UHGV virus genome: UHGV-0133195
Length of the DNA stretch: 31,518 nucleotides
Strand: one strand, 5' to 3'
From: a virus
Shown: positions 1 through 31,518 of the stretch, one piece after another
Position numbering within the stretch: position 1 is the stretch's first letter
Layout of the letters: each line of letters starts with the position of its first letter
The notes under the pieces: model-generated
The model's input: the letters and a program-made list of their open reading frames with translations, nothing else
What the model was told of the DNA's origin: nothing
Database searches by the model: none
Translations under genes and position numbers: made by a program

Positions 1-106
1 CTGCGCTCAGTCTCAAATTAATACAATCTGATTTTGAGTCTAACAAAGGAAAGATAAATGTCACGATATAACAAAATAGCGTAAATGTGATTTGTTACAT
101 CAAAAA

Positions 107-121
107 AACAGATTGTTTTTT
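107..121. other. Candidate attL core (left copy of 15-bp direct repeat AACAGATTGTTTTTT)
   Basis: Exact 15-bp match to 30704-30718; lies about 100 bp beyond the 3' end of the integrase gene, as expected for a P2-type int-att arrangement. Confidence 0.4.
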
Positions 122-227
122 ATGTGGTGATGAAAAATCAATGATTTACCTTTATTTTCAATTGGTTGTTTGCTAATCGGCTCTATTGAAACCTAATCAA
201 ATCTGAGTGATTGGGTCAAAATGTGGA

Positions 228-1214
228 TCACTTTTGCCCCCTCATGAACACTGGATTTAATGTAATGGCGTCCTGTAAATAATCAGGTGCAAGGTGTGCA
301 TATGCCATTGTTTGATTAATTGAAGCATGGCCCAGAATTTTTTGCAGAGTGAGTATATTTCCACCGTTCATCATAAAGTGGCTGGCGAAGGTGTGCCTCA
401 TTACGTGGGTAGCCTGACCAGCAGGTAAATCAAACAGACCTTTCAATATGTCACGGAAAGCGAAATAGTCAGCATCGGGGAAAATGCTTCCTGATTTACG
501 GTTTTTGGTGATCTCATCATGCAGCGATGCGCTAATGGGAACCGTTCGATTTTTACCGTTTTTTGTATCAGTGAAAACAGCTTTGTATTTCAGAATGCGC
601 GAACGTTGGATTTGTGCAGCCTCATCCCATCGCGCACCAGTGGACAAGGCAAATTTTGCGAGGCGTAGATTGTCACCGTCCAGGGCAAGCAGTAGTTGCT
701 CAATTTGCGATGAGGTAAGAAATATTTTCTCGTTTTCCGTGGTTTTAACACGGGGAAGATTAGATAGGGGGTTGCTTTGTGAATACTGACCAGCCTTAAT
801 TAGTGCGGTGAAAACGCCACTGAGCAAAGCATGTTCCCGGTTAATGGTAGTAGGGCTGATACCGGCAAGTAGCCGGTTAGCCCGATATTCGGTAAACATC
901 TTTTTGTTAATGTCACCGGCGCTAGGGTTGCTGAGTTCGTAGCATATGCGATCCAGCTCAATCCGCATGATTTCCCCAGATTTTAAAGATTGGCCGTGAT
1001 ACTTCCACCAGGCTGCGATCAACTCCTCCAGAGTTCGGGTATCTTTCTTATCATCAACCATCCATTCTTTGTTGTTGTAATTCGAGACAGCCCACCGTTC
1101 GAAGCGTAGCGCTTCCGCGCGGGTGGCAAAGCGCCGACGCAGCCGCACACCCTTGCGGCCCTGTGGTCGCAAGTCCACCATATACCGACCATCTTCAAGT
1201 TTGTTGATCGTCAT
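228..1214 (-). CDS. int: Tyrosine recombinase (phage integrase, P2 Int-like)
   Basis: C-terminal catalytic region with HxxR-type motif (VMRHTFASH) and ...LGHASINQTMAYAHL ending typical of tyrosine integrases; first in-frame ATG at 1214 (MTINKLEDGRY...); the track ORF extends upstream to 1283. Confidence 0.9.
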   Translation of the reverse strand: MTINKLEDGRYMVDLRPQGRKGVRLRRRFATRAEALRFERWAVSNYNNKEWMVDDKKDTRTLEELIAAWWKYHGQSLKSGEIMRIELDRICYELSNPSAGDINKKMFTEYRANRLLAGISPTTINREHALLSGVFTALIKAGQYSQSNPLSNLPRVKTTENEKIFLTSSQIEQLLLALDGDNLRLAKFALSTGARWDEAAQIQRSRILKYKAVFTDTKNGKNRTVPISASLHDEITKNRKSGSIFPDADYFAFRDILKGLFDLPAGQATHVMRHTFASHFMMNGGNILTLQKILGHASINQTMAYAHLAPDYLQDAITLNPVFMRGQK

Positions 1215-1353
1215 TTGTGTTACCTGGTTTGTCTGAGTTTTAGATGTTTTTAATTTCAATACACTTTTAGTTAACAAGAACATTCGTTAACCCAGAAATC
1301 ACGGTAGTGACAGATGCCACCTTTACCCCATCGTTTCATTATTTCCGAAGCAA

Positions 1354-1656
1354 CTACCCAACCTTTTTCGTCTTTTGGGGCTTCGATGTGCTCTCGCATC
1401 CATTAGGGGAGAGAGCCGGACTGATCTGCCCGGCAGCTTCATTTGTTTCACCATTCATTAACCACGTCGTGTATTTTTTGAACATGGGGTGATTGGTTAT
1501 TTTCATCACGGTATCAATCCCAATATTCTCCCTTCTGCCGAGTTCATACTCCTTTTGTGTTGTCTCCGGTATTCCTGTTAATTCAAAGAATTGAGTTCTG
1601 GTTAGCCCCTCGGATTCTCTTACTTCTCTGATTTTTTTACCTATGCTTGTTGACAT
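1354..1656 (-). CDS. Immunity repressor, P2 C-type (about 100 aa)
   Basis: Small protein adjacent to and co-oriented with int, divergent from the early operon; by recollection resembles P2 C (KYTTWLMNGE and GQISPALS segments). First in-frame ATG at 1656 (MSTSIGKK); the track start at 1695 is a TTG. Confidence 0.7.
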   Translation of the reverse strand: MSTSIGKKIREVRESEGLTRTQFFELTGIPETTQKEYELGRRENIGIDTVMKITNHPMFKKYTTWLMNGETNEAAGQISPALSPNGCESTSKPQKTKKVG

Positions 1657-1710
1657 GGTGGCAATCGCCTCCCTATACTCGCCGCATGGAGGCAATTGCC
1701 GCCATCGTGA

Positions 1711-1747
1711 TAATCAAATCTATTCAGCTCTAATCGAATCTGAATAG
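1711..1747. promoter_or_regulatory. Operator-like repeats in the repressor / early-operon intergenic region
   Basis: Direct repeats TAATCAAATCT (1711-1721) and TAATCGAATCT (1731-1741) 20 bp apart, overlapping an 8-bp inverted repeat CTATTCAG (1720-1727) / CTGAATAG (1740-1747). Confidence 0.35.
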
Positions 1748-1768
1748 CCCAAACGATGAGGATAAAAC

Positions 1769-2029
1769 ATGCGGACAAGCAAAACAAAGCCATTGGTGAT
1801 GTCGGTGCAGGGTTGCCCCGTGATTTTTTGCATCCCCCAGCCGCGTATGACCGTTGAGCAGTACGCCCAGATGACCAATCAGGGGTTGAGAGCCGTTCAA
1901 CAGCAAGTTGACGCTGGAAAGTTCATCACTGCTAAAGGCAAATACGGGAAATACCGCGAGATCAATATGGTGGCTGAATTTCTTAAAGAATTCAGGGATG
2001 CGCAGGAAGCATTAAAAGAGAGCGCATAA
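1769..2029 (+). CDS. Cox/Apl-like small DNA-binding protein (excision and switch regulator), putative
   Basis: First gene of the rightward early operon, directly opposite the repressor; GAGGA Shine-Dalgarno 6 nt upstream of the ATG; size and position match P2 Cox; sequence similarity judged by eye only. Confidence 0.5.
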   Translation: MRTSKTKPLVMSVQGCPVIFCIPQPRMTVEQYAQMTNQGLRAVQQQVDAGKFITAKGKYGKYREINMVAEFLKEFRDAQEALKESA

Positions 2030-2067
2030 AAGTATATCCAGTACTTTTCAATTTGACGGAGATCAAC

Positions 2068-2289
2068 ATGGACTTATCACAATGCCCTTCACTTGCCAGC
2101 CTGCTTACCCACGGCCAGCAGATCACCCACCGTCAGCATCAACGCGGCTGGATTGAAACCCCGGACGGGCGTTTCTTCCAGCCTAAAGCGGCAGATGTTC
2201 AATTTGTTAAAAACTGCCGTTTACCGTTTATGTCACGCCCGCGTAATAAGCGCCGCTGGTTTTCCCGCTTAATGGGTATCTTCGCGTAG
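2068..2289 (+). CDS. Hypothetical early protein (73 aa from ATG at 2068)
   Basis: ORF in the early operon with GGAG upstream of the ATG at 2068; the track start at 2053 is a TTG; basic C-terminus; no recognisable motif. Confidence 0.45.
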   Translation: MDLSQCPSLASLLTHGQQITHRQHQRGWIETPDGRFFQPKAADVQFVKNCRLPFMSRPRNKRRWFSRLMGIFA

Positions 2290-2304
2290 TTCGGGGAGGT
2301 GGTT

Positions 2305-2694
2305 ATGTTGATGGATAAAACAGGACAACAGCCCGGCCGCCGCCAGTTCTTAGAGCAACGTGCGCGGCTGCAAGCCAGTTTGAACGCCTCACGTGTGAAT
2401 GACACTGCAACCCGTTTTAACCGCCTGGATGATGCCTGCAAAAAGGTGATTTTCATCCTGGCAAACGATGCGTCCAGATACATAGCCGGAATGCCGAAGC
2501 TGACCGCCAAACAGTTGGGTTGCACTTACGAAAATCTAACCGAAAAGGAGCAAACGTGCCTTTTGATGGGCATTAAGCGCCTTTCCGAATTTGCAGCATC
2601 AATGCCGTGGGAATTTGAGGACTACGCCGCACCACGCGCCGAAATTCAGGCGATACGCGACAAACCACCCGCGCCAGATAACGCAGTCAATTAA
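2305..2694 (+). CDS. Hypothetical early protein (about 129 aa)
   Basis: ORF preceded by GGGGAGG; ATG at 2305 (the track uses a GTG at 2299); function unknown. Confidence 0.5.
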   Translation: MLMDKTGQQPGRRQFLEQRARLQASLNASRVNDTATRFNRLDDACKKVIFILANDASRYIAGMPKLTAKQLGCTYENLTEKEQTCLLMGIKRLSEFAASMPWEFEDYAAPRAEIQAIRDKPPAPDNAVN

Positions 2695-2764
2695 CAACTA
2701 ACTACCCACAAAAAAGAGACAGGCGCTAACGCGTCGGGCTTCTTGCACCCTGGAGAAAGTAAAA

Positions 2765-3748
2765 ATGATTCGATCTCTCGTTAAATGGCCCGGTGGTAAA
2801 GGCCGCGTTATGCCTGATTTGCTGCCGATTCTGCCGAAAGCCGATTGCCTGGTGGAACCGTTTGTCGGCGGTGCTTCTGTTTTCCTCAATACTGAATATC
2901 GCCGTTATATCCTGGGTGATATCAACCCAGATTTAATTAACCTGTATCGCCAGATAACCCGCTGGCCTGATGCGGTGATCGACGCTGCTCGCCCGCTGTT
3001 TAAAGTGTACGGTGATAAAGACGGCTATAAGTGGATCCGCGACGATTTCAACGCTCGCGCCCATGACCTTCTGTCATCGCGCAATGTGTTTGAGGACGGA
3101 CCGGACGCGGGCAAGATTCTTCGTGCAGCACAGTTTCTTTACCTGAACCGTCACGGATATAACGGCGTAGTGCGCTACAACCAACAGGGCGGATATAACG
3201 TTCCCTTTGGTAGACACAAAACCCCGCCTTACTTCCCGGAAGAACAGATCCGTTTATTCTCTGAAAAAGCTAACGACACGAAAGCTATTTTCGTGTGCTG
3301 CGATTTCCAGAGCACGTTAAAAATCATGATTGGTAGTGACGCAGTTATCTACTGCGATCCGCCATACCTGCCAACAAGCGAAACCGCTAATTTCACCCAA
3401 TACCACACCGCCCCGTTTGGGATTAAAGAGCATCGCCAGTTAGCTGCAGCCCTGCTGGATATTAACCGCCTTACTGGTTCGCCGGTGATCCTGTCCAATA
3501 GCGACACCCCAGCCACCCGCGAGATTTATCGCGCTTTCAACTTCCAGGAAATCAGCGTTAACCGTTCTGTCAGTGCGAACGCCATTACCAGAGGGGCCGC
3601 CAGTGAAGTGATTGGCGTCCTGAAAGTGTGTAGCGGCTGCGGTCGTGCCGGTGGTGGCCGTTGCCCTGATTGTGGCCCTGTCATGGGTAACGCGACCTAT
3701 AACGAAATGCTGGCAACGGCTGCGGCCTATGGCGTGGAGCCGTTCTGA
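2765..3748 (+). CDS. N6-adenine DNA methyltransferase, Dam-like, with C-terminal Cys4 zinc-ribbon-like tail
   Basis: N-terminal WPGGKG and FVGGASVF motifs and catalytic DPPY (CDPPYLP); C-terminal CSGCGRAGGGRCPDCG cluster. Confidence 0.85.
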   Translation: MIRSLVKWPGGKGRVMPDLLPILPKADCLVEPFVGGASVFLNTEYRRYILGDINPDLINLYRQITRWPDAVIDAARPLFKVYGDKDGYKWIRDDFNARAHDLLSSRNVFEDGPDAGKILRAAQFLYLNRHGYNGVVRYNQQGGYNVPFGRHKTPPYFPEEQIRLFSEKANDTKAIFVCCDFQSTLKIMIGSDAVIYCDPPYLPTSETANFTQYHTAPFGIKEHRQLAAALLDINRLTGSPVILSNSDTPATREIYRAFNFQEISVNRSVSANAITRGAASEVIGVLKVCSGCGRAGGGRCPDCGPVMGNATYNEMLATAAAYGVEPF

Positions 3749-3975
3749 TGGTCACAAAACTGCAGATCTCATGCGCTGCGCCGGTAGGTGTCTGCGGTCA
3801 CGCAGCTGCCGAGCTGCGCCGCTTTTCTCGCGGCGTCAAAAACTATTCCCGCATCAAACCAAATTTTTACCTGGTGATCCGCATCGGTAGGCGCTGGCGC
3901 TTGCTGAGTAAAAACGGCGGCAAGGTCTGGTCACTGATGACACATGAAAAATACAACGTTGAGAGCAAGAAATGA
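3748..3975 (+). CDS. Small hypothetical protein (75 aa) translationally coupled between two methyltransferase genes
   Basis: ATG at 3748 overlaps the upstream TGA (ATGA) and its own TGA overlaps the next ATG at 3972; Arg/Lys-rich; no recognisable motif. Confidence 0.45.
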   Translation: MVTKLQISCAAPVGVCGHAAAELRRFSRGVKNYSRIKPNFYLVIRIGRRWRLLSKNGGKVWSLMTHEKYNVESKK

Positions 3976-4862
3976 CCGCTGCTTACTACAACGAAATCGA
4001 TCCATATGCAGCCCAGTGGCTGCGCAACCTTATGGCTGCGGGGTTGATTGCCCCTGGCTTTGTTGATGAAAGGAGTATTGAAGATGTCACACCCGCCGAT
4101 CTGCGCGGATTCACTCAAGTTCACTTCTTTGCCGGGATTGGTGTTTGGTCATATGCCCTGCGCCGCGCTGGCTGGCCGGACTCCAGACCAGTCTGGACAG
4201 GTTCTTGCCCGTGCCAGCCTTTCAGCCCGGCAGGCAAGGGAAAGGGATTTACTGACGAGCGGCACTTATGGCCCGCCATGCATTGGTTGGTTGGGCAGTG
4301 CGATCCTGTCGTTATCTTTGGCGAGCAATCTGCAAGCGCTGACGCAAATGACTGGATCGACCTTGTACAAGCAGACATGGAAGCAATGGGATATGCCTTC
4401 GGGGCGTGTGCGTTTCCGTCTGCGAGCGTCGGCGCACCGCACATCCGTGACAGAGCTTACTGGGTGGCCGACACCAACCGCGAGCAATACAAAGAATGCT
4501 TACCAGGACGCGCAGAAAGTCATTGCGCGGAGGCTTGCTGGCCGTCAGTCGAACTTACAAGATTTTGCCTGTCTGGCGGGGTGGCCTACACCAGCGGCAA
4601 GGGATCACAAAGGGGGGTATCAGGGGGCAGGATGCGCAACGGGAAGCTGTCAACGGACACTCTGGATGTGGTGGCACAGATAGCAGGCCCGGCCCGGTTA
4701 ACGGTTTCTGGGGATCTGCTGACTGGTTGTTCTGCCAGGATGAAAAGTGGCGGCCAGTTGAACCCGAACTTGTCCCGCTGGTTGATGGGGTTGCCTCCAG
4801 AGTGGGACGCCTTCGCGCCTACGGAAACGCCCTCAACGTTGAAGCGGCAACAGCGTTCATAA
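3972..4862 (+). CDS. C5-cytosine DNA methyltransferase (small, phage-type)
   Basis: Motif I-like FFAGIG, motif IV GSCPCQPFSPAGKG (catalytic PCQ), motif VIII-like HIRDRAYW, motif X-like LMGLPPEWD near the C-terminus. Confidence 0.75.
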   Translation: MTAAYYNEIDPYAAQWLRNLMAAGLIAPGFVDERSIEDVTPADLRGFTQVHFFAGIGVWSYALRRAGWPDSRPVWTGSCPCQPFSPAGKGKGFTDERHLWPAMHWLVGQCDPVVIFGEQSASADANDWIDLVQADMEAMGYAFGACAFPSASVGAPHIRDRAYWVADTNREQYKECLPGRAESHCAEACWPSVELTRFCLSGGVAYTSGKGSQRGVSGGRMRNGKLSTDTLDVVAQIAGPARLTVSGDLLTGCSARMKSGGQLNPNLSRWLMGLPPEWDAFAPTETPSTLKRQQRS

Positions 4863-4886
4863 AGGCTTACATGATGGGGGCATCCC

Positions 4887-7523
4887 ATGTCTGACGCCGC
4901 TTTTGCATGGTCCTGGAACGCGCCGCGCCCAGCTGTTGGCCTGTACACCTACGAACCGAAAAAAATCGCCCCGCTTGCCGGGGCGGTGGCGCATCATCCT
5001 GCCGTAAAAAAACACATCGATCACATCTTCAAACGCGCCGGTTACAACCCCGACGATGTTCGCGACCGTAACGCGCTTATCCAGGCGCTGGACAGGTACG
5101 AACCGTGCGGCCTGCCACTGGCCGCCCATCAAAATATAATCCGGCAGGAAATGGAAGCCGCCAAAGCTACGGCGGCAGCCTGGGCCAATACGCCGGAAGG
5201 TGTCGAAGCGCGTTTATTATCAGAGCCGTTCTTCATTCGTGAAGTCTGGCGCAAAAAAATTGAATGGTTACGGGCCAACCGTGAAGCCAGACACACCAAT
5301 GATTTTCTTATGGGGACCGTGAAAAAATCATTGCTGCGTCTTGATGTTGTGCGCACAAGGCAAGGTGTTTCGCCTGATCTCACCGGCGAACTGGCCGCGT
5401 ACTGGTTCGGGCGCTGGCAACGACTGGCTGATTTCACAAAGCGGGAGGCACTAAGCGCCGCTAATGAGATCGCCAGCCGCATGGCTGAAATGCTTGGGAC
5501 GGAATGCGAAGCCCTGGGGCGGAATGTTTCCGACATGAACGTCGAAGAACTGGACTGGCTTTATTGCCACCTGGGCCGCGAAATGCTGGCGCTTCGTATT
5601 GTGCCGCCTGCATGGTATGCGCCGTGGGAACGCGAGCGCATATGCACGGCCATTTTGCGTATGGCTTCGCCTGACTGGTGGGGGCGCAAAATCTGGCGCT
5701 TGCGTTGTGACTGGCGCGAGAACCAGCTGCGTGCTGTTGGCGCGGTAAATAAAAAAGCGCACGCCTACGTTAGCGCTTCCAGCCTGATCGAGTGGCAGGA
5801 ACAGCGCCGTAAAAACCGGGATTTTTTCAAAAGTCATGAACTGGTAGACGAAGACGGCAACGTTTCGTCGCTTGAGGAAATGATTAATAAATCCACGTCT
5901 AACCCGGCTATTCGTCGCCATGAGCTTATGGCCCGAATGGCTGGGGTTGAACTTGTCGCCCAAAGTCGCGGCGATGTTGGCATCTTCCTGACCATTACTT
6001 GCCCGTCGAAATATCACAGCAATATTGCGTCCGGCCACCATAACGCCAAATGGAATCATTCCACCGTCGCCCAGGCGCAGCGCTATTTATGCCGTGTATG
6101 GAACCGGGCAACCGCCAAACTGAAACGCGAAGATTTGCGCCCTTATGGCTTCCGCGTCGCCGAACCGCATCACGATGGGACACCACACTGGCACGCGTTG
6201 CTATTTATGCCACAAGAGCAGGTTAAAGCCACGGTTGCGATCCTTCGCGCCTACTTCATTGCGGAAGACCGCGACGAGCTGGGTCGCAATACCGGTGCTC
6301 GTTTCAAGTCAAAAAAAATGGACCCACGGAAAGGGTCAGCAACGGCGTATATCGCCAAATACATTTCGAAGAATATCGACGGTCACGCGCTGGCCGGTGA
6401 ACTGGACGACGAAAGCGGCAAGCCGCTGAATGAAACAGCCAAATATGCAATGGCCTGGGCGTCACTCCACCGCATCCGCCAGTTTCAGCCCATCGGACAG
6501 CCGCCCATATCGGTTTACCGCGAGCTGCGCAAACTGAGCAATCAGATCACGACCCGCCAGAAAATTGACAATACCTTCAAGCGCGGTGCGCCGTTGCTTG
6601 TGGATCCTGCAATGGATGCGGTTTGCGCCGCTGCCGATGTCGGGTGCTTTGCTACCTACATCATCCGCCAGGGTGGTGTTTTGATCCCGCGTGAAAACTA
6701 TGTCGTCCGTCTGGCCTATCAGCCAGCTGATGAAATGAATGCTTATTGTGAGATCCCCGAAAAGGTTTTCGGGGTCTGGTCGCCGCGTCTGGGTGATGCC
6801 TCCCGTATTTGCACCCGTCTGGTTAAGTGGAAAATCCGCGCCAAATCCAAAGCCACCACCGAGGCCAAAAACGGCCCCGGTTTGGGGGTTGCCCTTTTGC
6901 CGTCGCCAACCGGCGACGCTTGGAGTTCTGTCAATAACTCTACGGAAGACGAAAAAATCACCGATTTTTCACTGTCAGAAATGGCTGTGCCAGCTGACGG
7001 AGAGTTAAAGACAGAAGATTCAGACGATGAAATCGTCGATTTTGAAAATATGGACCAGCCAACGCGGCGCAAATTGATGCGGCGACTACGTGAAACACCA
7101 TTCAAAAGGCAGCAAAGCGGATCACCTTATGAGCCAGGGAGCGAATTAGATGTTGCCTGGCGTTCTGCCGTTGAAAAAACCGAGGCCAGATCGGCGGCTG
7201 ACAAGGCCAGGCGGGCAGCGCTTGCCCCTGCGGTTGCCAGTCTGCTGGCTGATGCGGCGTTGTGTTCGGTTGAGATTTCAGAGATTCAGGCCGTTTCGCT
7301 GTTAATGGGGAGCCGTCTGGAGATTGGCGGCAAAGTTTATCGGGCCAGTGCTGGCGGCCAGTTGATAACGCGTCAATTACCCGATGAGTCACGGACGGTG
7401 AATAAATTATGGGACCGTCTGCGGGATAACCACGGCATAGATGCCACGCGCCTGCGGTTTGATCCGGTCGGGGAGCATCAAAAAATGCTGGCAGGCGCGG
7501 AAGGTCGCCACCCAAAAGAATGA
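4887..7523 (+). CDS. A: Rolling-circle replication initiation endonuclease (P2 gpA-like, HUH superfamily)
   Basis: HUH motif PHWHALLF and paired catalytic tyrosines in AYIAKYISK; 878 aa, last gene of the early operon. Confidence 0.9.
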   Translation: MSDAAFAWSWNAPRPAVGLYTYEPKKIAPLAGAVAHHPAVKKHIDHIFKRAGYNPDDVRDRNALIQALDRYEPCGLPLAAHQNIIRQEMEAAKATAAAWANTPEGVEARLLSEPFFIREVWRKKIEWLRANREARHTNDFLMGTVKKSLLRLDVVRTRQGVSPDLTGELAAYWFGRWQRLADFTKREALSAANEIASRMAEMLGTECEALGRNVSDMNVEELDWLYCHLGREMLALRIVPPAWYAPWERERICTAILRMASPDWWGRKIWRLRCDWRENQLRAVGAVNKKAHAYVSASSLIEWQEQRRKNRDFFKSHELVDEDGNVSSLEEMINKSTSNPAIRRHELMARMAGVELVAQSRGDVGIFLTITCPSKYHSNIASGHHNAKWNHSTVAQAQRYLCRVWNRATAKLKREDLRPYGFRVAEPHHDGTPHWHALLFMPQEQVKATVAILRAYFIAEDRDELGRNTGARFKSKKMDPRKGSATAYIAKYISKNIDGHALAGELDDESGKPLNETAKYAMAWASLHRIRQFQPIGQPPISVYRELRKLSNQITTRQKIDNTFKRGAPLLVDPAMDAVCAAADVGCFATYIIRQGGVLIPRENYVVRLAYQPADEMNAYCEIPEKVFGVWSPRLGDASRICTRLVKWKIRAKSKATTEAKNGPGLGVALLPSPTGDAWSSVNNSTEDEKITDFSLSEMAVPADGELKTEDSDDEIVDFENMDQPTRRKLMRRLRETPFKRQQSGSPYEPGSELDVAWRSAVEKTEARSAADKARRAALAPAVASLLADAALCSVEISEIQAVSLLMGSRLEIGGKVYRASAGGQLITRQLPDESRTVNKLWDRLRDNHGIDATRLRFDPVGEHQKMLAGAEGRHPKE

Positions 7524-7579
7524 ATGCAATCGCGCTGACCGTCGCAACTGGTTGCGTCGGTTGGCGTGATTCTGCGGGT

Positions 7580-7605
7580 GCGGGCGGCAAAGAGCCCGCG
7601 TTTTT
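7580..7605 (+). terminator. Putative rho-independent terminator after gene A
   Basis: Stem GCGGGC (7580-7585) / GCCCGC (7594-7599) with 8-nt loop, followed by TTTTT (7601-7605). Confidence 0.5.
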
Positions 7606-7627
7606 AGCATGTGAAAAGTGAGGAAAG

Positions 7628-7828
7628 ATGAAAGTAAAAATTGGTTTTAATCACAGGAAAAATACCGTTTCGGGCGTGATTTGCGGCTGGTCTTGGGAGA
7701 AGGAAGAGATTCGGGCTATGGCCGAAAAGTTAGTCGAAGGGTGGTGCGAAGATGGTGTCGCCGTTGGCAAGAGCGGGCTTTTTGGTCTTAGGGTGAAAGT
7801 GACTGTCAATGGTACCGCACGATCATAA
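7628..7828 (+). CDS. Small hypothetical protein (66 aa)
   Basis: ORF with AGGAAAG Shine-Dalgarno upstream of the ATG; first gene in the A-to-Q accessory slot; no motif recognised. Confidence 0.45.
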   Translation: MKVKIGFNHRKNTVSGVICGWSWEKEEIRAMAEKLVEGWCEDGVAVGKSGLFGLRVKVTVNGTARS

Positions 7829-7917
7829 TCGGCAGTGCTGGCCATTTGTATCGAGGACGGTCATTTTTAACAGTGCTGCAGGTCAGGAATGGCCGTGCCA
7901 GCTGAGGGCGGGAAAGT

Positions 7918-8610
7918 ATGAGTTACCTGGGAAGTAAAGCGGCCAGCGGGGTCTTTCAGAAAATCATTGCCGAAATGCCCCCGCATGATACCTACATTGA
8001 AACGCATCTGGGCAGCGGTGCGGTGATGTTCCATAAACCGCCAGCCCAGCATTCTGTCGGGATTGATATTGATTCAGCTGCATTTTCGCTGACAAGGCGG
8101 CGCTGGAAAGATAAAGGATTAACGCCCCCTGACATCCATTTCCATTATGGCGATGCTGTCAGCTTTCTGGAGGGATATTTTGATTTTGCGACTGCGGGCC
8201 GGGTACTGATTTACGCCGATCCTCCTTACATGCCGGAAACGCGCACCAGTCGCGCCCGTTATCGCCATGAATACACCGTCGCCGATCATGAGCGCCTTTT
8301 ACGTTGCCTGATGTCACTGCCGGAAAATGTGAGTGTCATTTTGTCTGGCTACCCGTCGCAGCTTTATGACAGCACGCTGACCGGCTGGCGAACGCGGGAA
8401 TTTCAGGCCATGACGCGGGGCGGTGTGCGAACGGAAAAAATCTGGATGAATTATGAGGAAGGGAAAGCCTATTCCCACACCTTTGCCGGAAAGGACTACA
8501 ACGACCGGGCCAGGATAAAACGTAAAGCGGCACGCTGGCGGGATAAGTTCGCCGCCCTGCCGCCAGCGGAACGGCTGGCAATTATGACCGCGCTTTGTGA
8601 TGTCGAATAA
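7918..8610 (+). CDS. Second Dam-like N6-adenine DNA methyltransferase (short, 230 aa)
   Basis: YLGSKAAS and THLGSGAVMF motifs followed by catalytic DPPY (YADPPYMP); GGGAAAG Shine-Dalgarno upstream. Confidence 0.8.
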   Translation: MSYLGSKAASGVFQKIIAEMPPHDTYIETHLGSGAVMFHKPPAQHSVGIDIDSAAFSLTRRRWKDKGLTPPDIHFHYGDAVSFLEGYFDFATAGRVLIYADPPYMPETRTSRARYRHEYTVADHERLLRCLMSLPENVSVILSGYPSQLYDSTLTGWRTREFQAMTRGGVRTEKIWMNYEEGKAYSHTFAGKDYNDRARIKRKAARWRDKFAALPPAERLAIMTALCDVE

Positions 8611-8612
8611 AA

Positions 8613-8633
8613 AAGCCCGCTTTATGCGGGCTT
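8613..8633. terminator. Bidirectional rho-independent terminator between convergent genes
   Basis: Perfect 8-bp stem AAGCCCGC / GCGGGCTT with 5-nt loop, flanked by an A-run upstream and T-rich sequence downstream; sits between the stops at 8610 (plus) and 8637 (minus). Confidence 0.6.
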
Positions 8634-8636
8634 CGT

Positions 8637-8903
8637 TTATGCCGTCTGACCGTTGAGCAGGTCCAGCGCGAATTGACGTTCTTCCGGCTTGAGCCGGTCA
8701 ATCAGGAATTTAACCAGCTTGTTACCGGTCAGCCCGCTGGGGCTGAGAGTATGTGAAAACTGGGCGTTAAAAACAAAGGTGTGGCCGCATTCCACTTCCG
8801 TGCAGGCGCAGTATAAATCGGCCAGTTTTTTATCTTTCCAGTCAGATTTGCGAATGATGGCCGGTGAGCCGCATTCAGGACATTTAATTTTAAAAACTCG
8901 CAT
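8637..8903 (-). CDS. Ogr/Delta-family zinc-finger late transcription activator, putative
   Basis: CPEC ... CACTEVECGHTF spacing resembles P2 Ogr (CPLC ... CQNVNCSATF, recalled); start taken at ATG 8903 (MRVFKIKCPEC); the track ORF extends to 8963. Confidence 0.65.
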   Translation of the reverse strand: MRVFKIKCPECGSPAIIRKSDWKDKKLADLYCACTEVECGHTFVFNAQFSHTLSPSGLTGNKLVKFLIDRLKPEERQFALDLLNGQTA

Positions 8904-8959
8904 GTTCACCATCCCGCACGCCATTGCTAACAATGGGGATGATTTTAACTTAATTGCGC

Positions 8960-10021
8960 TCATTTTTCGCCCTTTTCGGCGGTAATTGCCGGGATATCCA
9001 CGTCAAAAACCAGGTGCAAATGTGGGGGGATCTCCGGGTCATTGTTGACGCCGTTCATTAGTTTGCGTTGCAACGGGATAACCTCATCCTTGCGATAGGT
9101 TGCGCGGGCCGTTTCAGGGTTGCCCATTATCGCGCCGTTGGTCGGGATAATACCCGCCAGACCTGCGGGGAAGCGGTGAGCTGTAAAGATATCCTGCGCG
9201 GTGATCCCTTTGATGTTGGCAAATTCATCCTTTGCGCTGACTTCGCCCACTGGCATGATTTTAACCCCTTCCGGGTCGCCCTTCGGGATGTTGATAAACA
9301 TATTGCGGAAGTTACCCAGCCCTTTGGACTGGGCGATCTTCTCTTTGATTTCGTTTTCCATTTCCAGCGTGAGATTGGGATCGCTGGTATAGAGAATAAA
9401 GCCCATGTGCGCCCCGTTATTGTAGTAACGGCGTCGGAAGATGGTTGCCTCACTGTTGAGTAACACCGAATGGATGCCGCCGATATAGTCAGGCAGGCCA
9501 TATACCTGCTGGCGCGGGTCGTACATTTTAAAGAAGACGATGTCTTCCGGGTCATAAATAAGCGCTGGCCCTTCCTGCAGGACAGCAAACGAGCCGTCTT
9601 TCCGGCAGCGCAGATACAGCGACGGCAGCGGCAGCAGGTCGATCACTTCCCCGAATACGTTACGAATTTTCAGGATAGCGACGTCACCAAACAGCAGGTA
9701 ATCAAAGACAGCCTGTTCGACCTGGTCAGGCGTCAGGCCGCCGCCGATATAGCCACCGGCCACCATATTGCGCCGCGCATACAGCACCCCGCCGTGTTGG
9801 CCGTTAAGGTTCGGCAACTGGGCCAGCGCCAGGCGATCAATCGGGAGTCGCCAGTGGTCATACTCATTGTCATACCAGATATTGTGATAATCAGTGCCGG
9901 TCGTCAGGATGGGTTCGGGTTCGCCAAATGTGATCACGCTTCCGCGCCCTGGCGTGAAGGATTCAACCTTGCTGCCGGTCATGGACCTGAATTTTTTATT
10001 ATTACGCTGTTTCTTTGTCAT
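8960..10021 (-). CDS. Q: Portal protein (P2 gpQ-like)
   Basis: 353-aa protein immediately downstream of and overlapping the terminase ATPase gene on the minus strand, in the P2-type Q-P arrangement divergent from the capsid operon. Confidence 0.8.
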   Translation of the reverse strand: MTKKQRNNKKFRSMTGSKVESFTPGRGSVITFGEPEPILTTGTDYHNIWYDNEYDHWRLPIDRLALAQLPNLNGQHGGVLYARRNMVAGGYIGGGLTPDQVEQAVFDYLLFGDVAILKIRNVFGEVIDLLPLPSLYLRCRKDGSFAVLQEGPALIYDPEDIVFFKMYDPRQQVYGLPDYIGGIHSVLLNSEATIFRRRYYNNGAHMGFILYTSDPNLTLEMENEIKEKIAQSKGLGNFRNMFINIPKGDPEGVKIMPVGEVSAKDEFANIKGITAQDIFTAHRFPAGLAGIIPTNGAIMGNPETARATYRKDEVIPLQRKLMNGVNNDPEIPPHLHLVFDVDIPAITAEKGEK

Positions 10022-11829
10022 GCTGCTTTCCCAAAGTACCAGCCCGATGGGCGGTCATATTCGTGATCGATAGGTTCGTTAATTACGGCGTGCGAGATAG
10101 CGAAGAAAACATCTGCATGGCCGGTCGCGTCTGAACGTTCGGCAACAAACGTCAGCGCGTTGCCGCTGTTGGTTGTCGTGCGCCGGATAGCCATAAAGCT
10201 GGCCGGAATTTCGACGCGCTCCTTGTTCGTTTCGTCTACGGCGTCTTTTGCCCATTCGATGCGCTTACGCTCGACAACGTCGATCATCTTCATCACCAGG
10301 CGGTTTTTGCTTTCGACGCTGTAAAGAATGGGTGTGGCTTCGCGTGGCGCAAATTTGCTGACAAGGTCATAAACGCCTTTACCTATGCCGGTTGTATCGA
10401 TCCCGATGTAAGTGATGTTAAAGCGGCGCATAAGCTGCTTTATCTGGTCGGCCTGCCAGCTGAAGTTAAAACCCTGCCATTGCCAGACGGCCAGCACGCG
10501 GAAGCGCTCGCCGTCCTCTACAGGGGGCGCGATTAACACAAATGTTGAGTTGTCGCCGGAGCGCGACGGGTCAAAACCTGCCCATACTTCGCGATTGCCG
10601 AAGGGCCGCGCAGCGGTCAGATCAAAGTCGCCCCATGTGGCCCGGTCCACTTCACAGCCGACAAGCGCGGAGAACTTGAAAACCGCGTCCTTACTGTCAA
10701 CAAACTGGCACATGTAGAGCATGGCGAACGCGGTCGGGTTGTATTTGTTGCGCAGCCGTTCAATATCGACAAGCGCCCCGAGGCCGCCTTCGATAGCGTC
10801 TTCCATCGTGATGATGTAGCGCCAGATCTGGTCCGGGCAAAGAATGCCCTGTCGCATTTCGCTTTCGTTCGGGAACTTCACACCTTTGCGTTTCGGGTCG
10901 TCCCCGCGCCAGGCTTCGCCAGTCCAGACCGGGTAAGCCTGGTGCGTTTTCGCGCTGGGCGTCGAAAAGTAGGTCGTGCGGTATTTGTTATGCGTTGCCA
11001 TTGCGCTGGCAACTTCATGCAGGCGCGTGAATTTCGGGATCCAGAAAACCTCATCGCCATACAGGTGGCCGTTAAAGCCCTGTGAGGTACTGGCGTTCGT
11101 GGACAAAAAGCGCAGTATTGCGCCGTTACTGAGGCGGATATTTTTACCCGTCAGCGTCACGCCGAAATGGTTCTGGGCGATCTGGACGATGTATTCGCGG
11201 AAGATTTCCGACTGGGATCGGCTTGCGGAGAAAAAGACCTGGTTATCACCGGTAATGACGGCGTCTTCAAATGCTTCCCAGGCGAAATAATAGGTCATAC
11301 CCACCTGGCGGCTTTTCAGAATGAAGCGCCAGTCTTCGCCTTTATGTTCGCGGCAGTGCAGCTGGTACTCGAAGAGATGTTCCTGCGCCCAGGTGTCGAG
11401 CATTTCCGCTGTAATACCGGAAACGTCGTTTTTCTTATACCGGCGCTTTCTTTCCCCTGGTTCCCCGCCTGCGCTGCTGAGGCAGTACCCTTCACCATCA
11501 TAAGCCGCTTTCTGGGCCTGAATTTCTGCCAGCTTTTCGGCGTGCTTGTTGCGCTGCGCCATGAGTTTCACATGGTGAGCAATCAGATCGCGCAGTTCTT
11601 CCAGTTCCAGCGCTGTTTTTTTCTCGCGGCGGGAGAGCTGGTCGATACGGCGGGCGATGACATTTTCCACCGATTCAACAGGCAGCAGTGATGCCCACTT
11701 CCCGACATCAGCCCAGTGGTAAATTGTACGCGGTGGAATATTCAGTTCCTGCGCAATATCTTTCGGCGTCCAGCTTTTTATATAAAGCGTGCGGGCCGCT
11801 TCTTTTAATTCATCGGAATATTTAGCCAT
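10018..11829 (-). CDS. P: Terminase large (ATPase) subunit (P2 gpP-like)
   Basis: 603 aa; N-terminal HTH-like region and ATPase core (KSRQVGMTYYFAWEAFEDAV); transcribed divergently from the scaffold gene. Confidence 0.85.
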   Translation of the reverse strand: MAKYSDELKEAARTLYIKSWTPKDIAQELNIPPRTIYHWADVGKWASLLPVESVENVIARRIDQLSRREKKTALELEELRDLIAHHVKLMAQRNKHAEKLAEIQAQKAAYDGEGYCLSSAGGEPGERKRRYKKNDVSGITAEMLDTWAQEHLFEYQLHCREHKGEDWRFILKSRQVGMTYYFAWEAFEDAVITGDNQVFFSASRSQSEIFREYIVQIAQNHFGVTLTGKNIRLSNGAILRFLSTNASTSQGFNGHLYGDEVFWIPKFTRLHEVASAMATHNKYRTTYFSTPSAKTHQAYPVWTGEAWRGDDPKRKGVKFPNESEMRQGILCPDQIWRYIITMEDAIEGGLGALVDIERLRNKYNPTAFAMLYMCQFVDSKDAVFKFSALVGCEVDRATWGDFDLTAARPFGNREVWAGFDPSRSGDNSTFVLIAPPVEDGERFRVLAVWQWQGFNFSWQADQIKQLMRRFNITYIGIDTTGIGKGVYDLVSKFAPREATPILYSVESKNRLVMKMIDVVERKRIEWAKDAVDETNKERVEIPASFMAIRRTTTNSGNALTFVAERSDATGHADVFFAISHAVINEPIDHEYDRPSGWYFGKAA

Positions 11830-12005
11830 GCGGCTATTATGGCGGGATTATTTTGCAGAATTGATAATTAAATATCGGTAAAAAGTGGCTAACAATTTAT
11901 AACCGAATACATAAGAAATAAAGCGGTCGCGCTGTTTTAATCAATTCGCAATACTGACCACCACAAACGAATCATTGTTATTAAATTCATTATTAAAGGT
12001 CAGTT

Positions 12006-13067
12006 ATGCCGCAATCTCATTACCGCACGGATTGGCTATGTATTGCCACATCTGGAAAGGCTGTGGACGGTCGCACCATTGAACCGCAATGGTTGATTGA
12101 TGCGGCAGAAACCTACACCCGCAAAACCTACACGGCCATGATTTGGCCGCACCATCCGCAATGTGATATCAGCGAACGTGAATTTACCTGCAATCTGGGG
12201 GAAGTGGACGCGCTGAAAGTGGAAACGGAAGGTGATGTCACGAAGTTATATGCCCAGTTAATCCCAAATCAATTTTTAATTGAAGCCAATCGGCAGGGGC
12301 AAAAGTTATTTACGTCAGCAGAATTTGTCACTGATTTTGCAGGCAGTGGTCGTGAATATCTTTTTGGGCTGGCTGTGACGGATATTCCGGCAAGTCTGGG
12401 AACGGAAAAACTTAAATTCGTTTTAGCCGGTGAAGAAAAGGACGCCGAGCGCGGGAGTCTGGAAACATTCAGTTTAGGAAAATTACAGACAAGCAAACCG
12501 GATAAAAAAAATTCTTTCTGGTCGCGTTTATTTTCGGCCAGTAAAGATTTTACGCCAACCCCAGAGCCAAACACTGACAAGCCCACCGAGGGCGACGGAG
12601 AAAAAATGGAAGAATTAAAAGCGCTCATTCAGCAAATGCTGGATCTGCTTAAAAGCGGTAAAGACGCCGCAACGGGTGATGCTGACACGGTTGATACCCC
12701 GGAACAGGCCGCTGATGTGGTGGCAGACGTTGCCGCCCAGATCGCTGATGCTGCCGACGAGGTGGCCGAGCTGGCGCAGGACGTTATCGAAAACCCGGAA
12801 GACGAAGTCAAAGCGGAAGAATTCAGCGCCGCCAAAGCCAACCTGGCAAAAGTCATGAAGTCATTCAATGTGACGCCAGCGAAGCGCCCACGCGCCAGCC
12901 GTCGCCGTGACTTTTCCGCCCGTCGCCAGCCAGCTGGCAACCAGATGGACAACCTGACCACGCAGCTGACTACCGTCCTGACCAAGTTGTCAGCGATGGA
13001 AAACGGCAATACGCGCCGCCCAGGCAGTGCGCCAGGCGGAAGCACAGAACCGTTTGAGTTTGTTTAA
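12006..13067 (+). CDS. O: Capsid scaffolding protein (P2 gpO-like)
   Basis: First gene of the rightward head operon; acidic Ala/Glu/Asp-rich central region typical of scaffold proteins; precedes the major capsid gene. Confidence 0.75.
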   Translation: MPQSHYRTDWLCIATSGKAVDGRTIEPQWLIDAAETYTRKTYTAMIWPHHPQCDISEREFTCNLGEVDALKVETEGDVTKLYAQLIPNQFLIEANRQGQKLFTSAEFVTDFAGSGREYLFGLAVTDIPASLGTEKLKFVLAGEEKDAERGSLETFSLGKLQTSKPDKKNSFWSRLFSASKDFTPTPEPNTDKPTEGDGEKMEELKALIQQMLDLLKSGKDAATGDADTVDTPEQAADVVADVAAQIADAADEVAELAQDVIENPEDEVKAEEFSAAKANLAKVMKSFNVTPAKRPRASRRRDFSARRQPAGNQMDNLTTQLTTVLTKLSAMENGNTRRPGSAPGGSTEPFEFV

Positions 13068-13095
13068 CAGCCATTCTTTTCAGGAATAAAAGATT

Positions 13096-14118
13096 ATGCA
13101 ATTAACCCCAAAAGCAGAGCAGATGCTGCGTAAGTTTGCCGCAGGCCTGGCGAAAGCTAACGGCCAGGTGGACACGTCGCGCTACTTCTCGCTGACAAAT
13201 CCGAAAGAAACCCAGCTGCGCAATGCCCTGTTGCAACAGTCTGAGTTCCTGCGCCTGCTGCCTAACGTGCTGGATGTGGACCAGATCACCGGCCAGGTGG
13301 TCAGTACCGGTAAACCGGGTATTTATACCGGGCGCAAAAAGGACGGTCGTTTCTCCCGCCCCCTGGGTGTTACCGGGAATGAATACAAGCTGGTAGAAAC
13401 GGATTCCGGTTCGTATTTGCCTTATTCCCTGCTGGTTGTCTGGGCGAACGCGGGCAGTGAAGAGGAGTTCTTCCAGCGTATTCAGGCATTCAGCAACGAA
13501 TCATTCGCGCTGGATATGCTGCGCGTGGCGTTCAACGGTACGAGTGTTGCAGAAGATACAGACCCGGAAACCAACCCGAACGGTGAAGACGTTAACATCG
13601 GCTGGCACCAAATCGTTAAGGCCCGTTCGTCTGAGCAGATTATTTCTGATGCCGTCACTATCGGCGCGTCGGGTGCTGACTTTATTGGTCTGGATGCGGC
13701 TGTCACTGACCTGGTGCACACCTGCATTTATGAGCCATTCCGCAATGACCCGCGCCTGGTTGTGCTGGCTTCCGCTGACCTTATCGGCAACGACGCCACC
13801 ACCATGATGAATAAGATTGATCGCCCGACTGAGAAAGTCGCCGCGCAGCTTATTGGCCGCCAGATTGCTGGCCGTACCGTGTACACCCCGCCGTTTATGC
13901 CGGAGGGTCGTCTTATCGTCACTACGCTGGACAACCTGCATATCTATACCCAGCAGGGAACACGTAAGCGTAAAGCGGAATGGAACGACGACCGCAAGCG
14001 CTTCGAGAATAACTATCTGCGCATGGAAGGTTACGGCGTCGAGCATGACGAGCTGTATGCGGCATTCGACAAAATCACCCTTGCGACCGGCGAAGTTGCA
14101 CCGGGAGGGGGCGCGTAA
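13096..14118 (+). CDS. N: Major capsid protein (P2 gpN-like)
   Basis: 340-aa protein between scaffold and small terminase genes in P2 order. Confidence 0.8.
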   Translation: MQLTPKAEQMLRKFAAGLAKANGQVDTSRYFSLTNPKETQLRNALLQQSEFLRLLPNVLDVDQITGQVVSTGKPGIYTGRKKDGRFSRPLGVTGNEYKLVETDSGSYLPYSLLVVWANAGSEEEFFQRIQAFSNESFALDMLRVAFNGTSVAEDTDPETNPNGEDVNIGWHQIVKARSSEQIISDAVTIGASGADFIGLDAAVTDLVHTCIYEPFRNDPRLVVLASADLIGNDATTMMNKIDRPTEKVAAQLIGRQIAGRTVYTPPFMPEGRLIVTTLDNLHIYTQQGTRKRKAEWNDDRKRFENNYLRMEGYGVEHDELYAAFDKITLATGEVAPGGGA

Positions 14119-14120
14119 AA

Positions 14121-14822
14121 ATGGCCATGACCCCGTGTCAGCGACACCGAGCACGCGTGAAAGCCGCAAAGGCGCTGGATAAGTGCGAAGCCCTGACGGC
14201 ATCGCCGGTCAGCTTTCACATTCAAATGCTGGAGCTGGAAAGGGATGTTGAACGGCTTCGCAGTCTGACGCGTGCAGAACGCATCGACATGAAGCGCGAC
14301 GTTCTTTTGCCGCGCTGGATGCCGACCGTCGAGGCATATCTCGCCGGTGATGCCCGCTTTGCCAATCCGGCCCTGGTTTACTGCGTGATCTGGCTGTTCG
14401 ATACGGGGGAAATGGGCAAGGCGCTGGACTGGGCGGACGTGGCTATCAGTGAGAGCCAGGCCACGCCGGAAAACTTTAAAAGCAACCTGCCTGCCTTTGT
14501 GGCCGACACGGTGCTGGAGTGGGCGATCATGCAGGCGGAAGCCGGTCACAGTATCGAACCCTATTTCAGCCGCACGTTTGAAAACATCCGCGAAAAGTGG
14601 CGTTTGCATGAAGACATTAACGCGAAGTGGTTCAAGTTCGCCGGTCTTTACCTGCTGCGCGACGAGAAGGGGCAGCCGCGTGCCACTGCCGTGGATGATG
14701 TGAACACGCTGGAGCAGGCCGACGCCCTGCTGGCCCAGGCGGCGGCGTACAACAAAAACGCCGGAGTTAAGACCATGCGCGAAAAAATCCGCGCCCGGAT
14801 TAACGGCCTGACCCAGCTTTAA
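14121..14822 (+). CDS. M: Terminase small / endonuclease subunit (P2 gpM-like)
   Basis: 233 aa; position after the capsid gene and before head completion matches P2 gpM. Confidence 0.75.
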   Translation: MAMTPCQRHRARVKAAKALDKCEALTASPVSFHIQMLELERDVERLRSLTRAERIDMKRDVLLPRWMPTVEAYLAGDARFANPALVYCVIWLFDTGEMGKALDWADVAISESQATPENFKSNLPAFVADTVLEWAIMQAEAGHSIEPYFSRTFENIREKWRLHEDINAKWFKFAGLYLLRDEKGQPRATAVDDVNTLEQADALLAQAAAYNKNAGVKTMREKIRARINGLTQL

Positions 14823-14924
14823 CGACTCCCGCAAGCCGGGACGGGCGCGGGGGAGGTATCAACCATACGGTTGTTGGCCGTGGAACCCGTTAGCCCGTTT
14901 CTATTGCAAAACCGAGGTACGCCA

Positions 14925-15398
14925 ATGAGTGGCCCAAGTTTCAGTATCAGCGGCAAGCCGGTGACGGTGACACCAACAGCGATCACCAACGGCGTGACAT
15001 TCTGGCCCGATCTCGATCTGGCCGAGTTTCAGAAGGTGCGCACGCTGCCCGCTGATCTGCCGCCAGAAACCGCAGGCGTGGCCCTGCTGGCTGCTATTGC
15101 GGAGGTAAACGACGCGCTGGCCGACGTGGTGACGTACTGGAACGCGAAAGCCTGCGAGCGGGCCGCAGATGTACCGGGTGCAAAGATGGGCGACGAAACC
15201 CAGTTAACAGCCCAGTACAAAAAAGCGGTCTACGCCCGCGCAAAGGCCGATTTACTGGGGGAATTCGCCACCATCGGGCGGCGTGAATCGCATCCGGGGC
15301 AGGAAAGCCAGGACACCCGCGCCAGCCTGCTGGCCGAGGCGGCCAATGTGATGCGAAACATGCTGCGACAACCACGCGTGGGGGTGCATCTGATATGA
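14925..15398 (+). CDS. L: Head completion / stabilisation protein (P2 gpL-like)
   Basis: ATG at 14925 with GAGGT Shine-Dalgarno upstream (the track ORF begins at 14871); position after the small terminase gene. Confidence 0.65.
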   Translation: MSGPSFSISGKPVTVTPTAITNGVTFWPDLDLAEFQKVRTLPADLPPETAGVALLAAIAEVNDALADVVTYWNAKACERAADVPGAKMGDETQLTAQYKKAVYARAKADLLGEFATIGRRESHPGQESQDTRASLLAEAANVMRNMLRQPRVGVHLI

Positions 15399-15871
15399 GC
15401 CAGCTTGAAAGCCTGACGGCGTTTATTACGGCAAATCTGCCGCCTGATGCCATGCAGATGTTTTCCAGTTCAATGGAGGATTGCGAGCTGGTACGCAACG
15501 CCAAAGCGCTGGGGAACAACCAGCGCCGGATCGGAGTACTGACTTACACCGCCCGTTTGTCGTGGGATGACTTCCCCTACCGCAAATATTCGCCGGGGCT
15601 GATTTATGCCCTGGTGCTGGCCTGGGTGGATGAGTTCGCCAACGAGCTGCGCGACGAACTGAAGTTAGCCGATCCCACCGTGGACCCGGAGTTCGACGAC
15701 GAAGGGGCATGCATTCTGGATGTGGTTGTCCCGCTGGTTGATCCGCTGGTCCTGCGTGAAGTGGAAAAAGGGCCGATCCCTTTCAAGGGCAAGAAATGGG
15801 ACATCGTAAACCCCGAAATCTGGGAGGCGTCGCAACTGGAATTTATTGTCCAGCGTGGTGACGCGTCGTGA
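15395..15871 (+). CDS. Tail completion protein, gpR-like (putative)
   Basis: ATGA overlap with the gpL-like stop; size and position between the head and tail modules; assignment by synteny only. Confidence 0.4.
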   Translation: MSQLESLTAFITANLPPDAMQMFSSSMEDCELVRNAKALGNNQRRIGVLTYTARLSWDDFPYRKYSPGLIYALVLAWVDEFANELRDELKLADPTVDPEFDDEGACILDVVVPLVDPLVLREVEKGPIPFKGKKWDIVNPEIWEASQLEFIVQRGDAS

Positions 15872-16563
15872 TCCGTGGGGAGCTGAACCAGCAACAGCTA
15901 AAGCAGATGCGGGAAACGCTGGCAAAAGCTGACCTTCCCCCGCGTAAGCGCCAGCGCCTTTTATGGCGTATTGCAAAGCTGGGCATTGTCGCAGCGGCAA
16001 AACGTCACCAGCGCCAGCAGGCGGCCCCAGACGGTACGCCGTGGGAGCCGCGCAAGCGTGGCAAAGGGAAGATGTTAAAAGGGCTGCCCAAATTGCTGGC
16101 TGTCCGTGAAATGCCGGAGATTCAGGGGGTAAGAATTTACCTCAAGGGCGGGAACTACCGGAACGGGACGAAGCCCATTGCGGCGGGTCTGGTCGGCGCG
16201 GTCCAGCAGGACGGCGCACGGATCCAGATGAAAGCCAGTAACGCCCCGCGTAAGCCGCAGGCTGACAAGCCAGCGCTACCGCGACAGGCCAAGCGTCTGC
16301 GGGCGCTGGGTTACAAAACCCGCAAGGGCAAACGCTGGGTTAAGCCGTCAAGCAAGCAAATCATGGAAACCATGAGCATGGCCCAGGCGGGATTACTGAT
16401 TCGAAAACTGAAAGGCACACCCTCAAAACGCACATGGACCATTGATATTCCTGGGCGCGTTTTTCTGGGGGTGAGCAACGACGAATTTAACCAAATTATT
16501 GCGCGGCAAATGCAGGCAATCGGCTTCGGCTGGGACGTCAACGCGCAGCAAATCAGGGGGTAA
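15868..16563 (+). CDS. Virion morphogenesis / tail completion protein, gpS-like (putative)
   Basis: Coupled to the upstream gene; basic Lys/Arg-rich central region; position before the putative sheath gene. Confidence 0.45.
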   Translation: MIRGELNQQQLKQMRETLAKADLPPRKRQRLLWRIAKLGIVAAAKRHQRQQAAPDGTPWEPRKRGKGKMLKGLPKLLAVREMPEIQGVRIYLKGGNYRNGTKPIAAGLVGAVQQDGARIQMKASNAPRKPQADKPALPRQAKRLRALGYKTRKGKRWVKPSSKQIMETMSMAQAGLLIRKLKGTPSKRTWTIDIPGRVFLGVSNDEFNQIIARQMQAIGFGWDVNAQQIRG

Positions 16564-16565
16564 AA

Positions 16566-17708
16566 ATGACCTGGCCGAATGTCAACGTCAGTCAGAAAAA
16601 CCGCTTCAACGGCACAACGAACGACGTCGAGCGCGTCATCCTCTTTGTGGGTTACGGCGACACTAACATCGGGAAAACCCAGTCGCTGAATACCGACAGC
16701 GATCTGGATAAAGCCCTGGGCGACAAAGACAGCCTGTTAAAAAGCATTGTGGCCGCTGCGGCCAATAACGCCGGTCAGAACTGGTTTGCTTATGTGCACG
16801 TACTGGGGCAACCGGACACGGAAGCCGAGGGCTATAAACCAGACGAGGACTGGATGAACGCGGTCAAACAGGCCCAGAGCGTGGCATCCGTGGAAGGGAT
16901 CCTTCTGGCTTTTGATACCACCGACGCGGCCACCATTAACCGCGCAACGGAAATGCGCGTCACCTTACAGGCCAGTTTTGGGCGTTTTATCTGGTTTGCC
17001 CTTGCTGTGGGCGGGCCGGAAAAGGACGAAGCGTGGAGCGACTATGTGACGCGCCTGGCAACACTCCAGGACGGTATTGCATCGCCTGGGGTGCAACTGG
17101 TCCCGCGTCTGTGGGGCAACGAACCCGGCGTCCTGGTCGGTCGCTTGTGTAACCGTTCGGTGACGGTGGCAGACAGCCCCGCCCGCGTTGCAACCGGCGC
17201 AGTCACCGCGCTGGGGCGCGACGGCCTGCCGGTCGACGGGACGGGGGCAGAAATTGATCTGGCCGTGTTGCAGTCTTTGCAGGCAAACCGCTACAGCGTG
17301 CCGATGTGGTATCACGATTTTGACGGCATCTACTGGGCTGACGGTCGCACCCTGGACGTTGAAGGCGGTGATTATCAGGTGATTGAAAACGTGCGCGTGG
17401 TTGATAAAGCCTCCCGCCGCGTCCGTCTGCGTGCAATCCCCAAAATTGCCGATCGTTCACTGAACAGCACACCGGGCAGCATCGCCGCGCATGAAACCTA
17501 TTTCGGCAAGCCGCTGCGCGAAATGGCGATTTCAACCCAGATCAATGGCGTCGAATTTCCGGGCGAAGTGAAACCACCAAAGGACGGCGATATCACCATC
17601 ACCTGGACCAGTAACGAAGCGGTACAGATTTACCTTGTGGTTCGACCGTATGAGAGCGCGAAAGAAATCGGCGTCAGCATCGAACTGGACACCTCACTGG
17701 AGAGCTAA
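16566..17708 (+). CDS. Tail sheath protein (putative)
   Basis: 380-aa protein immediately upstream of a roughly 150-aa tube-sized protein, with chaperone and tape measure downstream; call by size and synteny. Confidence 0.5.
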   Translation: MTWPNVNVSQKNRFNGTTNDVERVILFVGYGDTNIGKTQSLNTDSDLDKALGDKDSLLKSIVAAAANNAGQNWFAYVHVLGQPDTEAEGYKPDEDWMNAVKQAQSVASVEGILLAFDTTDAATINRATEMRVTLQASFGRFIWFALAVGGPEKDEAWSDYVTRLATLQDGIASPGVQLVPRLWGNEPGVLVGRLCNRSVTVADSPARVATGAVTALGRDGLPVDGTGAEIDLAVLQSLQANRYSVPMWYHDFDGIYWADGRTLDVEGGDYQVIENVRVVDKASRRVRLRAIPKIADRSLNSTPGSIAAHETYFGKPLREMAISTQINGVEFPGEVKPPKDGDITITWTSNEAVQIYLVVRPYESAKEIGVSIELDTSLES

Positions 17709-17711
17709 TCA

Positions 17712-18167
17712 ATGACTGAACGTATTAGCGGTGGATCATTCGATGTGAACTACGACGGCATCATGATTCACGTCGAAAACGCCACCGTCACCATTACGGA
17801 CAACAGCGCGGTAGCACAAACCCGCGGCGTCCCGAACGGCCACACGAAAGGGTCAGTTTCGGCGGATGTGGAAGTCGAAGTCGATTCCCAGAACTTTAAA
17901 AAGTTTACCGCCGTGGCCCGTTCGGCAGGTTCCTGGCGAGCCATTCCGGCAAAGGACTTTTTGTTCTACGCCAACGCCGGGGACGACGAAGAAAAAATCG
18001 AGGTGTTTGGCTGCGTTCCGACGCTGTCTGACATCGTCAACATCAACCCCAACGAGGCCAGCAAAACCACGAAGAAAATTAAATTCATGGTGACAAGCCC
18101 GGACTTTGTCGCGATTGACGGCGTGCCGTACCTGTCAGCCCGTGACACTCGCGATCTGAAAGGCTGA
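17712..18167 (+). CDS. Tail tube protein (putative)
   Basis: 151-aa protein directly after the putative sheath gene; call by size and synteny. Confidence 0.5.
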   Translation: MTERISGGSFDVNYDGIMIHVENATVTITDNSAVAQTRGVPNGHTKGSVSADVEVEVDSQNFKKFTAVARSAGSWRAIPAKDFLFYANAGDDEEKIEVFGCVPTLSDIVNINPNEASKTTKKIKFMVTSPDFVAIDGVPYLSARDTRDLKG

Positions 18168-18171
18168 CACG

Positions 18172-18483
18172 ATGATGAACGGAGAAACGTCACTGCTTGA
18201 AAAGCTGTTGCTTATCGGGGCCGTGATCGGTCTGGGGCAACTGATGGTCAGCAATGAGCGAATCACAACCCGTCTGCTGGTCGGGCGGATGATTCTGGGA
18301 TCTGCGGTCGCACCGCTGGCCGCAATCCCGCTGCTGAAATTCCCCGATATGCCGGAACTGGTCGTCATTGGGCTGGCCTGCGCCCTGGGCATTCTGGGAA
18401 GTGCGTTTATTGAGGCGGGGTTAAAGCGCTGCCTGGACATGTATATCAAGCGATGGGGGAGCAAGCGCAATGAAACTGAGTGA
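18172..18483 (+). CDS. Holin (putative, three predicted transmembrane segments)
   Basis: 103-aa protein with three hydrophobic stretches and a charged C-terminus, directly upstream of and overlapping the endolysin gene. Confidence 0.5.
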   Translation: MMNGETSLLEKLLLIGAVIGLGQLMVSNERITTRLLVGRMILGSAVAPLAAIPLLKFPDMPELVVIGLACALGILGSAFIEAGLKRCLDMYIKRWGSKRNETE

Positions 18484-18808
18484 AAAACAGCAACTTTTCA
18501 CGGTGATGATCGCCAACCTGATTCATTTTGCCGAAGAAAAGGGCTATCGCCTGACGTTTGGCGAAGCGTACCGCACGCCGGAACAGGCCGCGCTTAACGC
18601 AAAAAAAGGGAGCGGTATTGCTAACAGCCTGCATACCCAGCGCCTGGCAGTGGATTTTAACCTGTTTGTTAATGGTGAATACCAGACCGACAGCGCCGCA
18701 TATCGCCCCCTGGGCGAATACTGGGAATCCATCGGCGGATCGTGGGGTGGCCGGTTCAGTAAGCCGGACGGCAACCATTTCAGTCTTGAGCATAACGGGG
18801 TTCGCTGA
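18470..18808 (+). CDS. Endolysin, M15-type zinc peptidase (L-alanyl-D-glutamate peptidase-like)
   Basis: Zinc-ligand pattern SLHTQRLAVD ... DGNHFS (His, Asp, His) typical of the small M15 peptidoglycan peptidases used as phage endolysins. Confidence 0.7.
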   Translation: MKLSEKQQLFTVMIANLIHFAEEKGYRLTFGEAYRTPEQAALNAKKGSGIANSLHTQRLAVDFNLFVNGEYQTDSAAYRPLGEYWESIGGSWGGRFSKPDGNHFSLEHNGVR

Positions 18809-19191
18809 TGCGCAATTTGCTGGGTCTTTTGCTGATTCTGGCCGCTGCAATGTCAGCGGGCTGGCAGGCGCATGACTGGCACGACGCAAAGCTGAAACTC
18901 GCTGCCAGTGAAGCGGCAGAACAAACGCGCCAGATTGTTGTTGAGGTGACGCAGCAGTCTGGTGAAGCGCTGGAAGCAAAACTCGCGGAGCTGAGGGCCA
19001 ATGAAATTCACACGGAACGGGTTATCCGCACGGAAACCATTAAGCCGGTTTTTAGCAACGTTTGCGCTTCTGATGATTACGTCCGGTTGTTCAACGAAAG
19101 TGCAGATCAAGCCGAACGAAAATTATCAGGAAAACCAGCTGACACTTTGCCCGGTCACGCTGCCACGTCTGGCCGGACCGACCGGAAATGA
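18808..19191 (+). CDS. i-spanin (Rz-like)
   Basis: N-terminal transmembrane segment (LLGLLLILAAAM) then a charged coiled-coil-like periplasmic domain; start overlaps the endolysin stop (ATGA); an overlapping lipoprotein ORF lies in another frame. Confidence 0.6.
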   Translation: MRNLLGLLLILAAAMSAGWQAHDWHDAKLKLAASEAAEQTRQIVVEVTQQSGEALEAKLAELRANEIHTERVIRTETIKPVFSNVCASDDYVRLFNESADQAERKLSGKPADTLPGHAATSGRTDRK

Positions 19192-19297
19192 CTTTGACGC
19201 GGCGCTGACAGCCTACCGACAGATGTATACCGACTGCGCCGCCCGACATAACGCCCTGGTGGGTATCATTCGACAACGTAAGGAATTAGCACAATGA
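19001..19297 (+). CDS. o-spanin (Rz1-like outer-membrane lipoprotein)
   Basis: Starts inside the Rz-like gene in a different frame with GAGGG Shine-Dalgarno; lipoprotein signal with lipobox LMITSGC. Confidence 0.6.
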   Translation: MKFTRNGLSARKPLSRFLATFALLMITSGCSTKVQIKPNENYQENQLTLCPVTLPRLAGPTGNDFDAALTAYRQMYTDCAARHNALVGIIRQRKELAQ

Positions 19298-19563
19298 GTA
19301 AACCGAAAAAAATCGCCATGACCGTGGCGGGCGTGAATCTGAGCTTTGAGCCGAATAAAACCGCGTTTAACAACCTGCTTAACGAAATGACCATGACCAA
19401 TAAGGTTGCCCCTATGGTGACGTATCTGGGCCGCATTGTTGATGCCGAGTGTAAAGAGTCGCTCAACAAGCTGATGGAAGATTATCCGGGTTGCGAAATG
19501 CAGATCGTCGAGAAGGTTAACGAGATTTACTCCCCCAAACTTGAGATCGAAGTAAAAAACTGA
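19294..19563 (+). CDS. Tail assembly chaperone (gpE-like), zero-frame product
   Basis: 89-aa ORF immediately upstream of the tape measure gene, ending in the slippery heptamer A_AAA_AAC directly before its stop codon. Confidence 0.65.
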   Translation: MSKPKKIAMTVAGVNLSFEPNKTAFNNLLNEMTMTNKVAPMVTYLGRIVDAECKESLNKLMEDYPGCEMQIVEKVNEIYSPKLEIEVKN

Positions 19564-19751
19564 CGGCGCGGGTGGCGGCCATTCGCAAGAATGCGCTTGA
19601 GCAATACCTTGCCCTGCGCCGCTACTACCTCCCGCACGAAGCCGACGACGAAGAAAGTATCGCCCGCGCCCTGTGGCTGGACGAATATTTCGCCCAGACC
19701 CGCGCCAGCAAGACGGCGGAAGGGATAGCCATCGCATTTAACGGAAACTGA
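19294..19751 (+). CDS. Frameshift-extended tail assembly chaperone (E+E'-like fusion product)
   Basis: A -1 slip at 19554-19560 adds 63 codons (LTARVAAIRKNALEQYLALRRYYLPHEADDEESIARALWLDEYFAQTRASKTAEGIAIAFNGN) with no ATG of its own. Confidence 0.55.
19554..19560 (+). other. Programmed -1 ribosomal frameshift slippery site (A_AAA_AAC)
   Basis: Canonical X_XXY_YYZ heptamer in the zero frame, directly 5' of the chaperone stop (19561-19563); the -1 frame is open from 19560 to the TGA at 19749-19751, just before the tape measure ATG at 19753. Confidence 0.6.
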
Positions 19752-19752
19752 T

Positions 19753-21867
19753 ATGAGCCACCTGGATTTTACCCTGAGCCTGATCGATAAGCTGACGCGG
19801 CCATTAAAAACGGCCCAGTCTTCGCTGTCCGGCTTTGCTGAAAAATCGCAGGCGTCTTTTACAAAAATCGGGATCGGTGCGGCGGCTGTCTGGGGCGTGG
19901 CGCAGTCTATCGCGGGCGTGGTGGGTCCGGCGTATGAGATGAACGCCGCACTTGCAGAAGTGGGTTCCAAAGGCGTGGCAGAGGACGCGCTGAAGCGTCT
20001 GTCCGGCGAGGCTATGCGATTCAGTATGCGCTACGGCAAAGGGGCCGTTGATGTGGTCCGGTCAAGCTACGCGATGAAAGGCGCAATGGCGGGCCTGTCC
20101 GATCTGGACCTGCCCCGCGTCACCATCGCGGCCAATACCCTGGCGGCAGGCGTCAAGGCCAGCGGCGAAGAGGCAGGCGAATACATCGGCGCGATGGCGT
20201 CACGTTTCAACGCGGAGTTGTCCAGTCTGGGCCATGTGCGTTTTGCCGAAGAGCTGGCAGGAAAAACCGCGTACATGGTGCAAAACTTCGGCGTGAAAAT
20301 GCAGACCATGCAGGAGCTTATCGAGGGGACGAAAAGCGCCGGTGCTGACTTTGGCGTCAGCCTGGATGAACAGTTCGCCGTCCTGGGTACGCTTTCGCGC
20401 ACGCTGGGTACTGAGGCCAGCGGGATCTACGAGCAGTTTTTACGCAGCGCTCCGGCTGCCGCTGAAAAGCTGGGGATGAGCTTTGTCGATGCCACCGGAA
20501 AAATGCTGCCGATGGGCGACATTCTGCAAAAACTCCAGAGCAAATACGGGCAGAGCATCGAAGGGAACGTCAAGGCACAACAGGCGCTGGACGCCGCGTT
20601 CGGTGGTGGTGCTGACGTTATCAAAAAGCTGTACGGCCAGCAGGATAAATTAAACCGCAGCATCACCGAGCTGGGCCGAAATGACGGGATGAAACGCGCC
20701 CAGGAAATGGCCGCACGAATGGCCGAGCCGTGGGAGCGTATCAAAGCGACATTCTTTGCCATTCGCGTGGCGATTGGTAACACGCTGATCCCTATCCTGT
20801 CGCCGCTGATGAACCGTATTGCCGACGTCGGGACAAAATTTGCCCGCTGGCTGGATATGTTCCCGAATATTGCCCGCTGGCTGGGTTACATCACCCTGGG
20901 CGTGCTGTCCTTCGGGCTGGCCGGGGCGGCGGTCAATATCGTGATGGGGGTCTTTGGTTTCACCATGATGGGGCTGGCCGCAATCGCTAAGGTGCTGGGC
21001 GGCGCATGGAAACTCCTGTTATGGACGCTCAACCTGTTGCGTCCGTCCCTGCTGACGACGCGCATCGGCCTGGCTGCATTGTGGATCCAGTCAAAATTGC
21101 TGGCGCTGTGGACGGGTATCTGCCGCATCGCGCTTGCTGCATGGAATATCGCGTTAAAGGCCGGGGCCATTGCCATGCGGGTTTACGGTGCGGCGACCAT
21201 GTTTGCCGGAGCGGCAATGCAATTCCTGATGAGTCCGATCACCCTGATTATTGCCGGGCTGGCGCTTCTGGCCGTGGGGGTCTGGTACGTCATCACTCAC
21301 TGGAAAGAACTGGCGGCAGCCGTCATGAATACGGCGGCTTTTGCCTGGGTGATGTCAGTCGCGGAACAGGTGGGCCAGGTGTTTGCGCAGGTCTGGCAGT
21401 CCATCACTGACGGCTGGGCCGTGGTGGTTGATTTCTTTGCCGGTCTTTCCCCGCTTGCCACCTTTGAAGGGTTCGCGCAGACCATCGGCGGGGTATTCAG
21501 CAAACTTTTTGACGTCCTCAAAAATACCTTTGCATCTACCTATAACTGGATTGTTGAGAAGCTAAACAAGATCCCCGGCGTCAACATCGACCTGAAAACC
21601 GTTTCGCCACCGTCAGCGGCTGCCGTTCCGGCAAACGCGGTCATTCCTGACAGTGCTGCAGGTTCGTCGAAGCTGAACAGCCCGTCCGTGCTGACGGGGA
21701 ACCGAATTAATGCAGACATCCCACGCGGCGGCCTGATGAGTCAGGTTAAAACCGACAGCAAAACCGCCGTTGATAACCGTAAATCGTGGGGCGATACCTA
21801 CATCAACGCCCCCAATGGAATCACCCCGGCCCAGTTGGCTGAATGGCAGGAGCTTAACGCAGGATGA
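19753..21867 (+). CDS. Tail tape measure protein
   Basis: 704-aa protein with Ala/Gly-rich helical regions and a long hydrophobic central segment; located after the chaperone frameshift pair. Confidence 0.85.
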   Translation: MSHLDFTLSLIDKLTRPLKTAQSSLSGFAEKSQASFTKIGIGAAAVWGVAQSIAGVVGPAYEMNAALAEVGSKGVAEDALKRLSGEAMRFSMRYGKGAVDVVRSSYAMKGAMAGLSDLDLPRVTIAANTLAAGVKASGEEAGEYIGAMASRFNAELSSLGHVRFAEELAGKTAYMVQNFGVKMQTMQELIEGTKSAGADFGVSLDEQFAVLGTLSRTLGTEASGIYEQFLRSAPAAAEKLGMSFVDATGKMLPMGDILQKLQSKYGQSIEGNVKAQQALDAAFGGGADVIKKLYGQQDKLNRSITELGRNDGMKRAQEMAARMAEPWERIKATFFAIRVAIGNTLIPILSPLMNRIADVGTKFARWLDMFPNIARWLGYITLGVLSFGLAGAAVNIVMGVFGFTMMGLAAIAKVLGGAWKLLLWTLNLLRPSLLTTRIGLAALWIQSKLLALWTGICRIALAAWNIALKAGAIAMRVYGAATMFAGAAMQFLMSPITLIIAGLALLAVGVWYVITHWKELAAAVMNTAAFAWVMSVAEQVGQVFAQVWQSITDGWAVVVDFFAGLSPLATFEGFAQTIGGVFSKLFDVLKNTFASTYNWIVEKLNKIPGVNIDLKTVSPPSAAAVPANAVIPDSAAGSSKLNSPSVLTGNRINADIPRGGLMSQVKTDSKTAVDNRKSWGDTYINAPNGITPAQLAEWQELNAG

Positions 21868-22199
21868 GTACCGAACCGTTATACATCGACCTTTTGATCA
21901 CTGACGGTGATTTCACGCTGGACAGCGGCAACGAGCCGCGCCGTTGCGATAACCGCGACAGCATCACCCAGGACATTATTCACAGCATTCTGGAAAGCGG
22001 TATCACCACCCGCCTGATCGGTGAACGCAGCCCGACAATGCGCGGTGACGTGCTGACGCAACTGTCCTTACTGGTGGAAAGCGACGAACGTCTGGTCCCA
22101 GGAACCATACTGATCACCGAAGAAACCCTTTCGCGGTTGTATGTCACGGCGGAAACCTACGATTTCGGCCCTGTCAGTACAGAGGTTAACTATGACTGA
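21864..22199 (+). CDS. Baseplate wedge protein, gpW / gp25-like (putative)
   Basis: 111-aa protein coupled (ATGA) to the tape measure stop and preceding a J-like gene, as in the P2 W-J-I-H-G order; weak by-eye similarity only. Confidence 0.4.
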   Translation: MSTEPLYIDLLITDGDFTLDSGNEPRRCDNRDSITQDIIHSILESGITTRLIGERSPTMRGDVLTQLSLLVESDERLVPGTILITEETLSRLYVTAETYDFGPVSTEVNYD

Positions 22200-23376
22200 G
22201 AAACCCGACGTTGATTTTGAAAAGGTACTGAATGACAGCGGGATGCCCGCGACAGAAGCCGAAATTACGGCAGCGTTTAAAGCCACCGTGCAGGCGGAAG
22301 GGTTTGTCACAAACACGTCGAGAATGTCACCTTTCTGGCGGCTGATTTCGAAGATTGTCACCACGCCAGTGTTATGGCTGCGTGCGGCGCTGATCGATGT
22401 GGTCCTGCGCAATATGTTTGTTGCGACGGCCACCGGTCCGATGCTGCGCCTGCTGGCCTGGGCGGTCCATATTGTGCCTAAACCGGCCAGCGCTGCCGCT
22501 GGCGTGCTGCGGTTCTACAAGCTGAACGCGGCGGATGTGGTCGTCGTGCCTGCCGGAACACTGGTGCAAACCGAGCGTATTAACGGCGTGGTTTACGTGC
22601 TGGCCGTGAATGAAGACGTGACGCTGCCTGCCGGGGTTGAAAGCGGGCTGGTTCCCGTCACGGCGACAGGCACCGGCAGCGGCTATAACCTTGCGCCTGG
22701 CTATTACCGGATCTTACCTGTTGCGGTGGCCGGGATCGCCAGCGCGGTCAATGAGGACGAATGGCTGATTACGCCAGGGGCTAACGAGGAAAGCGACGAC
22801 GAGCTGCGCGACCGCACCCGCAACCAGTTTAATCTGGTGGGGAATTACCACTCTGACGCTATCTACCGCAGCATGATTGCCAGTGTGCTGGGCCTGAGCG
22901 TTGATCGCATTTACTTTTTGCACGATGCCCCGCGCGGGCCGGGTACGGCAAATGCTTACCTGTTGCTGGACAGCGGCGAAATATCACAGCCCTTTATTGA
23001 TGCGGTTAACGATTATGTGAATACCCAGGGCCACCACGGACACGGTGATGATCTGCAGTGTTATGCCATGCCGGAAACCAGCCACACCCTGGCGGTAACG
23101 GTATACGTCAAAAGCGTGGAAAACATGGAAGCGGAAGACCTGAGCGCGTTAAAAACCGGTATTACCGACCTGATTCGTTGCGCGTTTCGCGAGAACGCCA
23201 ATTACGACGTTAAAAAGACGCAGCCCTATTCGCGCTATTCCTTTTCGAATCTGGGCCGCGAGATCCACAAGGCTTTTCCGGTTGTCGATTCACTGCATTT
23301 TTCACTGACAGATATTGTCAGCGAACTGTCGGTTCCGCGCCTGTCAGGGTTAACGGTGGAGATTGAAAATGACTGA
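22192..23376 (+). CDS. Baseplate protein, gpJ-like
   Basis: 394 aa from ATG at 22192 (the track ORF starts at 22141), overlapping the upstream stop; position before the gpI-like and fiber genes. Confidence 0.55.
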   Translation: MTEKPDVDFEKVLNDSGMPATEAEITAAFKATVQAEGFVTNTSRMSPFWRLISKIVTTPVLWLRAALIDVVLRNMFVATATGPMLRLLAWAVHIVPKPASAAAGVLRFYKLNAADVVVVPAGTLVQTERINGVVYVLAVNEDVTLPAGVESGLVPVTATGTGSGYNLAPGYYRILPVAVAGIASAVNEDEWLITPGANEESDDELRDRTRNQFNLVGNYHSDAIYRSMIASVLGLSVDRIYFLHDAPRGPGTANAYLLLDSGEISQPFIDAVNDYVNTQGHHGHGDDLQCYAMPETSHTLAVTVYVKSVENMEAEDLSALKTGITDLIRCAFRENANYDVKKTQPYSRYSFSNLGREIHKAFPVVDSLHFSLTDIVSELSVPRLSGLTVEIEND

Positions 23377-23962
23377 GTTTTCGAAGTTGCTTGCCGGTCT
23401 GAAATTGCCGTCGTGGCTGAACAAAGGCGACCCCGCAAGGCTGCTGCGGGCCTGCGTGAATTTCTGGTCGCAGGTGTACGGGTGGATCACCTGGCCGTTA
23501 AAGCAGTTTGACCCGCTGGTCTGCCCCGAACCGCTGTTAAACCTGATTGCCTGGGAACGCGACATCGATCGGTTTAAGGGGGAGCCGCTCGACATCTTCC
23601 GCAAACGGGTGAGTTACGCATTCATCAATGCGCAGCAGGCCGGAGAGGTGGCGGGCTTTATTGCCATTTTTGAGCGACTGGGGATTGGTTACGTTGAATT
23701 ACTGGAACGGCAGGACGGACTCGACTGGGACGTGATCGTCGTTCGGGTGACAAACAGCCAGATTGCGGAAAATGGTGATCTCCTGCTGGAAATCATCCGC
23801 AAATACGGGCGCACATGCCGCCGTTACCAGTTTGAAGTGATCACCGCCCTGCCGCTGAATATCAATATTGGCTGGTATCAGGGGGAATATATTTGCTGGC
23901 CTGCCACCCTGGGCGATGTGATTAACCAGCCCGAGGCAACGTACAGCGCAAGTTTGAAGTAG
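23369..23962 (+). CDS. Baseplate / tail protein, gpI-like
   Basis: About 197 aa from ATG at 23369 (the track uses a TTG at 23363); immediately precedes the tail fiber gene. Confidence 0.5.
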   Translation: MTEFSKLLAGLKLPSWLNKGDPARLLRACVNFWSQVYGWITWPLKQFDPLVCPEPLLNLIAWERDIDRFKGEPLDIFRKRVSYAFINAQQAGEVAGFIAIFERLGIGYVELLERQDGLDWDVIVVRVTNSQIAENGDLLLEIIRKYGRTCRRYQFEVITALPLNINIGWYQGEYICWPATLGDVINQPEATYSASLK

Positions 23963-23973
23963 AGGGAAGACCT

Positions 23974-25977
23974 ATGTCACAGGCCGTTATTACAAAAGTA
24001 TTTTCAGAATGGAAAGCCCAGCAGGCAATTAATAATCAGCCCGTCACGCTGGATGAATTTATTTTCGCATATATTCCGGGGCTGGATGCTGATAAGCCGA
24101 TTGATAATACCGAGACAACACCCGCAGCGGATAAAATTGTTTGTCGTCAGGCTGTGAGCAAATCCGGCGTTGTGAATGAAAATTCTGTCGTTTATTCCGT
24201 CACCCTGGGGGCGGATGTGGGCGATTTTGATTTCAACTGGATCGGTCTGGCAAATAAAGCCACCGGTACACTGGCGATGATTATTCACGCCCCGACCCAG
24301 CGCAAAATCAAAAATGCGAACGGCCAGCAGGGAAACGTGCTGGTTCGTTCCATGCTGATGGAATACAGCGGAGCCAGGGAAGCAACGGAAATTACCACCC
24401 CGGCAGAAACATGGCAGATTGATTTTACTGCCCGTCTGGCGGCAATGGATGAACGCCAGCGCCGCGAAAATATCGATCTGTATGGCGCAGCGGCATTTTT
24501 TGATTCTGGCTATCTGGTCGCAAAGTCCGGTAATCAGTTCTTTGTCACAAAGGGGGCGGGATACGTCGCCGGGTTACGTGCTGAACTGCCCGCAGACCTG
24601 AACATCAACGCAGCCGCGAAGCCGACAAAGGTCTGGCTTGATGTCAGCTGGACCGGGACGTTAACGAGCGAATGGGTAGTACAGAGCAAAATTACCGTTG
24701 CTGCAGATCTTGCCGATTATGTGCTGGGCGGTGTGCAGCATTATGTCTTTGCGGTGGCGAGTATTGATGCTGCCGGAAATATCACGGACCTGCGCCCGAA
24801 AGGCACGCTTAACGACCAGGCGGCCAGTGATGCACTGAGAAAGCATGAACAGTCCCGAAATCACCCTGATGCCACGACCAGCGAGAAAGGATTCACCCAG
24901 TTAAGCAGTGCAACGGATAGTACCAGCGAAGAACTGGCCGCTACATTGAAAGCGGTTAAAATCGCGATGGATAACGCCAACGCGCGTCTTGCAAAAGAGC
25001 GTAACGGTGGAGACATTCCTAATCCAGCCTTGTTTGTTCAAAACATTGGTTTGCAGGAAACAGTTAACAAGGCCGCCGGAGCAGTGCAGCGAAGTGAGGT
25101 CCAGACTTCGCAGGATGATGTTACTGCCGGAAAATTGCTGGTTAATGGTAGCGCTATTGCTGTTCGTAGCATCAGTGCAATCAATGAAGGACAGGTAGAC
25201 GATGCTAATAACCTTCCGGTTAATGCAGTATCGTTTGTCTATGGTGATGCCAAAAACTCACCGAGTGGAAATACAGGGACCATCCTGGATGTTTCCGGGC
25301 TTGGTAGCGGTTATAGCATCCAGCTATTCGCTAACTACTCAACAGGCGAAATACTGGCGTTTCGTGCGCGTAATGGTGATAACAGAACATGGAATAAATG
25401 GAATTTTGTGTTTCACACTGGAAATAAACCAACCTCTACAGATGTGGGTGCGCTACCTATAACAGGTGGTAATTTAAAGGGGCAACTTTCCTTTTCATTC
25501 TCACAACCCAGAAATGGCGCTAACCACTTAATATACAACGGCGATGATAAAGGAATACTGGCTTGCGGATATGGTTATTATCAGGACAGATTTGATATTC
25601 ATTTTTATGATGAAAAAGGTGCGTGGGAATCAAATCCATTAACCATTGGGCGCAATGGAAATACGACAGTTAGTGGTAATTTGTCAGGGCGTGCTGTTTA
25701 TGAAGGTAACATTCGCGTTTATTCACCAAACAACCCGCAGCCCGTTAGCTTTGAAGGTTATGCGACGCAAAGCTGGGTATTGCAGAACTTTGTCCAGAAT
25801 ATCGACCTGACTGCGCCTACTGAATTTCAGTTTTGGGATGGACGGGGTTACATGCGGGCGACTGATGGTGCGGCTATGTATAACTTTTCAATGGTGGGCG
25901 GTTCCAGCAACGTTGGCTGGATTCAGATCCGCTATACACGAAAACTGGTGAATAACACCTGGTATGTAATTAATTAA
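23974..25977 (+). CDS. Tail fiber protein (gpH-like) with compositionally distinct C-terminal receptor-binding region
   Basis: 667-aa protein followed by a fiber assembly gene; the 3' third is visibly AT-rich relative to the 5' part. Confidence 0.8.
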   Translation: MSQAVITKVFSEWKAQQAINNQPVTLDEFIFAYIPGLDADKPIDNTETTPAADKIVCRQAVSKSGVVNENSVVYSVTLGADVGDFDFNWIGLANKATGTLAMIIHAPTQRKIKNANGQQGNVLVRSMLMEYSGAREATEITTPAETWQIDFTARLAAMDERQRRENIDLYGAAAFFDSGYLVAKSGNQFFVTKGAGYVAGLRAELPADLNINAAAKPTKVWLDVSWTGTLTSEWVVQSKITVAADLADYVLGGVQHYVFAVASIDAAGNITDLRPKGTLNDQAASDALRKHEQSRNHPDATTSEKGFTQLSSATDSTSEELAATLKAVKIAMDNANARLAKERNGGDIPNPALFVQNIGLQETVNKAAGAVQRSEVQTSQDDVTAGKLLVNGSAIAVRSISAINEGQVDDANNLPVNAVSFVYGDAKNSPSGNTGTILDVSGLGSGYSIQLFANYSTGEILAFRARNGDNRTWNKWNFVFHTGNKPTSTDVGALPITGGNLKGQLSFSFSQPRNGANHLIYNGDDKGILACGYGYYQDRFDIHFYDEKGAWESNPLTIGRNGNTTVSGNLSGRAVYEGNIRVYSPNNPQPVSFEGYATQSWVLQNFVQNIDLTAPTEFQFWDGRGYMRATDGAAMYNFSMVGGSSNVGWIQIRYTRKLVNNTWYVIN

Positions 25978-25989
25978 AGGTAAATAAAA

Positions 25990-26526
25990 ATGCAGAGCTT
26001 CGGCAAATTCACCCCATATATGCCAGACACTACTGACAGACCAAAAATTATTGATGGTCAGAACGTTATGTTTTTGCAGGATGACAAAGGTAATGACTGG
26101 TATGACGTTATTAAGTTATTTGATGAATCAAAGACACTAAAAATTGGCTATGACGATGATGGCCGTGTAAGAACATTCACAACGAATATTCATGCCTTTT
26201 TCCCGGTCAATATGAGCGTTGTTGAGCTTTCAGCAACAAAAGCTAATTTGCGCGTCGCGCTGGGCGATGACTGGTTTTATAAAGACGGGAAACTGCAGCA
26301 AATCCGCGATCACCAGGCTAACGCTGAGGCCGAACGTAACAGCCGTATGGCGGACGTTACAACGCGGATTGACTGGCTGGAAGATGCGCAGAAGGACGGC
26401 GATATCTCAGCCGACGAAGAAAAAGAACTGGCAACACTGCGGGCTTATCGCACCGAGTTGCGTCGTCTTGATCTGGCTGGTGCGCCAGATATTGACTGGC
26501 CGGAGGTTCCGGGCGATGTGGCGTGA
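25990..26526 (+). CDS. Tail fiber assembly protein (Tfa, gpG-like)
   Basis: 178-aa protein directly after the fiber gene; AT-rich 5' portion continuous with the fiber 3' end, then a GC-rich 3' portion. Confidence 0.7.
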   Translation: MQSFGKFTPYMPDTTDRPKIIDGQNVMFLQDDKGNDWYDVIKLFDESKTLKIGYDDDGRVRTFTTNIHAFFPVNMSVVELSATKANLRVALGDDWFYKDGKLQQIRDHQANAEAERNSRMADVTTRIDWLEDAQKDGDISADEEKELATLRAYRTELRRLDLAGAPDIDWPEVPGDVA

Positions 26527-27238
26527 ATCGGTTGTAAAGATTGCTGACGATATGGGGGCGCTGGCCTGTTCCATTGTGCCAGCGCATCCCTGGGTTTACG
26601 GGCTGGGACAGAACACGGATTCAGGCGGTTATCTTAGTCCGGCCAATGCGATGGGGTATCTTGCTAAAAAGCTGTTATCCGGTGGCGGTAGCGGTGACGT
26701 CATCGTCATGATGGTGGCGGAAAATACCCATGACGCTTTTATGCAGGGACTGAATAAACTGTCCACCGTATTTCCGGCCCCGGTATTTACACAGGTAAGC
26801 CGCATGGCCGCCGCCGCCGCAGAACTCAGCACGGTAAAAATGCAGTTGCCGGTTAAAGCCGATGTATTGCCAGCCAGTGCGCCGTTATCCGTTTCAACCA
26901 ACCGGCTGGCGCTGAATGCCCAGCGTGTTGCCGCCGCGCAGCTGGCCGCCGCAGTCAGTACCACCACAACAGATCTAAAAAATCAGGTTACGGGATTTAT
27001 TCAGGAACGGGCCGGTTTGCTGGCATCACTCAGCCAGGGACTGGACGACCTGAAAGCCGCCAGCGCGAACATTTTTTCATTCAGTTACAGCGGAAGTTAT
27101 GCCGTTGCTGCCGCTGAATTGCTGAAAGGCATCCCGCAAACAACGGCAGTGCATACTGCCGCGATGATGTTTATCGGGGATTCGTTATCTGACTTAGGGA
27201 AGATGCTACATGAGCCAGACCGCATTACTCGCGCTTGA
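26516..27238 (+). CDS. Hypothetical protein (240 aa), Ala-rich, function unknown
   Basis: ATG at 26516 overlapping the tfa stop (the track ORF starts at 26219); no recognisable catalytic motif. Confidence 0.5.
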   Translation: MWRESVVKIADDMGALACSIVPAHPWVYGLGQNTDSGGYLSPANAMGYLAKKLLSGGGSGDVIVMMVAENTHDAFMQGLNKLSTVFPAPVFTQVSRMAAAAAELSTVKMQLPVKADVLPASAPLSVSTNRLALNAQRVAAAQLAAAVSTTTTDLKNQVTGFIQERAGLLASLSQGLDDLKAASANIFSFSYSGSYAVAAAELLKGIPQTTAVHTAAMMFIGDSLSDLGKMLHEPDRITRA

Positions 27239-27752
27239 TGGTGAAGGGATCGCCATGCAGAACATGCTGGTTTCACCCTCTATGCAGTTTCAGGAGAAGG
27301 ACCAGTCGGGCCAGACATCGAGCACGGCCAATGCTGAACAGGGTATCAAGGCCAAAGAGCTGCGCGTGTCGGGTCTGGTGACATTTGACGACGAAGCCGT
27401 CTTACAGCGGCTTTTCCAGCTGGCATCCGCAACCGAAGCCAGCGGCGCGTTAAAAAAGTACCGCGTCGCCAATGCGACGGCGACGGCTATCAACCTTCGC
27501 GAAGCCACGTTCACCGGTCAGATTGATGCCGTACCGCAGGAGGATCGCCTTGCCTGGCAGGTAAGTTTCACCCTGCGTGAAAAAGGCAGCGTCCCGGAAA
27601 AACGACAGGCCCGAAAAGGCAACGCGACGGCCAGCACCAAGCAAACAGGGGCAAAGGGCGCGGGTCCGGCTGCCGGTGCTGATGAACCAGCCGACAAAAT
27701 GAGCTGGTTTGAAGAAAAAGTCTTAAAGCCGGTCAACGATGCGCTGGGGTAA
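27210..27752 (+). CDS. Hypothetical protein (180 aa), possibly tail-associated
   Basis: ORF overlapping the previous gene by 29 nt, immediately upstream of the hub-spike gene; a gpU-like tail terminator role is possible by position only. Confidence 0.4.
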   Translation: MSQTALLALDGEGIAMQNMLVSPSMQFQEKDQSGQTSSTANAEQGIKAKELRVSGLVTFDDEAVLQRLFQLASATEASGALKKYRVANATATAINLREATFTGQIDAVPQEDRLAWQVSFTLREKGSVPEKRQARKGNATASTKQTGAKGAGPAAGADEPADKMSWFEEKVLKPVNDALG

Positions 27753-27759
27753 TTAAACG

Positions 27760-29484
27760 ATGAAACCAATTAAACGCCTGTACCTTTCCTCTGATCCGGT
27801 CCATCTGATTGACTGCAATATCGTGCTGGAGCTGAACGCGTGCGGTCGGGGGTTTATTACGGCGGGGACAGAGACAGATTACACCGGCAAAATGGTGCGG
27901 ATCGATGTTGGTTATGATGGTCTGGTCCTGCGCTGGTTTACCGGGTATGTCGAACGGTCACAGCCTGCTGATAATGGAACATGCCGGTTGTTCGTGCGTG
28001 AGCTGATCGGCATCTTTGATAAATTGTGGCCGTGTTCTTTCCAGCATCCAACGCTTCGCCAGATTACTGACTGGATAAGTGAGCAAAGCGGGCTGGCCGT
28101 CACAACGCCGGTCGGCGCTGCTTATGCAGATAAACCGATCCCCCATTTTACGCACAGCGGAACGGGCTATCAGCTTCTTGCCAGTCTGGGCCGCGCATTT
28201 ACAGTGACGGATTATCTTTGGTATCAGCTGCCGGACGGGGACGTCTTCGTCGGCGCTGCGGAGCACAGTCTTTTTGCGGGTAAGCCAGTGGAGATCCCGC
28301 ACGAATTTAGCCAGGCATCGGCGGGCGGTAATTCAATGGTTGTGCCGATGATTCAGAGCCTGCGACCAGGTGCGGAAGTGAACGGCCAGCGGGTGAATCA
28401 GGTCCGGCTAAATAACGACGACATGGCAATTACCTGGCAGCCTCGCAACAAAGCCACCGGCCAGCCATTGCAAAAATCACCGATTCAGCGGCAGATAGAA
28501 AACGCATTCCCGGAGCTGGCAAGCGGCCTGCATCTTCCAAAATTCGCCAGGGTGGAAGCACCAAGCGAGGATGTATCAGGGGGGAATATTGCCGATCCAT
28601 TCCGCCCGCGCTATGCCGTGGATCTCCAGCTGCTTGACGAAGACGGCAAGCCAGCCGCAAATACGCCGGTCTATTCTGCCGTTCCGCTACCTGTACCAAT
28701 GGCGGGCAGCGAGTCGGGAATGTTTCAGTTTCCGCCCCCTGGCACGCTGGTTGAAGTTGGATTCACTGAGGGACGGCAGGATAAGCCCTTTGTGCGCCAG
28801 ATTATGGCGGAGGGTCATAACCTGCCAGCGGTTAAACCCGGCGAGCAGTTGCAGCAACAGCGCGATGGTGTATCGCAGCGCGTGACGGTTGCCGGAGACT
28901 GGGAACGCCAGACGGACCAGACAATCCGCGAAAACTCCATGACTCGCGAAGTCACCACCGACGAAGAGATCCGCAAAGTGGTTGTCCGTGAAACTACGGT
29001 CCAGGCAACGGATAAAACAACCGTGCTTGGCACGGCCACACTTCTGGCCGGGGCGGTGGTCCATATCAGCGAGGGGGATTACAGCGTCGGCACATCCGGC
29101 AACCTGACAGTAACCTGCAGCAAGGACAATTCCGTCAGTGTTGGCCGGAACGTGAAACGGGACGTCGCGGGCAATGTAACAGACGACGTAAAAGGGAATG
29201 TCACGTCAAACGTCAGCGGCGCACTGACCGAAAAAATCAGCGGTATCCGCCGAAGTGTGGCCAAGGCGCAACAGATGATTGCCCCGGTGGTAAAACTGGG
29301 AAGCGAAGAGATTAACGTCCTGACACTACTCACCGACACCCTGGACGTGGTGAGGGAACTGGCAGAGACTGCCGCGTCACATACTCACCCCAATACAGGG
29401 GCCAGCGGGCAGGCTGCGCAGTTCACCGCAACGGCCACTAAAACCGGCACATTGAAAAGCAAATACGGTCCCCTGATAGCCTGA
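27760..29484 (+). CDS. Baseplate hub-spike protein (VgrG-like architecture)
   Basis: 574 aa; central segment MFQFPPPGTLVEVGFTEGRQDKPFV resembles the gpV/gp5 OB-fold signature; downstream repetitive GNVTDDVKGNVTSNVSG (beta-helix-like) and C-terminal SHTHPN (HxH, as at the P2 gpV spike apex). Confidence 0.55.
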   Translation: MKPIKRLYLSSDPVHLIDCNIVLELNACGRGFITAGTETDYTGKMVRIDVGYDGLVLRWFTGYVERSQPADNGTCRLFVRELIGIFDKLWPCSFQHPTLRQITDWISEQSGLAVTTPVGAAYADKPIPHFTHSGTGYQLLASLGRAFTVTDYLWYQLPDGDVFVGAAEHSLFAGKPVEIPHEFSQASAGGNSMVVPMIQSLRPGAEVNGQRVNQVRLNNDDMAITWQPRNKATGQPLQKSPIQRQIENAFPELASGLHLPKFARVEAPSEDVSGGNIADPFRPRYAVDLQLLDEDGKPAANTPVYSAVPLPVPMAGSESGMFQFPPPGTLVEVGFTEGRQDKPFVRQIMAEGHNLPAVKPGEQLQQQRDGVSQRVTVAGDWERQTDQTIRENSMTREVTTDEEIRKVVVRETTVQATDKTTVLGTATLLAGAVVHISEGDYSVGTSGNLTVTCSKDNSVSVGRNVKRDVAGNVTDDVKGNVTSNVSGALTEKISGIRRSVAKAQQMIAPVVKLGSEEINVLTLLTDTLDVVRELAETAASHTHPNTGASGQAAQFTATATKTGTLKSKYGPLIA

Positions 29485-29550
29485 CAAAAAGCGGCATAAC
29501 CGCACACCTCACCAGACACCACAGAACGCGCCACAACAGGCGCAAATATT

Positions 29551-29580
29551 AAAGGCCGCCACCGTGCGGCCTTTCTTTCG
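29551..29580 (+). terminator. Rho-independent terminator after the tail operon
   Basis: Stem AAAGGCCGC / GCGGCCTTT with 6-nt loop CACCGT followed by a T-rich tract (TTTCTTTCG). Confidence 0.6.
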
Positions 29581-29688
29581 TTCGTTCAACAGCGGCCCAC
29601 AGCGTAAGCGACAGCAGGCAGGCGGAAGCGGATCCAGGACGGAAACGGCGCTACACCGCACCCGCCTGCGCAGTTTGGATCATAAAAA

Positions 29689-29800
29689 TTTTGCAAAGGA
29701 AATTTTGTGCAAAGTACCCCGCCAGCCTGCGACGCTGCTGGGCTTTTGCATCCTGCGGGCGTTTGCACGCTGCGCAAAGATTTGCAGCACTTTGCAAAAG
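29689..29800. repeat. Array of TTTGCA / TTTGCAAA motifs, including four tandem 10-bp units
   Basis: Palindromic TTTGCAAA at 29690-29697 and 29791-29798 (third copy at 29970-29977, outside this span); TTTGCA at 29745-29750, 29762-29767 and 29781-29786; decamers gTTTGCAcgc / TGCGCAaaga / TTTGCAgcac / TTTGCAaaag at 29761-29800. Confidence 0.5.
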
Positions 29801-29993
29801 TCACCGCGCCGCCAGTTGCTAACCGACTGGATAACATGATGTTTTTAAAAGGATCGTTTTAGTTTCCGTCACGATCAAATGCGGCTAGGGGTTGTATGGG
29901 AATATTTGGCGGGAATTCTGCGAAGCCTTGCGGCGCAAGGCTTTAGGGGGAAAACTTCATGATTTGGGTTTTGCAAAATAATGCTAAGAAGGA

Positions 29994-30524
29994 TCAATCA
30001 GGTAGGCGGCCTTTAGTCACCTCAAAATCAATCAGTTTGTTTGTTTTCGTATCAAGTGTACAAGAATACGTCATATTAACTTTGGCGTTAAAACCATTGG
30101 TAAATTTCAGCTTATCGCCCACATAAACAATCTGGTTCTGTTCCGGTTTGTTAATGTACCGACTAAAGATATTTTCAAATGCACCATTGGTCCATTCGAA
30201 ATCATACTTTGAAGTTTTCTCAATAGGGCTTTTACAGGCTACCAAAGCATCAACCAAATGGGCTTCAAAAATACACTGCCCATCATTCTTATCACACACC
30301 TTAACTTTTGGCTCATCTTTGGCCGTTGCCTCTTCATCACCGCTGAAATACCAGTAACCAATCCCAGCCAGCACTAAGAGAACGATAAAACCGCCAAACG
30401 CATCGCTTGCTTTGACGCCTGGATTTTTGACACCACAATGAGGGCATGTCTTTGCCTTGGATGAAATCTCTTTTTTACACTCTTTACACTTAACCAATGC
30501 CATCTGATAAACCATCCTTTTCAT
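29994..30524 (-). CDS. AT-rich cargo gene: N-terminal zinc-ribbon, single transmembrane helix, C-terminal domain of unknown function
   Basis: CKECKK ... CPHCG zinc ribbon, hydrophobic helix FGGFIVLLVLAGIGYWYF, then about 110 aa with conserved Cys; visibly lower G+C than the phage genes; first ATG at 30524 (the track start at 30536 is a TTG). Confidence 0.55.
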   Translation of the reverse strand: MKRMVYQMALVKCKECKKEISSKAKTCPHCGVKNPGVKASDAFGGFIVLLVLAGIGYWYFSGDEEATAKDEPKVKVCDKNDGQCIFEAHLVDALVACKSPIEKTSKYDFEWTNGAFENIFSRYINKPEQNQIVYVGDKLKFTNGFNAKVNMTYSCTLDTKTNKLIDFEVTKGRLPD

Positions 30525-30703
30525 CTGGATAACCAAGAAACCGAAGTCTAACGGCTACGTGCATTCAGGAAAAGGAAAAAGCCCAGCAGTATCTGCAAGG
30601 CTTTGAGTTGGTATCACAAGGACTAACACTTCGACGTGGTCATTTTGTGGACCTATTAATATAAAAATCAATTAAAATCAATGTGTTATGTTGAATGTAA
30701 AAT

Positions 30704-30718
30704 AACAGATTGTTTTTT
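30704..30718. other. Candidate attR core (right copy of 15-bp direct repeat)
   Basis: Exact copy of 107-121; immediately adjacent to the stop codon (30719-30721) of the MurR/RpiR-family gene. Confidence 0.4.
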
Positions 30719-31468
30719 TTACGCTATTCTTTTCGCCAGCTTGCGACCGAGTGATTCCAGAATATAAATAACGGGGATCTGCGTGGTTATATCGTATACC
30801 CCGGCAATACGTGTTTGTGGAACATGCCAGGAGAGGTTAAAGTCGGCGAGTTTCGCCAGGCGAGAGTGTTCATGGCTGGTGACCGACAGAACCTTACAGT
30901 TGTGCAGACTGAACTGGCTGGCAAAGCGCAGGATCTCTTCTGTTTCACCAGATACGGAAAGCACGATCGCCAGCGCGTTTCTGGCCATGTCGTTAGTGAC
31001 CGGGAAATAAGGATCGTCAATGTGATTACTGAATTTACCGACGTTTGAGAAAAAACGTGCGCCATATTTTGCCAACGCTCCAGACGTTCCTGCTCCGACG
31101 AATATAATACGTTCGGACGATAATATAATATCAACAGCCTGATCGAGCAGTTTATCGAACTCGTCGTTATTGACGCCTTTAAAGAAACTGATAATTTCGC
31201 TGGCACCGAAATTAGCCTGTTGCGGTTCATTCTGCTCTAAATATAATTTGAAGCGCACGCGAAATTCTGAGTAACCTTCACATTTAAGCTTGCGGCAAAA
31301 GCGCAGTACGGTGGTAGTAGAAACACCCACGGCATCGGCCAGCTCGCGAATGGTCATGTACATGACTTTGTCACGGTTTTTGATGACATAGTTGTAGACC
31401 AGCATCTCAAGATTGTTGAGACTGGCGATGGCAGCGTGGGAGAACATACTCACAATGGCAAAACTCAC
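30719..31468 (-). CDS. MurR/RpiR-family transcriptional regulator (HTH plus SIS domain), probable host gene
   Basis: N-terminal HTH region (TIRELADAVGVSTTTVLRFCRKL) and SIS sugar-phosphate-binding region (IIFVGAGTSGALA); the true start may be an internal Met (for example MFSHAAIASL). Confidence 0.8.
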   Translation of the reverse strand: MSFAIVSMFSHAAIASLNNLEMLVYNYVIKNRDKVMYMTIRELADAVGVSTTTVLRFCRKLKCEGYSEFRVRFKLYLEQNEPQQANFGASEIISFFKGVNNDEFDKLLDQAVDIILSSERIIFVGAGTSGALAKYGARFFSNVGKFSNHIDDPYFPVTNDMARNALAIVLSVSGETEEILRFASQFSLHNCKVLSVTSHEHSRLAKLADFNLSWHVPQTRIAGVYDITTQIPVIYILESLGRKLAKRIA

Positions 31469-31518
31469 TCATCAGACTTCATCTACAGGGAATAATAACA
31501 TGCAGCCAAATGACATCA

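Follow-up and report, generated by a model that had tools for sequence, protein, structure and literature searches.

Where does the prophage in this stretch of DNA begin and end, and how did it come to lie beside a MurR/RpiR-family regulator gene? The initial annotation had placed its boundaries, with moderate confidence, at a short direct repeat and had proposed P2-type site-specific integration. Analysing the window, by which we mean the whole stretch of 31,518 nucleotides, we conclude with a probability of about 0.93 that the 15-base repeat marks the ends of a 30,597-bp Peduoviridae (P2-family, Irrigatiovirus-like) prophage, site-specifically integrated in a Citrobacter freundii-complex chromosome.

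The repeat and the prophage ends

The repeat, AACAGATTGTTTTTT (15 bp), occurs in two exact plus-strand copies at 107–121 and 30704–30718, as initially annotated, and no third copy was found in the window with one mismatch allowed. Its expectation in dinucleotide shuffles was 0. The same 15 bp are the longest exact match between the end regions (1–230 versus 30537–31000), for which shuffled sequences reached a length of 15 in 0 of 1,000 cases (maximum 13), and the window holds no longer direct repeat with a span above 20 kb. At the two ends lie the following features.

1–106, minus strand: host left flank, with the upstream and promoter region of a GH1 gene (bglA-like, 6-phospho-beta-glucosidase), the ATG of which falls immediately outside position 1
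107–121: attL core, AACAGATTGTTTTTT, the 15-bp identity between attP and attB
30704–30718: attR core, AACAGATTGTTTTTT, adjoined by the regulator stop at 30719–30721
30719–31462, minus strand: MurR/RpiR-family regulator with HTH_6 and SIS domains (Pfam), intact

The trinucleotide TTA at 30719–30721 is the TAA stop codon of the minus-strand RpiR/SIS regulator open reading frame (ORF) and follows position 30718 directly, and 106 nt separate the int stop codon (228–230) from the left core copy downstream of it; both placements agree with the first reading of the locus, in which the right copy abutted the regulator stop and the left copy lay just downstream of int. The homopolymer A/T count is 8 in the window versus 7 in many Citrobacter hosts, and in these hosts the core, instead of abutting the stop codon, overlaps its last base.

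Alignment of the flanks with prophage-free relatives, a check proposed at the outset, yielded left flank, one core and right flank as a contiguous sequence. Empty attB sites, with the flanks joined by a single core, were found in C. braakii (L003), C. pasteurii (L004) and nine metagenomic contigs (L174–L182), one of which (L180) is identical to the reconstructed empty site along 476 bp. The attB sequence reads CATCAAAAA-AACAGATTGTTTTTT-T(T)ACGC; it is identical to the attP core, of which one copy stands at each prophage end. The same attL junction was present in eight further contigs (L163–L165 and L167–L171), in which Int is 99% identical and the order is int, attL and then Glyco_hydro_1 (GH1), adh_short and GcvP. 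The same attR junction was present in L183–L187, followed by the regulator, ASCH, HlyIII and ygfZ.

Joining the left side of attR to the right side of attL predicts an attP junction that reads ...TAAAATAACAGATTGTTTTTTATGTGGTG..., within an attP sequence of ...TAAAAT-AACAGATTGTTTTTT-ATGTGGTG.... This junction is present in L166 and aligns to the reconstruction without gaps. L166 and L167 represent a tandem double lysogen on a metagenome contig of 80.7 kb, where 30,956 bp separate the two int copies. In principle, assembly might have fused integrated with circular forms into this single tandem contig; that, too, would need a real attP junction. L166 was the only place where the junction was found: its exact sequence was absent from IMG/VR (two scans, the first with a variable base in the pattern) and from the metagenome collection scanned, and in the phage collection no record carried the reconstructed attP, all matches being distant and confined to the int catalytic region.

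We weighed other origins of the repeat against these junctions. Integration of the gene-3′-end (tRNA-like) type, in which the core reaches into the coding sequence of the regulator, whose 3′ end is then replaced by one of phage origin, would fit the overlap of the core with the last stop-codon base in hosts with seven A's. Against it, attP and attB differ right after the core on the regulator side (ATGTGG versus T(T)ACGC), coding sequence is neither duplicated nor replaced, and the amino-acid sequence of the regulator is 100% identical to that of the prophage-free C. braakii and C. pasteurii, which makes this type of integration improbable. An Int core-type binding site on the regulator side may contact the last regulator codons. 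A chance A/T-rich match, with the actual prophage ends elsewhere (for example in a longer imperfect repeat), might be suspected from the short, T-rich nature of AACAGATTGTTTTTT and from an imperfect likeness that reaches about 24 bp to its left (attL and attR are identical at 31 of 39 positions), but shuffles never gave 15 bp, and the empty sites break, and the attP junction falls, exactly at the core; we give this reading almost no weight. Transposition of a Mu-like or IS-type element also leaves direct repeats around insertions, but a target-site duplication is similarly implausible here, given that no transposase was found among about 15 window ORFs scanned (Pfam or PHROGs) or in the annotation of Salmonella phage SI7, that a tyrosine integrase adjoins the prophage end, that the same site and junctions recur in many independent lysogens and that the phage attP itself holds a core copy. 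The duplication made by Mu is 5 bp, and 15 bp is well above this; a Mu-like transposable prophage was rejected on the presence of the tyrosine integrase and on junctions that are identical in independent genomes. Confidence in site-specific integration between these boundaries can be raised to high.

Integrase, attP arms and strand exchange

The genes of the integration and immunity module, together with a cargo gene at the other end of the prophage, are as follows.

228–1214, minus strand: int, P2-family tyrosine integrase of 328 aa (Pfam Int_N and Phage_integrase; PHROG integrase)
1354–1695, minus strand: C-type immunity repressor with HTH (PHROG 147, E 2e-32; weak Pfam HTH matches)
1769–2029, plus strand: Cox-like candidate excisionase/repressor, divergent from C (weak PHROG 575 match, E 2.7e-5)
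29994–30536, minus strand: cargo ORF encoding a zinc-ribbon membrane protein at the prophage right end, part of the swapped int/attP module

Int matched Int_N (E 1e-31) and Phage_integrase (E 7e-18), is 99% identical to the C. freundii integrase P0001 and shares 46% identity with P2 Int in an alignment (48.9% by tblastn). Alignment with the P2, 186 and SI7 integrases identified the invariant residues R195, K218/K221, H270, R273, H296 and Y305. Its Y11, D14 and R16 align with Y11, D14 and R16 of P2, whereas 186 has W11, E14 and Y16, and Y/D/R versus W/E/Y are the N-terminal arm-binding discriminators of the P2 and 186 types (PMC3448106). Although the open frame of int may reach 1283, Met24 is the start in databases and in the P2 alignment. 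The repressor is probably the 100-aa form (1354–1656), and its gene call in L163 is likewise 100 aa. PHROG 575 is labelled 'Cox-like excisionase and repressor', and the candidate ORF occupies the position of P2 cox. The order is thus attP, int, C repressor, divergent Cox-like ORF and then fil, the first four as in P2, where a C-type repressor and a divergent cox also follow int. The cargo ORF is absent from SI7 and returned nothing in a PADLOC scan; protein look-ups gave no record for the cargo protein or for P0016, the Enterobacter asburiae Int.

The attP site has the following elements.

30537–30703: attP P arm, with arm repeats, two copies of AAAATCAAT and an IHF consensus
30635–30642 and 30646–30653: P-arm repeats CGTGGTCA and TGTGGACC
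30664–30672 and 30674–30682: AAAATCAAT, twice in the P arm
30676–30688: predicted IHF site AATCAATGTGTTA in the P arm, matching WATCAANNNNTTR
113–121 (attR equivalent 30710–30718): putative strand-exchange interval TTGTTTTTT, deduced from junction variants
122–227: attP P′ arm, with arm-repeat candidates, AAAATCAAT and an IHF-consensus match
123–130: P′ arm-repeat candidate TGTGGTGA, P2-type
134–142: AAAATCAAT in the P′ arm
136–148: IHF-consensus match AATCAATGATTTA in the P′ arm
222–229: P′ arm-repeat candidate TGTGGATC, overlapping the int stop, as in P2

Each arm holds two tgTGGaCa-like repeats, and the four, all on one strand, lie at −69 (CGTGGTCA), −58 (TGTGGACC), +16 (TGTGGTGA) and +115 (TGTGGATC) relative to the core. 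Enrichment of this motif is modest (4 observed versus 0.9 expected, Poisson p ~0.014), and the P′ pair is the weaker one, each member matching the consensus at 6 of 8 positions. The P-arm pair reads GTGGTCA-N4-GTGGAC, with the 11-bp spacing and nearly the sequence of the P2 P arm (GTGGTCAatgtGTGGAC). Only two matches to WATCAANNNNTTR occur in the 31.5-kb window, and they flank the core at −28 and +29. The P-arm elements are conserved in the L166 attP, and the repeat pair also in L173; the IHF match at 136–148 is not conserved in L166.

Peduovirus P2 (E. coli attB sites locI, locH and others) encodes a tyrosine integrase of the same family with the same N-terminal Y, D and R. Its attP is also directly downstream of int, with the elements in the order P-arm repeats, IHF, core and P′ repeats over the int 3′ end, and the P2 record annotates an IHF site in the position that corresponds to 30676–30688. 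Judged from these sequence features, the attP layout and Int belong to the P2 family, in keeping with the P2-type integration first proposed. By contrast, the P2 attP core is annotated as 27–28 bp, with a sequence and host site different from those of the 15-bp AACAGATTGTTTTTT; the P2 host is E. coli, where the present site does not exist (the regulator flank had no match), as opposed to Citrobacter or Serratia; and the late genes here are of the Irrigatiovirus rather than the P2 type. The 186, Fels-2 and HP1-type integrases belong to the same broad family and use the same kind of heterobivalent attP, but they target tRNA or tmRNA genes, of which there is none at the window site. The 186 type combines the arm consensus YAYCGCCAYTY with W/E/Y residues, whereas attP contains no match to that consensus and Int has Y/D/R. 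Integration of the 186/Fels-2 type into a tRNA or tmRNA gene was therefore rejected: ARAGORN found 0 such genes, as the first reading had also held for tRNA, Rfam gave 0 matches and 186-type arm repeats were absent.

The position of the crossover can be narrowed within the core. In attL of L001, core position 6 still carries the host-type T that host L011 has there; in attL of L165, a host-type T remains at core position 5; and the secondary-site junction in L172 has only ATTGTTTTTT in common with the core. Because host-type bases persist in these variant attL junctions, and because of the secondary site, the comparison suggests that strand exchange takes place in the 9 bp at the right of the core, TTGTTTTTT, an interval defined by three junctions on the assumption that those phages share the same attP core. 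The phage arm of L165 is somewhat diverged, and the L165 core could differ. The host of L172 is not E. coli. P2 uses several alternative sites, with which this partial-core secondary site may be compared.

We propose that the P2-type Int (228–1214, minus strand) recombined attP with attB after the regulator stop and upstream of the bglA-like gene by conservative site-specific recombination. Int would bind GTGGTCA-N4-GTGGAC in the P arm and TGTGGTGA and TGTGGATC in P′, and arm-bound Int, with IHF at 30676–30688, would assemble an intasome as in P2. Strand exchange would fall within TTGTTTTTT, and the Cox-like protein (1769–2029) may direct excision. The mechanism of integration is in itself an ordinary, textbook one and leaves current understanding unchallenged.

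The host site and its neighbours

The host gene order is ygfZ-yqfA-yqfB-regulator, then attB, then bglA-ygfF-gcvP, the neighbours of the regulator being yqfB-like ASCH, yqfA-like HlyIII and ygfZ. Neither flanking host gene is altered by the integration. The attB sites of P2-type integrases are intergenic and not in tRNA genes (PMC3448106), and the same is true of the window site. The literature searched contained no description of this attB, which is previously undescribed for a P2-family integrase. A right-flank query gave no match in E. coli genomes; E. coli, which lacks the regulator, is therefore not the host. The left flank holds one further feature.

85–100, within the left flank: palindrome ATGTGAtttgTTACAT, conserved across the 77 species examined

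A promoter-like site was also noted in this flank. A CRP site at TGTGATTTGTTACA in the left flank was considered and rejected, as the half-site spacing is 4 and not 6; the sequence is a conserved palindrome.

Directly after the regulator stop lies an A-run-CA/N3/TG-T-run palindrome that varies only in its 3-nt centre among 77 species representatives of the Enterobacteriaceae (more than 10 genera). Since it is kept across so many species, attB may not be an arbitrary target: between the regulator and bglA it may serve as a functional cis element, for example by binding a protein or acting as a weak terminator, an idea that we consider unlikely. Terminator prediction gave no such site, and the A/U hairpin that can form at attB is small and weak (−5.1 kcal/mol). 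In Citrobacter, a long-range hairpin between the regulator 3′ end and the left flank across attB reaches −15.7 kcal/mol (z −3); as a conserved RNA element it was discarded, being unconserved and without covariation in the 77 species. Were attB such a cis element, the insertion would put 30.6 kb between the regulator and its presumed target, int would read towards bglA and the cargo ORF (29994–30536) would lie downstream of the regulator transcript, so that lysogeny could change beta-glucoside use or cargo-gene expression.

Use of the site extends beyond this prophage. In Serratia, a relative with 82% identity occupies the homologous site, the sequence of which (AACAGGCTG) differs from that of Citrobacter, and one integrase lineage appears to track the attB palindrome across genera. 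A second P2-type phage (L173) uses the same attB, which is thus shared by at least two Peduoviridae lineages.

Relation to Salmonella phages

Outside the integration module, the prophage, which encodes a Phage_GPA replication protein (Pfam), closely resembles the Salmonella phages SI7, SW3 and SW5 (Irrigatiovirus), the genes for replication, head, tail and lysis being 96–98% identical in nucleotide sequence. For SI7, identity is ~97% over 2083–25019 and 26463–29879, with the same gene order. These phages do not share int, repressor, cox and the attP arms (29880–30718 and 107–2082), nor the tail-fibre C terminus (25020–26462). SI7 Int is only 48% identical to the window Int, and its attachment specificity is therefore presumably different.

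Relative to the first reading of the locus, the bglA-like left neighbour, the host genus and the narrower crossover interval are new. The exact ends of a Citrobacter prophage are now fixed, at 30,597 bp per unit, and the definition of attB aids work on prophages in Citrobacter and Serratia, from annotation to curing and engineering. The P2-type set gains one more orthogonal recombinase/att pair, with a compact A/T-rich core. Near-identity to SI7 except for the int/immunity/attP cassette makes this prophage a clear case of a one-module swap that retargets integration.

The attachment repeat and the empty host site

A pattern scan of the whole window found exactly two plus-strand copies of AACAGATTGTTTTTT and no third match even with one mismatch allowed (0 expected in shuffles). 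This core 15-mer is the longest direct repeat in the window among those spanning more than 20 kb, as well as the longest common substring between 1–230 and 30537–31000, for which 1,000 shuffles peaked at 13. The right copy directly abuts the stop codon of a host regulator gene; downstream of int, 106 nt past its stop codon, comes the left copy. The initial annotation was correct in every detail of this repeat:

107–121, plus strand: left core copy (attL)
228–230, minus-strand gene: integrase stop codon
30704–30718, plus strand: right core copy (attR)
30719–30721: TAA stop codon of the regulator gene, appearing as TTA
30719–31462/31468, minus strand: regulator ORF with Pfam HTH_6 (rpiR family) and SIS domains

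Scans of the window for tRNA, tmRNA and Rfam families were empty, bearing out the earlier view that no tRNA is involved.

The proposed prophage boundaries were confirmed in relatives without the prophage. In a one-genome-per-species scan, the regulator protein was 100% identical in Citrobacter braakii ATCC 51113 and C. pasteurii CIP 55.13 and 90–99% identical in other Citrobacter and in Enterobacter, Klebsiella, Phytobacter, Kluyvera, Lelliottia, Raoultella and others; the right flank had no match among 5,426 complete E. coli genomes. Of 80 host loci kept, 77 had an anchored, alignable downstream region. All 77 carry the motif A-run-CA, N3, TG-T-run directly after the regulator stop codon, past which the sequence is colinear with the reverse complement of window 1–106. 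The C. pasteurii site reads ...AATAGCGTAA AAAAACAATCTGTTTTTTT GATGTAACAAATCACATTTACGCTATTTTGTTATATCGTGAC..., that is, right flank, single core and left flank, and nine more empty sites (L174–L182) were found among contigs encoding exactly the window's regulator. An empty site reconstructed from 1–121 and 30719–31518 equals one of these, L180, exactly over 476 bp across the junction.

Comparing the window with host loci L003–L013 and L174–L187, we found that the A/T homopolymer between the G of the core and the regulator stop (window 30713–30720) varies from 5 to 8 across Citrobacter strains and lysogens and is mostly 7 or 8 (8 in the window, L179, L180 and L183; 7 in most others). This polymorphism explains the one-base difference between the window and the type strains, and because of it the core abuts the stop codon in some strains and overlaps it in others.

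Lysogens, the attP junction and other prophages

The same attL occurs in eight other contigs (L163–L165 and L167–L171) and the same attR in five (L183–L187). In an 80.7-kb contig (L166/L167; JGI 3300034521 Ga0310137_000167), 30,956 bp separate two copies of int; host bglA comes after the downstream one, and right-end genes from a second copy of the prophage come after the upstream one. The contig is a tandem double lysogen, with two prophages head to tail at one attB and an attP-type junction between them. This junction reads ...ATAAAATAACAGATTGTTTTTTATGTGGTGATG... and aligns without gaps to the attP built from the attR-left and attL-right halves of the window, indicating that the predicted attP physically exists.

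Other phages use the same or related sites. In L173 (745–880, Logan ERR11525732), the same attB, again behind an identical regulator, holds another prophage, one of the classical P2 type (ogr, gpD, sheath, tube). The P arm of this prophage is TGTGGTCAaaaTGTGGCTG, and four more A's match attB, bringing the identity to at least 19 bp. In Serratia marcescens (L195, 3987–4870, GCA_018165735.1), a related prophage with an 82%-identical Int occupies the homologous site, upstream of the species' own GH1 gene (bglA), with the junction ...AAAATAAAACAGGCTGTTTTTTT ATTGTGACAAATCAC...; here int and the P' arm are separated by two additional small ORFs of 129 and 86 aa. A Salmonella integrase with 86% identity lies at another site, which has a similar sequence, TAAAAACAATAC-TTTTTTT. 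Finally, an integrase identical to that of C. freundii (P0001; 99% identical to the window Int) lies at a secondary site adjoining csp, porin, drpB and HD-domain genes (L172, 5080–5130, Logan ERR7975805), where the junction has only ATTGTTTTTT in common with the core. E. coli was ruled out as the host of that contig.

The integrase, attP anatomy and the probable interval of strand exchange

Database entries and the P2 alignment point to Met24 of the long ORF as the most probable start of the integrase, which is then 328 aa long. Aligned identity is 46% with P2 Int (48.9% by tblastn), 45% with 186 Int and 48% with SI7 Int, and the R, K, H, R, H and Y columns of the catalytic domain are invariant. 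At three N-terminal positions proposed to discriminate P2-type from 186-type arm recognition (PMC3448106), the window's integrase has the P2-type residues Y, D and R.

Matches to the published P2-type arm consensus tgTGGaCa number four in 315 bp of attP, against 0.9 expected (positions are counted from the first base of the core):

−69, plus strand: arm repeat in the P arm, CGTGGTCA
−58, plus strand: arm repeat in the P arm, TGTGGACC
+16, plus strand: arm repeat in the P' arm, TGTGGTGA
+115, plus strand: arm repeat in the P' arm, TGTGGATC

Spacing in the P-arm pair GTGGTCAttttGTGGAC equals that in P2 itself, where the P arm is GTGGTCAatgtGTGGAC, and the two sequences nearly agree; the site at +115 runs into the int stop codon, just as the annotated P' arm does in P2. 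The IHF consensus WATCAANNNNTTR has only two matches in the entire window, at −28 and +29; the former, lying between P arm and core as in P2, is conserved in the tandem lysogen, whereas the latter is not. Three copies of AAAATCAAT lie at −40, −30 and +27. These elements suggest a P2-like intasome in which Int would bridge arm and core sites and IHF would bend the P arm, and an 86-aa, weakly Cox-like protein (PHROG 575, E 2.7e-5) may serve as the directionality factor.

Host-derived bases in attL point to where strands are exchanged. One attL (L001), from a phage that shares the window's Int ORF and P' arm, reads AACAGTTTG; at core position 6 this is the base of its host type, as in Citrobacter sp. 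L011. Another (L165), from a somewhat diverged phage, reads AACATATTG and matches the L007/L174 host type at position 5. The secondary site in L172 departs from the core at positions 1, 3, 4 and 5. Since host bases are kept up to position 6 in attL, we infer that exchange probably occurs within TTGTTTTTT (113–121 and 30710–30718), adjoining the stop codon. A symmetric overlap, as the palindrome AAAACA-N3-TGTTTT about core position 6 would lead one to expect, conflicts with these junctions.

Transposition and tRNA-type integration were both tested and neither fitted; no transposase appeared among the roughly 15 window ORFs scanned or in the SI7 annotation. On all defining features that sequence can address, the system is a standard P2-family one, in agreement with the P2-type site-specific integration first proposed.

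Module exchange and the host locus

The phage, which encodes a Phage_GPA replication protein, is 96–98% identical over 2083–25019 and 26463–29879 to SI7, SW3 and SW5, Salmonella phages of the Peduoviridae (Irrigatiovirus). Three segments are not shared with SI7:

1–2082: attL, int, repressor and cox-like genes
25020–26462: tail-fibre C terminus
29880–30718: cargo ORF and P arm

The first and last are contiguous in the circular form and thus make up a single exchanged int/immunity/attP module of about 2.8 kb. This comparison indicates that a mosaic swap of the cassette and the tail-fibre C terminus retargets integration, and it probably also changes host range. The cargo ORF (29994–30536, minus strand; 169–180 aa, low GC), between the baseplate gene and attR, is not present in SI7. 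Its translation shows a zinc ribbon at the N terminus and, after this, a stretch that looks hydrophobic and may span the membrane; PHROG 13160 (unknown function) was matched, and a PADLOC scan gave no hit. This 30-kb phage also carries three DNA methyltransferase genes (D12-class N6-adenine, C5-cytosine and a third MTase-like gene), with a 75-aa ParE_like ORF, assigned from the annotation of the homologous locus L163, between the first two; these genes lie at 2765–3748, 3972–4862, 7918–8610 and 3748–3975.

Contigs with the C. freundii integrase run from int through attL to a 477-aa Glyco_hydro_1 gene, an adh_short gene and gcvP, and those with the window's 574-aa baseplate protein run from attR to the regulator, an ASCH protein, an HlyIII protein and ygfZ. 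We take this locus to be the one mapped in E. coli K-12 as ygfZ-yqfA-yqfB-bglA-ygfF-gcvP, to which a gene for an RpiR-type regulator has been added upstream of bglA. The start codon (ATG) of the bglA-like gene falls just outside the window, directly past position 1, making 1–106 the upstream region of that gene; a sigma-70-like site (GTGACA-16-TAGACT) is predicted in it. A conserved 16-bp palindrome at 85–100 (ATGTGA-N4-TCACAT; perfect in Enterobacter, TTACAT in the window) and an inverted repeat, GTAACA...TGTTAT, invariant in the 77 species of the host-locus alignment, are likely operator sites; the palindrome is not a proper CRP site.

In the lysogen the regulator ORF is unchanged (100% identity to non-lysogens) and bglA keeps its entire upstream region, including the palindrome and predicted promoter. 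The A/U hairpin after the regulator stop is weak (−5.1 kcal/mol; −3.3 in attR), no terminator was predicted at attB, and a larger hairpin across attB is present in Citrobacter and not conserved in other genera. The int gene reads towards bglA and the regulator towards the cargo ORF; read-through from the host gene into this same-oriented ORF is conceivable.

Full-text literature searches found no description of this attachment site; further P2-type sites that, like this one, are intergenic and outside tRNA genes have been catalogued (PMC3448106). The site is not surprising, and is useful for annotation and as a further Int/att pair.

Follow-up and report, generated by a model that had tools for sequence, protein, structure and literature searches.

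The C repressors of the P2 family are held up as the paradigm for recognition of non-palindromic direct repeats. In the operators published for them, two repeats spaced by 22, 26 or 34 bp stand on either side of a hexamer belonging to the early promoter, Pe (PMC1904268). Cox and Apl, which are the products of the first early gene, bind direct repeats one helical turn apart both between face-to-face promoters and at the att site, with three adjacent sites being sufficient for binding of this type (PMC7498355, PMC3936717).

The window analysed here, a stretch of 31,518 nucleotides from the virus genome UHGV-0133195, opens on the left end of a 30.6 kb P2-like prophage, in which attL, int, the gene for the C repressor and a divergent gene for a Cox-like protein follow in this order. 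The C repressor matches P2 C (2XCJ/2L49) over its full length (residues 1–100, E-value 3.2 × 10−16) and also matches phrog_147 (E-value 1.6 × 10−32). On the 3′ side of the early gene, which encodes a protein of 86 residues, are a Fil homologue, a Dam methylase gene and a replication gene. A search of phage and E. coli nucleotide collections with positions 1200–2700 produced no close match to the immunity region, with only distant C homologues and downstream genes being returned. The features of the att region and the genes that adjoin the switch are as follows.

102–121, att core AAAAAAACAGATTGTTTTTT (attL), repeated at 30699–30718 (attR)
123–130, TGTGGTGA, the second of two sequences resembling a P2-type Int arm site
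about 135–148, AAATCAATGATTTA, an IHF-like sequence
178–184, 188–194 and 198–204, plus strand, att-arm boxes CGGCTCT, GAAACCT and CAAATCT in the int-proximal part of attL, a proposed Cox-type excision site
222–229, plus strand, TGTGGATC, resembling a P2-type Int arm site, abutting the int stop codon and conserved in all related loci
228–1214, minus strand, int, with Int_N and Phage_integrase domains
1354–1656, minus strand, gene for the C immunity repressor (100 residues), of the P2 C family by homology to P2 C
1769–2029, plus strand, first early gene, encoding the 86-residue Cox-like protein, which is proposed to bind the boxes

The att core is itself nearly palindromic (AAAAAACA-GAT-TGTTTTTT) and is located at the 3′ end of a host gene for an HTH_6/SIS regulator (30719–31468, minus strand). 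In loci L018 and L020 a related prophage with an inverted core (…CAATCTG…) is inserted the other way round at this gene end, with its int beside the gene. The left flank of attL (positions 75–85) holds AATAGCGTAAA, which in reverse complement is the end of the host gene at attR (30719–30729); ATGTGAT, a sequence similar to an Int arm site, comes after it. This AATAGCGTAAA flank could be left over from a previous integration event, or the phage may carry its own copy of the end of the gene.

The gap between the divergent C gene and the first early gene (1657–1768) was originally predicted to be an immunity operator consisting of paired 11 bp direct repeats 20 bp apart interlaced with an 8 bp inverted repeat and followed by a GAGGA ribosome-binding site. 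All of these elements are present between the two genes, and the general reading of the gap as the operator region of a P2-type lysis/lysogeny switch is supported. The direct repeats TAATCAAATCT (1711–1721) and TAATCGAATCT (1731–1741) are identical at 10 of 11 positions and start 20 bp apart, and the arms of the inverted repeat, CTATTCAG (1720–1727) and CTGAATAG (1740–1747), are complementary at 8 of 8 positions with 12 nt between them. With at most one mismatch allowed, TAATCRAATCT occurs four times in the window compared with an expected 0.77, a count that was reached in 1 of 100 shuffles. A third exact copy of the 11-mer is found at 194–204, in the part of the att arm that adjoins the 3′ end of int. 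A one-mismatch copy, TAATTAAATCT at 2929–2939 (minus strand), is located inside the Dam methylase gene; it is isolated, without phased partners, and is probably a chance occurrence. Three features were missed in the original prediction: a stronger pair of repeats within the coordinates of the gap, a near-consensus promoter between the members of this pair, and a 10 bp phased array to which the pair spaced by 20 bp belongs. The elements in and around the gap are listed below.

1650–1655 and 1674–1679, plus strand, early promoter Pe, with −35 TTGACA, an 18 nt spacer and −10 TATACT (11/12 match)
1657–1672, O1, proposed C site, GGTGGCAATCGCCTCC, a 16 bp near-palindrome (12/16) between the −35 and −10 hexamers of Pe
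1688–1703, O2, proposed C site, GGAGGCAATTGCCGCC, a 16 bp near-palindrome (14/16) just downstream of the Pe −10 hexamer and 31 bp from O1
1715–1721, 1725–1731 and 1735–1741, plus strand, switch boxes CAAATCT, CAGCTCT and CGAATCT, a proposed Cox-type operator
1720–1747, inverted repeat CTATTCAG/CTGAATAG, interleaved with the boxes, with arms that carry candidate elements of the promoter Pc on the minus strand
1758–1762, plus strand, GAGGA, ribosome-binding site for the cox-like gene, with 6 nt separating it from the start codon at 1769

Pe is the only strong σ70 match within positions 1200–2100. Among the relatives, defined as the fetched loci that encode members of the 86-residue protein family with 57–100% identity, it is top-scoring at the equivalent position in 13 of 13 loci, although the compared loci are related to each other and such counts are therefore not independent. 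Its −35 hexamer overlaps the C start codon (CAT, 1654–1656), as is annotated in P2, and its start would be near 1686, which places the 11 bp repeats at +26 to +56. The repeats are thus downstream of Pe and do not flank it, in disagreement with their proposed role as P2-like C half-sites on either side of the early promoter. The sequences that do flank the Pe −10 hexamer are CATGGTGGCAATCGCCTCC (1654–1672) and CATGGAGGCAATTGCCGCC (1685–1703), which are 31 bp apart. In the dyad scan a score of at least 12/16 was reached by 0.4% of random 16-mers from the window. The pair at 1657–1672 and 1688–1703 shares with P2 O1/O2 the feature of repeats flanking a Pe hexamer, and judged by sequence these two near-palindromes, O1 and O2, situated 20–50 bp to the left of the 11 bp repeats, are most likely to be the C operator. 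Paired Pe-flanking sites in the form of 16 bp near-palindromes centred on AATT (12–16/16) are seen in at least nine immunity types (the window, L001–L005 and L015–L034), with O2 usually being the more perfect palindrome.

The switch and the att arm each carry three 7 bp boxes (CRRMTCT) at an exact spacing of 10 bp, ending at 1721, 1731 and 1741 and at 184, 194 and 204, so that both sites present three direct repeats about one helical turn apart. The 11-mers at 1711–1721 and 1731–1741 correspond to boxes 1 and 3 preceded by TAAT leaders. Since TAATC, the left half of the box 1 11-mer, varies between loci that share one type of Cox, the exact 11-mer is not the recognition unit. When the 37-mer at 1711–1747 was compared with every position of the window on both strands, its closest match other than itself was a wider att module of 37 nt at 174–210 on the same strand (26/37, with the next best at 22; binomial P-value times positions about 3 × 10−4), indicating similar recognition sequences at the switch and the att arm. 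With the att core on one side of it and the Int arm-like TGTGGATC by the int stop codon on the other, this module occupies the same relative place as the annotated 74 bp Cox site in P2 attP. The three-box pattern RRMYCT-N4-RRMYCT-N4-RRMYCT occurs at only two places in the 31.5 kb (the switch and 179–204) and was not matched in 100 shuffles, but it was derived post hoc and is a description rather than a test. In relatives with the same Cox type the pattern matches the switch, and also the att arm where the fetched DNA reaches that far. Autocorrelation of the switch and att segments from eight loci was 0.46 and 0.49 at a lag of 10 and 0.48 and 0.43 at a lag of 20, compared with 0.26 in controls (SD of the mean about 0.025); the experimentally defined Cox footprints of P2, used as a positive control, gave 0.36–0.46 by the same measure. 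A 5 bp sub-period is also visible in 1711–1750 and 174–213 as pentamers ending in TC (TAATC, AAATC, TATTC, AGCTC, TAATC and GAATC), with autocorrelations of about 0.35 at lags of 5 and 15 versus 0.26 in controls.

Strings shared between the switch and the att arm are likewise found in other Cox sub-families, namely CAAATCCGGTTGAAT in L029 and AACAAATCTCATC in L031, and ATAAGCAGTTACAAG is common to both sites in L005, which combines a P2-type Cox with a C of the family found in the window. In L018 the Int is only 79% identical and the core is different, while the Cox is 95% identical and the att boxes match at 34 of 37 positions; in loci where Int has diverged to a similar extent but Cox is only 62–75% identical, the boxes are different. 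The box sequences thus appear to vary together at both sites and to track the type of Cox, not that of Int or C. An ungapped matrix of cognate versus non-cognate switch and att 38-mers, which is a crude measure, separated only the TCT and TCCGG box classes.

Loci L007–L010 and L015–L019 encode Cox proteins that are 95–100% identical to that of the window and have the same sequence from about −55 to the cox ATG, together with five different C N-terminal domains (35–79% identical to that of the window). Each C type has its own pair of repeats around the Pe −10 hexamer (GGAKCTAATTAGCTCC, GTACT...AGTAC, TGGTC-ATT-GACC, or GGTAACC-N4-GGTGAC twice), and there is a sharp drop in identity to the window between −60 and −52 relative to the cox ATG (window positions 1709–1717). 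The GGCAATYGCC cores are kept in L020 and L034, in which the N-terminal halves of C are 88% identical, and other C types have other cores. The 11 bp repeats, on the other hand, do not change with immunity type and are constant across at least five C N-terminal types. As the Pe-flanking pair changes with the type of C and the boxes are constant with Cox, the former goes with C and the originally noted repeats go with cox. Comparison with related loci had been suggested as a check on the original prediction, and its outcome argues against the assignment of these repeats to C.

The C-terminal halves of C are still 88–96% identical in L015–L017, and the exchanged cassette therefore consists of the N-terminal half of C and O1–Pe–O2. 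This cassette of immunity specificity (C residues 1–52 and O1–Pe–O2; window 1500–1716) is swapped between otherwise near-identical prophages, with breakpoints in the middle of C and at 1709–1717. In a previous survey, 31 P2-like phages were reported to be free of chimeric regulatory regions (PMC3448106). In L020, L022 and L027 the stretch from −58 to −1 is 84–88% identical, versus 72–80% for the cox gene, suggesting that this stretch is under purifying selection and is better conserved than the cox coding sequence there. A scan of contigs with C found only relatives with 57–68% identity, which were used as outgroups, and when viral contigs were scanned for the exact pattern, the matches were confined to four contigs that Cox had already led to. 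In L001 (Yersinia pekkanenii) the cox-like gene upstream of the C gene is apparently frameshifted or degenerate (a reading frame of 62 residues), and phased CAATCC/GAATCC boxes and palindromic operators are retained despite this apparent degeneration.

A further proposal is made tentatively, with its chances put slightly short of even. The dyad-symmetric 16 bp pair NNNNNNAATTNNNNNN, with its members about three helical turns apart, would be the operator of a P2 C-family repressor within the same 112 bp region as the Cox boxes, and C residues 1–52 with O1–Pe–O2 would form a specificity unit that is exchanged as a cassette, its right breakpoint being the first Cox box. If this is true, dyad-symmetric C operators would question the generality of the direct-repeat model, and the natural protein/operator pairs collected here, at least nine in number, would form a ready-made series for deriving a recognition code.

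The first early gene is predicted to encode a winged-helix protein with the Cox/Apl/Xis fold. Its family comprises 25 clusters from Salmonella, Enterobacter, Klebsiella and Kosakonia, all of which are annotated as `hypothetical'. Searches with the 86-residue protein produced no match in Pfam or NCBIfam and only spurious ClpP matches in a sequence-profile search of the PDB. There was a weak hit to phrog_575 (`Cox-like excisionase and repressor') and no significant sequence match to P2 Cox, with hhalign aligning 26 residues over the helix–turn–helix to P2 Cox residues 14–39 at a probability of 15%. The protein does not fall within the P2 Cox family (Pfam Phage_Cox) and the CRRMTCT boxes do not conform to the cox-box TTAAA(G/C)NC(A/C), suggesting that the region works like a Cox operator but lies outside the P2 Cox specificity group. 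The N-terminus MRTSKTK (window 1769–1792, cox codons 1–8) is nearly invariant in all 24 family members even though it is predicted to be disordered (pLDDT < 60). The bases that encode it carry a candidate Pc −35 element on the opposite strand, and the near-invariance of these codons suggests a constraint at the DNA level.

Two candidates for Pc were found on the minus strand. Candidate A has a −35 element TTCAGA (1744 to 1739), a 16 nt spacer and a −10 element TAGATT (1722 to 1717). Its score is weak; its elements are in the arms of the inverted repeat, it is 6–9 bp from the annotated Pc of P2 relative to the cox ATG and it is limited to loci of the window type, being absent from L029, L031 and L034. 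Candidate B (TTGTTT at 1787 to 1782, 17 nt, TATCCT at 1764 to 1759, the complement of the GAGGA region) is present in 13 of 13 loci, but this presence is confounded by the ribosome-binding site and cox codons 5–7. The boxes would lie on the core of Pc in the case of candidate A or otherwise at about +5 to +40 of Pc, the start being near 1710 for candidate A and near 1751, about 10 bp upstream of the boxes, for candidate B. The arms of the inverted repeat are invariant in loci with 75–85% identical Cox (L020, L022–L024 and L027). The interleaved 8 bp inverted repeat is probably the −35/−10 region of Pc and not a protein-binding dyad. The original suggestion that a second regulator such as the Cox-like protein acts here is retained in that this protein is probably involved, but the inverted repeat is more likely to be related to the promoter than to be its site, being absent from the att copy (174–210) and coincident with the candidate Pc elements.

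Taken together, the direct repeats are probably a Cox/Apl-type operator rather than a C operator, in a P2-type switch in which O1/O2 would serve C and the boxes at Pc and attL would serve the Cox-like protein in the control of Pc and of excision. That the two repeats are half-sites of the C immunity repressor in the manner of P2 O1/O2 is very improbable. Their location in the C–cox intergenic region and their spacing of 20 bp, close to the 22 bp of P2 O1/O2 (PMC1904268), would agree with such a role, but they flank neither the −10 nor the −35 hexamer of Pe and they are unchanged alongside five other C N-terminal domains (35–79% identical), whereas the Pe-flanking pair changes with C. They are also found again in the att arm, a place at which no role of C is known, and no secondary sites have been reported for P2-family C proteins (PMC1904268). 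A common function at the att arm and the switch could alternatively be sought in IHF sites or Int arm-type sites, given that TAATCAA resembles the WATCAA core of IHF sites and that one copy in the att arm lies between Int arm-like sequences. The full IHF consensus WATCAANNNNTTR is not matched by any of the three 11-mers, however, the TTR element being absent at the right spacing, and the P2-type Int arm consensus tgTGGaCa (PMC3448106) is unrelated to the boxes and is found elsewhere, at 123–130 and 222–229. With these mismatches to consensus and with boxes that track the identity of Cox and not that of Int, both the IHF and the Int arm-site readings were rejected, and the chance that either is correct is considered to be negligible.

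The remaining alternatives concern the inverted repeat. In L020, L022 and L027 no letters are more constant than those of its arms, and the arms coincide with the candidate TTCAGA-16-TAGATT, which is within 6–9 bp of the annotated P2 position of Pc relative to the cox ATG. The conserved letters could therefore represent the Pc core promoter only, with no dedicated Cox binding and an incidental similarity to the att arm. This is unlikely, as it leaves unexplained the att-arm match of 26/37, which no other place in the window equals, the co-variation of switch and att in other sub-families and the 10 bp phasing at an att site that lacks the inverted repeat; in addition, the candidate scores weakly as a promoter and is missing from L029, L031 and L034. 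The inverted repeat might instead act as an RNA hairpin that controls stability or processing, located in the 5′ leader of the early transcript from Pe and possibly also in an antisense Pc transcript, with the direct repeats being secondary; this is decidedly unlikely. The hairpin appears in the minimum-free-energy fold of 1686–1790, and 78% of cells pair in the given register across 13 loci, with two pairs changing on both sides, although the shuffle control for these pair counts is inflated by the relatedness of the loci. The fold z-score of −1.28 is not significant, RNAalifold yielded no consensus structure and Rfam gave no relevant match in 1–3000; moreover, single uncompensated mismatches occur in L018 and L019 and other sub-families pair in a different register.

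The preferred reading, a Cox-type operator beside a separate C operator, can be formulated as a mechanism. What the analysis shows is how the sequences are arranged, that they co-vary, which fold is predicted and that the positions are equivalent to those in P2. Region 1657–1768 would be a P2-type switch with face-to-face promoters, in which C would bind O1 (1657–1672) and O2 (1688–1703), bracketing the Pe −10 hexamer. The boxes (1715–1741) come after Pe and before the cox-like gene and would sit on the lysogenic promoter Pc or immediately downstream of it, and monomers of the 86-residue protein could bind the three boxes cooperatively in a head-to-tail fashion. Such binding would shut off Pc, so that synthesis of C and Int would stop, and higher levels of the Cox-like protein would probably also damp Pe. 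At the att arm the protein would bind boxes 178–204, bend the DNA and steer Int towards excision. The assignment of ligands to sites, the position of Pc and the direction of regulation are inferred from sequence. Repression of Pc and the direction towards excision are modelled on the literature on P2 Cox and 186 Apl.

Assignment of the operator to Cox instead of C would correct a plausible but wrong annotation and would propose a function for an unannotated family of 86-residue `hypothetical' proteins in prophages of Salmonella, Enterobacter and Klebsiella. The locus appears to be an ordinary P2-type lysis/lysogeny switch in which the box and operator sequences are new and the Cox family is unrecognizable by sequence, and current understanding is not overturned by these findings. 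The architecture of the P2 switch, with C sites on Pe and phased boxes for a recombination factor at Pc and att, would hold even where the sequences themselves are unrecognizable. The natural swaps provide testable repressor/operator and Cox/box pairs for the engineering of orthogonal phage switches.

Among known systems, the P2 Cox operator resembles the present one in involving a small winged-helix protein from the first early gene and phased direct boxes at 10–11 bp between Pe and Pc, with boxes that start at −51, −41 and −32 from the cox ATG in P2 and 10 bp units that start at −58, −48 and −38 here. In both, a second set of boxes lies between the att core and the P′ arm sites of Int at the 3′ end of int. 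The boxes differ in sequence (CRRMTCT here, all in one orientation, versus TTAAA(G/C)NC(A/C) in P2) and in number, with three visible per site here and at least six in P2, and P2 Cox has no significant sequence similarity to the 86-residue protein. The C repressor, a homologue of 99–100 residues, and the overlap of the Pe −35 hexamer with the C start codon are common to P2 and the window. The likeness to O1–O2 of P2, P2 Hy dis and WPhi concerns the pair at 1657–1703 and not the 11 bp repeats; the centre-to-centre distances are 22, 26 and 34 bp, respectively, in these phages and 31 bp around the −10 hexamer here. The proposed C sites here are 16 bp near-palindromes, in contrast to the non-palindromic direct repeats of 8–10 bp described for P2 (PMC2995052) and for Hy dis and WPhi. 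Apl of coliphage 186 similarly uses direct-repeat operators (6 bp in 186) one turn apart at pR–pL and attP, with a minimum of three adjacent operators (PMC7498355); 186 has seven and five operators and a CI-type repressor, whereas the window has three and three boxes and a P2 C-type repressor. The λ Xis sites X1–X1.5–X2, as summarized in PMC7498355, also form a set of three phased sites in one att arm, bound in λ by head-to-tail monomers and with a weaker middle site. Unlike the role proposed for the Cox-like protein, λ Xis has none in a lysis/lysogeny switch; the middle box here is the one that deviates most, in parallel with the weaker middle site of λ Xis.

Follow-up and report, generated by a model that had tools for sequence, protein, structure and literature searches.

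The closest described counterparts of the locus considered here are C5-cytosine DNA methyltransferases made of two polypeptides. One of these, M.EcoHK31I of E. coli HK31 (YGGCCR), was reportedly described by Lee, Kam and Shaw in 1995, with alpha and beta chains said to be 309 and 176 amino acids long. The alpha chain carries motifs I to VIII and X, and the second chain, whose gene lies entirely within that for alpha but is read in a different frame, provides motif IX (PMC2836561, PMC3404938). Alternative internal starts are used for beta (PMC2836561, PMC3404938), and separate alpha and beta genes together restored methylation in vivo (PMC2836561). M.AquI is also a natural two-polypeptide C5 methylase (PMC3404938). 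Our literature searches found no account of such a nested layout, either as overprinting or in phages, and nothing relevant on 'Mte8'.

We analysed a methylase cassette in the window, a stretch of 31,518 nucleotides of the viral genome UHGV-0133195. A first-pass annotation had called three coding sequences between positions 2765 and 4862, but the region contains four, as a nested +1 ORF had been missed. We are reasonably confident that the region is part of a P2-like early operon and encodes four proteins, namely a Dam-family adenine methylase, a RelE/ParE-fold protein, and the two chains of a nested C5 methylase that is broken in this copy.

The early operon

To judge from its sequence, the prophage is P2-like (Irrigatiovirus) and ~99% identical to Salmonella phage SI7, and the cassette forms the middle part of its early operon. 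Over 2.4 kb at the cassette, identity with phages SI7, SW3 and SW5 is 99.2% and gene order is conserved. The three ORFs called previously are all present on the plus strand, and their placement in an early operon with the replication gene agrees with a strong promoter-like site before them and a gene A homologue after them:

1650-1679, plus strand: sigma-70 promoter-like site, TTGACA-18-TATACT (11/12), 5' of a cox-like ORF (1769-2029)
2765-3748, plus strand: Dam-family (D12 class) N6-adenine DNA methyltransferase, 327 amino acids (PF02086, TIGR00571, PADLOC)
3629-3700, plus strand: Cys4 module at the Dam C-terminus (residues 289-312)
3748-3975, plus strand: basic RelE/ParE-fold protein, 75 amino acids (Pfam ParE_like PF24732, phrog_1525)
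3972-4862, plus strand: frameshift-fusion ORF, 296 amino acids, with alpha residues 1-218 followed by the last 78 beta residues
4887-7523, plus strand: P2-type gene A replication initiator (PF05840, Phage_GPA), which closes the chain downstream

The site at 1650-1679 is a candidate early promoter for an operon extending from cox to gene A. Two ATGA overlaps had been described; the one at 3972-3975 is as given, but the letters at 3746-3750 are TGATG, with the stop codon TGA at 3746-3748 and the ATG at 3748-3750. Overlaps of this type, between stop and start codons, are consistent with coupled translation. There is no endonuclease gene among the neighbours, which are the Dam-family gene, the ParE-like ORF and gene A, and the C5 methylase is an orphan phage enzyme that is not paired in a restriction-modification system.

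A Dam-family methylase with a Cys4 tail

Profile searches bear out the adenine methyltransferase fold that had been proposed for the first ORF. PF02086 matches residues 8-268 over positions 1-252 of its 253 (E 7e-58; 196.8 bits, cut-off 22), TIGR00571 scores 259.1 bits (cut-off 114.85), and the PADLOC orphan methyltransferase profile matches with an E-value of 9e-88. The protein has a DPPY motif (residues 198-201) and, from residue 31, the glycine-rich AdoMet-binding segment EPFVGGASVF. Its score of 258.8 bits against NF008152, the host Dam equivalog, is under the cut-off of 441, which makes the phage Dam a member of the family and not a host-type orthologue.

The C-terminal Cys4 cluster noted earlier (C-x2-C-x7-C-x2-C, residues 289-303, nucleotides 3629-3673) belongs to a 24-residue module, CxxCGxxGGGxCPxCGPVMGxxTY, that is presumed to be a zinc ribbon. 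Prophage exonucleases share this module, both RecE/ExoVIII (NF007259 positions 526-555) and Rv2179c-like enzymes, and it also occurs in other Dam proteins and in small proteins. The phage Dam would probably methylate GATC sites in phage DNA upon induction or infection, and the anti-restriction or epigenetic role suggested for the cassette is plausible for this enzyme.

The small RelE/ParE-fold protein

The ORF between the two methylase genes is indeed basic, with 16 K/R and 3 D/E among its 75 residues. It matches PF24732 above the gathering threshold and has the RelE/ParE fold. This fold speaks against the idea that it serves the methylases as a specificity or regulatory partner, as do its frequent occurrence where a C5 methylase is lacking and its variable position; in Klebsiella and other P2-like prophages, the gene either precedes Dam or has other small ORFs between itself and Dam. 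No consistent antitoxin partner was found beside it across the prophages compared, and no antitoxin Pfam domain was called. We considered whether the Cys4 tail of Dam or a small ORF next to the gene might serve the ParE-like protein as antitoxin, and rejected both because the partner is inconsistent between prophages; the neighbouring 64- and 66-amino-acid ORFs are unrelated to one another or to the Dam tail. The family had no match among PDB sequences, and PADLOC assigned the protein to no defence system.

The 75-residue protein is an independent small RelE/ParE-fold product without a recognizable antitoxin, transcribed solely through the repressed early promoter, and we take it to be an accessory early gene product rather than a methylase subunit. 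A lone gene of this kind in a repressed early operon offers a tractable example of a toxin fold that has no antitoxin.

A probable C5 methylase in two overlapping frames

The cytosine methyltransferase fold proposed for the third ORF was likewise recovered by profile search (DNA_methylase, PF00145; E 1e-10, 41.7 bits, cut-off 22). Four C5 motifs, FAGIG (I), PCQPFS (IV), GEQ (VI) and HIRDR (VIII), are on one chain within residues 53-161, and the elements of the second chain surround or overlap them:

4071-4076, plus strand: beta Shine-Dalgarno sequence AAGGAG, within alpha codons E33-R34-S35
4084-4683, plus strand: nested +1 beta ORF, 199 amino acids here (259 when intact, ending at 4862)
4128-4142, plus strand: alpha motif I
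4209-4226, plus strand: alpha motif IV
4320-4328, plus strand: alpha motif VI
4440-4454, plus strand: alpha motif VIII

GEQ (residues 117-119) and HIRDR (157-161) had been singled out as non-canonical. Both are present, but they are not oddities of one copy, being invariant or nearly so throughout the family, and they align to ENV and QKRER in M.HhaI. A profile of the fused type matches M.HhaI in the PDB at residues 72-178 (E 4e-16), which covers motifs IV-VIII only, and TIGR00675 (dcm superfamily) gives 26.3 bits for the window and SI7 forms alike, below its cut-off of 100.65. The SI7 alpha gene encodes 307 amino acids, ends at a position equivalent to 4894 of the window, and overlaps gene A by 8 nucleotides. 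Frame 0 encodes alpha, in which motifs I, IV, VI and VIII are followed by an unconserved linker and then by motif X. Motif X (GNxV) is in the same chain as motifs I-VIII in SI7, in 85/85 viral relatives and in 77/80 genomic relatives, but not in the window.

The beta chain would be translated from the nested +1 ORF, using its own Shine-Dalgarno sequence and ATG within alpha codons 33-39. It is predicted to consist of a conserved N-terminal block, two to four GWPTP repeats and a motif-IX-like helix; the window copy has the block GSTLYK..RLRAS..RTS and two GWPTP repeats, and peptides predicted from the beta frame include STLYKQTWK and LSTDTLDVVAQIAGPAR. In all 85 other phage or viral loci, frame 0 holds the N-terminal segment and the motif-X segment, while the conserved GSTLYK..WPTP..WLMGLP peptide is read in frame +1; both frames are open throughout, and the window alone deviates. 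The same dual-frame layout is found across Proteobacteria in 77 of 80 genomic loci, a sample picked by the N-terminal domain alone. Within alpha, the conserved +1 ORF spans 221 to 353 codons; the median length of the longest open +1 run is 294 codons, versus 119 after codon shuffling (95th percentile, 230). Beta has matches in 5748 database clusters.

Patterns of variation point the same way. The fraction of synonymous differences in alpha falls from 0.5-0.6 over codons 1-75 to 0.2-0.35 under the beta overlap (codons 78-165 and 245-280), and rises again past codon 285. Amino acid identity in the alpha linker is just 0.12-0.26, and nucleotide variation in this region is highest at beta codon position 3 and lowest at beta position 2. 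The suppressed synonymous variation and these codon-position patterns show that selection acts on both frames. The beta ATG is at the aligned position in 60 of 83 relatives, 49 of which also have a Shine-Dalgarno sequence. Alpha residue D38 is encoded by GAT in 72/83 relatives, which creates the beta ATG, and R34 is encoded by AGG (28/83) or CGG (21/83) in 49/83 (59%), which creates the beta Shine-Dalgarno sequence; at the other arginine codons among alpha codons 1-75, AGG is used in 3 of 340 cases.

It is hardly credible, given these observations, that base composition and constraint on alpha have produced a +1 ORF without coding function, and that the missing G of the window is an assembly error. 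The genes are GC-rich (0.52-0.66), and shuffled controls sometimes reach long +1 runs, as their 95th percentile indicates. However, at least 221 codons are open in all 85 loci, variation tracks the beta frame where alpha is unconserved, codon choice is biased at the Shine-Dalgarno and ATG positions, and the window's allele recurs in independent assemblies.

Similarity searches with beta returned PHROG families labelled 'DNA methyltransferase', and no match in Pfam; among PDB sequences, a beta profile found only spurious GPCR matches with E-values above 1. PADLOC assigned beta to no defence system, and an AlphaFold2 model of beta alone, from an alignment of 25 sequences, was unusable (pLDDT 33). 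We also built a virtual IX-X profile by joining beta tails to alpha motif X. With this query, hhalign placed beta QLNPNLSRWLMGLPPEW..YGNA on residues 273-307 of M.HhaI in the expected register with a weak E-value of 0.09; the M.HhaI sequence used agrees with the PDB alignment at residues 4-32 and 72-178. HMMER found no match to the virtual profile among PDB sequences. Beta may bear motif IX, and its GWPTP repeats probably function in target recognition. By analogy with M.EcoHK31I, alpha and beta presumably form one enzyme, in which beta supplies the small domain normally located between motifs VIII and X.

Programmed frameshifting, in which a ribosome enters frame +1 past motif VIII and returns to frame 0 ahead of motif X, would instead make one canonical chain (I-VIII, TRD, IX, X) and no separate beta. 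The motif order on the DNA is colinear with that of single-chain enzymes, and the IX-like segment adjoins motif X in an overlapping frame, as such a mechanism would have it. We nevertheless consider it quite improbable, since the +1 frame is open and conserved for ~100 codons before motif VIII, where constraint is dual, the Shine-Dalgarno sequence and ATG are conserved at alpha codons 33-39, and frame 0 is open across the unconserved linker in all loci. Separate genes also sufficed for M.EcoHK31I methylation in vivo (PMC2836561). Two nested chains are our preferred reading of the family.

A frameshift allele in the window

In the window, the distal part of the two-chain gene is rearranged among frames:

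4623-4627, plus strand: G5 run (G6 in phage SI7), a 1-nucleotide deletion that shifts both overlapping frames
4628-4894, plus strand: stranded alpha C-terminal part in window frame +2, with its stop codon overlapping the start of gene A (ATGTCTGA)
4758-4805, plus strand: motif-IX-like segment LNPNLSRWLMGLPPEW in the fusion tail
4820-4861, plus strand: motif X, YGNALNVEAATAFI, in frame +2 relative to the 296-amino-acid ORF

What had been read as a short but natural C5 methylase gene is a frameshift fusion with one G fewer than SI7. The missing G leads alpha into the beta tail with loss of motif X, shortens beta to 199 amino acids with loss of the motif-IX-like segment, and leaves a 24-nucleotide gap in place of the stop/start overlap with gene A. 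The earlier picture, a lone short C5 methylase with non-canonical motifs at 3972-4862 and the 75-residue protein as its specificity or regulatory partner, consequently appears very unlikely. Its ORF is open, PF00145 matches across motifs IV-VIII, and overlapping stops and starts couple the three ORFs, but the tail of the ORF is the beta frame, entered through the 1-nucleotide deletion relative to SI7, and motif X is in another frame. The frame census (85/85 viral and 77/80 genomic loci) contradicts it, and the proposed partner, with its RelE/ParE fold, occurs elsewhere without a C5 methylase and at varied positions.

The G5 allele is real but clonal. An identical fused protein is encoded on 20 contigs, three flanks taken for comparison match the window at 100% identity, and the allele is present in independent assemblies from NCBI, ENA, JGI and Logan. 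Alpha-to-beta fusions account for 70 of the best 120 matches to the fused query, a ranking biased toward fusions, whereas in the unbiased genome sample disruption is rare and affects 2 of 79 complete loci. One protein, P0077, is a beta-to-alpha fusion at the same site, as a one-G insertion would yield. We considered whether fused alpha-TRD-IX proteins are a natural single-chain lineage, and rejected this for L086, the one locus compared at the DNA level, whose fusion is a frameshift product because motif X persists in a third frame; the rarity of disrupted loci in the unbiased sample also speaks against it.

A functional or switchable G5 allele, through phase variation by slippage in the G run or through activity of the fused protein and fragments, seems unlikely to us. 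G5 (the window), G6 (SI7) and a G7-consistent fusion (P0077) all exist, and fusion-type proteins recur across many taxa. C5 methylases withstand fragment complementation (PMC3404938), and the three pieces in the G5 allele could for this reason keep some activity. Against this, the tract is merely 5-6 nucleotides long and derives from Gly-Gly codons, with runs of at most 3 in 13 of 22 relatives that have the motif; disruption is confined to the 2 of 79 complete loci in unbiased genomes; and the stranded motif X has neither a start codon nor a Shine-Dalgarno sequence. The tract is G5 or G6, is missing from most relatives, and is flanked in the three G5 copies compared by identical sequence, that is, by one clone, which is not the pattern of a phasevarion.

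Our preferred reading is that the C5 methylase of this clonal prophage lineage is most likely non-functional, and an anti-restriction or epigenetic role is doubtful for this allele. In a G5 lysogen, C5 methylation is most likely absent, and phage methylation would come from Dam and a second adenine methylase only.

Implications

The annotated C5 'methylase' of this prophage and its relatives is probably half an enzyme, the remainder being encoded by an overlapping gene that goes unannotated; methylome-to-gene assignment and cloning of alpha alone would therefore fail. For studies of overlapping-gene evolution, the locus offers a large and deeply conserved pair, ~250 codons long, whose functional logic is clear: a domain insertion is read in the other frame and the host chain traverses it as a linker. 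That nested beta genes extend family-wide, to thousands of orphan prophage C5 methylases of Proteobacteria, with annotation missing beta and slippage recurrently making fusions, is a tentative proposal to which we give somewhat less than even weight. If it holds, the DNA-recognition (small) domain is encoded by an overlapping gene of ~250 codons, on the same strand as the gene for the catalytic subunit and within it, PGAP, GenBank phage records and Pfam largely miss or mis-frame beta, and slippage-made alpha-beta or beta-alpha fusions could have altered or regulated activity.

Comparison with known systems

The phage Dam resembles E. coli Dam and phage orphan Dam methylases in its full-length D12/Dam match and DPPY motif, but it scores below the host-Dam equivalog cut-off and carries a Cys4 module like that of RecE-type exonucleases. 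Compared with the type II toxins RelE, YafQ, HigB, YoeB and ParE, the RelE/ParE-fold protein is shorter (75 versus 84-121 amino acids), and unlike toxins of this superfamily it has no conserved adjoining antitoxin gene and is located in a phage early operon.

The C5 methylase belongs to the same family, with the same dual-frame layout, as gp58 of Escherichia phage N15 and the Dcm-like genes of SI7, SEN5 and ESSI2_ev129. Only the alpha frame is annotated in the records of these four phages, whereas the record of Pseudomonas phage PMG1 has the beta frame instead. PMG1 was considered as a case of a free-standing beta gene, but this was ruled out because the alpha frame is also there, with an N-terminal frameshift. 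Apart from that frameshift, the frames of these five phages are intact, whereas the window has the G5 shift.

M.AquI is split linearly, into an alpha chain with motifs I-VIII and a beta chain with motifs IX-X; its beta is not nested, and alpha does not resume. M.EcoHK31I shares the layout with a nested second-frame ORF, and we read the present enzyme as one of its type. The alpha chains are of similar length (307 amino acids in SI7 versus a reported 309), but beta is larger here (259 versus reportedly 176 amino acids), starts within the motif I coding region and overlaps motifs IV-VIII. The target-recognition repeats are apparently in beta here, whereas the target-recognition domain of M.EcoHK31I is assigned to alpha. 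The present enzyme is also an orphan: it is encoded in a phage early operon, lacks a restriction partner, and is frameshifted in the window. The alpha/beta system is of a known kind, under-annotated in public records.

Frame layout of the cytosine methylase

The three ORFs of the cassette at 2765-4862 are present as the first-pass annotation described, and the GEQ and HIRDR motifs occur in the cytosine methylase ORF. However, that ORF is not one short gene: methylase-like sequence is found in every frame of the locus, and the G run at 4623-4627 has one G fewer than that of Salmonella phage SI7. The frames of the window copy carry the following.

Frame 0: motifs I, IV, VI and VIII
Frame +1: GSTLYK...GWPTP...GWPTPAARDHKGG
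Frame +2: motif X (YGNALNVEAATAFI)
Frame 0 again: LNPNLSRWLMGLPPEW

With the SI7 run length (the G6 allele), frame 0 encodes a 307-aa chain, alpha, that has motif X at its end and overlaps replication gene A by 8 nt, and frame +1 is an uninterrupted 271-codon ORF, beta, nested within the alpha gene. This nested gene and its disruption in the window copy (the G5 allele), not the 75-aa ORF, are the interesting content of the cassette.

Evidence that beta is a gene

Another 85 phage and viral loci were examined, N15 gp58, SEN5, ESSI2_ev129 and Pseudomonas phage PMG1 among them. Every one codes for motif X and the N-terminus of alpha in frame 0 and for the beta peptide in frame +1, with no interruption in either frame. 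The same layout is found in 77 of 80 genomes of Gamma-, Beta-, Alpha- and Deltaproteobacteria picked on the alpha N-terminal domain only; the remainder are one truncated contig and two disrupted loci. The open run in the +1 frame is 294 codons long at the median and never shorter than 221; codon shuffling brings the median down to 119.

Synonymous differences in alpha stand at 0.5-0.6 in codons 1-75, fall to 0.2-0.35 exactly under the conserved part of beta, and rise again past its conserved end. Between motifs VIII and X, alpha identity is 0.12-0.26 with many indels, beta is conserved, and nucleotide variation tracks the beta frame, being highest at position 3 and lowest at position 2. Codon-position variation reveals no selection of their own on beta residues 1 to ~45. 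The sequence coding for the conserved D-E-R-S-I-E-D-V of alpha reads, in the +1 frame, AAGGAG, 7 nt, ATG; alpha R34 is AGG or CGG in 59% of relatives, as against 1% AGG among other Arg codons, and D38 is GAT in 87%. Beta matches 5748 database protein clusters. Among the best 120 of these, no Pfam domain was found, and those with names are called "hypothetical" or "uncharacterised".

The G5 allele and other frameshifts

In the G5 allele, frame 0 (ORF 3972-4862) joins alpha residues 1-218 to the last 78 residues of beta in a 296-aa fused protein. Beta itself ends at 4683 after 199 aa, without the IX-like segment; motif X is stranded in an ORF without a plausible start; and the alpha stop lies 24 nt 5' of the gene A start, so that the overlap is lost. 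The exact fused protein is present in 20 contigs from several archives, and the three G5 flanks compared (4.7-6.9 kb) show 100% identity to the window, so the allele is genuine, though clonal. More sequences fall in the cluster of the intact 307-aa protein, which has 46 members on 32 contigs. One fetched protein (P0077) is a beta-to-alpha fusion at the same G-run site, a form that a one-G insertion would give. The G tract arises from Gly-Gly codons, and the alpha/beta family does not conserve it. We read G5 as ordinary slippage damage rather than phase variation. Some methylase activity could possibly persist through fragment complementation.

In a Klebsiella prophage (CP185201.1; locus L086, 1501-2560), alpha 1-170 runs on into the TRD and IX-like segment of beta, with motif X in a third frame. 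Fusion proteins of this type, ~327 aa long, form a cluster that recurs in Klebsiella assemblies, and two other loci (L093 and L138) carry further independent frameshift alleles. Frameshift fusions are rare in an unbiased sample (2 disrupted loci among 80 genomes).

Each phage record examined has an annotation for just one of the two frames. Alpha alone is annotated as N15 gp58 (L003), SEN5_42 (L005) and ev129 dcm (L002), and PMG1_00057 (L004, 1010-1922) corresponds to the beta frame, since PMG1 alpha is frameshifted near its N-terminus. The family may be broader than is appreciated.

Prophage setting

The window is a P2-like prophage, and its methylase set is typical of a P2-like early operon. 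Salmonella phages SI7, SW3 and SW5 (Peduoviridae, Irrigatiovirus) have 99.2% identity to the 2.4 kb around the cassette and share its gene order: integrase, repressor, cox, Fil-like ORF, an ORF without known function, Dam, 75-aa ORF, cytosine methylase and replication gene A, with a second adenine methylase later. Features of this region are as follows.

1650-1679, + strand: strong promoter-like site (TTGACA-18-TATACT), just 5' of cox
2053-2289, + strand: Fil-like ORF between cox and Dam; Pfam Phage_186_Fil matched in the identical locus L087
2299-2694, + strand: 131-aa ORF between cox and Dam; phrog_7428, function unknown
3629-3700: Cys4 module CxxCGxxGGGxCPDCGPVMGxxTY, Dam residues 289-312; also in fetched proteins P0299-P0325
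4967-4985, - strand: strong terminator-like hairpin within the gene A 5' end, 7 G-C pairs then T7 (on the + strand, A7 then hairpin)
7918-8610, + strand: third prophage methyltransferase gene, 3' of gene A; 230 aa, "DNA methylase" in the SI7 annotation; partial D12-class match (PF02086, E 1e-5), phrog_56 (E 3e-35), PADLOC MTase_II (E 4e-28)

The promoter-like site 5' of cox and the lack of a convincing + strand terminator between it and gene A make the predicted "early operon" setting reasonable. ATGA stop/start overlaps had been described at both junctions of the cassette; the second is indeed ATGA (3972-3975), but the first is TGATG (3746-3750). The position directly 5' of gene A, taken by the C5 methylase in the window, belongs to a gene of the PAPS-reductase family in some other P2-like prophages (L175, 4046-5068).

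Dam and its Cys4 module

Dam gives a full-length match to the D12 class methylase profile (E 7e-58), which bears out its assignment as an adenine methylase. Its score lies above the Dam subfamily cut-off and below the host-Dam equivalog cut-off, and its best PADLOC match is an orphan-methylase model. The C-terminal Cys4 cluster noticed earlier is present (C-x2-C-x7-C-x2-C, residues 289-303). The last 40 residues lie outside the methylase fold, and have matches in two PHROG exonuclease families and in the RecE/ExoVIII model (residues 526-555). When 1.8 billion cluster representatives were searched, 27 clusters proved to contain the ~30-residue module: it sits at the C-terminal end of other Dam proteins, within RecE-like and Rv2179c-like 3'-5' exonucleases, and in small stand-alone prophage proteins. 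This distribution marks it as a mobile module common to early-region DNA enzymes of prophages, with putative zinc-binding and recruiting roles. Several copies have an acidic stretch and then F at the end (EPF, EAF, EGF).

The 75-aa protein

The 75-aa ORF is a real, conserved gene. Its product is basic, as previously observed (16 K/R versus 3 D/E), matches Pfam ParE_like (E 1.7e-18) and phrog_1525, and has an AlphaFold2 model with pLDDT 90. Nearly all of its 58 homologue clusters are exactly 75 aa long, those named by organism all belong to Enterobacteriaceae, and the gene differs from a Klebsiella homologue at 27, 21 and 46 sites in codon positions 1, 2 and 3.

The first-pass annotation suggested that this protein might be a partner of the methylases. 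In Klebsiella prophages, the gene is flanked by an exonuclease gene and a 64-aa ORF, 5' of Dam, in operons that often have no C5 methylase; in other prophages it comes after Dam and a 66-aa ORF, with a PAPS-reductase gene in the methylase's place. The adjoining small ORFs show no relation to each other or to the Dam tail. Hence the 75-aa protein is no partner of the methylases, and the neighbours examined include no evident antitoxin. Invariant H66, Y69, R45 and other basic residues are compatible with a putative RNA-directed activity, and an antitoxin may not be required, because the promoter is repressed in the lysogen.

Comparison with known systems

[quoted passage not shown] The window/SI7 family is laid out in the same way, with a putative motif IX in beta. 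Alignment of beta to M.HhaI 273-307 with hhalign is in the right register for motif IX, although the match is weak (E 0.09), and HMMER searches for motif IX in beta were negative. The number of GWPTP repeats in beta varies from 2 to 4, which suggests that target recognition may reside in beta rather than in the linker of alpha; if so, the family differs from the published description of M.EcoHK31I. Repeats that contain GWPTP are inserted whole in some beta proteins and not in others (columns 160-400 of the beta protein alignment, A3), an arrangement that resembles the modular and possibly multispecific target-recognition domains found in some phage C5 methylases. The alpha/beta architecture has reportedly been known since 1995 from one restriction-modification enzyme, so we count the window/SI7 locus as a further case of a known two-chain nested system.

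Follow-up and report, generated by a model that had tools for sequence, protein, structure and literature searches.

INTRODUCTION

Several methyltransferases of restriction-modification systems, including M.SsoII, M.EcoRII and M.MspI, also bind an operator at their own promoter, apart from the methylation site. Enzymes of this type, which are paired with a cognate endonuclease, use an N-terminal HTH and possess a complete target-recognition domain. Another methyltransferase-like protein linked to its own promoter is Upf31 of the IncP-1beta plasmids, the only member of its family that has been tested; it represses its own promoter and affects the plasmid regulon (PMC11997246). In methylase-free E. 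coli, Upf31 produced no SMRT-detectable methylation, and, by digestion with DpnI and MboI, GATC sites stayed unmethylated in methylase-free or dam- E. coli (PMC11997246). The authors of that study left RNA open as a target (PMC11997246).

In P2-like phages, the interval between gpA and gpQ is a known cargo hotspot, which in P2 holds cargo of the tin/old type (PMC9122126, PMC13586616). Here we describe this interval in a window of 31,518 nucleotides, the whole stretch of viral DNA analysed (UHGV-0133195). Judged from the sequences, a single family unites a methyltransferase-like gene of this P2-like phage, Upf31 of IncP-1beta plasmids and the ORF that opens an IS66-like insertion sequence; its members have in common a recognition module of reduced size and a portable dyad element.

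RESULTS AND DISCUSSION

The gpA-gpQ interval holds a swappable cassette

The whole window is about 98% identical to the Salmonella phages SI7, SW3 and SW5 (Peduoviridae), and its genome is that of a P2-like Salmonella phage related to these three. The features discussed below are collected in Table 1.

Table 1. Positions of features in the window (nucleotide 1 is the first letter of the window)
Feature	Position	Strand	Remarks
Full Dam	2765-3748
Dcm-like gene	3972-4862
gpA	4887-7523	+	PF05840 match, 4.6e-107
Terminator-like hairpin 3' of gpA	7579-7605	+	GC stem and U-run; left cassette edge
Cargo cassette in the gpA-gpQ hotspot	7604-8635		66-aa ORF, operator-like element and Upf31-family methyltransferase gene
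66-aa ORF (putative coding)	7628-7828	+	Good Shine-Dalgarno; preceded by GAGGAAAG
Conserved two-dyad element upstream of methyltransferase gene	7816-7906	+	Putative operator/promoter region
Unit 1 of element	7817-7845		Ends in GTGCTGGCCAT
Unit 2 of element	7853-7884		Ends in GTGCTGCAGGTC
230-aa Upf31-family SAM-dependent amino-methyltransferase ("mini-Dam"), predicted	7918-8610	+	DPPY at residues 101-104
Bidirectional intrinsic terminator hairpin, gap between methyltransferase gene and ogr	8612-8634		Right cassette edge
Ogr/Delta-type zinc-finger late activator gene, 108 aa	8637-8963	-	PF04606 2.6e-17; phrog_603 6.6e-42
Portal gene	8960-10021	-
Unit-2-like site, second copy	21633-21664	+	AAACGCGGTCATTCCTGACAGTGCTGCAGGTT; inside tape-measure ORF

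When the window was compared by blastn with a prophage of E. coli 2011C-4251, identity of 94-96% extended up to position 7603 and resumed from 8636, and in the prophage the same slot was occupied by 3.3 kb with an unrelated 925-aa ORF. The gpA-gpQ interval is here demonstrably swappable, variable cargo, as an earlier note on this DNA had proposed for a P2-like locus of this kind: E. coli prophages with about 96% identity outside the cassette have the 925-aa gene in its place. The 66-aa ORF, the 230-aa ORF with its DPPY motif and the Ogr/Delta gene were all found where the earlier note had placed them, and the PF04606 match and the folding of the right-hand hairpin bore out the Ogr-type gene and the bidirectional terminator that it had described.

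The hairpin at the left edge folds at -15.9 kcal/mol and has a GUUUUU tail, and with a z-score of only -1.0 it is a consensus-type call. The hairpin at the right edge is stable when folded on either strand (-16.3 and -17.4 kcal/mol; z-scores of -3.95 and -5.08), and its U-run is strong on the minus strand, that of ogr, and weaker on the plus strand.

The cassette resembles P2 cargo of the tin/old type in its slot, in its cassette-like replacement between close relatives and in the terminators at both flanks (PMC9122126, PMC13586616). Unlike such cargo, it has no similarity to known defence proteins, and it recurs in very divergent P2-like phages, being better conserved than the flanking core genes. 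In phage L160, the methyltransferase is 78% identical to that of the window, whereas gpA and the portal protein are only 38% and 31% identical, respectively. Non-defence cargo thus recurs in this hotspot, as a cassette that moves among very divergent P2-like phages.

A Dam-like core with a predicted loss of the target-recognition domain

The 230-aa protein consists of a Rossmann core (residues 1-177) that includes a hypervariable central module (about 39-100) and of a C-terminal basic two-helix domain (194-229), the helices of which span residues 194-213 and 216-229 in the AF2 model. The AdoMet-binding class-I fold, which the earlier note had named as the point to check, was found both in this model (pLDDT of 85.9) and in the motifs, with motif I (FxGxG-like) and the N-terminal motif X present.

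Across 57 representatives with 38-65% identity to the query, residues G5, G32, D101, P103, H124, S143, Y150, E173, G191 and R197 are invariant. Of the DPPY motif, D101 and P103 are thus invariant, and conservation of P102 and Y104 is 90% or more. The C-terminal residues R197, R199, K203, R206 and W207 are also invariant. The mean column identity of the family is 32%. Synonymous and nonsynonymous differences between close variants of the gene numbered 10:2 and 18:3, and the methyltransferase gene is therefore under purifying selection.

The best profile matches are models of Type II or orphan methyltransferases (PDLC03244, 4e-28; phrog_56, 2.6e-35). PF02086 was matched with a score of 25.9 (cut-off of 22) over residues 93-145 only, and the TIGR00571 score of 35.1 is below the cut-off of 114.85. 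Compared with Dam, DpnM and T4 Dam (D12 class, alpha-type), the protein lacks the target-recognition domain of about 85-100 residues between motifs I-III and motif IV, and it has an extra C-terminal two-helix domain. Residues 82-169 of DpnM and 71-171 of EcoDam have no counterpart in the family profile, and the query has about 18-50 residues there. The best explanation is that the 230-aa protein represents a Dam-derived class-I SAM-dependent amino-methyltransferase core from which the target-recognition domain of Dam has been lost, with the short hypervariable central module in place of that domain and a conserved basic two-helix domain at the end.

The gene had been described as a paralogue-like second adenine methyltransferase of the phage. 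We rejected paralogy with the phage's own Dam, with which the protein shares 28% identity over 76 residues (E of 1e-5); it falls in the Upf31 family and lacks the target-recognition domain, and the phage has three methyltransferase-like genes (Dam, the Dcm-like gene and the 230-aa protein) rather than the two counted earlier. A non-specific methylase of the M.EcoGII type was likewise rejected, since M.EcoGII is a beta-class enzyme (PMC7544214) and so belongs to another family.

Conservation in the family is lowest in the central module: 0.31 for residues 45-96, compared with 0.53-0.63 for the rest. In the near-identical phage L098, the central module is replaced between flanks that are 93-100% identical at the nucleotide level, and the hypervariable module of about 60 residues has been swapped by recombination. 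The upstream element of L098 is nearly identical despite the different module. Operator reading and the variable module are therefore uncoupled, and a role of the module in specificity is only putative.

Such a hypervariable, recombining module would be expected of a specificity determinant in an arms race, and the protein could be an orphan N6-adenine methyltransferase of the conventional kind, specific for a short motif of its own in dsDNA, and so add to phage DNA a third methylation pattern that evades host restriction. The DPPY and FxGxG-type motifs on a Dam-like core, the Type II/orphan models (PDLC03244, phrog_56) as best profiles, the strong purifying selection and the solitary gene on phages and conjugative plasmids fit this reading as well. 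We nevertheless consider it unlikely. The target-recognition domain of Dam (about 85-100 residues) is absent, TIGR00571 gives 35 bits against a cut-off of 115, and the 47%-identical Upf31 was negative by SMRT and for GATC methylation (PMC11997246); moreover, a full Dam and a Dcm-like gene are already present in the phage for that purpose. Because the only tested member of the family gave no detected methylation and is an autorepressor, the earlier suggestion of two Dam-class enzymes with distinct specificities is not a safe reading.

Upf31 of IncP-1beta plasmids is a full-length homologue

Upf31 of pBP136 matches the phage protein over its full length (47% identity, E of 1e-69, residues 1-230 against 1-221), and by this comparison the 230-aa protein belongs to the Upf31 family (upf31.0 of the IncP-1beta plasmids pBP136 and R751). 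Residues F189, Y194 and W207 of the phage protein align with Y180, F185 and W198 of Upf31, the mutation of which abolished Upf31 function (PMC11997246).

The two proteins are alike in length class, motif set and C-terminal helical domain, and both are encoded by a solitary gene on a mobile element, downstream of a dyad-bearing region in which the GCTGGCCA and GCTGCAGGTC motifs are held in common. They differ in that the phage gene is placed after gpA and has no KorB partner, and in that the phage upstream element has no canonical TTGACA/-10 boxes and its dyad half-sites are different. No homologue of KorB or ParB was present in the gene tables of SW5 and related prophage loci.

Binding of KorB has been proposed for the C-terminal domain of the Upf31 type in plasmids, and by these gene tables the phages have no KorB. 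The conservation of this domain in phages and insertion sequences argues against KorB binding as its general role. In comparison with the known M.SsoII, M.EcoRII and M.MspI type, the phage locus is without an endonuclease and the protein without a full recognition domain.

The gene occurs on phages, conjugative plasmids and an IS66-like insertion sequence

Mobile elements of three kinds carry the gene: diverged P2-like phages, in which it directly follows gpA, conjugative plasmids and an IS66-like insertion sequence. Among viral homologues with at least 49% identity, 36 of 37 lie directly after gpA. Copies covering at least 80% of the protein were found on 138 plasmids, and most plasmid matches are conjugative; on plasmids, the gene has blocks of transfer (trb/tra) genes on both sides and the relaxase close by. 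In a multicopy IS66-like insertion sequence with a DDE transposase, it is the first of the ORFs. On phages and conjugative plasmids the gene is solitary, and the plasmid and insertion-sequence copies have no partner genes. Our literature search returned no IS66-associated methyltransferase ORF, nor was this gene found in the P2 hotspot papers.

In one search, clustering at 90% identity grouped the homologues of about 225 aa into 2,393 protein clusters; a second search, with E up to 1e-30, gave 640 clusters at 50% identity. Thousands of these proteins carry the database label "DNA adenine methylase", and the sole tested member did not methylate DNA. The negative result with Upf31 could also mean that the whole family never methylates DNA. 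The finding of a single family changes how such phage methyltransferases are read, and it offers the plasmid field two independent natural contexts without KorB in which to work out the role of Upf31.

The HUH nickase gpA is consistently adjacent to the gene in phages, and a relaxase is nearby on plasmids. This arrangement is consistent with a methyltransferase for a substrate other than dsDNA, which might be RNA (m6A/m2G type), ssDNA from gpA rolling-circle replication or conjugative transfer, or a protein amide, and RNA was left open by the authors of the Upf31 study (PMC11997246). Against this stand the sequence affinity of the protein specifically to the Dam/D12 family of DNA methyltransferases and the IS66 context, in which the transposase is a DDE enzyme and there is no HUH enzyme. 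We regard a non-dsDNA substrate as quite improbable.

A two-dyad element precedes the gene and recurs elsewhere

In all P2-like loci inspected, the two-dyad element is conserved ahead of the gene. Its dyads are 84.6% paired with 19 compensatory cells, a level reached by none of 500 shuffles. The GCTGGCCA and GGTGCTGCAGGTC motifs and the dyad layout are common to the phage element and the upf31 promoter region of pBP136, at which autorepression was shown experimentally (PMC11997246). The upf31 promoter/operator used in the comparison reads TTGACA GCATCG-N10-CGATGC TGGCCA, and the IS66-linked copies, with matching motifs and layout, read TTGACA-CATAG-N8-10-CTATGCT. We read the phage element as a putative operator/promoter region that travels with the gene.

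A sigma-70 promoter scan of positions 7400-9100 gave no match, with no recognisable -35/-10 in the element, and the methyltransferase gene may simply be read through from the early operon. By eye, no Ogr-type late-promoter box (TGT-N12-ACA) was seen upstream of the gene. RNA structure was also considered for the element and was not supported (fold z-score of -0.41); the mismatch counts (43 G·T and 33 A·C) leave an RNA hairpin and a DNA palindrome indistinguishable.

The site in the tape-measure ORF matches unit 2 at 24 of 32 positions, and a 20-mer search allowing up to 3 mismatches returned 2 sites against 0.00 expected. E. coli relatives without the gene keep the tape-measure site, where identity of about 96% makes the retention uninformative. 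Further copies of the element lie at the G/U junction and in the lysis region of P2-like genomes. The element also occurs in P2-like prophages without the gene, such as E. coli ABWA45 and Enterobacter phage phiT5282H, and it may therefore function independently of the methyltransferase protein.

Alternatively, the protein might act chiefly by binding DNA as a transcription regulator, with a methyltransferase fold that no longer serves an enzyme; like Upf31, it would bind the dyads scattered in its own element and tune phage expression. The conserved upstream dyads together with the copies at the G/U junction, in the lysis region and in the tape-measure ORF agree with such a regulator, as do the conserved basic C-terminal helices and the autorepression and plasmid regulon effects of Upf31 (PMC11997246). 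However, the catalytic and SAM-binding residues are invariant, which a fold used for binding only would not preserve; the element persists in phages without the gene, and changes of the variable module are not mirrored in the upstream element. A protein that only regulates seems to us improbable, more so than the orphan methyltransferase discussed above.

Proposed function

We propose that the main gene of the swappable gpA-gpQ cassette encodes an autoregulated methyltransferase of the Upf31 family that acts on the nucleic acid of its own element and is not a defence gene, a proposal to which we give an even chance. The gene arrives with its own two-dyad cis element. The protein would bind this element, probably as a dimer through the C-terminal helices, and so keep its own expression low, as shown for Upf31. 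As a catalytically competent methyltransferase, it would target the nucleic acid of its own element at few or special sites and not at a frequent short motif; few or special sites are proposed because Upf31 gave no SMRT signal and no GATC methylation. For the phage, the role could be self-marking, regulation or counter-restriction, and not anti-phage defence.

A narrower version of this proposal, which we hold to be speculative and to rank below the purely regulatory reading, is that Upf31-like proteins are "self-marking" dimeric adenine methyltransferases without a target-recognition domain, with recognition, and perhaps methylation, confined to the long dyad repeats of their own element. The repeats meant are the operator, the inverted-repeat clusters of IncP-1beta plasmids, the copies at the G/U junction and in the lysis region, and the tape-measure site. 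To judge from the primers in PMC11997246, the Upf31 expression vector was presumably without the upf31 operator. If self-marking were true, the vector without the operator would explain the missing methylation signal of Upf31, and phages, conjugative plasmids and an IS66-like transposon would have a portable epigenetic and autoregulatory circuit in common.

The 66-aa ORF and the ogr gene

Homologues of the 66-aa ORF formed no more than 3 protein clusters, with identities of 94% or above, and most loci that bear the methyltransferase gene are without it. The synonymous and nonsynonymous counts (1:2, 2:4 and 3:4) revealed no purifying selection. At the same position, SEN5_44 has a weak similarity to the ORF (29% over 58 aa, pairwise E of 1e-3), and a small Vibrio ORF has no homology to it. 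By these comparisons the putative ORF is lineage-restricted and under little constraint. The homology and structure searches suggested earlier for both proteins placed the 230-aa protein in the Upf31 family with an AdoMet fold, and they returned no match for the 66-aa ORF in Pfam, NCBIfam, PHROG or PADLOC.

Given its position in a defence hotspot (PMC9122126, PMC13586616), the pair of the 66-aa ORF and the methyltransferase gene might be an anti-phage defence or toxin-type module comparable to tin/old cargo, and the methyltransferase has weak PADLOC matches to PD-Lambda-5_B (4e-6) and mad2 (7e-5). These matches cover the generic DPPY region only, and neither a nuclease nor an effector accompanies the gene. 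Most gene-bearing loci are without the 66-aa ORF, which is not under purifying selection, and the same gene occurs in plasmids and insertion sequences without partners. When all three ORFs were searched against Pfam, NCBIfam, PHROGs and PADLOC, no defence-specific match was found, and besides the weak DPPY-region matches PADLOC returned generic methyltransferase models only. A defence module is therefore, in our estimate, very improbable. Of the non-canonical roles listed in the earlier note (defence, anti-defence or regulation), regulation has the most outside support, whereas defence left no signature.

The ogr gene is 92% conserved among relatives and is therefore a core gene and not cargo. 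Its ATG overlaps the portal stop codon (ATGA), so that the portal/terminase transcription unit has ogr at its 3' end. Alternative starts of ogr lie at 8912 and 8903, and E. coli relatives are annotated with a 91-aa form.

Contents of the gpA-gpQ interval

The table below lists the features of the interval between the replication gene (gpA) and the portal gene (gpQ). Both the ORF list and the sequence showed that the features described in an earlier note (a 66-aa ORF, a second short Dam-like methyltransferase gene, an Ogr-type zinc-finger gene and a bidirectional terminator) were all present as described. The feature is already known: the Salmonella phages SI7, SW3 and SW5 (Peduoviridae, Irrigatiovirus), which are ~98% identical to the window, have the three ORFs labeled "hypothetical protein," "DNA methylase" and "transcriptional regulator" in their public records, and the methyltransferase family has one studied member.

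Features of the interval and of related loci (L097, E. coli 2011C-4251 prophage; L072, environmental genome; L095, L096 and L101, other database loci compared)
Feature	Position	Strand	Remarks
Full-length Dam, 327 aa	2765-3748		TIGR00571, 259 bits
Dcm-like gene, between Dam and gpA	3972-4862		phrog_363, 4e-70
gpA	4887-7523	+	PF05840, 4.6e-107
Terminator-like hairpin and U-run, 3' of gpA	7579-7605
66-aa ORF	7628-7828	+	Shine-Dalgarno GAGGAAAG ahead of start
Two-dyad element, upstream of methyltransferase gene	7816-7906
230-aa ORF	7918-8610	+	DPPY, residues 101-104
Bidirectional terminator hairpin	8612-8634	both	good terminator each way
Ogr/Delta zinc-finger gene	8637-8963	-	PF04606, 2.6e-17
Portal gene	8960-10021	-
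Unit-2-like site inside tape-measure ORF	21633-21664		24/32 positions match
925-aa protein gene	L097:7138-9915		also in 18 other E. coli genomes
IS66-like insertion sequence	L072:4837-7128		2,292 bp; terminal inverted repeats GTAACTACTC
Element copies outside the methyltransferase locus	L095:15008-15100, L095:7518-7620; L101:4976-5070; L096:26160-26250, L096:26817-26870

The phage has three methyltransferase-like genes (Dam, a Dcm-like gene and the gene for the 230-aa protein) rather than the two counted in the earlier note. The Dcm-like gene, which scored only 26 bits against TIGR00675 (cut-off, 100), is a second variable cargo position. The phage Dam has a C-terminal tail of ~40 residues, within which residues 287-316 matched a brief segment of exodeoxyribonuclease VIII/RecE-type models (NF007259, 1.9e-6; phrog_20376, 4e-10). 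The E. coli relatives are without the Dcm-like gene, and window 3613-4897 has no counterpart there.

The cassette is exchanged as a unit

In 19 complete E. coli genomes, we found a prophage that is 94 to 96% identical to the window on both flanks. Homology to these prophages breaks off at 7603, just past the gpA hairpin, and returns at the bidirectional terminator (8636); in place of the cassette (7604-8635), they carry 3.3 kb coding for a 925-aa protein. The varying unit of the slot is therefore the cassette. The 925-aa protein, which had no match in Pfam or PADLOC, is a candidate for an uncharacterized cargo or defense gene. Since the slot is replaced in the E. coli prophages and the gpA-gpQ interval is a published defense hotspot of P2-like phages (PMC9122126, PMC13586616), the interval is not invariant core sequence, and the proposal that it is a variable locus holds. 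That the cassette is itself a defense module, as its place in a hotspot would allow, seems very improbable. An AbiH-family gene is located at L097:31615-32580, immediately beyond the phage genes listed for that stretch.

The ogr-like gene lies outside the swapped segment, and its nucleotide sequence is 92 to 93% conserved in the E. coli relatives; it is core, not cargo. The start codon of ogr and the stop codon of the portal gene overlap (ATGA), which puts ogr at the 3' end of the portal/terminase unit. This place downstream of the portal gene differs from P2, in which ogr follows gene D. The overlapping ATG is borne by an N-terminal extension of 20 residues (window 8903-8963, minus strand). 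A shorter 91-aa Ogr, starting at the equivalent of 8912, is annotated in the E. coli relatives, and in Hafnia the alignment of the long form begins right where the portal alignment stops.

The 66-aa ORF is confined to the phage lineage of the window (three clusters, each at least 94% identical) and is missing from most loci bearing the methyltransferase gene. It had no family match in Pfam, NCBIfam, PHROG or PADLOC, and its synonymous-to-nonsynonymous counts (1:2, 2:4 and 3:4) were near the expectation under no constraint. The sole support for the ORF is a good ribosome-binding site, plus a weak resemblance to SEN5_44, which occupies the same position (29% over 58 residues; pairwise E, 1e-3). 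The ORF may encode a small, rapidly evolving protein, or it may not be a gene.

The 230-aa protein is a stripped-down Dam derivative

Dam-type profiles matched the 230-aa protein in two separate pieces, the N-terminal ~50 residues and ~90 onwards. PF02086 gave 25.9 bits over residues 93-145 only, and TIGR00571 (cut-off, 115 bits) gave 35 bits; PDLC03244 (4e-28) and phrog_56 (2.6e-35) also matched. Against proteins of solved structure, residues 16-44 aligned with DpnM 27-57 and residues 97-170 with DpnM 190-266. The AdoMet-binding fold, on which the methyltransferase assignment had depended, is therefore real. The family profile has no counterpart of DpnM 82-169 and EcoDam 71-171, the region that forms the target-recognition domain in Dam structures. 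The protein is a reduced derivative of Dam and not a Dam; the suggestion of a paralogue-like second Dam did not stand, as identity to the phage's own Dam is only 28% over 76 residues.

The short-form family is very common, with 2,393 clusters at 90% identity in one search and 6,433 representatives at 50% identity in an exhaustive search (640 of these at E of 1e-30 or below); the majority align over residues 1-227. Among 57 representatives that are 38 to 65% identical to the query, G5, G32, D101, P103, H124, S143, Y150, E173, G191 and R197 were invariant, and K7, P21, H23, Y26, E28, K40, Y99, P102, Y104, R206 and others were at least 90% conserved. The C-terminal basic helix (R197, R199, K203, R206 and W207) was invariant in a second sample. 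Close variants of the gene had synonymous-to-nonsynonymous counts of 10:2 and 18:3, which indicates that the enzyme core is under purifying selection.

Residues 45-96 had the lowest conservation in the family (0.31, against 0.53 to 0.63 elsewhere). A phage contig near-identical to the window (L098:3291-4010) carries a mosaic allele in which residues ~39-100 are swapped and 9 residues are inserted, with flanking nucleotides 93 to 100% identical and the upstream element almost unchanged. This allele indicates that the central module was exchanged by recombination, and the module seems to behave like a swappable specificity or interaction module.

Relationship to Upf31

The upf31 product of plasmid pBP136 (L014:25336-26007) is 47% identical to the 230-aa protein over the full length (E, 1e-69). 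Upf31 was long annotated as an adenine methylase, yet it failed to restore GATC methylation to a dam- host, and its overexpression in methylase-free E. coli ER2796 produced no SMRT-detectable modification (PMC11997246). Instead, Upf31 represses its own promoter and de-represses the KorA, KorB and KorC regulons, for which its C-terminal domain is required; substitution of Y180, F185 or W198 abolishes the effect (PMC11997246). The aligned positions in the phage protein are F189, Y194 and W207. As the only experimental data for the family, these results point to DNA binding and regulation rather than to bulk DNA methylation. A conventional orphan methyltransferase acting at frequent DNA sites, which the AdoMet-binding fold would fit, is doubtful, given that the recognition domain is missing and that the Upf31 methylome was negative.

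A two-dyad element accompanies the gene

Unit 1 of the element is GCACGATCATAATCGGCAGTGC followed by TGGCCAT, and unit 2 is GACGGTCATTTTTAACAGTGC followed by TGCAGGTC. The layout was kept in every P2-like locus examined, and the dyad arms co-vary (Klebsiella, GCACGGTCA/TGACCGTGC; Symbiopectobacterium, GCACAGACA/TGTCTGTTC). In 24 distinct sequences, 84.6% of dyad cells paired, compared with 27 to 36% in most slid controls; 19 cells were compensatory, a number reached by 0 of 500 shuffles. An RNA hairpin was not supported: the fold was no better than that of shuffled RNA (z, -0.41), and the G·T and A·C mismatch counts (43 and 33) did not favor one.

The upf31 promoter region of pBP136 reads TTGACA GCATCG-N10-CGATGC TGGCCAAG, with GCATCGCCA-ttcc-TGGCGGTGC TGCAGGTC farther upstream. 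In phage and plasmid, the gene is thus accompanied by the same putative operator architecture and even by the same flanking motifs; in the plasmid, this region is the promoter repressed by Upf31 (PMC11997246). Copies linked to an IS66-like element have cTTGACA-CATAG-N8-10-CTATGCTG (-35 box, dyad and -10 box) and share the promoter-plus-dyad architecture but not the flanking motifs. The P2-like element has only degenerate -35 and -10 boxes, and a promoter scan of the region found nothing; transcription may depend on early-operon read-through or an activator.

The identification of the interval as a gpA-gpQ hotspot cassette that encodes an Upf31-family mini-methyltransferase and has its own dyad element is well supported. 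Both the operator homology and what is known of Upf31 speak for autoregulation through DNA binding. A pure regulator would fit these data, but it is unlikely, since the invariant catalytic and SAM-binding residues and purifying selection argue that methyl transfer matters. That transfer could be to single-stranded DNA, RNA or another substrate, which we consider quite improbable. The mechanism that we infer and favor, with the case about evenly poised, is an autoregulated enzyme that would act on a small number of targets, or on special ones, in its own element.

Additional copies of the element were found elsewhere in P2-like genomes, partly within tape-measure genes. For the tape-measure site of the window, the chance expectation of the search was 0.00. 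SEN5 has one full two-unit copy where the tail-fibre-assembly gene and gpU converge (the G/U junction) and another between the endolysin and spanin genes (lysis region), and 3LV2017 has partial copies. The exact motif GTGCTGGCCAT-N2-3-TATCGAG occurred 57 times in viral contigs among the matches listed: 31 copies upstream of the methyltransferase gene, 2 more on incomplete contigs, and 24 contigs with a copy at the G/U junction. A terminator follows the junction element directly, which gives it the look of an "empty" promoter-operator. Because E. coli ABWA45 and Enterobacter phage phiT5282H have the G/U copy and no methyltransferase gene detectable at the search sensitivity used, the element may have a role independent of the 230-aa protein. 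The dispersed phage copies parallel the four inverted-repeat clusters of IncP-1beta plasmids.

The gene is carried by phages, plasmids and insertion sequences

In the P2-like loci examined, the gene was always directly 3' of gpA, ahead of ogr or the portal gene, in prophages of Pectobacterium, Salmonella, Klebsiella, Yokenella, Citrobacter, Hafnia, Serratia, Pragia and Vibrio and in phages SEN4/5 and 3LV2017; gpA precedes 36 of 37 viral-contig homologues (at least 49% identity). The position holds where gpA and portal are only ~30 to 40% identical to those of the window and the methyltransferase is 50 to 80% identical, which suggests that the cassette moves between phages. The gene is still minority cargo, found in 21 of 382 gpA-bearing phage records and, among 5,426 E. 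coli genomes, in about 8 to 11.

In plasmids, tblastn matches spanned at least 80% of the protein in 138 records. Among all records with any match, 131/190 were typed conjugative, and many were IncP-1beta plasmids, in which the gene follows upf30.5; in a Xanthomonas plasmid it lies between trbM and the relaxase gene. In many environmental Proteobacteria and Acidobacteria MAGs (many loci of L026-L094), an IS66-like unit of ~2.3 kb is present in 4 to 10 near-identical copies per genome. Its ORF 1 is a full-length Upf31 homologue 46 to 53% identical to the window protein, and ORF 2 is an IS66-family DDE transposase (PF03050, 4e-43). Canonical IS66 elements carry tnpA and tnpB, whose place is occupied here by the methyltransferase-like ORF. 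The family is thus a solitary gene borne by mobile elements. The link among phage, plasmid and IS66-like element, the shared operator and the reduced recognition module were not found in the literature searched.

KorB is absent from the phage contexts, as judged by gene tables, and from the insertion-sequence contexts, so the conserved C-terminal domain is not a KorB-binding device in general; dimerization or DNA binding is its more likely role.

Follow-up and report, generated by a model that had tools for sequence, protein, structure and literature searches.

We asked how an HP1-like phage translates the 63 codons that lie open between its tail chaperone gene and its tape measure gene. The window, by which we mean the whole 31,518-nucleotide stretch of viral DNA analysed here (UHGV virus genome UHGV-0133195), is a complete HP1-like temperate myovirus, in which we recognised genes for an integrase, a gpA-like replication protein, portal, terminase, sheath, tube, tape measure, baseplate J/I and tail fibre. 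Across the chaperone and extension region, the window showed 97% identity to the Salmonella phages SI7, SW3 and SW5 (Peduoviridae, Irrigatiovirus), and an E. coli prophage that is 96% identical to the window was present in 18 of 5,426 complete E. coli genomes. The answer that we favour, to which we assign a probability of roughly 85%, is a −1 ribosomal frameshift of the G/GT type that would yield tail chaperones of 10 kDa and 17 kDa. This reading is built on the anatomy of the sequence, on the family and fold of the short product (G), on the coding constraint in the extension (T) and its lack of a start of its own, and on the near-absolute conservation of the nucleotide signal. From these observations we infer that slippage occurs, how efficient it would be, what the stop codon and a downstream hairpin may contribute, and how the proteins would function.

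The genes of the region are ordered sheath (16566–17708), tube (17712–18167), a four-ORF lysis cassette, G, T and tape measure, which is the position characteristic of the G/GT class. The chaperone gene G (19294–19563, plus strand) encodes the short product of 89 amino acids and 10.06 kDa, the −1 extension T occupies 19560–19751 on the same strand, and the tape measure gene (19753–21867, plus strand) encodes 704 amino acids with a match to Pfam PF10145 PhageMin_Tail (E = 2.9e-18). A scan of the plus strand for promoters and terminators found nothing between G and the tape measure gene. The lysis cassette (18172–19297) comprises a holin (18172–18483; PF04550), an M15 endolysin (18470–18808), an i-spanin-like ORF (18808–19191) and an embedded o-spanin-like lipoprotein ORF (19001–19297) with a weak LysC match. 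Its location, separating the tail tube gene from the chaperone gene, is peculiar to the HP1 lineage. The TGA of the last lysis ORF overlaps the chaperone ATG (ATGA at 19294–19297), and this overlap suggests translational coupling between lysis and the tail chaperone. We also considered whether the tape measure gene has an unusually weak SD that would be a sign of coupling to GT translation, and rejected the idea, as its SD did not differ from that of the G start. Two antisense ORFs on the minus strand (19213–19737 and 19527–19970; 174 and 147 amino acids) overlap the chaperone, the extension and the start of the tape measure gene; neither had a Pfam match, and they are best regarded as spurious.

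The identity of G as a tail assembly chaperone, which is expected of the upstream partner in the G/GT class, was established by family and by fold. The 89-residue protein matched Pfam Phage_TAC_10 (E = 7.9e-30), and its fold resembled that of the HK97 tail assembly chaperone (PDB 2ob9) and those of the prophage TAC-like structures 3fgx and 3klu (YqbN), at 10–15% sequence identity, a likeness that concerns the protein only and not the recoding signal. At E ≤ 0.01, the chaperone and extension matched only PF10963 and PF21830 in Pfam, and no P2 gpE-type family. NCBIfam held no model for either G or the extension, whereas PHROGs contained both halves as separate families of 'unknown function', phrog_1214 for G and phrog_7050 for the extension.

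The putative slip site lies at the very end of G, which reads GAA GTA AAA AAC TGA, with GTA at 19552–19554, AAA at 19555–19557, AAC at 19558–19560 and TGA at 19561–19563. Because the ORF ends in GTA AAA AAC TGA, the heptamer A_AAA_AAC (19554–19560, plus strand) stands in the X_XXY_YYZ phase and abuts the zero-frame stop, which may be part of the signal as a 'shifty stop'. The −1 frame stays open over 19545–19751, with the heptamer inside the overlap of the two frames. Translation from 19560 gave 63 sense codons (19560–19748) followed by TGA (19749–19751). A preliminary description of this DNA had placed the heptamer directly before the chaperone stop and had counted 63 open codons beyond it, and both statements were confirmed; it had also put 2 nt between the extension and the tape measure ATG, and here it needed correction, for the ATG is at 19753 and the gap is a single nucleotide (base 19752). 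The plus strand of the window holds 105 canonical heptamers, and 17 of these are in phase within the approximately 8,640 codons of the window's genes. Among the 17, the heptamer at 19554 was followed by much the longest −1 open frame (63 codons, vs 34 for the runner-up), and it alone touched a stop. The second-longest such case in the window is an in-phase CCCAAAA (7511–7523), which lies one codon before the stop of the gpA-like replication gene (4887–7523) and is followed by a 34-codon open −1 frame.

We propose that most ribosomes would translate 19294–19560 and terminate at the TGA, producing the 89-residue G. A minority would shift by −1 on A_AAA_AAC and continue through 19560–19748 in the new frame, and the product would be a predicted fusion, GT, of 152 amino acids and 17.21 kDa (...EIEVKK-LTARVAAI...), with DUF6890 as its C-terminal 63 residues. 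That is, T would be translated only as the C-terminal part of GT. Slippage could occur in either of two modes. In the first, tRNA-Lys and tRNA-Asn would re-pair in tandem, from AAA_AAC to AAA_AAA, with ...VKK-LTAR as the junction; in the second, tRNA-Asn would sit in the P site with a slowly decoded stop in the A site and would slip alone, giving ...VKN-LTAR.

A simpler possibility is that an A-rich gene end and an open −1 frame coincide by chance, in which case 19564–19751 would be an untranslated spacer. Heptamers are common in the window, as noted above, and a stop-free run of 63 codons is not extremely rare in GC-rich DNA. However, the extension matched Pfam PF21830 (DUF6890) with E = 2.3e-22 (78.9 bits vs the curated cutoff of 23.6) and phrog_7050 with E = 4.8e-25. 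An alignment of the extensions of 18 phages contained no internal gap and started at the first post-slip codon, and substitution rates in these extensions, measured as pairwise differences, were 0.40/0.33/0.63 at the three codon positions. Judged by this pattern, purifying selection maintains the extension as a coding sequence, beginning with its first codon. When the two halves of GT were modelled separately with AF2, the extension was predicted to form a four-helix unit (pLDDT 91.6) with its first helix beginning at residue 3; comparison of this model with solved structures gave no significant match. The codon-position pattern and the domain match both speak against a spacer, as does the retention of the site and of its frame relationship in distant relatives, which is described below. 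The comparative data effectively refute chance, to which we attach a negligible probability.

If the extension is coding, it might still be a separate small gene, either with its own start at GTG 19572 or translated by termination-reinitiation after the chaperone stop. The preliminary description had stated that the extension has no start codon of its own, and this was true only in part. An in-frame GTG, the fifth codon of the extension, stands at 19572, 8 nt beyond the TGA, and explains why a 59-residue ORF appeared in the mechanical ORF list; RefSeq and PGAP likewise annotate stand-alone ORFs of 45–63 amino acids, and the RefSeq record of phage SI7 uses this GTG as the start. But the ribosome-binding site of this GTG is weak, and no start is conserved. 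The anti-SD energy of GTG 19572 was −1.8 kcal/mol, vs −6 to −11 kcal/mol for neighbouring genes. Start codons in the T frame were not conserved among relatives: the GTG at codon 5 was present in the window, SI7, HP1 and F108, but was GTA in the 96%-identical E. coli prophage, and in YenM_324, ESSI-2, ESSI2_ev129 and SMHB1 the first ATG, GTG or TTG came only at codon 38–52, past the conserved RRxYLP...ARAxWL core. The existing ORF calls, labelled 'DUF6890' or 'hypothetical protein', had seven different N-termini among relatives of >77% identity (45–63 amino acids), whereas protein conservation and the confidently predicted helix start at residues 1–10, upstream of most candidate starts. Reinitiation at the stop itself is implausible because extension codon 1 is CTA, CTG or ATA. 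A separate gene would also leave unexplained the invariant heptamer and the synonymous-site constraint reported below, and we regard it as extremely unlikely. In its place, we find the arrangement typical of the G/GT class, that is, a downstream ORF in the −1 frame that lacks conserved initiation signals.

We next consider how widely the proposed frameshift site is kept. We compiled 206 loci, consisting of the window and 205 others: 17 annotated relatives, 187 loci from scans (one genome per species, IMG/VR and metagenomes) and one locus from a contig look-up (L206). Dereplication below 90% identity left 71 representatives. Results showed that NTA AAA AA(C/A) was followed directly by a stop in 202 of the 206 loci, and in every one of the 71 representatives with <90% identity. 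Conservation of the site and of the frame relationship reached down to approximately 30% identity, and the hosts ranged from Enterobacterales to Vibrio, Aeromonas, Haemophilus, Pasteurella and Pseudoalteromonas; thus, the conservation expected of the G/GT class was observed. The 17 annotated relatives, which we dissected individually, were SI7, the E. coli prophage, Yersinia YenM_324, ESSI-2, ESSI2_ev129, phiO18P, A051, HP1, F108, PV94, K139, ValB1MD-2, SMHB1, PY3, yong1 and two Vibrio cyclitrophicus phages. All of them, at identities down to 33%, had (G/C)TA AAA AA(C/A) abutting the stop, a −1 extension of 60–64 codons, and an extension stop located −4 to +30 nt from the tape measure ATG. Across relatives in general, extension length was 58–65 codons and the gap between extension stop and tape measure start was −11 to +37 nt (modes −4, −1, +1). 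The extension is therefore kept in length and in its position directly upstream of the tape measure, a condition on which the preliminary description had made its reading depend. When the conceptual fusion was compared by tblastn with 50,697 phage records, 67 records matched, and each match was split into two different frames. We found no naturally fused G-T protein among database homologues, which consisted only of G proteins of 85–92 amino acids and T ORFs of 45–63 amino acids.

Codon choice at the site differed strongly from that elsewhere in the same loci. In the 71 representatives, the codon before AAA was GTA (53), ATA (9), CTA (8) or TTA (1), whereas elsewhere GTA made up 12% of Val codons, ATA 6% of Ile codons and CTA 5% of Leu codons. 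In canonical loci, Lys at the site was always AAA, which accounted for 62% of Lys codons elsewhere; Asn was always AAC and never AAT, though 44% of the Asn codons in the rest of these loci were AAT. Canonical loci thus made no use at the site of the synonymous codons GTG/GTC/GTT, AAG and AAT, which predominate outside it. Because synonymous codons are avoided at all three positions (NTA, AAA, AAC), we concluded that selection acts on the RNA sequence itself.

These codon data bear on an alternative route to the same protein, transcriptional slippage. In this scenario, RNA polymerase would add one A on the A6 run (19554–19559), and a minority of mRNAs would then encode the same ...VKK-LTAR fusion in frame. 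The run at the site is made up of A alone (6 A in the window and 7 A in Vibrio-type relatives), the product would be indistinguishable from that of a tandem slip, GT is expected to be required at only a few percent, and productive cases are established in bacteria (PMC5009743). However, efficient bacterial cases use approximately 9 A or T (PMC5009743), a length that the run, at 7 or fewer in the 202 loci, did not reach. In addition, the base after the run was C or A and never T, even though a T in the last heptamer position would leave the protein unchanged in either frame (AAT Asn; TTA/TTG Leu). Slippage by RNA polymerase offers no role for the constant phase or for a stop that is always adjacent, and in the sister clade the L206 site, GTA AAG, has only 3 A's. 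We consider transcriptional slippage to be very unlikely, and we return to ribosomal frameshifting in what follows.

Four of the 206 loci were exceptions to the canonical form (L118, L171, L073 and L206). Locus L118 (IMGVR_UViG_2551306561_000001) carried a 1-nt insertion right after the slip site, which moves the extension to the zero frame, past the stop; the insertion could be an assembly or sequencing error, or the mark of a pseudogene or decaying prophage. Locus L171 (IMGVR_UViG_3300014705_000015) had AAAAATC in place of AAAAAAC, an aberrant junction that could similarly reflect a sequencing error or a decaying prophage. In L073, from an Oceanospirillum MAG, the site was GTA AAA AAG in the same register, and the zero-frame stop lay 15 codons further on. 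Attempts to enlarge this clade by viral scan, metagenome scan and protein search yielded only one more member, L206, which is 55% identical to L073 and has GTA AAG with a stop that is likewise distant.

These exceptions raise the question of what the abutting stop may contribute. A_AAA_AAG is far more prone to shifting in E. coli than A_AAA_AAC or A_AAA_AAA (PMC5009743), and the weakness of the latter two heptamers is in keeping with a requirement for GT at no more than a few percent. In the 202 canonical loci, the weakly shifty A_AAA_AAC or A_AAA_AAA always abutted a stop, the identity of which drifts, whereas the only two relatives with a shift-prone ...A_AAG site (L073 and L206) had their stop displaced by approximately 15 codons. 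The invariance of the adjacent stop suggests that it may have a role: slippery run and stop might act as a composite signal, with the GT:G ratio governed by how fast termination proceeds at the adjoining stop. We offer this only tentatively, and on balance we doubt it. If true, it would constitute a natural and conserved −1 'shifty stop', and release-factor activity would be a physiological input to tail assembly. Frameshifting at a 'shifty stop' was described by Weiss et al. 1987 (cited in PMC5009743), and prfB and antizyme are +1 cases. The window resembles such sites in that its slippery run is followed at once by a stop, at which slow termination would let the P-site tRNA realign; it differs in that the well-studied natural cases are +1, and a slow A site has more influence on +1 than on −1 shifting (PMC5009743).

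We then looked for stimulators of frameshifting on either side of the heptamer. The preliminary description had proposed a search for a stem-loop downstream, and the outcome was mixed: a hairpin was predicted, and its stability had statistical support, but covariation did not corroborate it. The predicted imperfect hairpin (19564–19638, plus strand) had an MFE of −30.8 kcal/mol (z = −1.77). Its core stem pairs 19572–19581 with 19615–19625, its lower stem pairs 19568–19572 with 19631–19635, and two further base pairs at its base join 19564–19565 to 19637–19638. For the window's downstream sequence, 98% of synonymous recodings folded less well (z = −2.3). In the 71 representatives, the 60 nt that follow the heptamer were more stable than dinucleotide shuffles (mean z = −1.73) and had a mean z of −1.59 against synonymous recodings, vs −0.39 in tape-measure control windows (Mann-Whitney p = 3e-9, computed on sequences that are not independent). 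Third-codon-position entropy within the window's clade was also lower in the stem arms than elsewhere (0.35 vs 0.81, p = 0.003).

In 20 sequences of the clade, the outer stems were 96–98% paired with no covariation signal, and pair counting on the window-clade alignment gave 90% pairing with covariation no greater than in shuffles. RNAalifold predicted no or only marginal structure for 17 diverse relatives and for 32 sequences of the window and Aeromonas clades, and an Rfam scan returned no match. Many relatives had hairpins of their own in shifted registers (the sum of paired 0-based offsets being 45, 46, 50 or 51), and because these registers differ, no single covariance model was built. A downstream 3' structure as stimulator is thus plausible but unproven. 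Upstream of the heptamer, an SD-like 5' stimulator was absent; the anti-SD duplex was −2.7 kcal/mol in the window, and the family mean was −3.1 kcal/mol vs −2.6 kcal/mol at random positions in the tape measure gene.

Comparison with known systems places the locus more precisely. In phage lambda, gpG and gpGT are produced by a −1 frameshift at G_GGA_AAG. The window's locus resembles lambda in having two overlapping ORFs directly upstream of the tape measure gene, in a short product that would arise by normal termination and a long one that would arise by a −1 slip near the 3' end, and in that neither product need be a virion component. It differs in showing no detected sequence similarity, in its heptamer, A_AAA_AAC, which touches the zero-frame stop, and in belonging to a contractile-tailed phage with a lysis cassette between the tube and chaperone genes. 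The lambda G binds the tape measure and T recruits the tube protein, with a low, fixed ratio of ~30:1 (PMC5009743). By analogy, G and the G part of GT would coat the tape measure protein in the window's phage, and the T part would recruit the tube protein. Such a division of labour would call for a fixed low GT:G ratio, set by the efficiency of the slip.

The lambda G/GT and P2 E/E+E' systems and their wide conservation are established (PMC5009743; PMC3091744). Phage P2 shares with the window its family (Peduoviridae), a contractile tail, products of nearly equal size (91 and 142 amino acids vs 89 and 152) and an extension that ends at the tape measure start, where P2 overlaps its gene T by 8 nt. 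In contrast, the P2 slip site is T_TTT_TTG and lies 20 nt upstream of the E stop, whereas A_AAA_AAC in the window abuts the stop. No downstream hairpin has been reported for P2 (PMC3091744). An hhalign comparison of an 11-sequence fusion alignment with P2 E+E' gave a probability of 0.2% and E = 0.29, and did not place the window's fusion in that family. The preliminary description had equated the locus with the conserved G/GT arrangement of P2 E/E+E'; all of the sequence-level hallmarks of that arrangement were indeed observed, but homology to P2 E was not detectable. On sequence comparison, the locus is analogous to lambda G/GT and P2 E/E+E' and is not sequence-homologous to P2 E.

A further comparison is with E. 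coli dnaX, where A_AAA_AAG is accompanied by an upstream SD-like element and a downstream stem-loop. The window's heptamer belongs to the same A_AAA_AAN class, read by tRNA-Lys, and the distant relative L073 carries A_AAA_AAG itself at the homologous position. The window differs in having no SD-like element approximately 10 nt upstream of the heptamer. A stable stem-loop or pseudoknot 5–9 nt downstream is typical of the dnaX type, and a candidate counterpart in the window is the predicted hairpin at 19564–19638, which has the statistical support described above but comes without consensus, covariation or Rfam match.

Lastly, we examined how the locus is represented in public records and in the literature. 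The P2 RefSeq record annotates the E+E' frameshift as a joined CDS, unlike the HP1-like records, none of which joined chaperone and extension among the 17 inspected. The extension was unannotated in HP1, HP2, K139, ESSI-2, YenM_324, PV94, SMHB1 and PY3. We found no statement in the open-access literature searched that HP1-like phages use this frameshift; because the survey of Xu et al. 2004 may already list HP1, we do not claim priority. The same search returned no protein, ribosome-profiling or reporter results for any HP1-like phage.

A frameshifted tail chaperone is a well-known phage trick, and it is one that public annotation of the HP1-like lineage has missed. The favoured reading would correct the gene model for HP1, HP2, K139, F108, phiO18P, ESSI-2 and SI7, and for hundreds of prophages in Enterobacterales, Vibrio, Aeromonas and Pasteurellaceae. 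The 152-residue GT would then be annotated as a joined CDS, and the 'DUF6890' or 'hypothetical' mini-ORFs with arbitrary starts would be retired. DUF6890 and phrog_7050 appear to describe a frameshift-encoded T domain rather than a gene, and if the proposed mechanism is true, neither family represents an independent protein. This reinterpretation of DUF6890 and the invariant heptamer-plus-stop unit are both of modest interest. A separate labelling matter came to light in the RefSeq record of Yersinia phage vB_YenM_324 (NC_070917.1), where the gene in the tail sheath position (1–196 of our locus L003) is called 'topoisomerase', which looks like an annotation error.

Follow-up and report, generated by a model that had tools for sequence, protein, structure and literature searches.

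The distal half of the tail fibre gene and the adjoining tail fibre assembly gene (tfa) of this prophage form a host-range module which has very probably been built by repeated recombination from three or more blocks, each with its own history. The window, i.e., the whole stretch of DNA that was analysed, is 31,518 nt long, and the tract within it that cannot be aligned to Salmonella and E. coli relatives lies at ~25020-26460. Judged from the way identity to different relatives changes along it, the tract comprises at least three independently exchanged blocks and is not one cassette.

Prophage backbone and gene map

The window reads as an HP1/P2-like temperate myovirus prophage (Peduoviridae) with an Irrigatiovirus-like backbone, and its host is most likely Citrobacter because of the annotations of its nearest proteins. 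No tRNA was found in the window, and in the flank at 29600-31518 matches to E. coli prophages are confined to the leading 280 nt, still part of the phage. Salmonella phage SI7 has an identical gene order, with 95.2% identity at 20500-25019 and 96.0% at 26463-29500, and across SI7 and 19 E. coli prophages both flanks are ~95% identical while the middle is unalignable. The same holds more widely, as the Irrigatiovirus members SI7, SW3 and SW5 and E. coli prophages of like type share the tail-region gene order and ~95% nucleotide identity in both module flanks, whereas the distal fibre halves and Tfa of SI7-type relatives are unrelated at the DNA level. At the protein level, SI7 Tfa has 37% amino acid identity to the Tfa of the window in the last 67 residues only, and fibre residues 1-300 are ~95% identical to those of SI7. 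The features to which we refer are the following.

23974-25977, + strand: tail fibre gene, 667 aa (open reading frame list; PF12571, PF03406; PHROG tail-fibre families)
23974-24833, + strand: backbone-type part of the fibre gene, common to Salmonella phage SI7 and E. coli prophages
24834-24948, + strand: left transition zone inside the conserved Phage_fiber_2 repeat, where backbone-type similarity fades and cassette-type similarity starts
24949-25619, + strand: sub-module A, mid part of the fibre distal half (aa ~326-549), G+C ~0.45
25034-25059, + strand: degenerate Mu-like inversion crossover (gix/cix-type) site, single, TTGTTCAAAACATTGGTTTGCAGGAA (alignment with annotated sites)
25620-25731, + strand: internal junction zone that closes with the nearly invariant RVYSPNNPQP and in which A-type and B-type relatives change over
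25732-26184, + strand: sub-module B, fibre tip (last ~82 aa), intergenic spacer and Tfa residues 1-65
25990-26526, + strand: tfa, tail fibre assembly (chaperone) gene, 178 aa (PF02413, PHROG 136)
26185-26470, + strand: sub-module C, conserved Tfa part, aa 66 to ~160, backbone-like G+C of 0.54-0.56
26516-27238, + strand: first downstream backbone gene, 240 aa (SI7 gp22 and an E. coli homologue map here)

The fibre consists of an N-terminal collar/shaft domain (PF12571 at aa 3-157, E 1e-31), a Phage_fiber_2 repeat (PF03406 at aa 301-341, E 2e-18) and a variable distal half. A phmmer search of PDB chains aligned fibre residues 303-375 with Mu S residues 115-187 (8ju3_A, E 2e-28; 5yvq_A, E 2e-26), and Tfa matched both PF02413 (E 2e-21) and, across residues 12-174, Mu U (PDB 5yvq_B, E 3e-12). 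The ATG of the downstream gene at 26516 overlaps the tfa stop, and the open reading frame at 26219-27238 is a mere upstream open extension of that gene.

Mosaic structure of the tract

Identity to SI7 and the E. coli prophages is at least 90-98% up to ~24830 and again from ~26470; scored per 50 nt, identity to L001 and L002 is 0.88-1.00 until ~24830. Through the left transition zone identity drops from 0.88 to 0.6 against SI7 and climbs from 0.7 to 1.0 against L004, a P2-like prophage. A left breakpoint at 25019, given by BLAST extension, was dropped since sliding identity loses backbone similarity by ~24900. Downstream, backbone similarity returns at ~26463-26470, and from 26500 on identity to SI7 stays at 0.98 or above.

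Two sibling Citrobacter prophages with the same backbone resolve the interior. L006 differs from the window solely in 25620-26184 and L009 solely in 24834-25731. Mismatches to L006 number 98/565 in 25620-26184 compared to 2/671 (block A) and 2/342 on the flanks, with 11/65 in 24884-24948, and Fisher tests of mismatch density in these reciprocal mosaics gave 6e-33 and 2.5e-19. Block A is also 94-100% identical to L004, while against L009 and the SI7/E. coli group its identity is ~0.60-0.68 from ~24900 and it is unalignable from 25020. Within the junction zone, mismatches to L006 start at 25620 and the alignment to L009 starts at 25714 and is clean from 25732; the zone itself (25620-25731) is closest (0.94-1.0) to L005, a prophage with an invertible segment. 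Block B (25732-26184) has three mismatches to L009 and 66-92% identity to L006, whose type of Tfa is 91% identical to that of the window in the N part. Block C is ~99-100% identical to both siblings, 72-78% identical to prophages of the P2-like and invertible types, and gives no DNA-level alignment with SI7; its allele is specific to the Citrobacter lineage.

The segment at 25620-26184 that differs from L006 corresponds to the last ~118 fibre codons plus the first 65 tfa codons, which places the joint in tfa at codon 65. A comparable joint is seen in the P2-like pair L072 and L004, in which homology returns ~220 nt into tfa (codon ~74) and identity is 0.40 in the tip, 0.29 in the Tfa N part (Tfa-N) and 0.90 in the Tfa C part (Tfa-C). 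The Tfa-N type of the window, at no less than 89% amino acid identity, occurs in four backbone classes, namely Irrigatiovirus-like, a second HP1-like lineage, P2-like and invertase-bearing Chris1-like. The window's fibre protein recurs in exact form on 24 contigs or more. When the module alone was searched at the DNA level, phage references returned only Citrobacter phage Chris1 (49% covered at 80%) and E. coli genomes returned short fragments only; the informative relatives of the module were found by protein-guided look-ups.

A single cassette at 24960-26230, brought in by one event from one low-G+C donor phage, would fit the contiguity of the low-G+C tract and the fact that L004, a classical P2-like C. 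freundii prophage matching the window only at 24904/24949-26512, aligns throughout. We consider it very unlikely, as the identity to L004 is stepped (~97% to 25600, ~87% to 26280 and ~72% after), L006 and L009 are each ~100% identical over one half of the tract and different in the other, and the segment replaced relative to SI7 extends to ~26465, not 26230. The preliminary description had proposed an exchanged receptor-binding tip together with the part of its chaperone that recognises it. Such a unit is indeed seen at 25620-26184 in the comparison with L006, but it is one piece of the tract and not the whole. Relative to Salmonella and E. coli, almost the whole of tfa is replaced, and not just the 240 nt assigned to that cassette. 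The fibre and assembly genes do not have one history, since their relatives switch along the tract, and the alignment with related prophages that had been suggested as a check located breakpoints at 24834-24948, 25620-25731, 26185 and ~26465.

Diversifying selection commonly targets receptor-binding tips, and the tip could in principle have diverged in place by accelerated point mutation, through a diversity-generating retroelement or positive selection. This is scarcely credible here. The codons that differ from L006 in 25620-26184 comprise 52 synonymous and 26 non-synonymous changes, an excess that points to allelic replacement and not hypermutation, and near-identical copies of the blocks occur in other prophages on other backbones. 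No reverse transcriptase was found among the open reading frames scanned.

Base composition of the tract

The fall in G+C that had been described from ~24960 is real. The region 24960-26230 has a G+C of 0.435 compared to 0.554 ± 0.026 in same-size windows of the rest of the prophage (z = -4.5), and the lowest window of the same length elsewhere in the prophage body (2000-29900) has 0.467. In 200 nt windows G+C declines from 0.50-0.55 before 24900-25000 to 0.40-0.42 at 25300-25700, recovers briefly to 0.485 at 25700-25900, reaches a minimum of 0.37 at 26000-26199, within sub-module B, and jumps to 0.535-0.575 from 26200 on. The sliding profile is thus non-uniform, and the return to high G+C falls within the assembly gene, as had been described. 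A two-change-point likelihood fit over 23000-28000 placed the low block at 25131-26249 (G+C 0.42 inside, 0.54 outside). The right edge is sharp (~26200-26250, within tfa), which makes the earlier placement at 26230, 240 nt into the assembly gene, accurate; the left edge, which had also been given a position, is a gradient without a step.

Third-position G+C is 0.40 in the distal half of the fibre and 0.41 in the first 240 nt of tfa, compared to 0.55 in the remainder of tfa and 0.62-0.70 in the adjoining tail genes. As the drop is largely at third codon positions, the fall in G+C is mostly synonymous. Second-position G+C is 0.44 in either half of the fibre, i.e., the fibre changes at codon positions 1 and 3 and not 2, while in the Tfa N part it is 0.30 vs 0.43, such that amino acid composition contributes there.

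The trough could alternatively be a local compositional property (amino acid content, expression or mutational bias) which is silent on exchange. It recurs across 63 fibre/Tfa pairs whose sequence types are unrelated, the median G+C being 0.47 mid-fibre, 0.47 in the tip, 0.39 in Tfa-N, 0.50 in Tfa-C and 0.55 downstream. The dip at the tip and Tfa-N is seen in nearly all pairs examined irrespective of sequence type, and SI7 and the E. coli prophage also dip at this junction; the low second-position G+C of Tfa-N is in keeping with a compositional cause as well. Nevertheless, as a full account this is highly improbable, because exchange is seen from identity discontinuities that do not depend on composition, because the fibre drop spares the second codon position, and because the distal half of the fibre has a G+C of 0.54 in SI7 vs 0.45 here at the same position on the same backbone. 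The latter difference indicates that the trough is partly the allele's own. Since the dip is common to nearly all pairs, low G+C marks a shared gene pool, not a particular recent donor, and it is a property of that circulating pool which is mainly synonymous and strongest near the tip/Tfa-N junction. The dip at the junction should not be taken as a sign of a recent foreign donor.

A relic of an inversion crossover site

The site at 25034-25059 was accepted only once it had been aligned with annotated ones; its counterparts are the 'Mu-like inversion crossover site' annotated in gene K of phage 186, the inverted repeat of D108/Mu S and the two inverted repeats of Citrobacter phage Chris1. A generic invertase core motif, AAACCNNGGTTT, was tried and rejected, its 24 matches compared to 17.4 expected being no more than chance. 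The site coincides with the constant/variable junction of this fibre family, and the similarity to SI7 stops at its centre.

These observations, together with the presence of close homologues of blocks B and C within invertase-flanked segments of Chris1-like Citrobacter prophages, would suit a module left over from a Gin/Cin/Min-type invertible segment or loaded by one, with site-specific recombination, and not homologous recombination, setting the left boundary. Such a role of crossover sites has been proposed earlier, according to the part of PMC8986868 that cites Sandmeier. For this locus it is nonetheless unlikely. No inverted partner of the site is present in 24500-27800, tblastn with the invertase of L005 gave zero matches in the window, and Pfam scans of the window's larger open reading frames gave no resolvase domain. 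After tfa come backbone genes, among them a baseplate gene, and not an inverted alternative tip. Furthermore, the joints relative to the closest relatives fall at 24834-24949, 25620-25731 and 26185, and none falls at the site.

Co-variation of the fibre tip and the Tfa N part

To describe how the tip and the chaperone vary together, partial Mantel tests were applied to the 63 fibre/Tfa pairs, which are non-redundant. The tip was strongly coupled to Tfa-N with Tfa-C controlled (r = 0.73, and 0.81 within family; p ≤ 5e-4), and much less to Tfa-C with Tfa-N controlled (r = 0.18 and 0.00) or to the fibre segment adjoining it on the other side (r = 0.22-0.25). Linkage alone would also couple the tip more to the adjoining Tfa N part than to the C part farther away. 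Against pure linkage stands the weak coupling to the mid-fibre segment, which adjoins the tip just as closely, although this does not prove functional co-adaptation. Tfa-C, taken in the locus set as the last 100 aa, inside block C, partly follows backbone class in its similarity, with identity of 0.87 within classes and 0.78 between them. Within the allele family of the window, conservation is higher in Tfa-N (0.89-1.0) than in the tip (0.74-0.99), thus a change of tip does not always need a change of Tfa-N.

Tfa may be built of two parts, a variable N part that binds the fibre and a conserved helical C part. PHROG families divide the protein at ~aa 90-105, deep divergence is 0.28-0.46 identity in the N part and 0.62-0.77 in the C part, and an AlphaFold2 model contains a confident helical hairpin at aa 105-159, with pLDDT <50 in the N part. 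Both the joints (codons 65-74) and the G+C step (codons ~80-87) come before the start predicted for the helical C domain, ~aa 95-105, so the exchanged piece would be only part of the fibre-binding domain. In the section of PMC9608196 that cites North et al. 2019, the N-terminal domain of Tfa is described as variable and binding the distal end of the fibre, and the C-terminal domain as conserved.

Proposed assembly of the module

We propose that repeated homologous recombination with a gene pool common to many enterobacterial phages would assemble this module, which may be regarded as the equivalent of Mu Sv-U and of the 3' half of P2 H plus G. The blocks would extend over 24949-25619 (A), ~25620/25732-26184 (B) and 26185-26470 (C), with joints that would coincide with short motifs which otherwise unrelated alleles have in common. 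For the left joint these are the 'NG.DIPN..LF.QN.GL' junction, bearing the Mu-like crossover-site relic, together with the Phage_fiber_2 repeat, for the middle joint the RVYSPNNPQP / ATQ.WVLQNFVQNI motif, for the joint internal to tfa the 'SVVEL' segment, and for the right joint the tfa 3' end with its overlap of the next gene. Block B most likely moves as a unit because Tfa, through its N-terminal part, must bind the tip it helps to fold. That this part binds the fibre tip and is needed for folding is inferred by analogy with the work on Mu Tfa as covered in part of PMC9608196; what the present alignments themselves contain is co-variation of the tip and Tfa-N. It may further be that the joint in tfa (codons ~65-75, 'SVVEL') is a maintained docking point at which cassettes of tip plus Tfa-N plug into a backbone-specific Tfa C part that co-evolves through contact with the backbone, with the Tfa-N trough representing a long-lived, separately evolving pool passed between phages, although we regard this extension as doubtful.

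Exchange of the fibre tip with its chaperone is the main route of host-range change in temperate and therapeutic phages, and it provides a design rule for chimeric P2 or Mu fibres; in engineered chimeric P2 fibres the cognate chaperone U/U' was supplied alongside (PMC9942202). The present locus offers an unusually clean natural map of this process, with units of 450-670 nt, four conserved motif bounds, reciprocal recombinants in close relatives and a tfa joint at codons 65-74, and this map could steer the choice of fusion points in engineered fibres against Citrobacter.

Comparison with known systems

One of the closest known systems is the G segment of phage Mu (Sv/S'v and U/U'; PDB 5YVQ, 8JU3), in which a variable fibre end is likewise accompanied by its own chaperone. 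The stretch of Mu S matched by the fibre junction of the window includes the constant/variable boundary, and the profile of the window's distal fibre aligns with Mu S', the terminal N.TWY motif being common to both. However, Mu varies within one genome by inversion and has an invertase, a second crossover site and an alternative tip, whereas the window has none of these, has one fixed orientation and varies by recombination between genomes. The invertible multi-cassette fibre regions (P1 C segment, p15B Min, Chris1 and prophages related to it) similarly have an invertase and opposed alternative tip/tfa pairs, neither of which is present in the window. Nevertheless, the tips and Tfa genes of Chris1-like prophages reach, in patches, 80-100% identity with blocks B and C, and their inverted repeats are homologous to 25034-25090 of the window.

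Among non-invertible fibres, those of the P2 family (the 3' half of P2 H plus G, and phage 186 K) are alike in having mosaic distal parts and chaperones common to unrelated phages, and in phage 186 K the homologous place is occupied by an annotated relic of a Mu-like crossover site. A copy of the module of the window, 90-97% identical, is present in the P2-like C. freundii prophage. That tail fibre genes are transferred horizontally between unrelated phages is stated in the title of Haggard-Ljungquist et al. 1992, as listed in PMC9594776. The systems differ in that sheath and tube genes follow the fibre and Tfa genes in P2 and 186, whereas baseplate and hub genes follow them in the HP1-like order of the window, and in that the allele of the window is Citrobacter-specific, unlike P2 H-G and 186 K. 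The locus is an instance of the known mosaicism of the Mu Sv-U and P2 H-G type, and as such it is an ordinary but clear example that introduces no new principle.

Prophage organisation and host

The window contains a complete prophage of ~29.7 kb.

Gene order of the prophage
228-1283, minus strand: integrase
after the integrase: repressor-like HTH gene
after the repressor-like gene: two DNA methyltransferases
after the methyltransferases: GPA-type replication gene
after the replication gene, minus strand: portal and terminase
after portal and terminase: head, lysis and tail genes
19753-21867: tape measure
between tape measure and tail fibre: DUF2590, then baseplate J and I homologues
23974-25977: tail fibre
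25990-26526: tail fibre assembly protein, Tfa
from 26516, directly after Tfa: 240-aa gene
after the 240-aa gene: HP1_ORF34-type baseplate protein
ending at 29484: hub protein

Salmonella phage SI7 (Peduoviridae, Irrigatiovirus) shares ~95% identity with the window in the tail region, as do prophages of 19 E. coli genomes, whose match stops at ~29879. The closest relatives of the fibre tip and of Tfa are nearly all annotated as C. freundii complex, which makes Citrobacter the most likely host, and the closest Tfa among species-representative genomes is that of C. meridianamericanus BR102. At least 24 contigs carry the exact 667-aa fibre protein on the same prophage backbone. Its chromosomal context takes two forms, adjoining either an rpiR-like/SIS gene (the window and locus L117; compared region 29880-31518) or fieF-pfkA (L118 and the sibling prophage L006), which suggests a recently mobile phage that uses two integration sites or, alternatively, a single site with a variable island. 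Among the early genes (2765-3748, 3972-4862 and 7918-8610) are a full N6-adenine methyltransferase of the D12 class, a C5-cytosine methyltransferase and a third ORF with a partial D12-class match.

Base composition

The G+C content of 24960-26230 is 0.435, compared with a mean of 0.554 (sd 0.026, none below 0.467) for segments of the same length in the rest of the prophage, and a likelihood fit delimits the low-G+C block at 25131-26249; the tract proposed at 24960-26230 in the preliminary description is therefore real and well placed. In a 200-nt profile, G+C declines slowly from ~24900 to a minimum of 0.37 at 26000-26199 and then steps sharply up to 0.54-0.58 at 26200-26300, within tfa, the gene in which the return had been placed by eye. 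The feature is mainly synonymous: at third codon positions the distal fibre half has a G+C of 0.40 and the opening 240 nt of tfa 0.41, compared with 0.55 for the remainder of tfa and 0.62-0.70 for neighbouring genes, while second-position G+C is constant along the fibre gene.

Other departures were also recorded. In 23974-25019, the conserved half of the fibre gene that encodes the N terminus, third-position G+C is 0.53, against 0.62-0.70 in surrounding tail genes, and a dip to 0.445 at 24000-24199 has a similar counterpart at the 5' end of the SI7 and E. coli prophage fibre genes. Low values also occur at the left end of the window (1-500, including the 3' end of the integrase gene; 0.38) and in the divergent terminase/scaffold intergenic region (11501-12000; 0.45). 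The frame of the downstream gene is open for 99 codons 5' of its ATG at 26516 (26219-26515), across the GC-rich part of tfa; since this stretch starts where G+C rises, it is probably a by-product of composition and not a coding overlap.

Exchange of the module and its composite structure

In a sliding comparison with both SI7 and the E. coli prophage, identity to the window stays at 0.88-1.0 as far as ~24830 and falls to ~0.6 by 24910; there is no alignment over ~25020-26450, and identity is again at least 0.98 from 26470-26500. Compared with SI7, the fibre protein is ~95% identical over residues 1-300, ~65% over 300-358 and unrelated thereafter, and Tfa shares 37% identity over its last 67 residues only. 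An unalignable middle between closely similar flanks supports the proposal that a fibre tip and part of its chaperone were swapped between phages. The tract does cross the fibre/tfa junction as proposed, but relative to these backbones the replaced segment comprises the whole distal fibre half and nearly all of tfa, not just its first 240 nt.

Reciprocal patterns come from two Citrobacter prophages that share the backbone. Over 20000-29879 the first (L006-L008) has 97.6% identity to the window, with 2 mismatches among 671 positions in 24949-25619, 98 among 565 in 25620-26184 and 2 among 342 from 26185 on (Fisher tests on mismatch densities, p = 6e-33 and 2.5e-19). The second, L009, shows the opposite: it diverges from 24834, is unalignable over 25020-25713 and has 3 mismatches in 25732-26184. 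Over 25500-25800 the nearest relative (0.94-1.0) is an invertible-segment prophage of C. braakii. Together these patterns split the tract into blocks, so that the single cassette originally envisaged, though exchanged, is composite rather than one piece.

Blocks of the exchanged tract
24949-25619: block A
25620-25731: junction zone
25732-26184: block B
26185-26470: block C

Between the window and L006, codon differences in block B are synonymous in 52 cases and non-synonymous in 26, a pattern that marks an old allele imported by recombination and not local hypermutation.

Occurrence in other backbones

On one C. freundii contig lies a prophage of classical P2-like type: downstream of its fibre and Tfa come sheath, tube, E/E', tape measure, U, D and Ogr, and it matches the window only across 24904-26512 (~97% identity over 24949-25600, ~87% to 26280 and ~72% beyond). 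When 114 fetched loci were sorted by flanking genes, the Tfa-N type of the window (residues 1-65; at least 89% amino acid identity) was present in four backbone classes: Irrigatiovirus-like, a second HP1-like lineage with a downstream gene only ~49% identical, P2-like prophages, and invertase-bearing Chris1-like prophages.

In some related loci (L068, IMG/VR UViG 2869455143_000004; L049; L055; L057) there are two or three Tfa genes, which lie in both orientations and are each paired with an alternative fibre tip, an arrangement suggestive of p15B Min-type multi-cassette inversion regions in Citrobacter prophages. In the C. freundii protein P0066 (372 aa, annotated 'portal protein'), a portal-family N-terminal part is joined to a fibre tip, with ~94% identity to the tip of the window over the final 67 residues, and P0074 combines a terminase-family match with a tip; both may be gene-calling artefacts or prophage remnants joined through a deletion.

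Co-variation of the tip and Tfa-N

From 63 non-redundant fibre/Tfa pairs, the tip (last 80 fibre residues) and Tfa-N were compared by partial Mantel test. With Tfa-C, the conserved remainder, controlled, the tip correlated with Tfa-N at r = 0.73 (all pairs) and 0.81 (a 40-member family), with p ≤ 5e-4, whereas its correlation with Tfa-C, controlling Tfa-N, was 0.18 and 0.00, in line with the proposal that the tip is exchanged with the front part of its chaperone. Correlation with the adjacent fibre segment on the other side was weak (r = 0.22-0.25), thus plain linkage is not the whole explanation. Tfa-C similarity was 0.87 within backbone classes and 0.78 between them; no such class effect was seen for tip, Tfa-N or mid-fibre similarity. 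The P2-like pair L072/L004, 96% identical downstream, offers a clean example: identity is 0.40 in the tip and 0.29 in Tfa-N but 0.90 in Tfa-C, and homology returns 219-222 nt after the start of tfa. Within the allele family of the window, Tfa-N is more conserved than the tip.

A passage of PMC9608196, citing North et al. 2019, describes the N-terminal domain of Mu Tfa as variable and binding the distal fibre and the C-terminal domain as conserved, and engineered chimeric P2 fibres were co-expressed with the chaperone matching the grafted tip (PMC9942202). Taken with the co-variation, these results suggest that tip and Tfa-N may be functionally coupled here. PHROG sub-families and an AlphaFold2 model (confident helices 105-159; N part modelled poorly) place the start of the Tfa C domain at ~aa 95-105. 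The recombination joints lie 25-35 residues upstream, so the exchanged piece covers only about the first two-thirds of the N part.

Recombination joints

Every joint falls in a conserved motif. The left joint zone is a Phage_fiber_2 repeat (24874-24996), followed 3' by a segment matching Mu S residues 115-187 nearly residue for residue, within which lies:

25034-25059: Mu-like crossover-site relic, TTGTTCAAAACATTGGTTTGCAGGAA

This site aligns with the annotated 'Mu-like inversion crossover site' of phage 186 gene K, with the S inverted repeat of Mu/D108 and with both inverted repeats of Citrobacter phage Chris1, and its centre is the end point of SI7 similarity. As no invertase was found in the window and no inverted partner in 24500-27800, it is a relic or shared junction motif and not a working switch. 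The A/B junction ends in the nearly invariant motif RVYSPNNPQP ... ATQ.WVLQNFVQNI, also present in the Chris1 segment as an inverted repeat (pair I2). The B/C joint falls at codon 65 of tfa, immediately 5' of a 'SVVEL' segment that Mu U also keeps. The right backbone joint lies in the last ~20 codons of tfa, overlapping the start of the next gene, and Tfa C-terminal tails vary among relatives (e.g., WPEVPGDVA, WPEVPDVA, WPDAPA).

Meaning of the low G+C content

The low-G+C profile repeats over the 63 pairs, even for alleles with no more than 20-35% identity to that of the window.

Median G+C in 63 fibre/Tfa pairs
proximal fibre: 0.52
mid-distal fibre: 0.47
tip: 0.47
Tfa-N: 0.39
Tfa-C: 0.50
downstream: 0.55

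In SI7 and the E. coli prophage, G+C also falls to 0.42-0.44 at the tip/Tfa-N junction, therefore the narrow dip is general to the shared gene pool. The broad trough of 1.2 kb is a feature of the Citrobacter alleles, the distal fibre half having a G+C of 0.45 in the window, 0.54 in SI7 and 0.51 in the E. coli prophage. Low G+C thus flags a mobile pool and does not identify a recent donor. Xenorhabdus, Photorhabdus, Yersinia, Arsenophonus and Sodalis also have Tfa-C homologues, a distribution consistent with possible passage through lower-GC hosts.

Comparison with known systems

The exchange is real and the interpretation first given to it is supported, making this locus a well-resolved natural example of host-range module mosaicism. 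The phenomenon itself is the well-known mosaicism of Mu S-U and P2 H-G-type host-range modules, to which the crossover-site relic, already annotated in phage 186, also belongs.

Follow-up and report, generated by a model that had tools for sequence, protein, structure and literature searches.

Positions 29622–29978 of the 31.5-kb stretch of DNA analyzed here (the window, to which all coordinates refer) are in our assessment the cos site of an HP1-like Peduoviridae prophage, with a probability of about 0.8, and the TTTGCA repeats on the right flank of this site are putative terminase recognition sites. The window is an HP1-like Peduoviridae prophage that combines a P2-like head module with an HP1-like tail end. 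The longest exact repeat common to both ends of the window is the 15-bp direct repeat AACAGATTGTTTTTT, found at 107–121 (attL) and 30704–30718 (attR), and it identifies the att cores and the end of the prophage. The integrase gene (228..1283), an Ogr/Delta-like gene (8637..8963), and the portal gene (8960..10021) were located. The same genome encodes a cos-type terminase of the P2 gpP/gpM family. The large subunit is of the P2 gpP type (10018..11829, minus strand; PF06056 Terminase_5, PF03237, and PF17289, the last two being Terminase_6N and Terminase_6C) and has an N-terminal helix-turn-helix. The small subunit is of the P2 gpM type (14121..14822, plus strand; PF05944, phrog_74).

The last baseplate gene and a small cargo gene flank the cos region, and attR comes after the cargo gene. 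The last tail/baseplate gene (27760..29484, plus strand) is a homologue of HP1 orf35 (41% identity over its full length, E 1e-156) that also matches phrog_2258, a baseplate protein family, and it serves as the synteny anchor immediately 5' of the cos region. An orf34-like gene (27210..27752) matches PF25759 HP1_ORF34. The gene order is thus orf34-like, orf35-like, the element, cargo, and att/int, and the element is not beside the portal gene. The tail operon ends in an intrinsic-terminator-like hairpin and T-run on the plus strand (29551..29584), where the inverted repeat AAAGGCCGC..GCGGCCTTT is followed by CTTTCGTTCG. This structure agrees with an earlier note, made from the sequence of the window, that placed the region 3' of a terminator. 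The note also found no convincing open reading frame, and this held. The only sizeable one across the region (29564..29839, 91 aa) has no PHROG family match, and indels between relatives in the region have lengths that are not multiples of three. The GTG start of this frame falls inside the terminator.

The motif that defines the region is clustered far beyond chance. The window contains exactly three copies of the octamer TTTGCAAA, starting at 29690, 29791, and 29970, as the earlier note had reported. Their number in 31.5 kb is unremarkable, because at least three copies appeared in 25 of 100 shuffles, and it is their clustering that is unusual. The hexamer TTTGCA has 33 matches in the window on both strands, and 10 of these fall in 29690–29977. 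The maximum found in 400 first-order Markov simulations of the whole window was 6 matches per 300 bp compared to the 10 observed. Simulations based on the local composition of 29480–30000 (n = 5000) gave a mean of 1.37 matches, and none reached 10. This TTTGCA cluster is the sole one in the genome.

The motif copies are arranged around a putative cos cleavage core. The core, GGCGCTACACCGCACCCGCCTGC (29647..29669), is cosN-like, occurs once in the window, and sits 25 bp upstream of the first motif copy. Two direct repeats of the ACGGAA type, GCGGAAGCGG (29622–29631) and ACGGAAACGG (29639–29648), occupy the left flank (29622–29648). An AT-rich tract with a conserved GATC, TTTGGATCATAAAAATTTT (29674..29692), follows the core and leads into a proximal pair of motif copies, TTTTGCAAAG (29689–29698) and TTGTGCAAAG (29705–29714). 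The inverted repeat CCAGC-N10-GCTGG (29722..29741) separates the proximal pair from a palindromic array of four sites with 10-bp phasing (29762..29799), whose sites read TTTGCAC, TGCGCAAAG, TTTGCAG, and TTTGCAAAA. An extra copy of CTTTTGCA is present at 29743..29750 in this prophage and its closest relatives only. The array corresponds to the decamers cgTTTGCAcg, cTGCGCAAAg, aTTTGCAgca, and cTTTGCAAAa (29760–29799), which comprise three direct TTTGCA sites and one inverted, imperfect site (TTTGCGCA, minus strand). The earlier description of four TTTGCA-like decamers at 10-bp spacing is therefore right about the phasing and slightly overstated as four copies of TTTGCA. Farther 3', a perfect inverted repeat, AAGCCTTGCG-G-CGCAAGGCTT (29923..29943), has arms of 10 bp rather than the 9 bp first assigned to it, and a distal motif copy, TTTGCAAAA, is found at 29970..29978.

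The element was compared among relatives of the prophage. DNA that is ~95% identical was found in 19 E. coli chromosomes and in the Salmonella phages SI7, SW3, and SW5. The part that blastn could still align was limited to 29633–29799 in more distant E. coli prophages and Yersinia phage vB_YenM_324. The element is 3' of the orf35 homologue in every relative examined, and the genes that follow it vary, including AbiH, three Hok/Gef genes, PIN-domain proteins, and hypothetical genes. The first alignment revealed a nearly invariant GC-rich segment, GACGGAAACGGCGCTACACCGCACCCGCCTGC, together with an AT-rich stretch containing GATC. IMG/VR was scanned for the pattern of the right half of the core, and of the at least 120 loci returned, ~117 are true elements. 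The core is nearly invariant across these ~117 elements, which share one layout consisting of left repeats, core, two proximal sites, palindrome, four-site array, and distal site. The compact array begins +95 to +105 from the core (GCACCC) in 100 of the 117 elements, and GATC is located at +20 to +24 in 77 of 113. On the 3' side of the core, conservation peaks on the motif positions and not on the spacers. The motif search in related prophages that the earlier note recommended thus showed that the motif positions are kept in ~117 elements while the spacers drift. The conserved positions and drifting spacers support, at the level of sequence, its general idea of a helically phased protein-binding array in noncoding DNA. 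Two loci, L089 and L098, retain the left repeats and core and have only scattered TTTCAG/CTGAAA before a tRNA-type attR. The compact array may not be strictly required in some contexts, or these prophages may be defective.

Two versions of the motif were found, and they are mutually exclusive. Elements with TTTCA/TGAAA were designated type A (106 elements; the version carried by ESSI-2, the ev phages, and YenM_324) and elements with TTTGCA/TGCAAA were designated type G (11 elements, including L004 and L090, which were added by hand). Type G elements contain 5–10 TTTGCA-type matches and 0–1 TTTCA-type matches. The two versions are swapped at every site and in register. The left-flank repeats are conserved in type G, and the type A counterparts at the same positions are GACAAAATAAA and GACAAAAACGG. 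The AT-rich tract is highly conserved in the type A consensus. In the type G proximal pair, TTTTGCAAA and G.GCAAA are invariant, and type A has TTTTTCAGTT and TTCTACAAAC instead. The type A array reads CTGAAAAG, TTGAAAAG, TTTCAG, and TTTTCAG in the same register, and both sides of the array palindrome change together between the types. TTTGCA is invariant in the distal copy of type G elements, and type A carries ACTGAAAAA in its place. Nearly all aligned elements have the CCAG..CTGG palindrome, with an extension that varies. The extra CTTTTGCA copy is not retained in L118, L128, and L004, which are diverged type G elements. Sequence conservation is poor across 29880–29990, yet the hairpin and the last motif copy stay in register. 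A hairpin-capable element recurs in relatives at the position of 29923–29943 with a different sequence; type G elements retain AAGCC..GGCT(T/G) there, and EC22 has CCAGAAGC/GCTTCTGG. By alignment, TTTGCA is a lineage-specific version of the TTTCA/TGAAA motif found at matching positions in most relatives.

The ends of virion genomes in public records coincide with the core. The predicted position of the cos ends is derived from assembly breaks in the public records of relatives. Phage SW5 is ~95% identical to the window in this region, and its record was assembled with Ray from virion DNA sequenced with Nextera XT. The record starts with GCACCCGCC at the equivalent of 29658 and ends with ..CTACACCGC at the equivalent of 29659, leaving a 2-nt redundancy. 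The junction is internal in the SI7 and SW3 records, and both are without exactly CTACACC (29651–29657), a 7-nt gap. ESSI-2 carries the 15-nt terminal direct repeat CTACACCGCACCCGC (in window orientation), which corresponds to 29651–29665. The records of ESSI2_ev015, ev129, and ev239 break in the same 15 nt, and Nextera adapter sequence abuts the breaks. The record ends of SW5, ESSI-2, ev015, ev129, and ev239 are thus all within the equivalents of 29651–29665, and it is not credible that so many independent breaks fell inside 15 nt of a 30-kb genome by chance. The assemblies disagree on the exact boundary, and overhangs of 7, 9, 12, or 15 nt each fit some of them.

The layout of the region matches the cos site of HP1 (Hpunavirus, Peduoviridae), which has the same order of orf34, orf35, cos, attP, and int and P2-type gpP/gpM genes. 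In the HP1 record (NC_001697), cosL occupies 1–9, attP spans 251–694, int starts at 698, and orf35 ends 192 nt before the right end. The left flank of the mapped HP1 end has ACGGAAA repeats at −14, −44, and −108, and the right flank has TTTCA at +37, +48, +128, +138, and +148. Type A elements have ACAAAA at −39 and −19, TTTCA at +33, TGAAA at +106 and +115, and TTTCA at +124 and +134. HP1 and the site described here share ACGGAAA-type repeats on the left and TTTCA-type repeats at ~+35 to +50 and ~+105 to +150 on the right. It is the layout and spacing of the flanks that are common to both, and the likeness is architectural because the nucleotide identity is low. The cores also differ, with ..CCACT|TCCTTCCCC.. 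in HP1 and ..GGCGCTACACCGCACCCGCC.. here. In addition, a cargo gene is inserted between cos and attP in this prophage, and TTTGCA replaces TTTCA.

The cos sites of P2, 186, and P4 have 19-nt 5' cohesive ends and are located downstream of the portal gene Q. They resemble the site described here in the gpP/gpM terminase family, the head module, and a G+C-rich cohesive-end region. A P2-type cos was considered and rejected, as the P2 19-mer is absent from the window even when 3 mismatches are allowed. The cos of lambda is organized as cosQ-cosN-cosB, its R sites are read by the small terminase subunit, and lambda and phage 21 have different specificities. The likeness to lambda would be functional, in that both sites appear to place a conserved nicking core and flanking repeated recognition elements at the genome end and both may form discrete specificity classes in which sites and terminase change together. 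The sequence and the terminase family are unrelated to those of lambda, and here the repeats are on both sides of the core with a palindromic 2+2 arrangement. No IHF site is evident here by eye, unlike in lambda cos. P2 cos adjoins Q, whereas the site described here adjoins attP, as do the cos sites of HP1 and HP2 (PMC2771037).

The motif type was compared with the other modules of each phage, and it follows the terminase/head module (gpM/gpP) and not C, Cox, CI/CII, or Int. The N-terminal gpP signature ELN[IL]PPRT[IV]YHW is present in all type G phages with recoverable head genes, namely the window, SW5, Ec154, and contigs of L056, L073, L077, L105, L118, and L128. The signature in type A phages (ESSI-2, ev015, EC22, and YenM_324) is ELNLPNARI[IV]YYWA, which is one residue longer. 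The identity of gpM is 67–100% within type G and 52–57% between the types. The window and SW5 have an identical array and an identical gpM, whereas the two C proteins share 45% identity and nothing similar to the SW5 Cox was detected in the window. IMGVR_UViG_2619619249_000003 (L128, L175) has a type G cos and terminase, yet its CI/CII regulators are like those of type A phages. Prophages integrated at different places in the chromosome, one beside yegQ and another beside an RpiR-family gene, also have near-identical arrays. The co-segregation of motif type with the terminase module is largely phylogenetic, since type G appears to be one clade, and a single recombinant and a single immunity swap are all that decouple it from other modules. 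Covariation tested on five genomes was uninformative by itself because the type G phages form a clade in every head gene, and the test became informative only with the inclusion of portal-anchored IMG/VR loci. The Ogr-like gene likewise moves together with the head module.

The most economical reading of the repeats is that they are terminase recognition sites. In the mechanism that we propose, terminase would make staggered nicks in the GC-rich core (29647–29669) to give the cohesive ends of virion DNA. The right-flank TTTGCA/TGCAAA copies would most likely have a cosB-like role as its recognition sites. The recognition set would consist of the two proximal sites, the palindromic 10-bp-phased four-site array, and the one distal site, and the ACGGAA-type repeats of the left flank are probably part of the same recognition apparatus. 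Candidates for reading the sites are gpM, the N-terminal helix-turn-helix of gpP, or both. The 10-bp phasing would place the sites on one face of the helix, where an oligomeric terminase could bind cooperatively or wrap the DNA, and the bound oligomer would then position the nuclease on the core. An oligomer bound to one helix face would be in keeping with both the 10-bp phasing and the palindromic 2+2 layout.

A more speculative proposal, which we put forward tentatively, is that there are at least two packaging-specificity classes in the HP1-like enterobacterial Peduoviridae. One class would pair TTTCA/TGAAA with gpP ..LPNARI(I/V)YYWA and the other would pair TTTGCA/TGCAAA with ..(I/L)PPRT(I/V)YHW. 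In both, the N-terminal helix-turn-helix of gpP, instead of a classical small subunit, would read the repeats, and the class would determine which cos-bearing defective prophages or satellites a given phage can mobilize. Such an arrangement would parallel the cosB system of lambda and phage 21. We found no description of specificity classes of this kind for this family in the searchable literature.

An alternative that keeps the core as cos is that another phage protein binds the TTTGCA sites, for example a regulator of transcription in the cos–attP cargo slot. We consider this unlikely. The sites are upstream of the variable cargo slot, a palindromic 2+2 layout is also typical of operators, the core is found without a compact array in L089 and L098, and terminase binding to the sites is itself a prediction from sequence. 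However, the distance between the array and the core is fixed in 100 of 117 elements, while the cargo varies in identity, number, and orientation. The differences among relatives in what the cargo is (AbiH, Hok/Gef, or PIN) and which way it faces tell against the regulator of the adjacent cargo gene that the earlier note had suggested. In addition, 29400–29993 yielded no sigma-70-like promoter, motif type is decoupled from C, Cox, and CI/CII, and HP1 has equivalent flank repeats beside its mapped ends. Ogr-type late promoters bear TTCGG-N-CCGAA and not TTTGCA. Late-activator sites of the Ogr type were rejected as a candidate, because the P-O intergenic regions have a conserved TTCGG..CCGAA instead. 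A lone TTTGCA at 11852 is not conserved in the other type G lineage.

The TTTGCA sites might instead be binding or bending sites through which a host nucleoid protein (IHF, Fis, or H-NS) shapes cos, which we regard as improbable. IHF bends DNA at site I1 in lambda cosB, so a host bending factor does belong to the lambda site, and the surroundings of the motifs here are AT-rich and the motifs are helically phased. The motifs are unlike the IHF consensus as judged by eye. Two exclusive motif versions occupy the same positions in prophages of one host species, E. coli, whereas a host protein would be expected to have a single fixed specificity. The nucleoid-protein site suggested in the earlier note was set aside on these grounds.

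There is very little chance that the sites are tandem Cox/excisionase sites or integrase arm sites of attP. This idea draws on the location of the region between the late genes and attP, on the HP1 cos–attP distance of only ~250 bp, and on the binding of tandem repeats by P2 Cox. Here, however, ~0.9 kb and a gene for a 180-aa protein separate the array from the attR core, both att arms are free of TTTGCA, and the C-cox switch region (1284–2300) contains a single copy. Near-identical arrays persist despite differing integration sites and dissimilar C/Cox, and a type G array is also found alongside CI/CII regulators. The equivalent HP1 repeats (+37 to +148) are outside the annotated attP. The excisionase/Cox-type sites of the earlier note thus fail, in that the distance of the array is fixed to the cos core and not to att, and the array is identical in phages with different C/Cox. 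The Cox, Int, and cargo-regulator readings were ruled out by the position and co-segregation tests.

A structured noncoding RNA transcribed from the region is just as remote. The region is noncoding, and the inverted repeats at 29722–29741 and 29923–29943 recur in relatives with sequence changes that keep the pairing, but there is no Rfam match at the gathering score or E ≤ 1, folding z-scores are unremarkable (−0.76 on the plus strand and −1.70 on the minus strand), and the region has no sigma-70-like promoter. RNAalifold on 48 diverse elements, which addressed the covariance check proposed along with this idea, yielded only the palindromic array (−9.1 kcal/mol), and the seven sequences with both sides changed are the type G lineage and represent a single type A/G switch. 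A tRNA/tmRNA search of the region gave no RNA support.

The motif cluster is thereby explained as normal phage biology. The cos described here belongs to an established kind of element, one that carries no annotation in this group of phages, and the analysis reveals no new kind of system. The homologous segment is present in Salmonella phages SI7, SW3, and SW5, Cronobacter phage ESSI-2, Escherichia phages ESSI2_ev015, ev040, ev129, and ev239, and vB_YenM_324. The annotation of these phage records lacks a cos feature, and the segment is labeled as "none" or "hypothetical protein". We found no open-access paper containing the core sequence string, and the public records of Irrigatiovirus, Seongnamvirus, and Quadragintavirus have no cos annotation. 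The analysis supplies the cos position for the widespread, little-studied group of HP1-like enterobacterial prophages that includes these three. The type A and type G repeats are a natural variant pair for studying DNA recognition by P2-type terminases. The cos also marks the left boundary of the variable cos–attP cargo slot, which holds AbiH, PIN-domain, or Hok/Gef genes in relatives. In the window, the cargo gene outside cos (29994..30536, minus strand) had no PADLOC match; it encodes a zinc-ribbon protein with weak zinc-ribbon Pfam matches that belongs to phrog_13160, a family of unknown function.

The cos region of the window contains two inverted repeats, CCAGC-N10-GCTGG at 29722-29741 and AAGCCTTGCG-G-CGCAAGGCTT at 29923-29943. 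Both remain capable of forming hairpins in related phages despite altered sequence, and no clear T-run follows either of them. The region also carries GATC sites at 29631, 29678, 29852, 29873 and 29992. Across the cos regions this tetranucleotide recurs at set positions: approximately 20 nt rightward of the core in 77 of 113 elements, between about +145 and +159 in the majority, and at +220 in 51 of the 113. Their density is a median of 3 per 415 nt compared to approximately 1.6 expected. The phage encodes two Dam-type methylases (2765..3748 and 7918..8610), and the pairing of these genes with recurrent GATC sites in cos suggests a possible parallel with the Dam-regulated pac site of P1.

The flanks of the core are not uniform among relatives. 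Two prophage loci, L089 (7113-7930) and L098 (approximately 13500, minus strand), retain the left repeats and the core, and their right flank differs and holds only scattered TTTCAG/CTGAAA copies. Such a right flank may represent a third type of cos flank, in addition to those with TTTGCA/TGCAAA (type G) and TTTCA/TGAAA (type A) repeats. The attR of both prophages lies within a tRNA gene about 500 nt downstream.

Contig IMGVR_UViG_2619619249_000003 (loci L128 and L175) is a mosaic. It combines a type G cos and window-like small (gpM, 84%) and large (gpP, 91%) terminases with a CI/CII-type lysogeny module, as in ESSI-2, that replaces C/Cox. The presence of a type G head/cos module and CI/CII on one contig shows that the head/cos and early-region modules have recombined. 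The divergent gpP/gpO intergenic region conserves TTCGG-N(12-14)-CCGAA in phages of both cos types (window 11830-12005; L138 1201-1365; L139 2348-2519). This element is probably the binding site of the Ogr/Delta-like late activator (8637..8963).

Deletion derivatives also keep cos. In E. coli Combat13F7 (L006; NZ_CP019245.1 76371-84476) the order is int, CI, CII, Fil, an orf35-like gene and cos, and the head and tail genes are absent. In IMGVR_UViG_3300048920_000204 (L090/L167) a truncated gpP is fused to the 3' part of the baseplate gene orf35 and accompanied by cos, all within 8.1 kb. These derivatives could be defective remnants or could still be packaged with the aid of a helper phage; for L090, an assembly artefact is a further possibility.

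Illumina Nextera adapter (..AGATGTGTATAAGAGACAG) is present at the ends of the GenBank entries for Escherichia phages ESSI2_ev015, ev129 and ev239 (LR597649, LR597640 and LR597637), at L131 1-50, the end of L132, the start of L134 and the end of L133. In the ev239 entry, unrelated sequence also follows the cos core. Both faults concern the quality of the records at the physical ends of the genomes.

Between cos and attP/attR lies a cargo slot with variable content (window 29994-30703; L001 6620-7585; L004 5135-6666; L007 4496-5614; L008 4425-6558; L132). The window slot encodes a zinc-ribbon protein of unassigned function (phrog_13160) that had no PADLOC match. In relatives the slot is occupied by AbiH, three tandem Hok/Gef genes, PIN-domain proteins, a serine acetyltransferase or small hypothetical genes. 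The slot looks like a defence/moron hotspot of HP1-like prophages. Beyond it, the window prophage (att cores 107-121 and 30704-30718) is integrated directly beside an RpiR/MurR-like regulator gene (30719..31468, minus strand), at the 3' end of that gene, whereas a near-identical phage of E. coli 2011C-4251 adjoins yegQ. Thus, integration sites differ among closely related phages.
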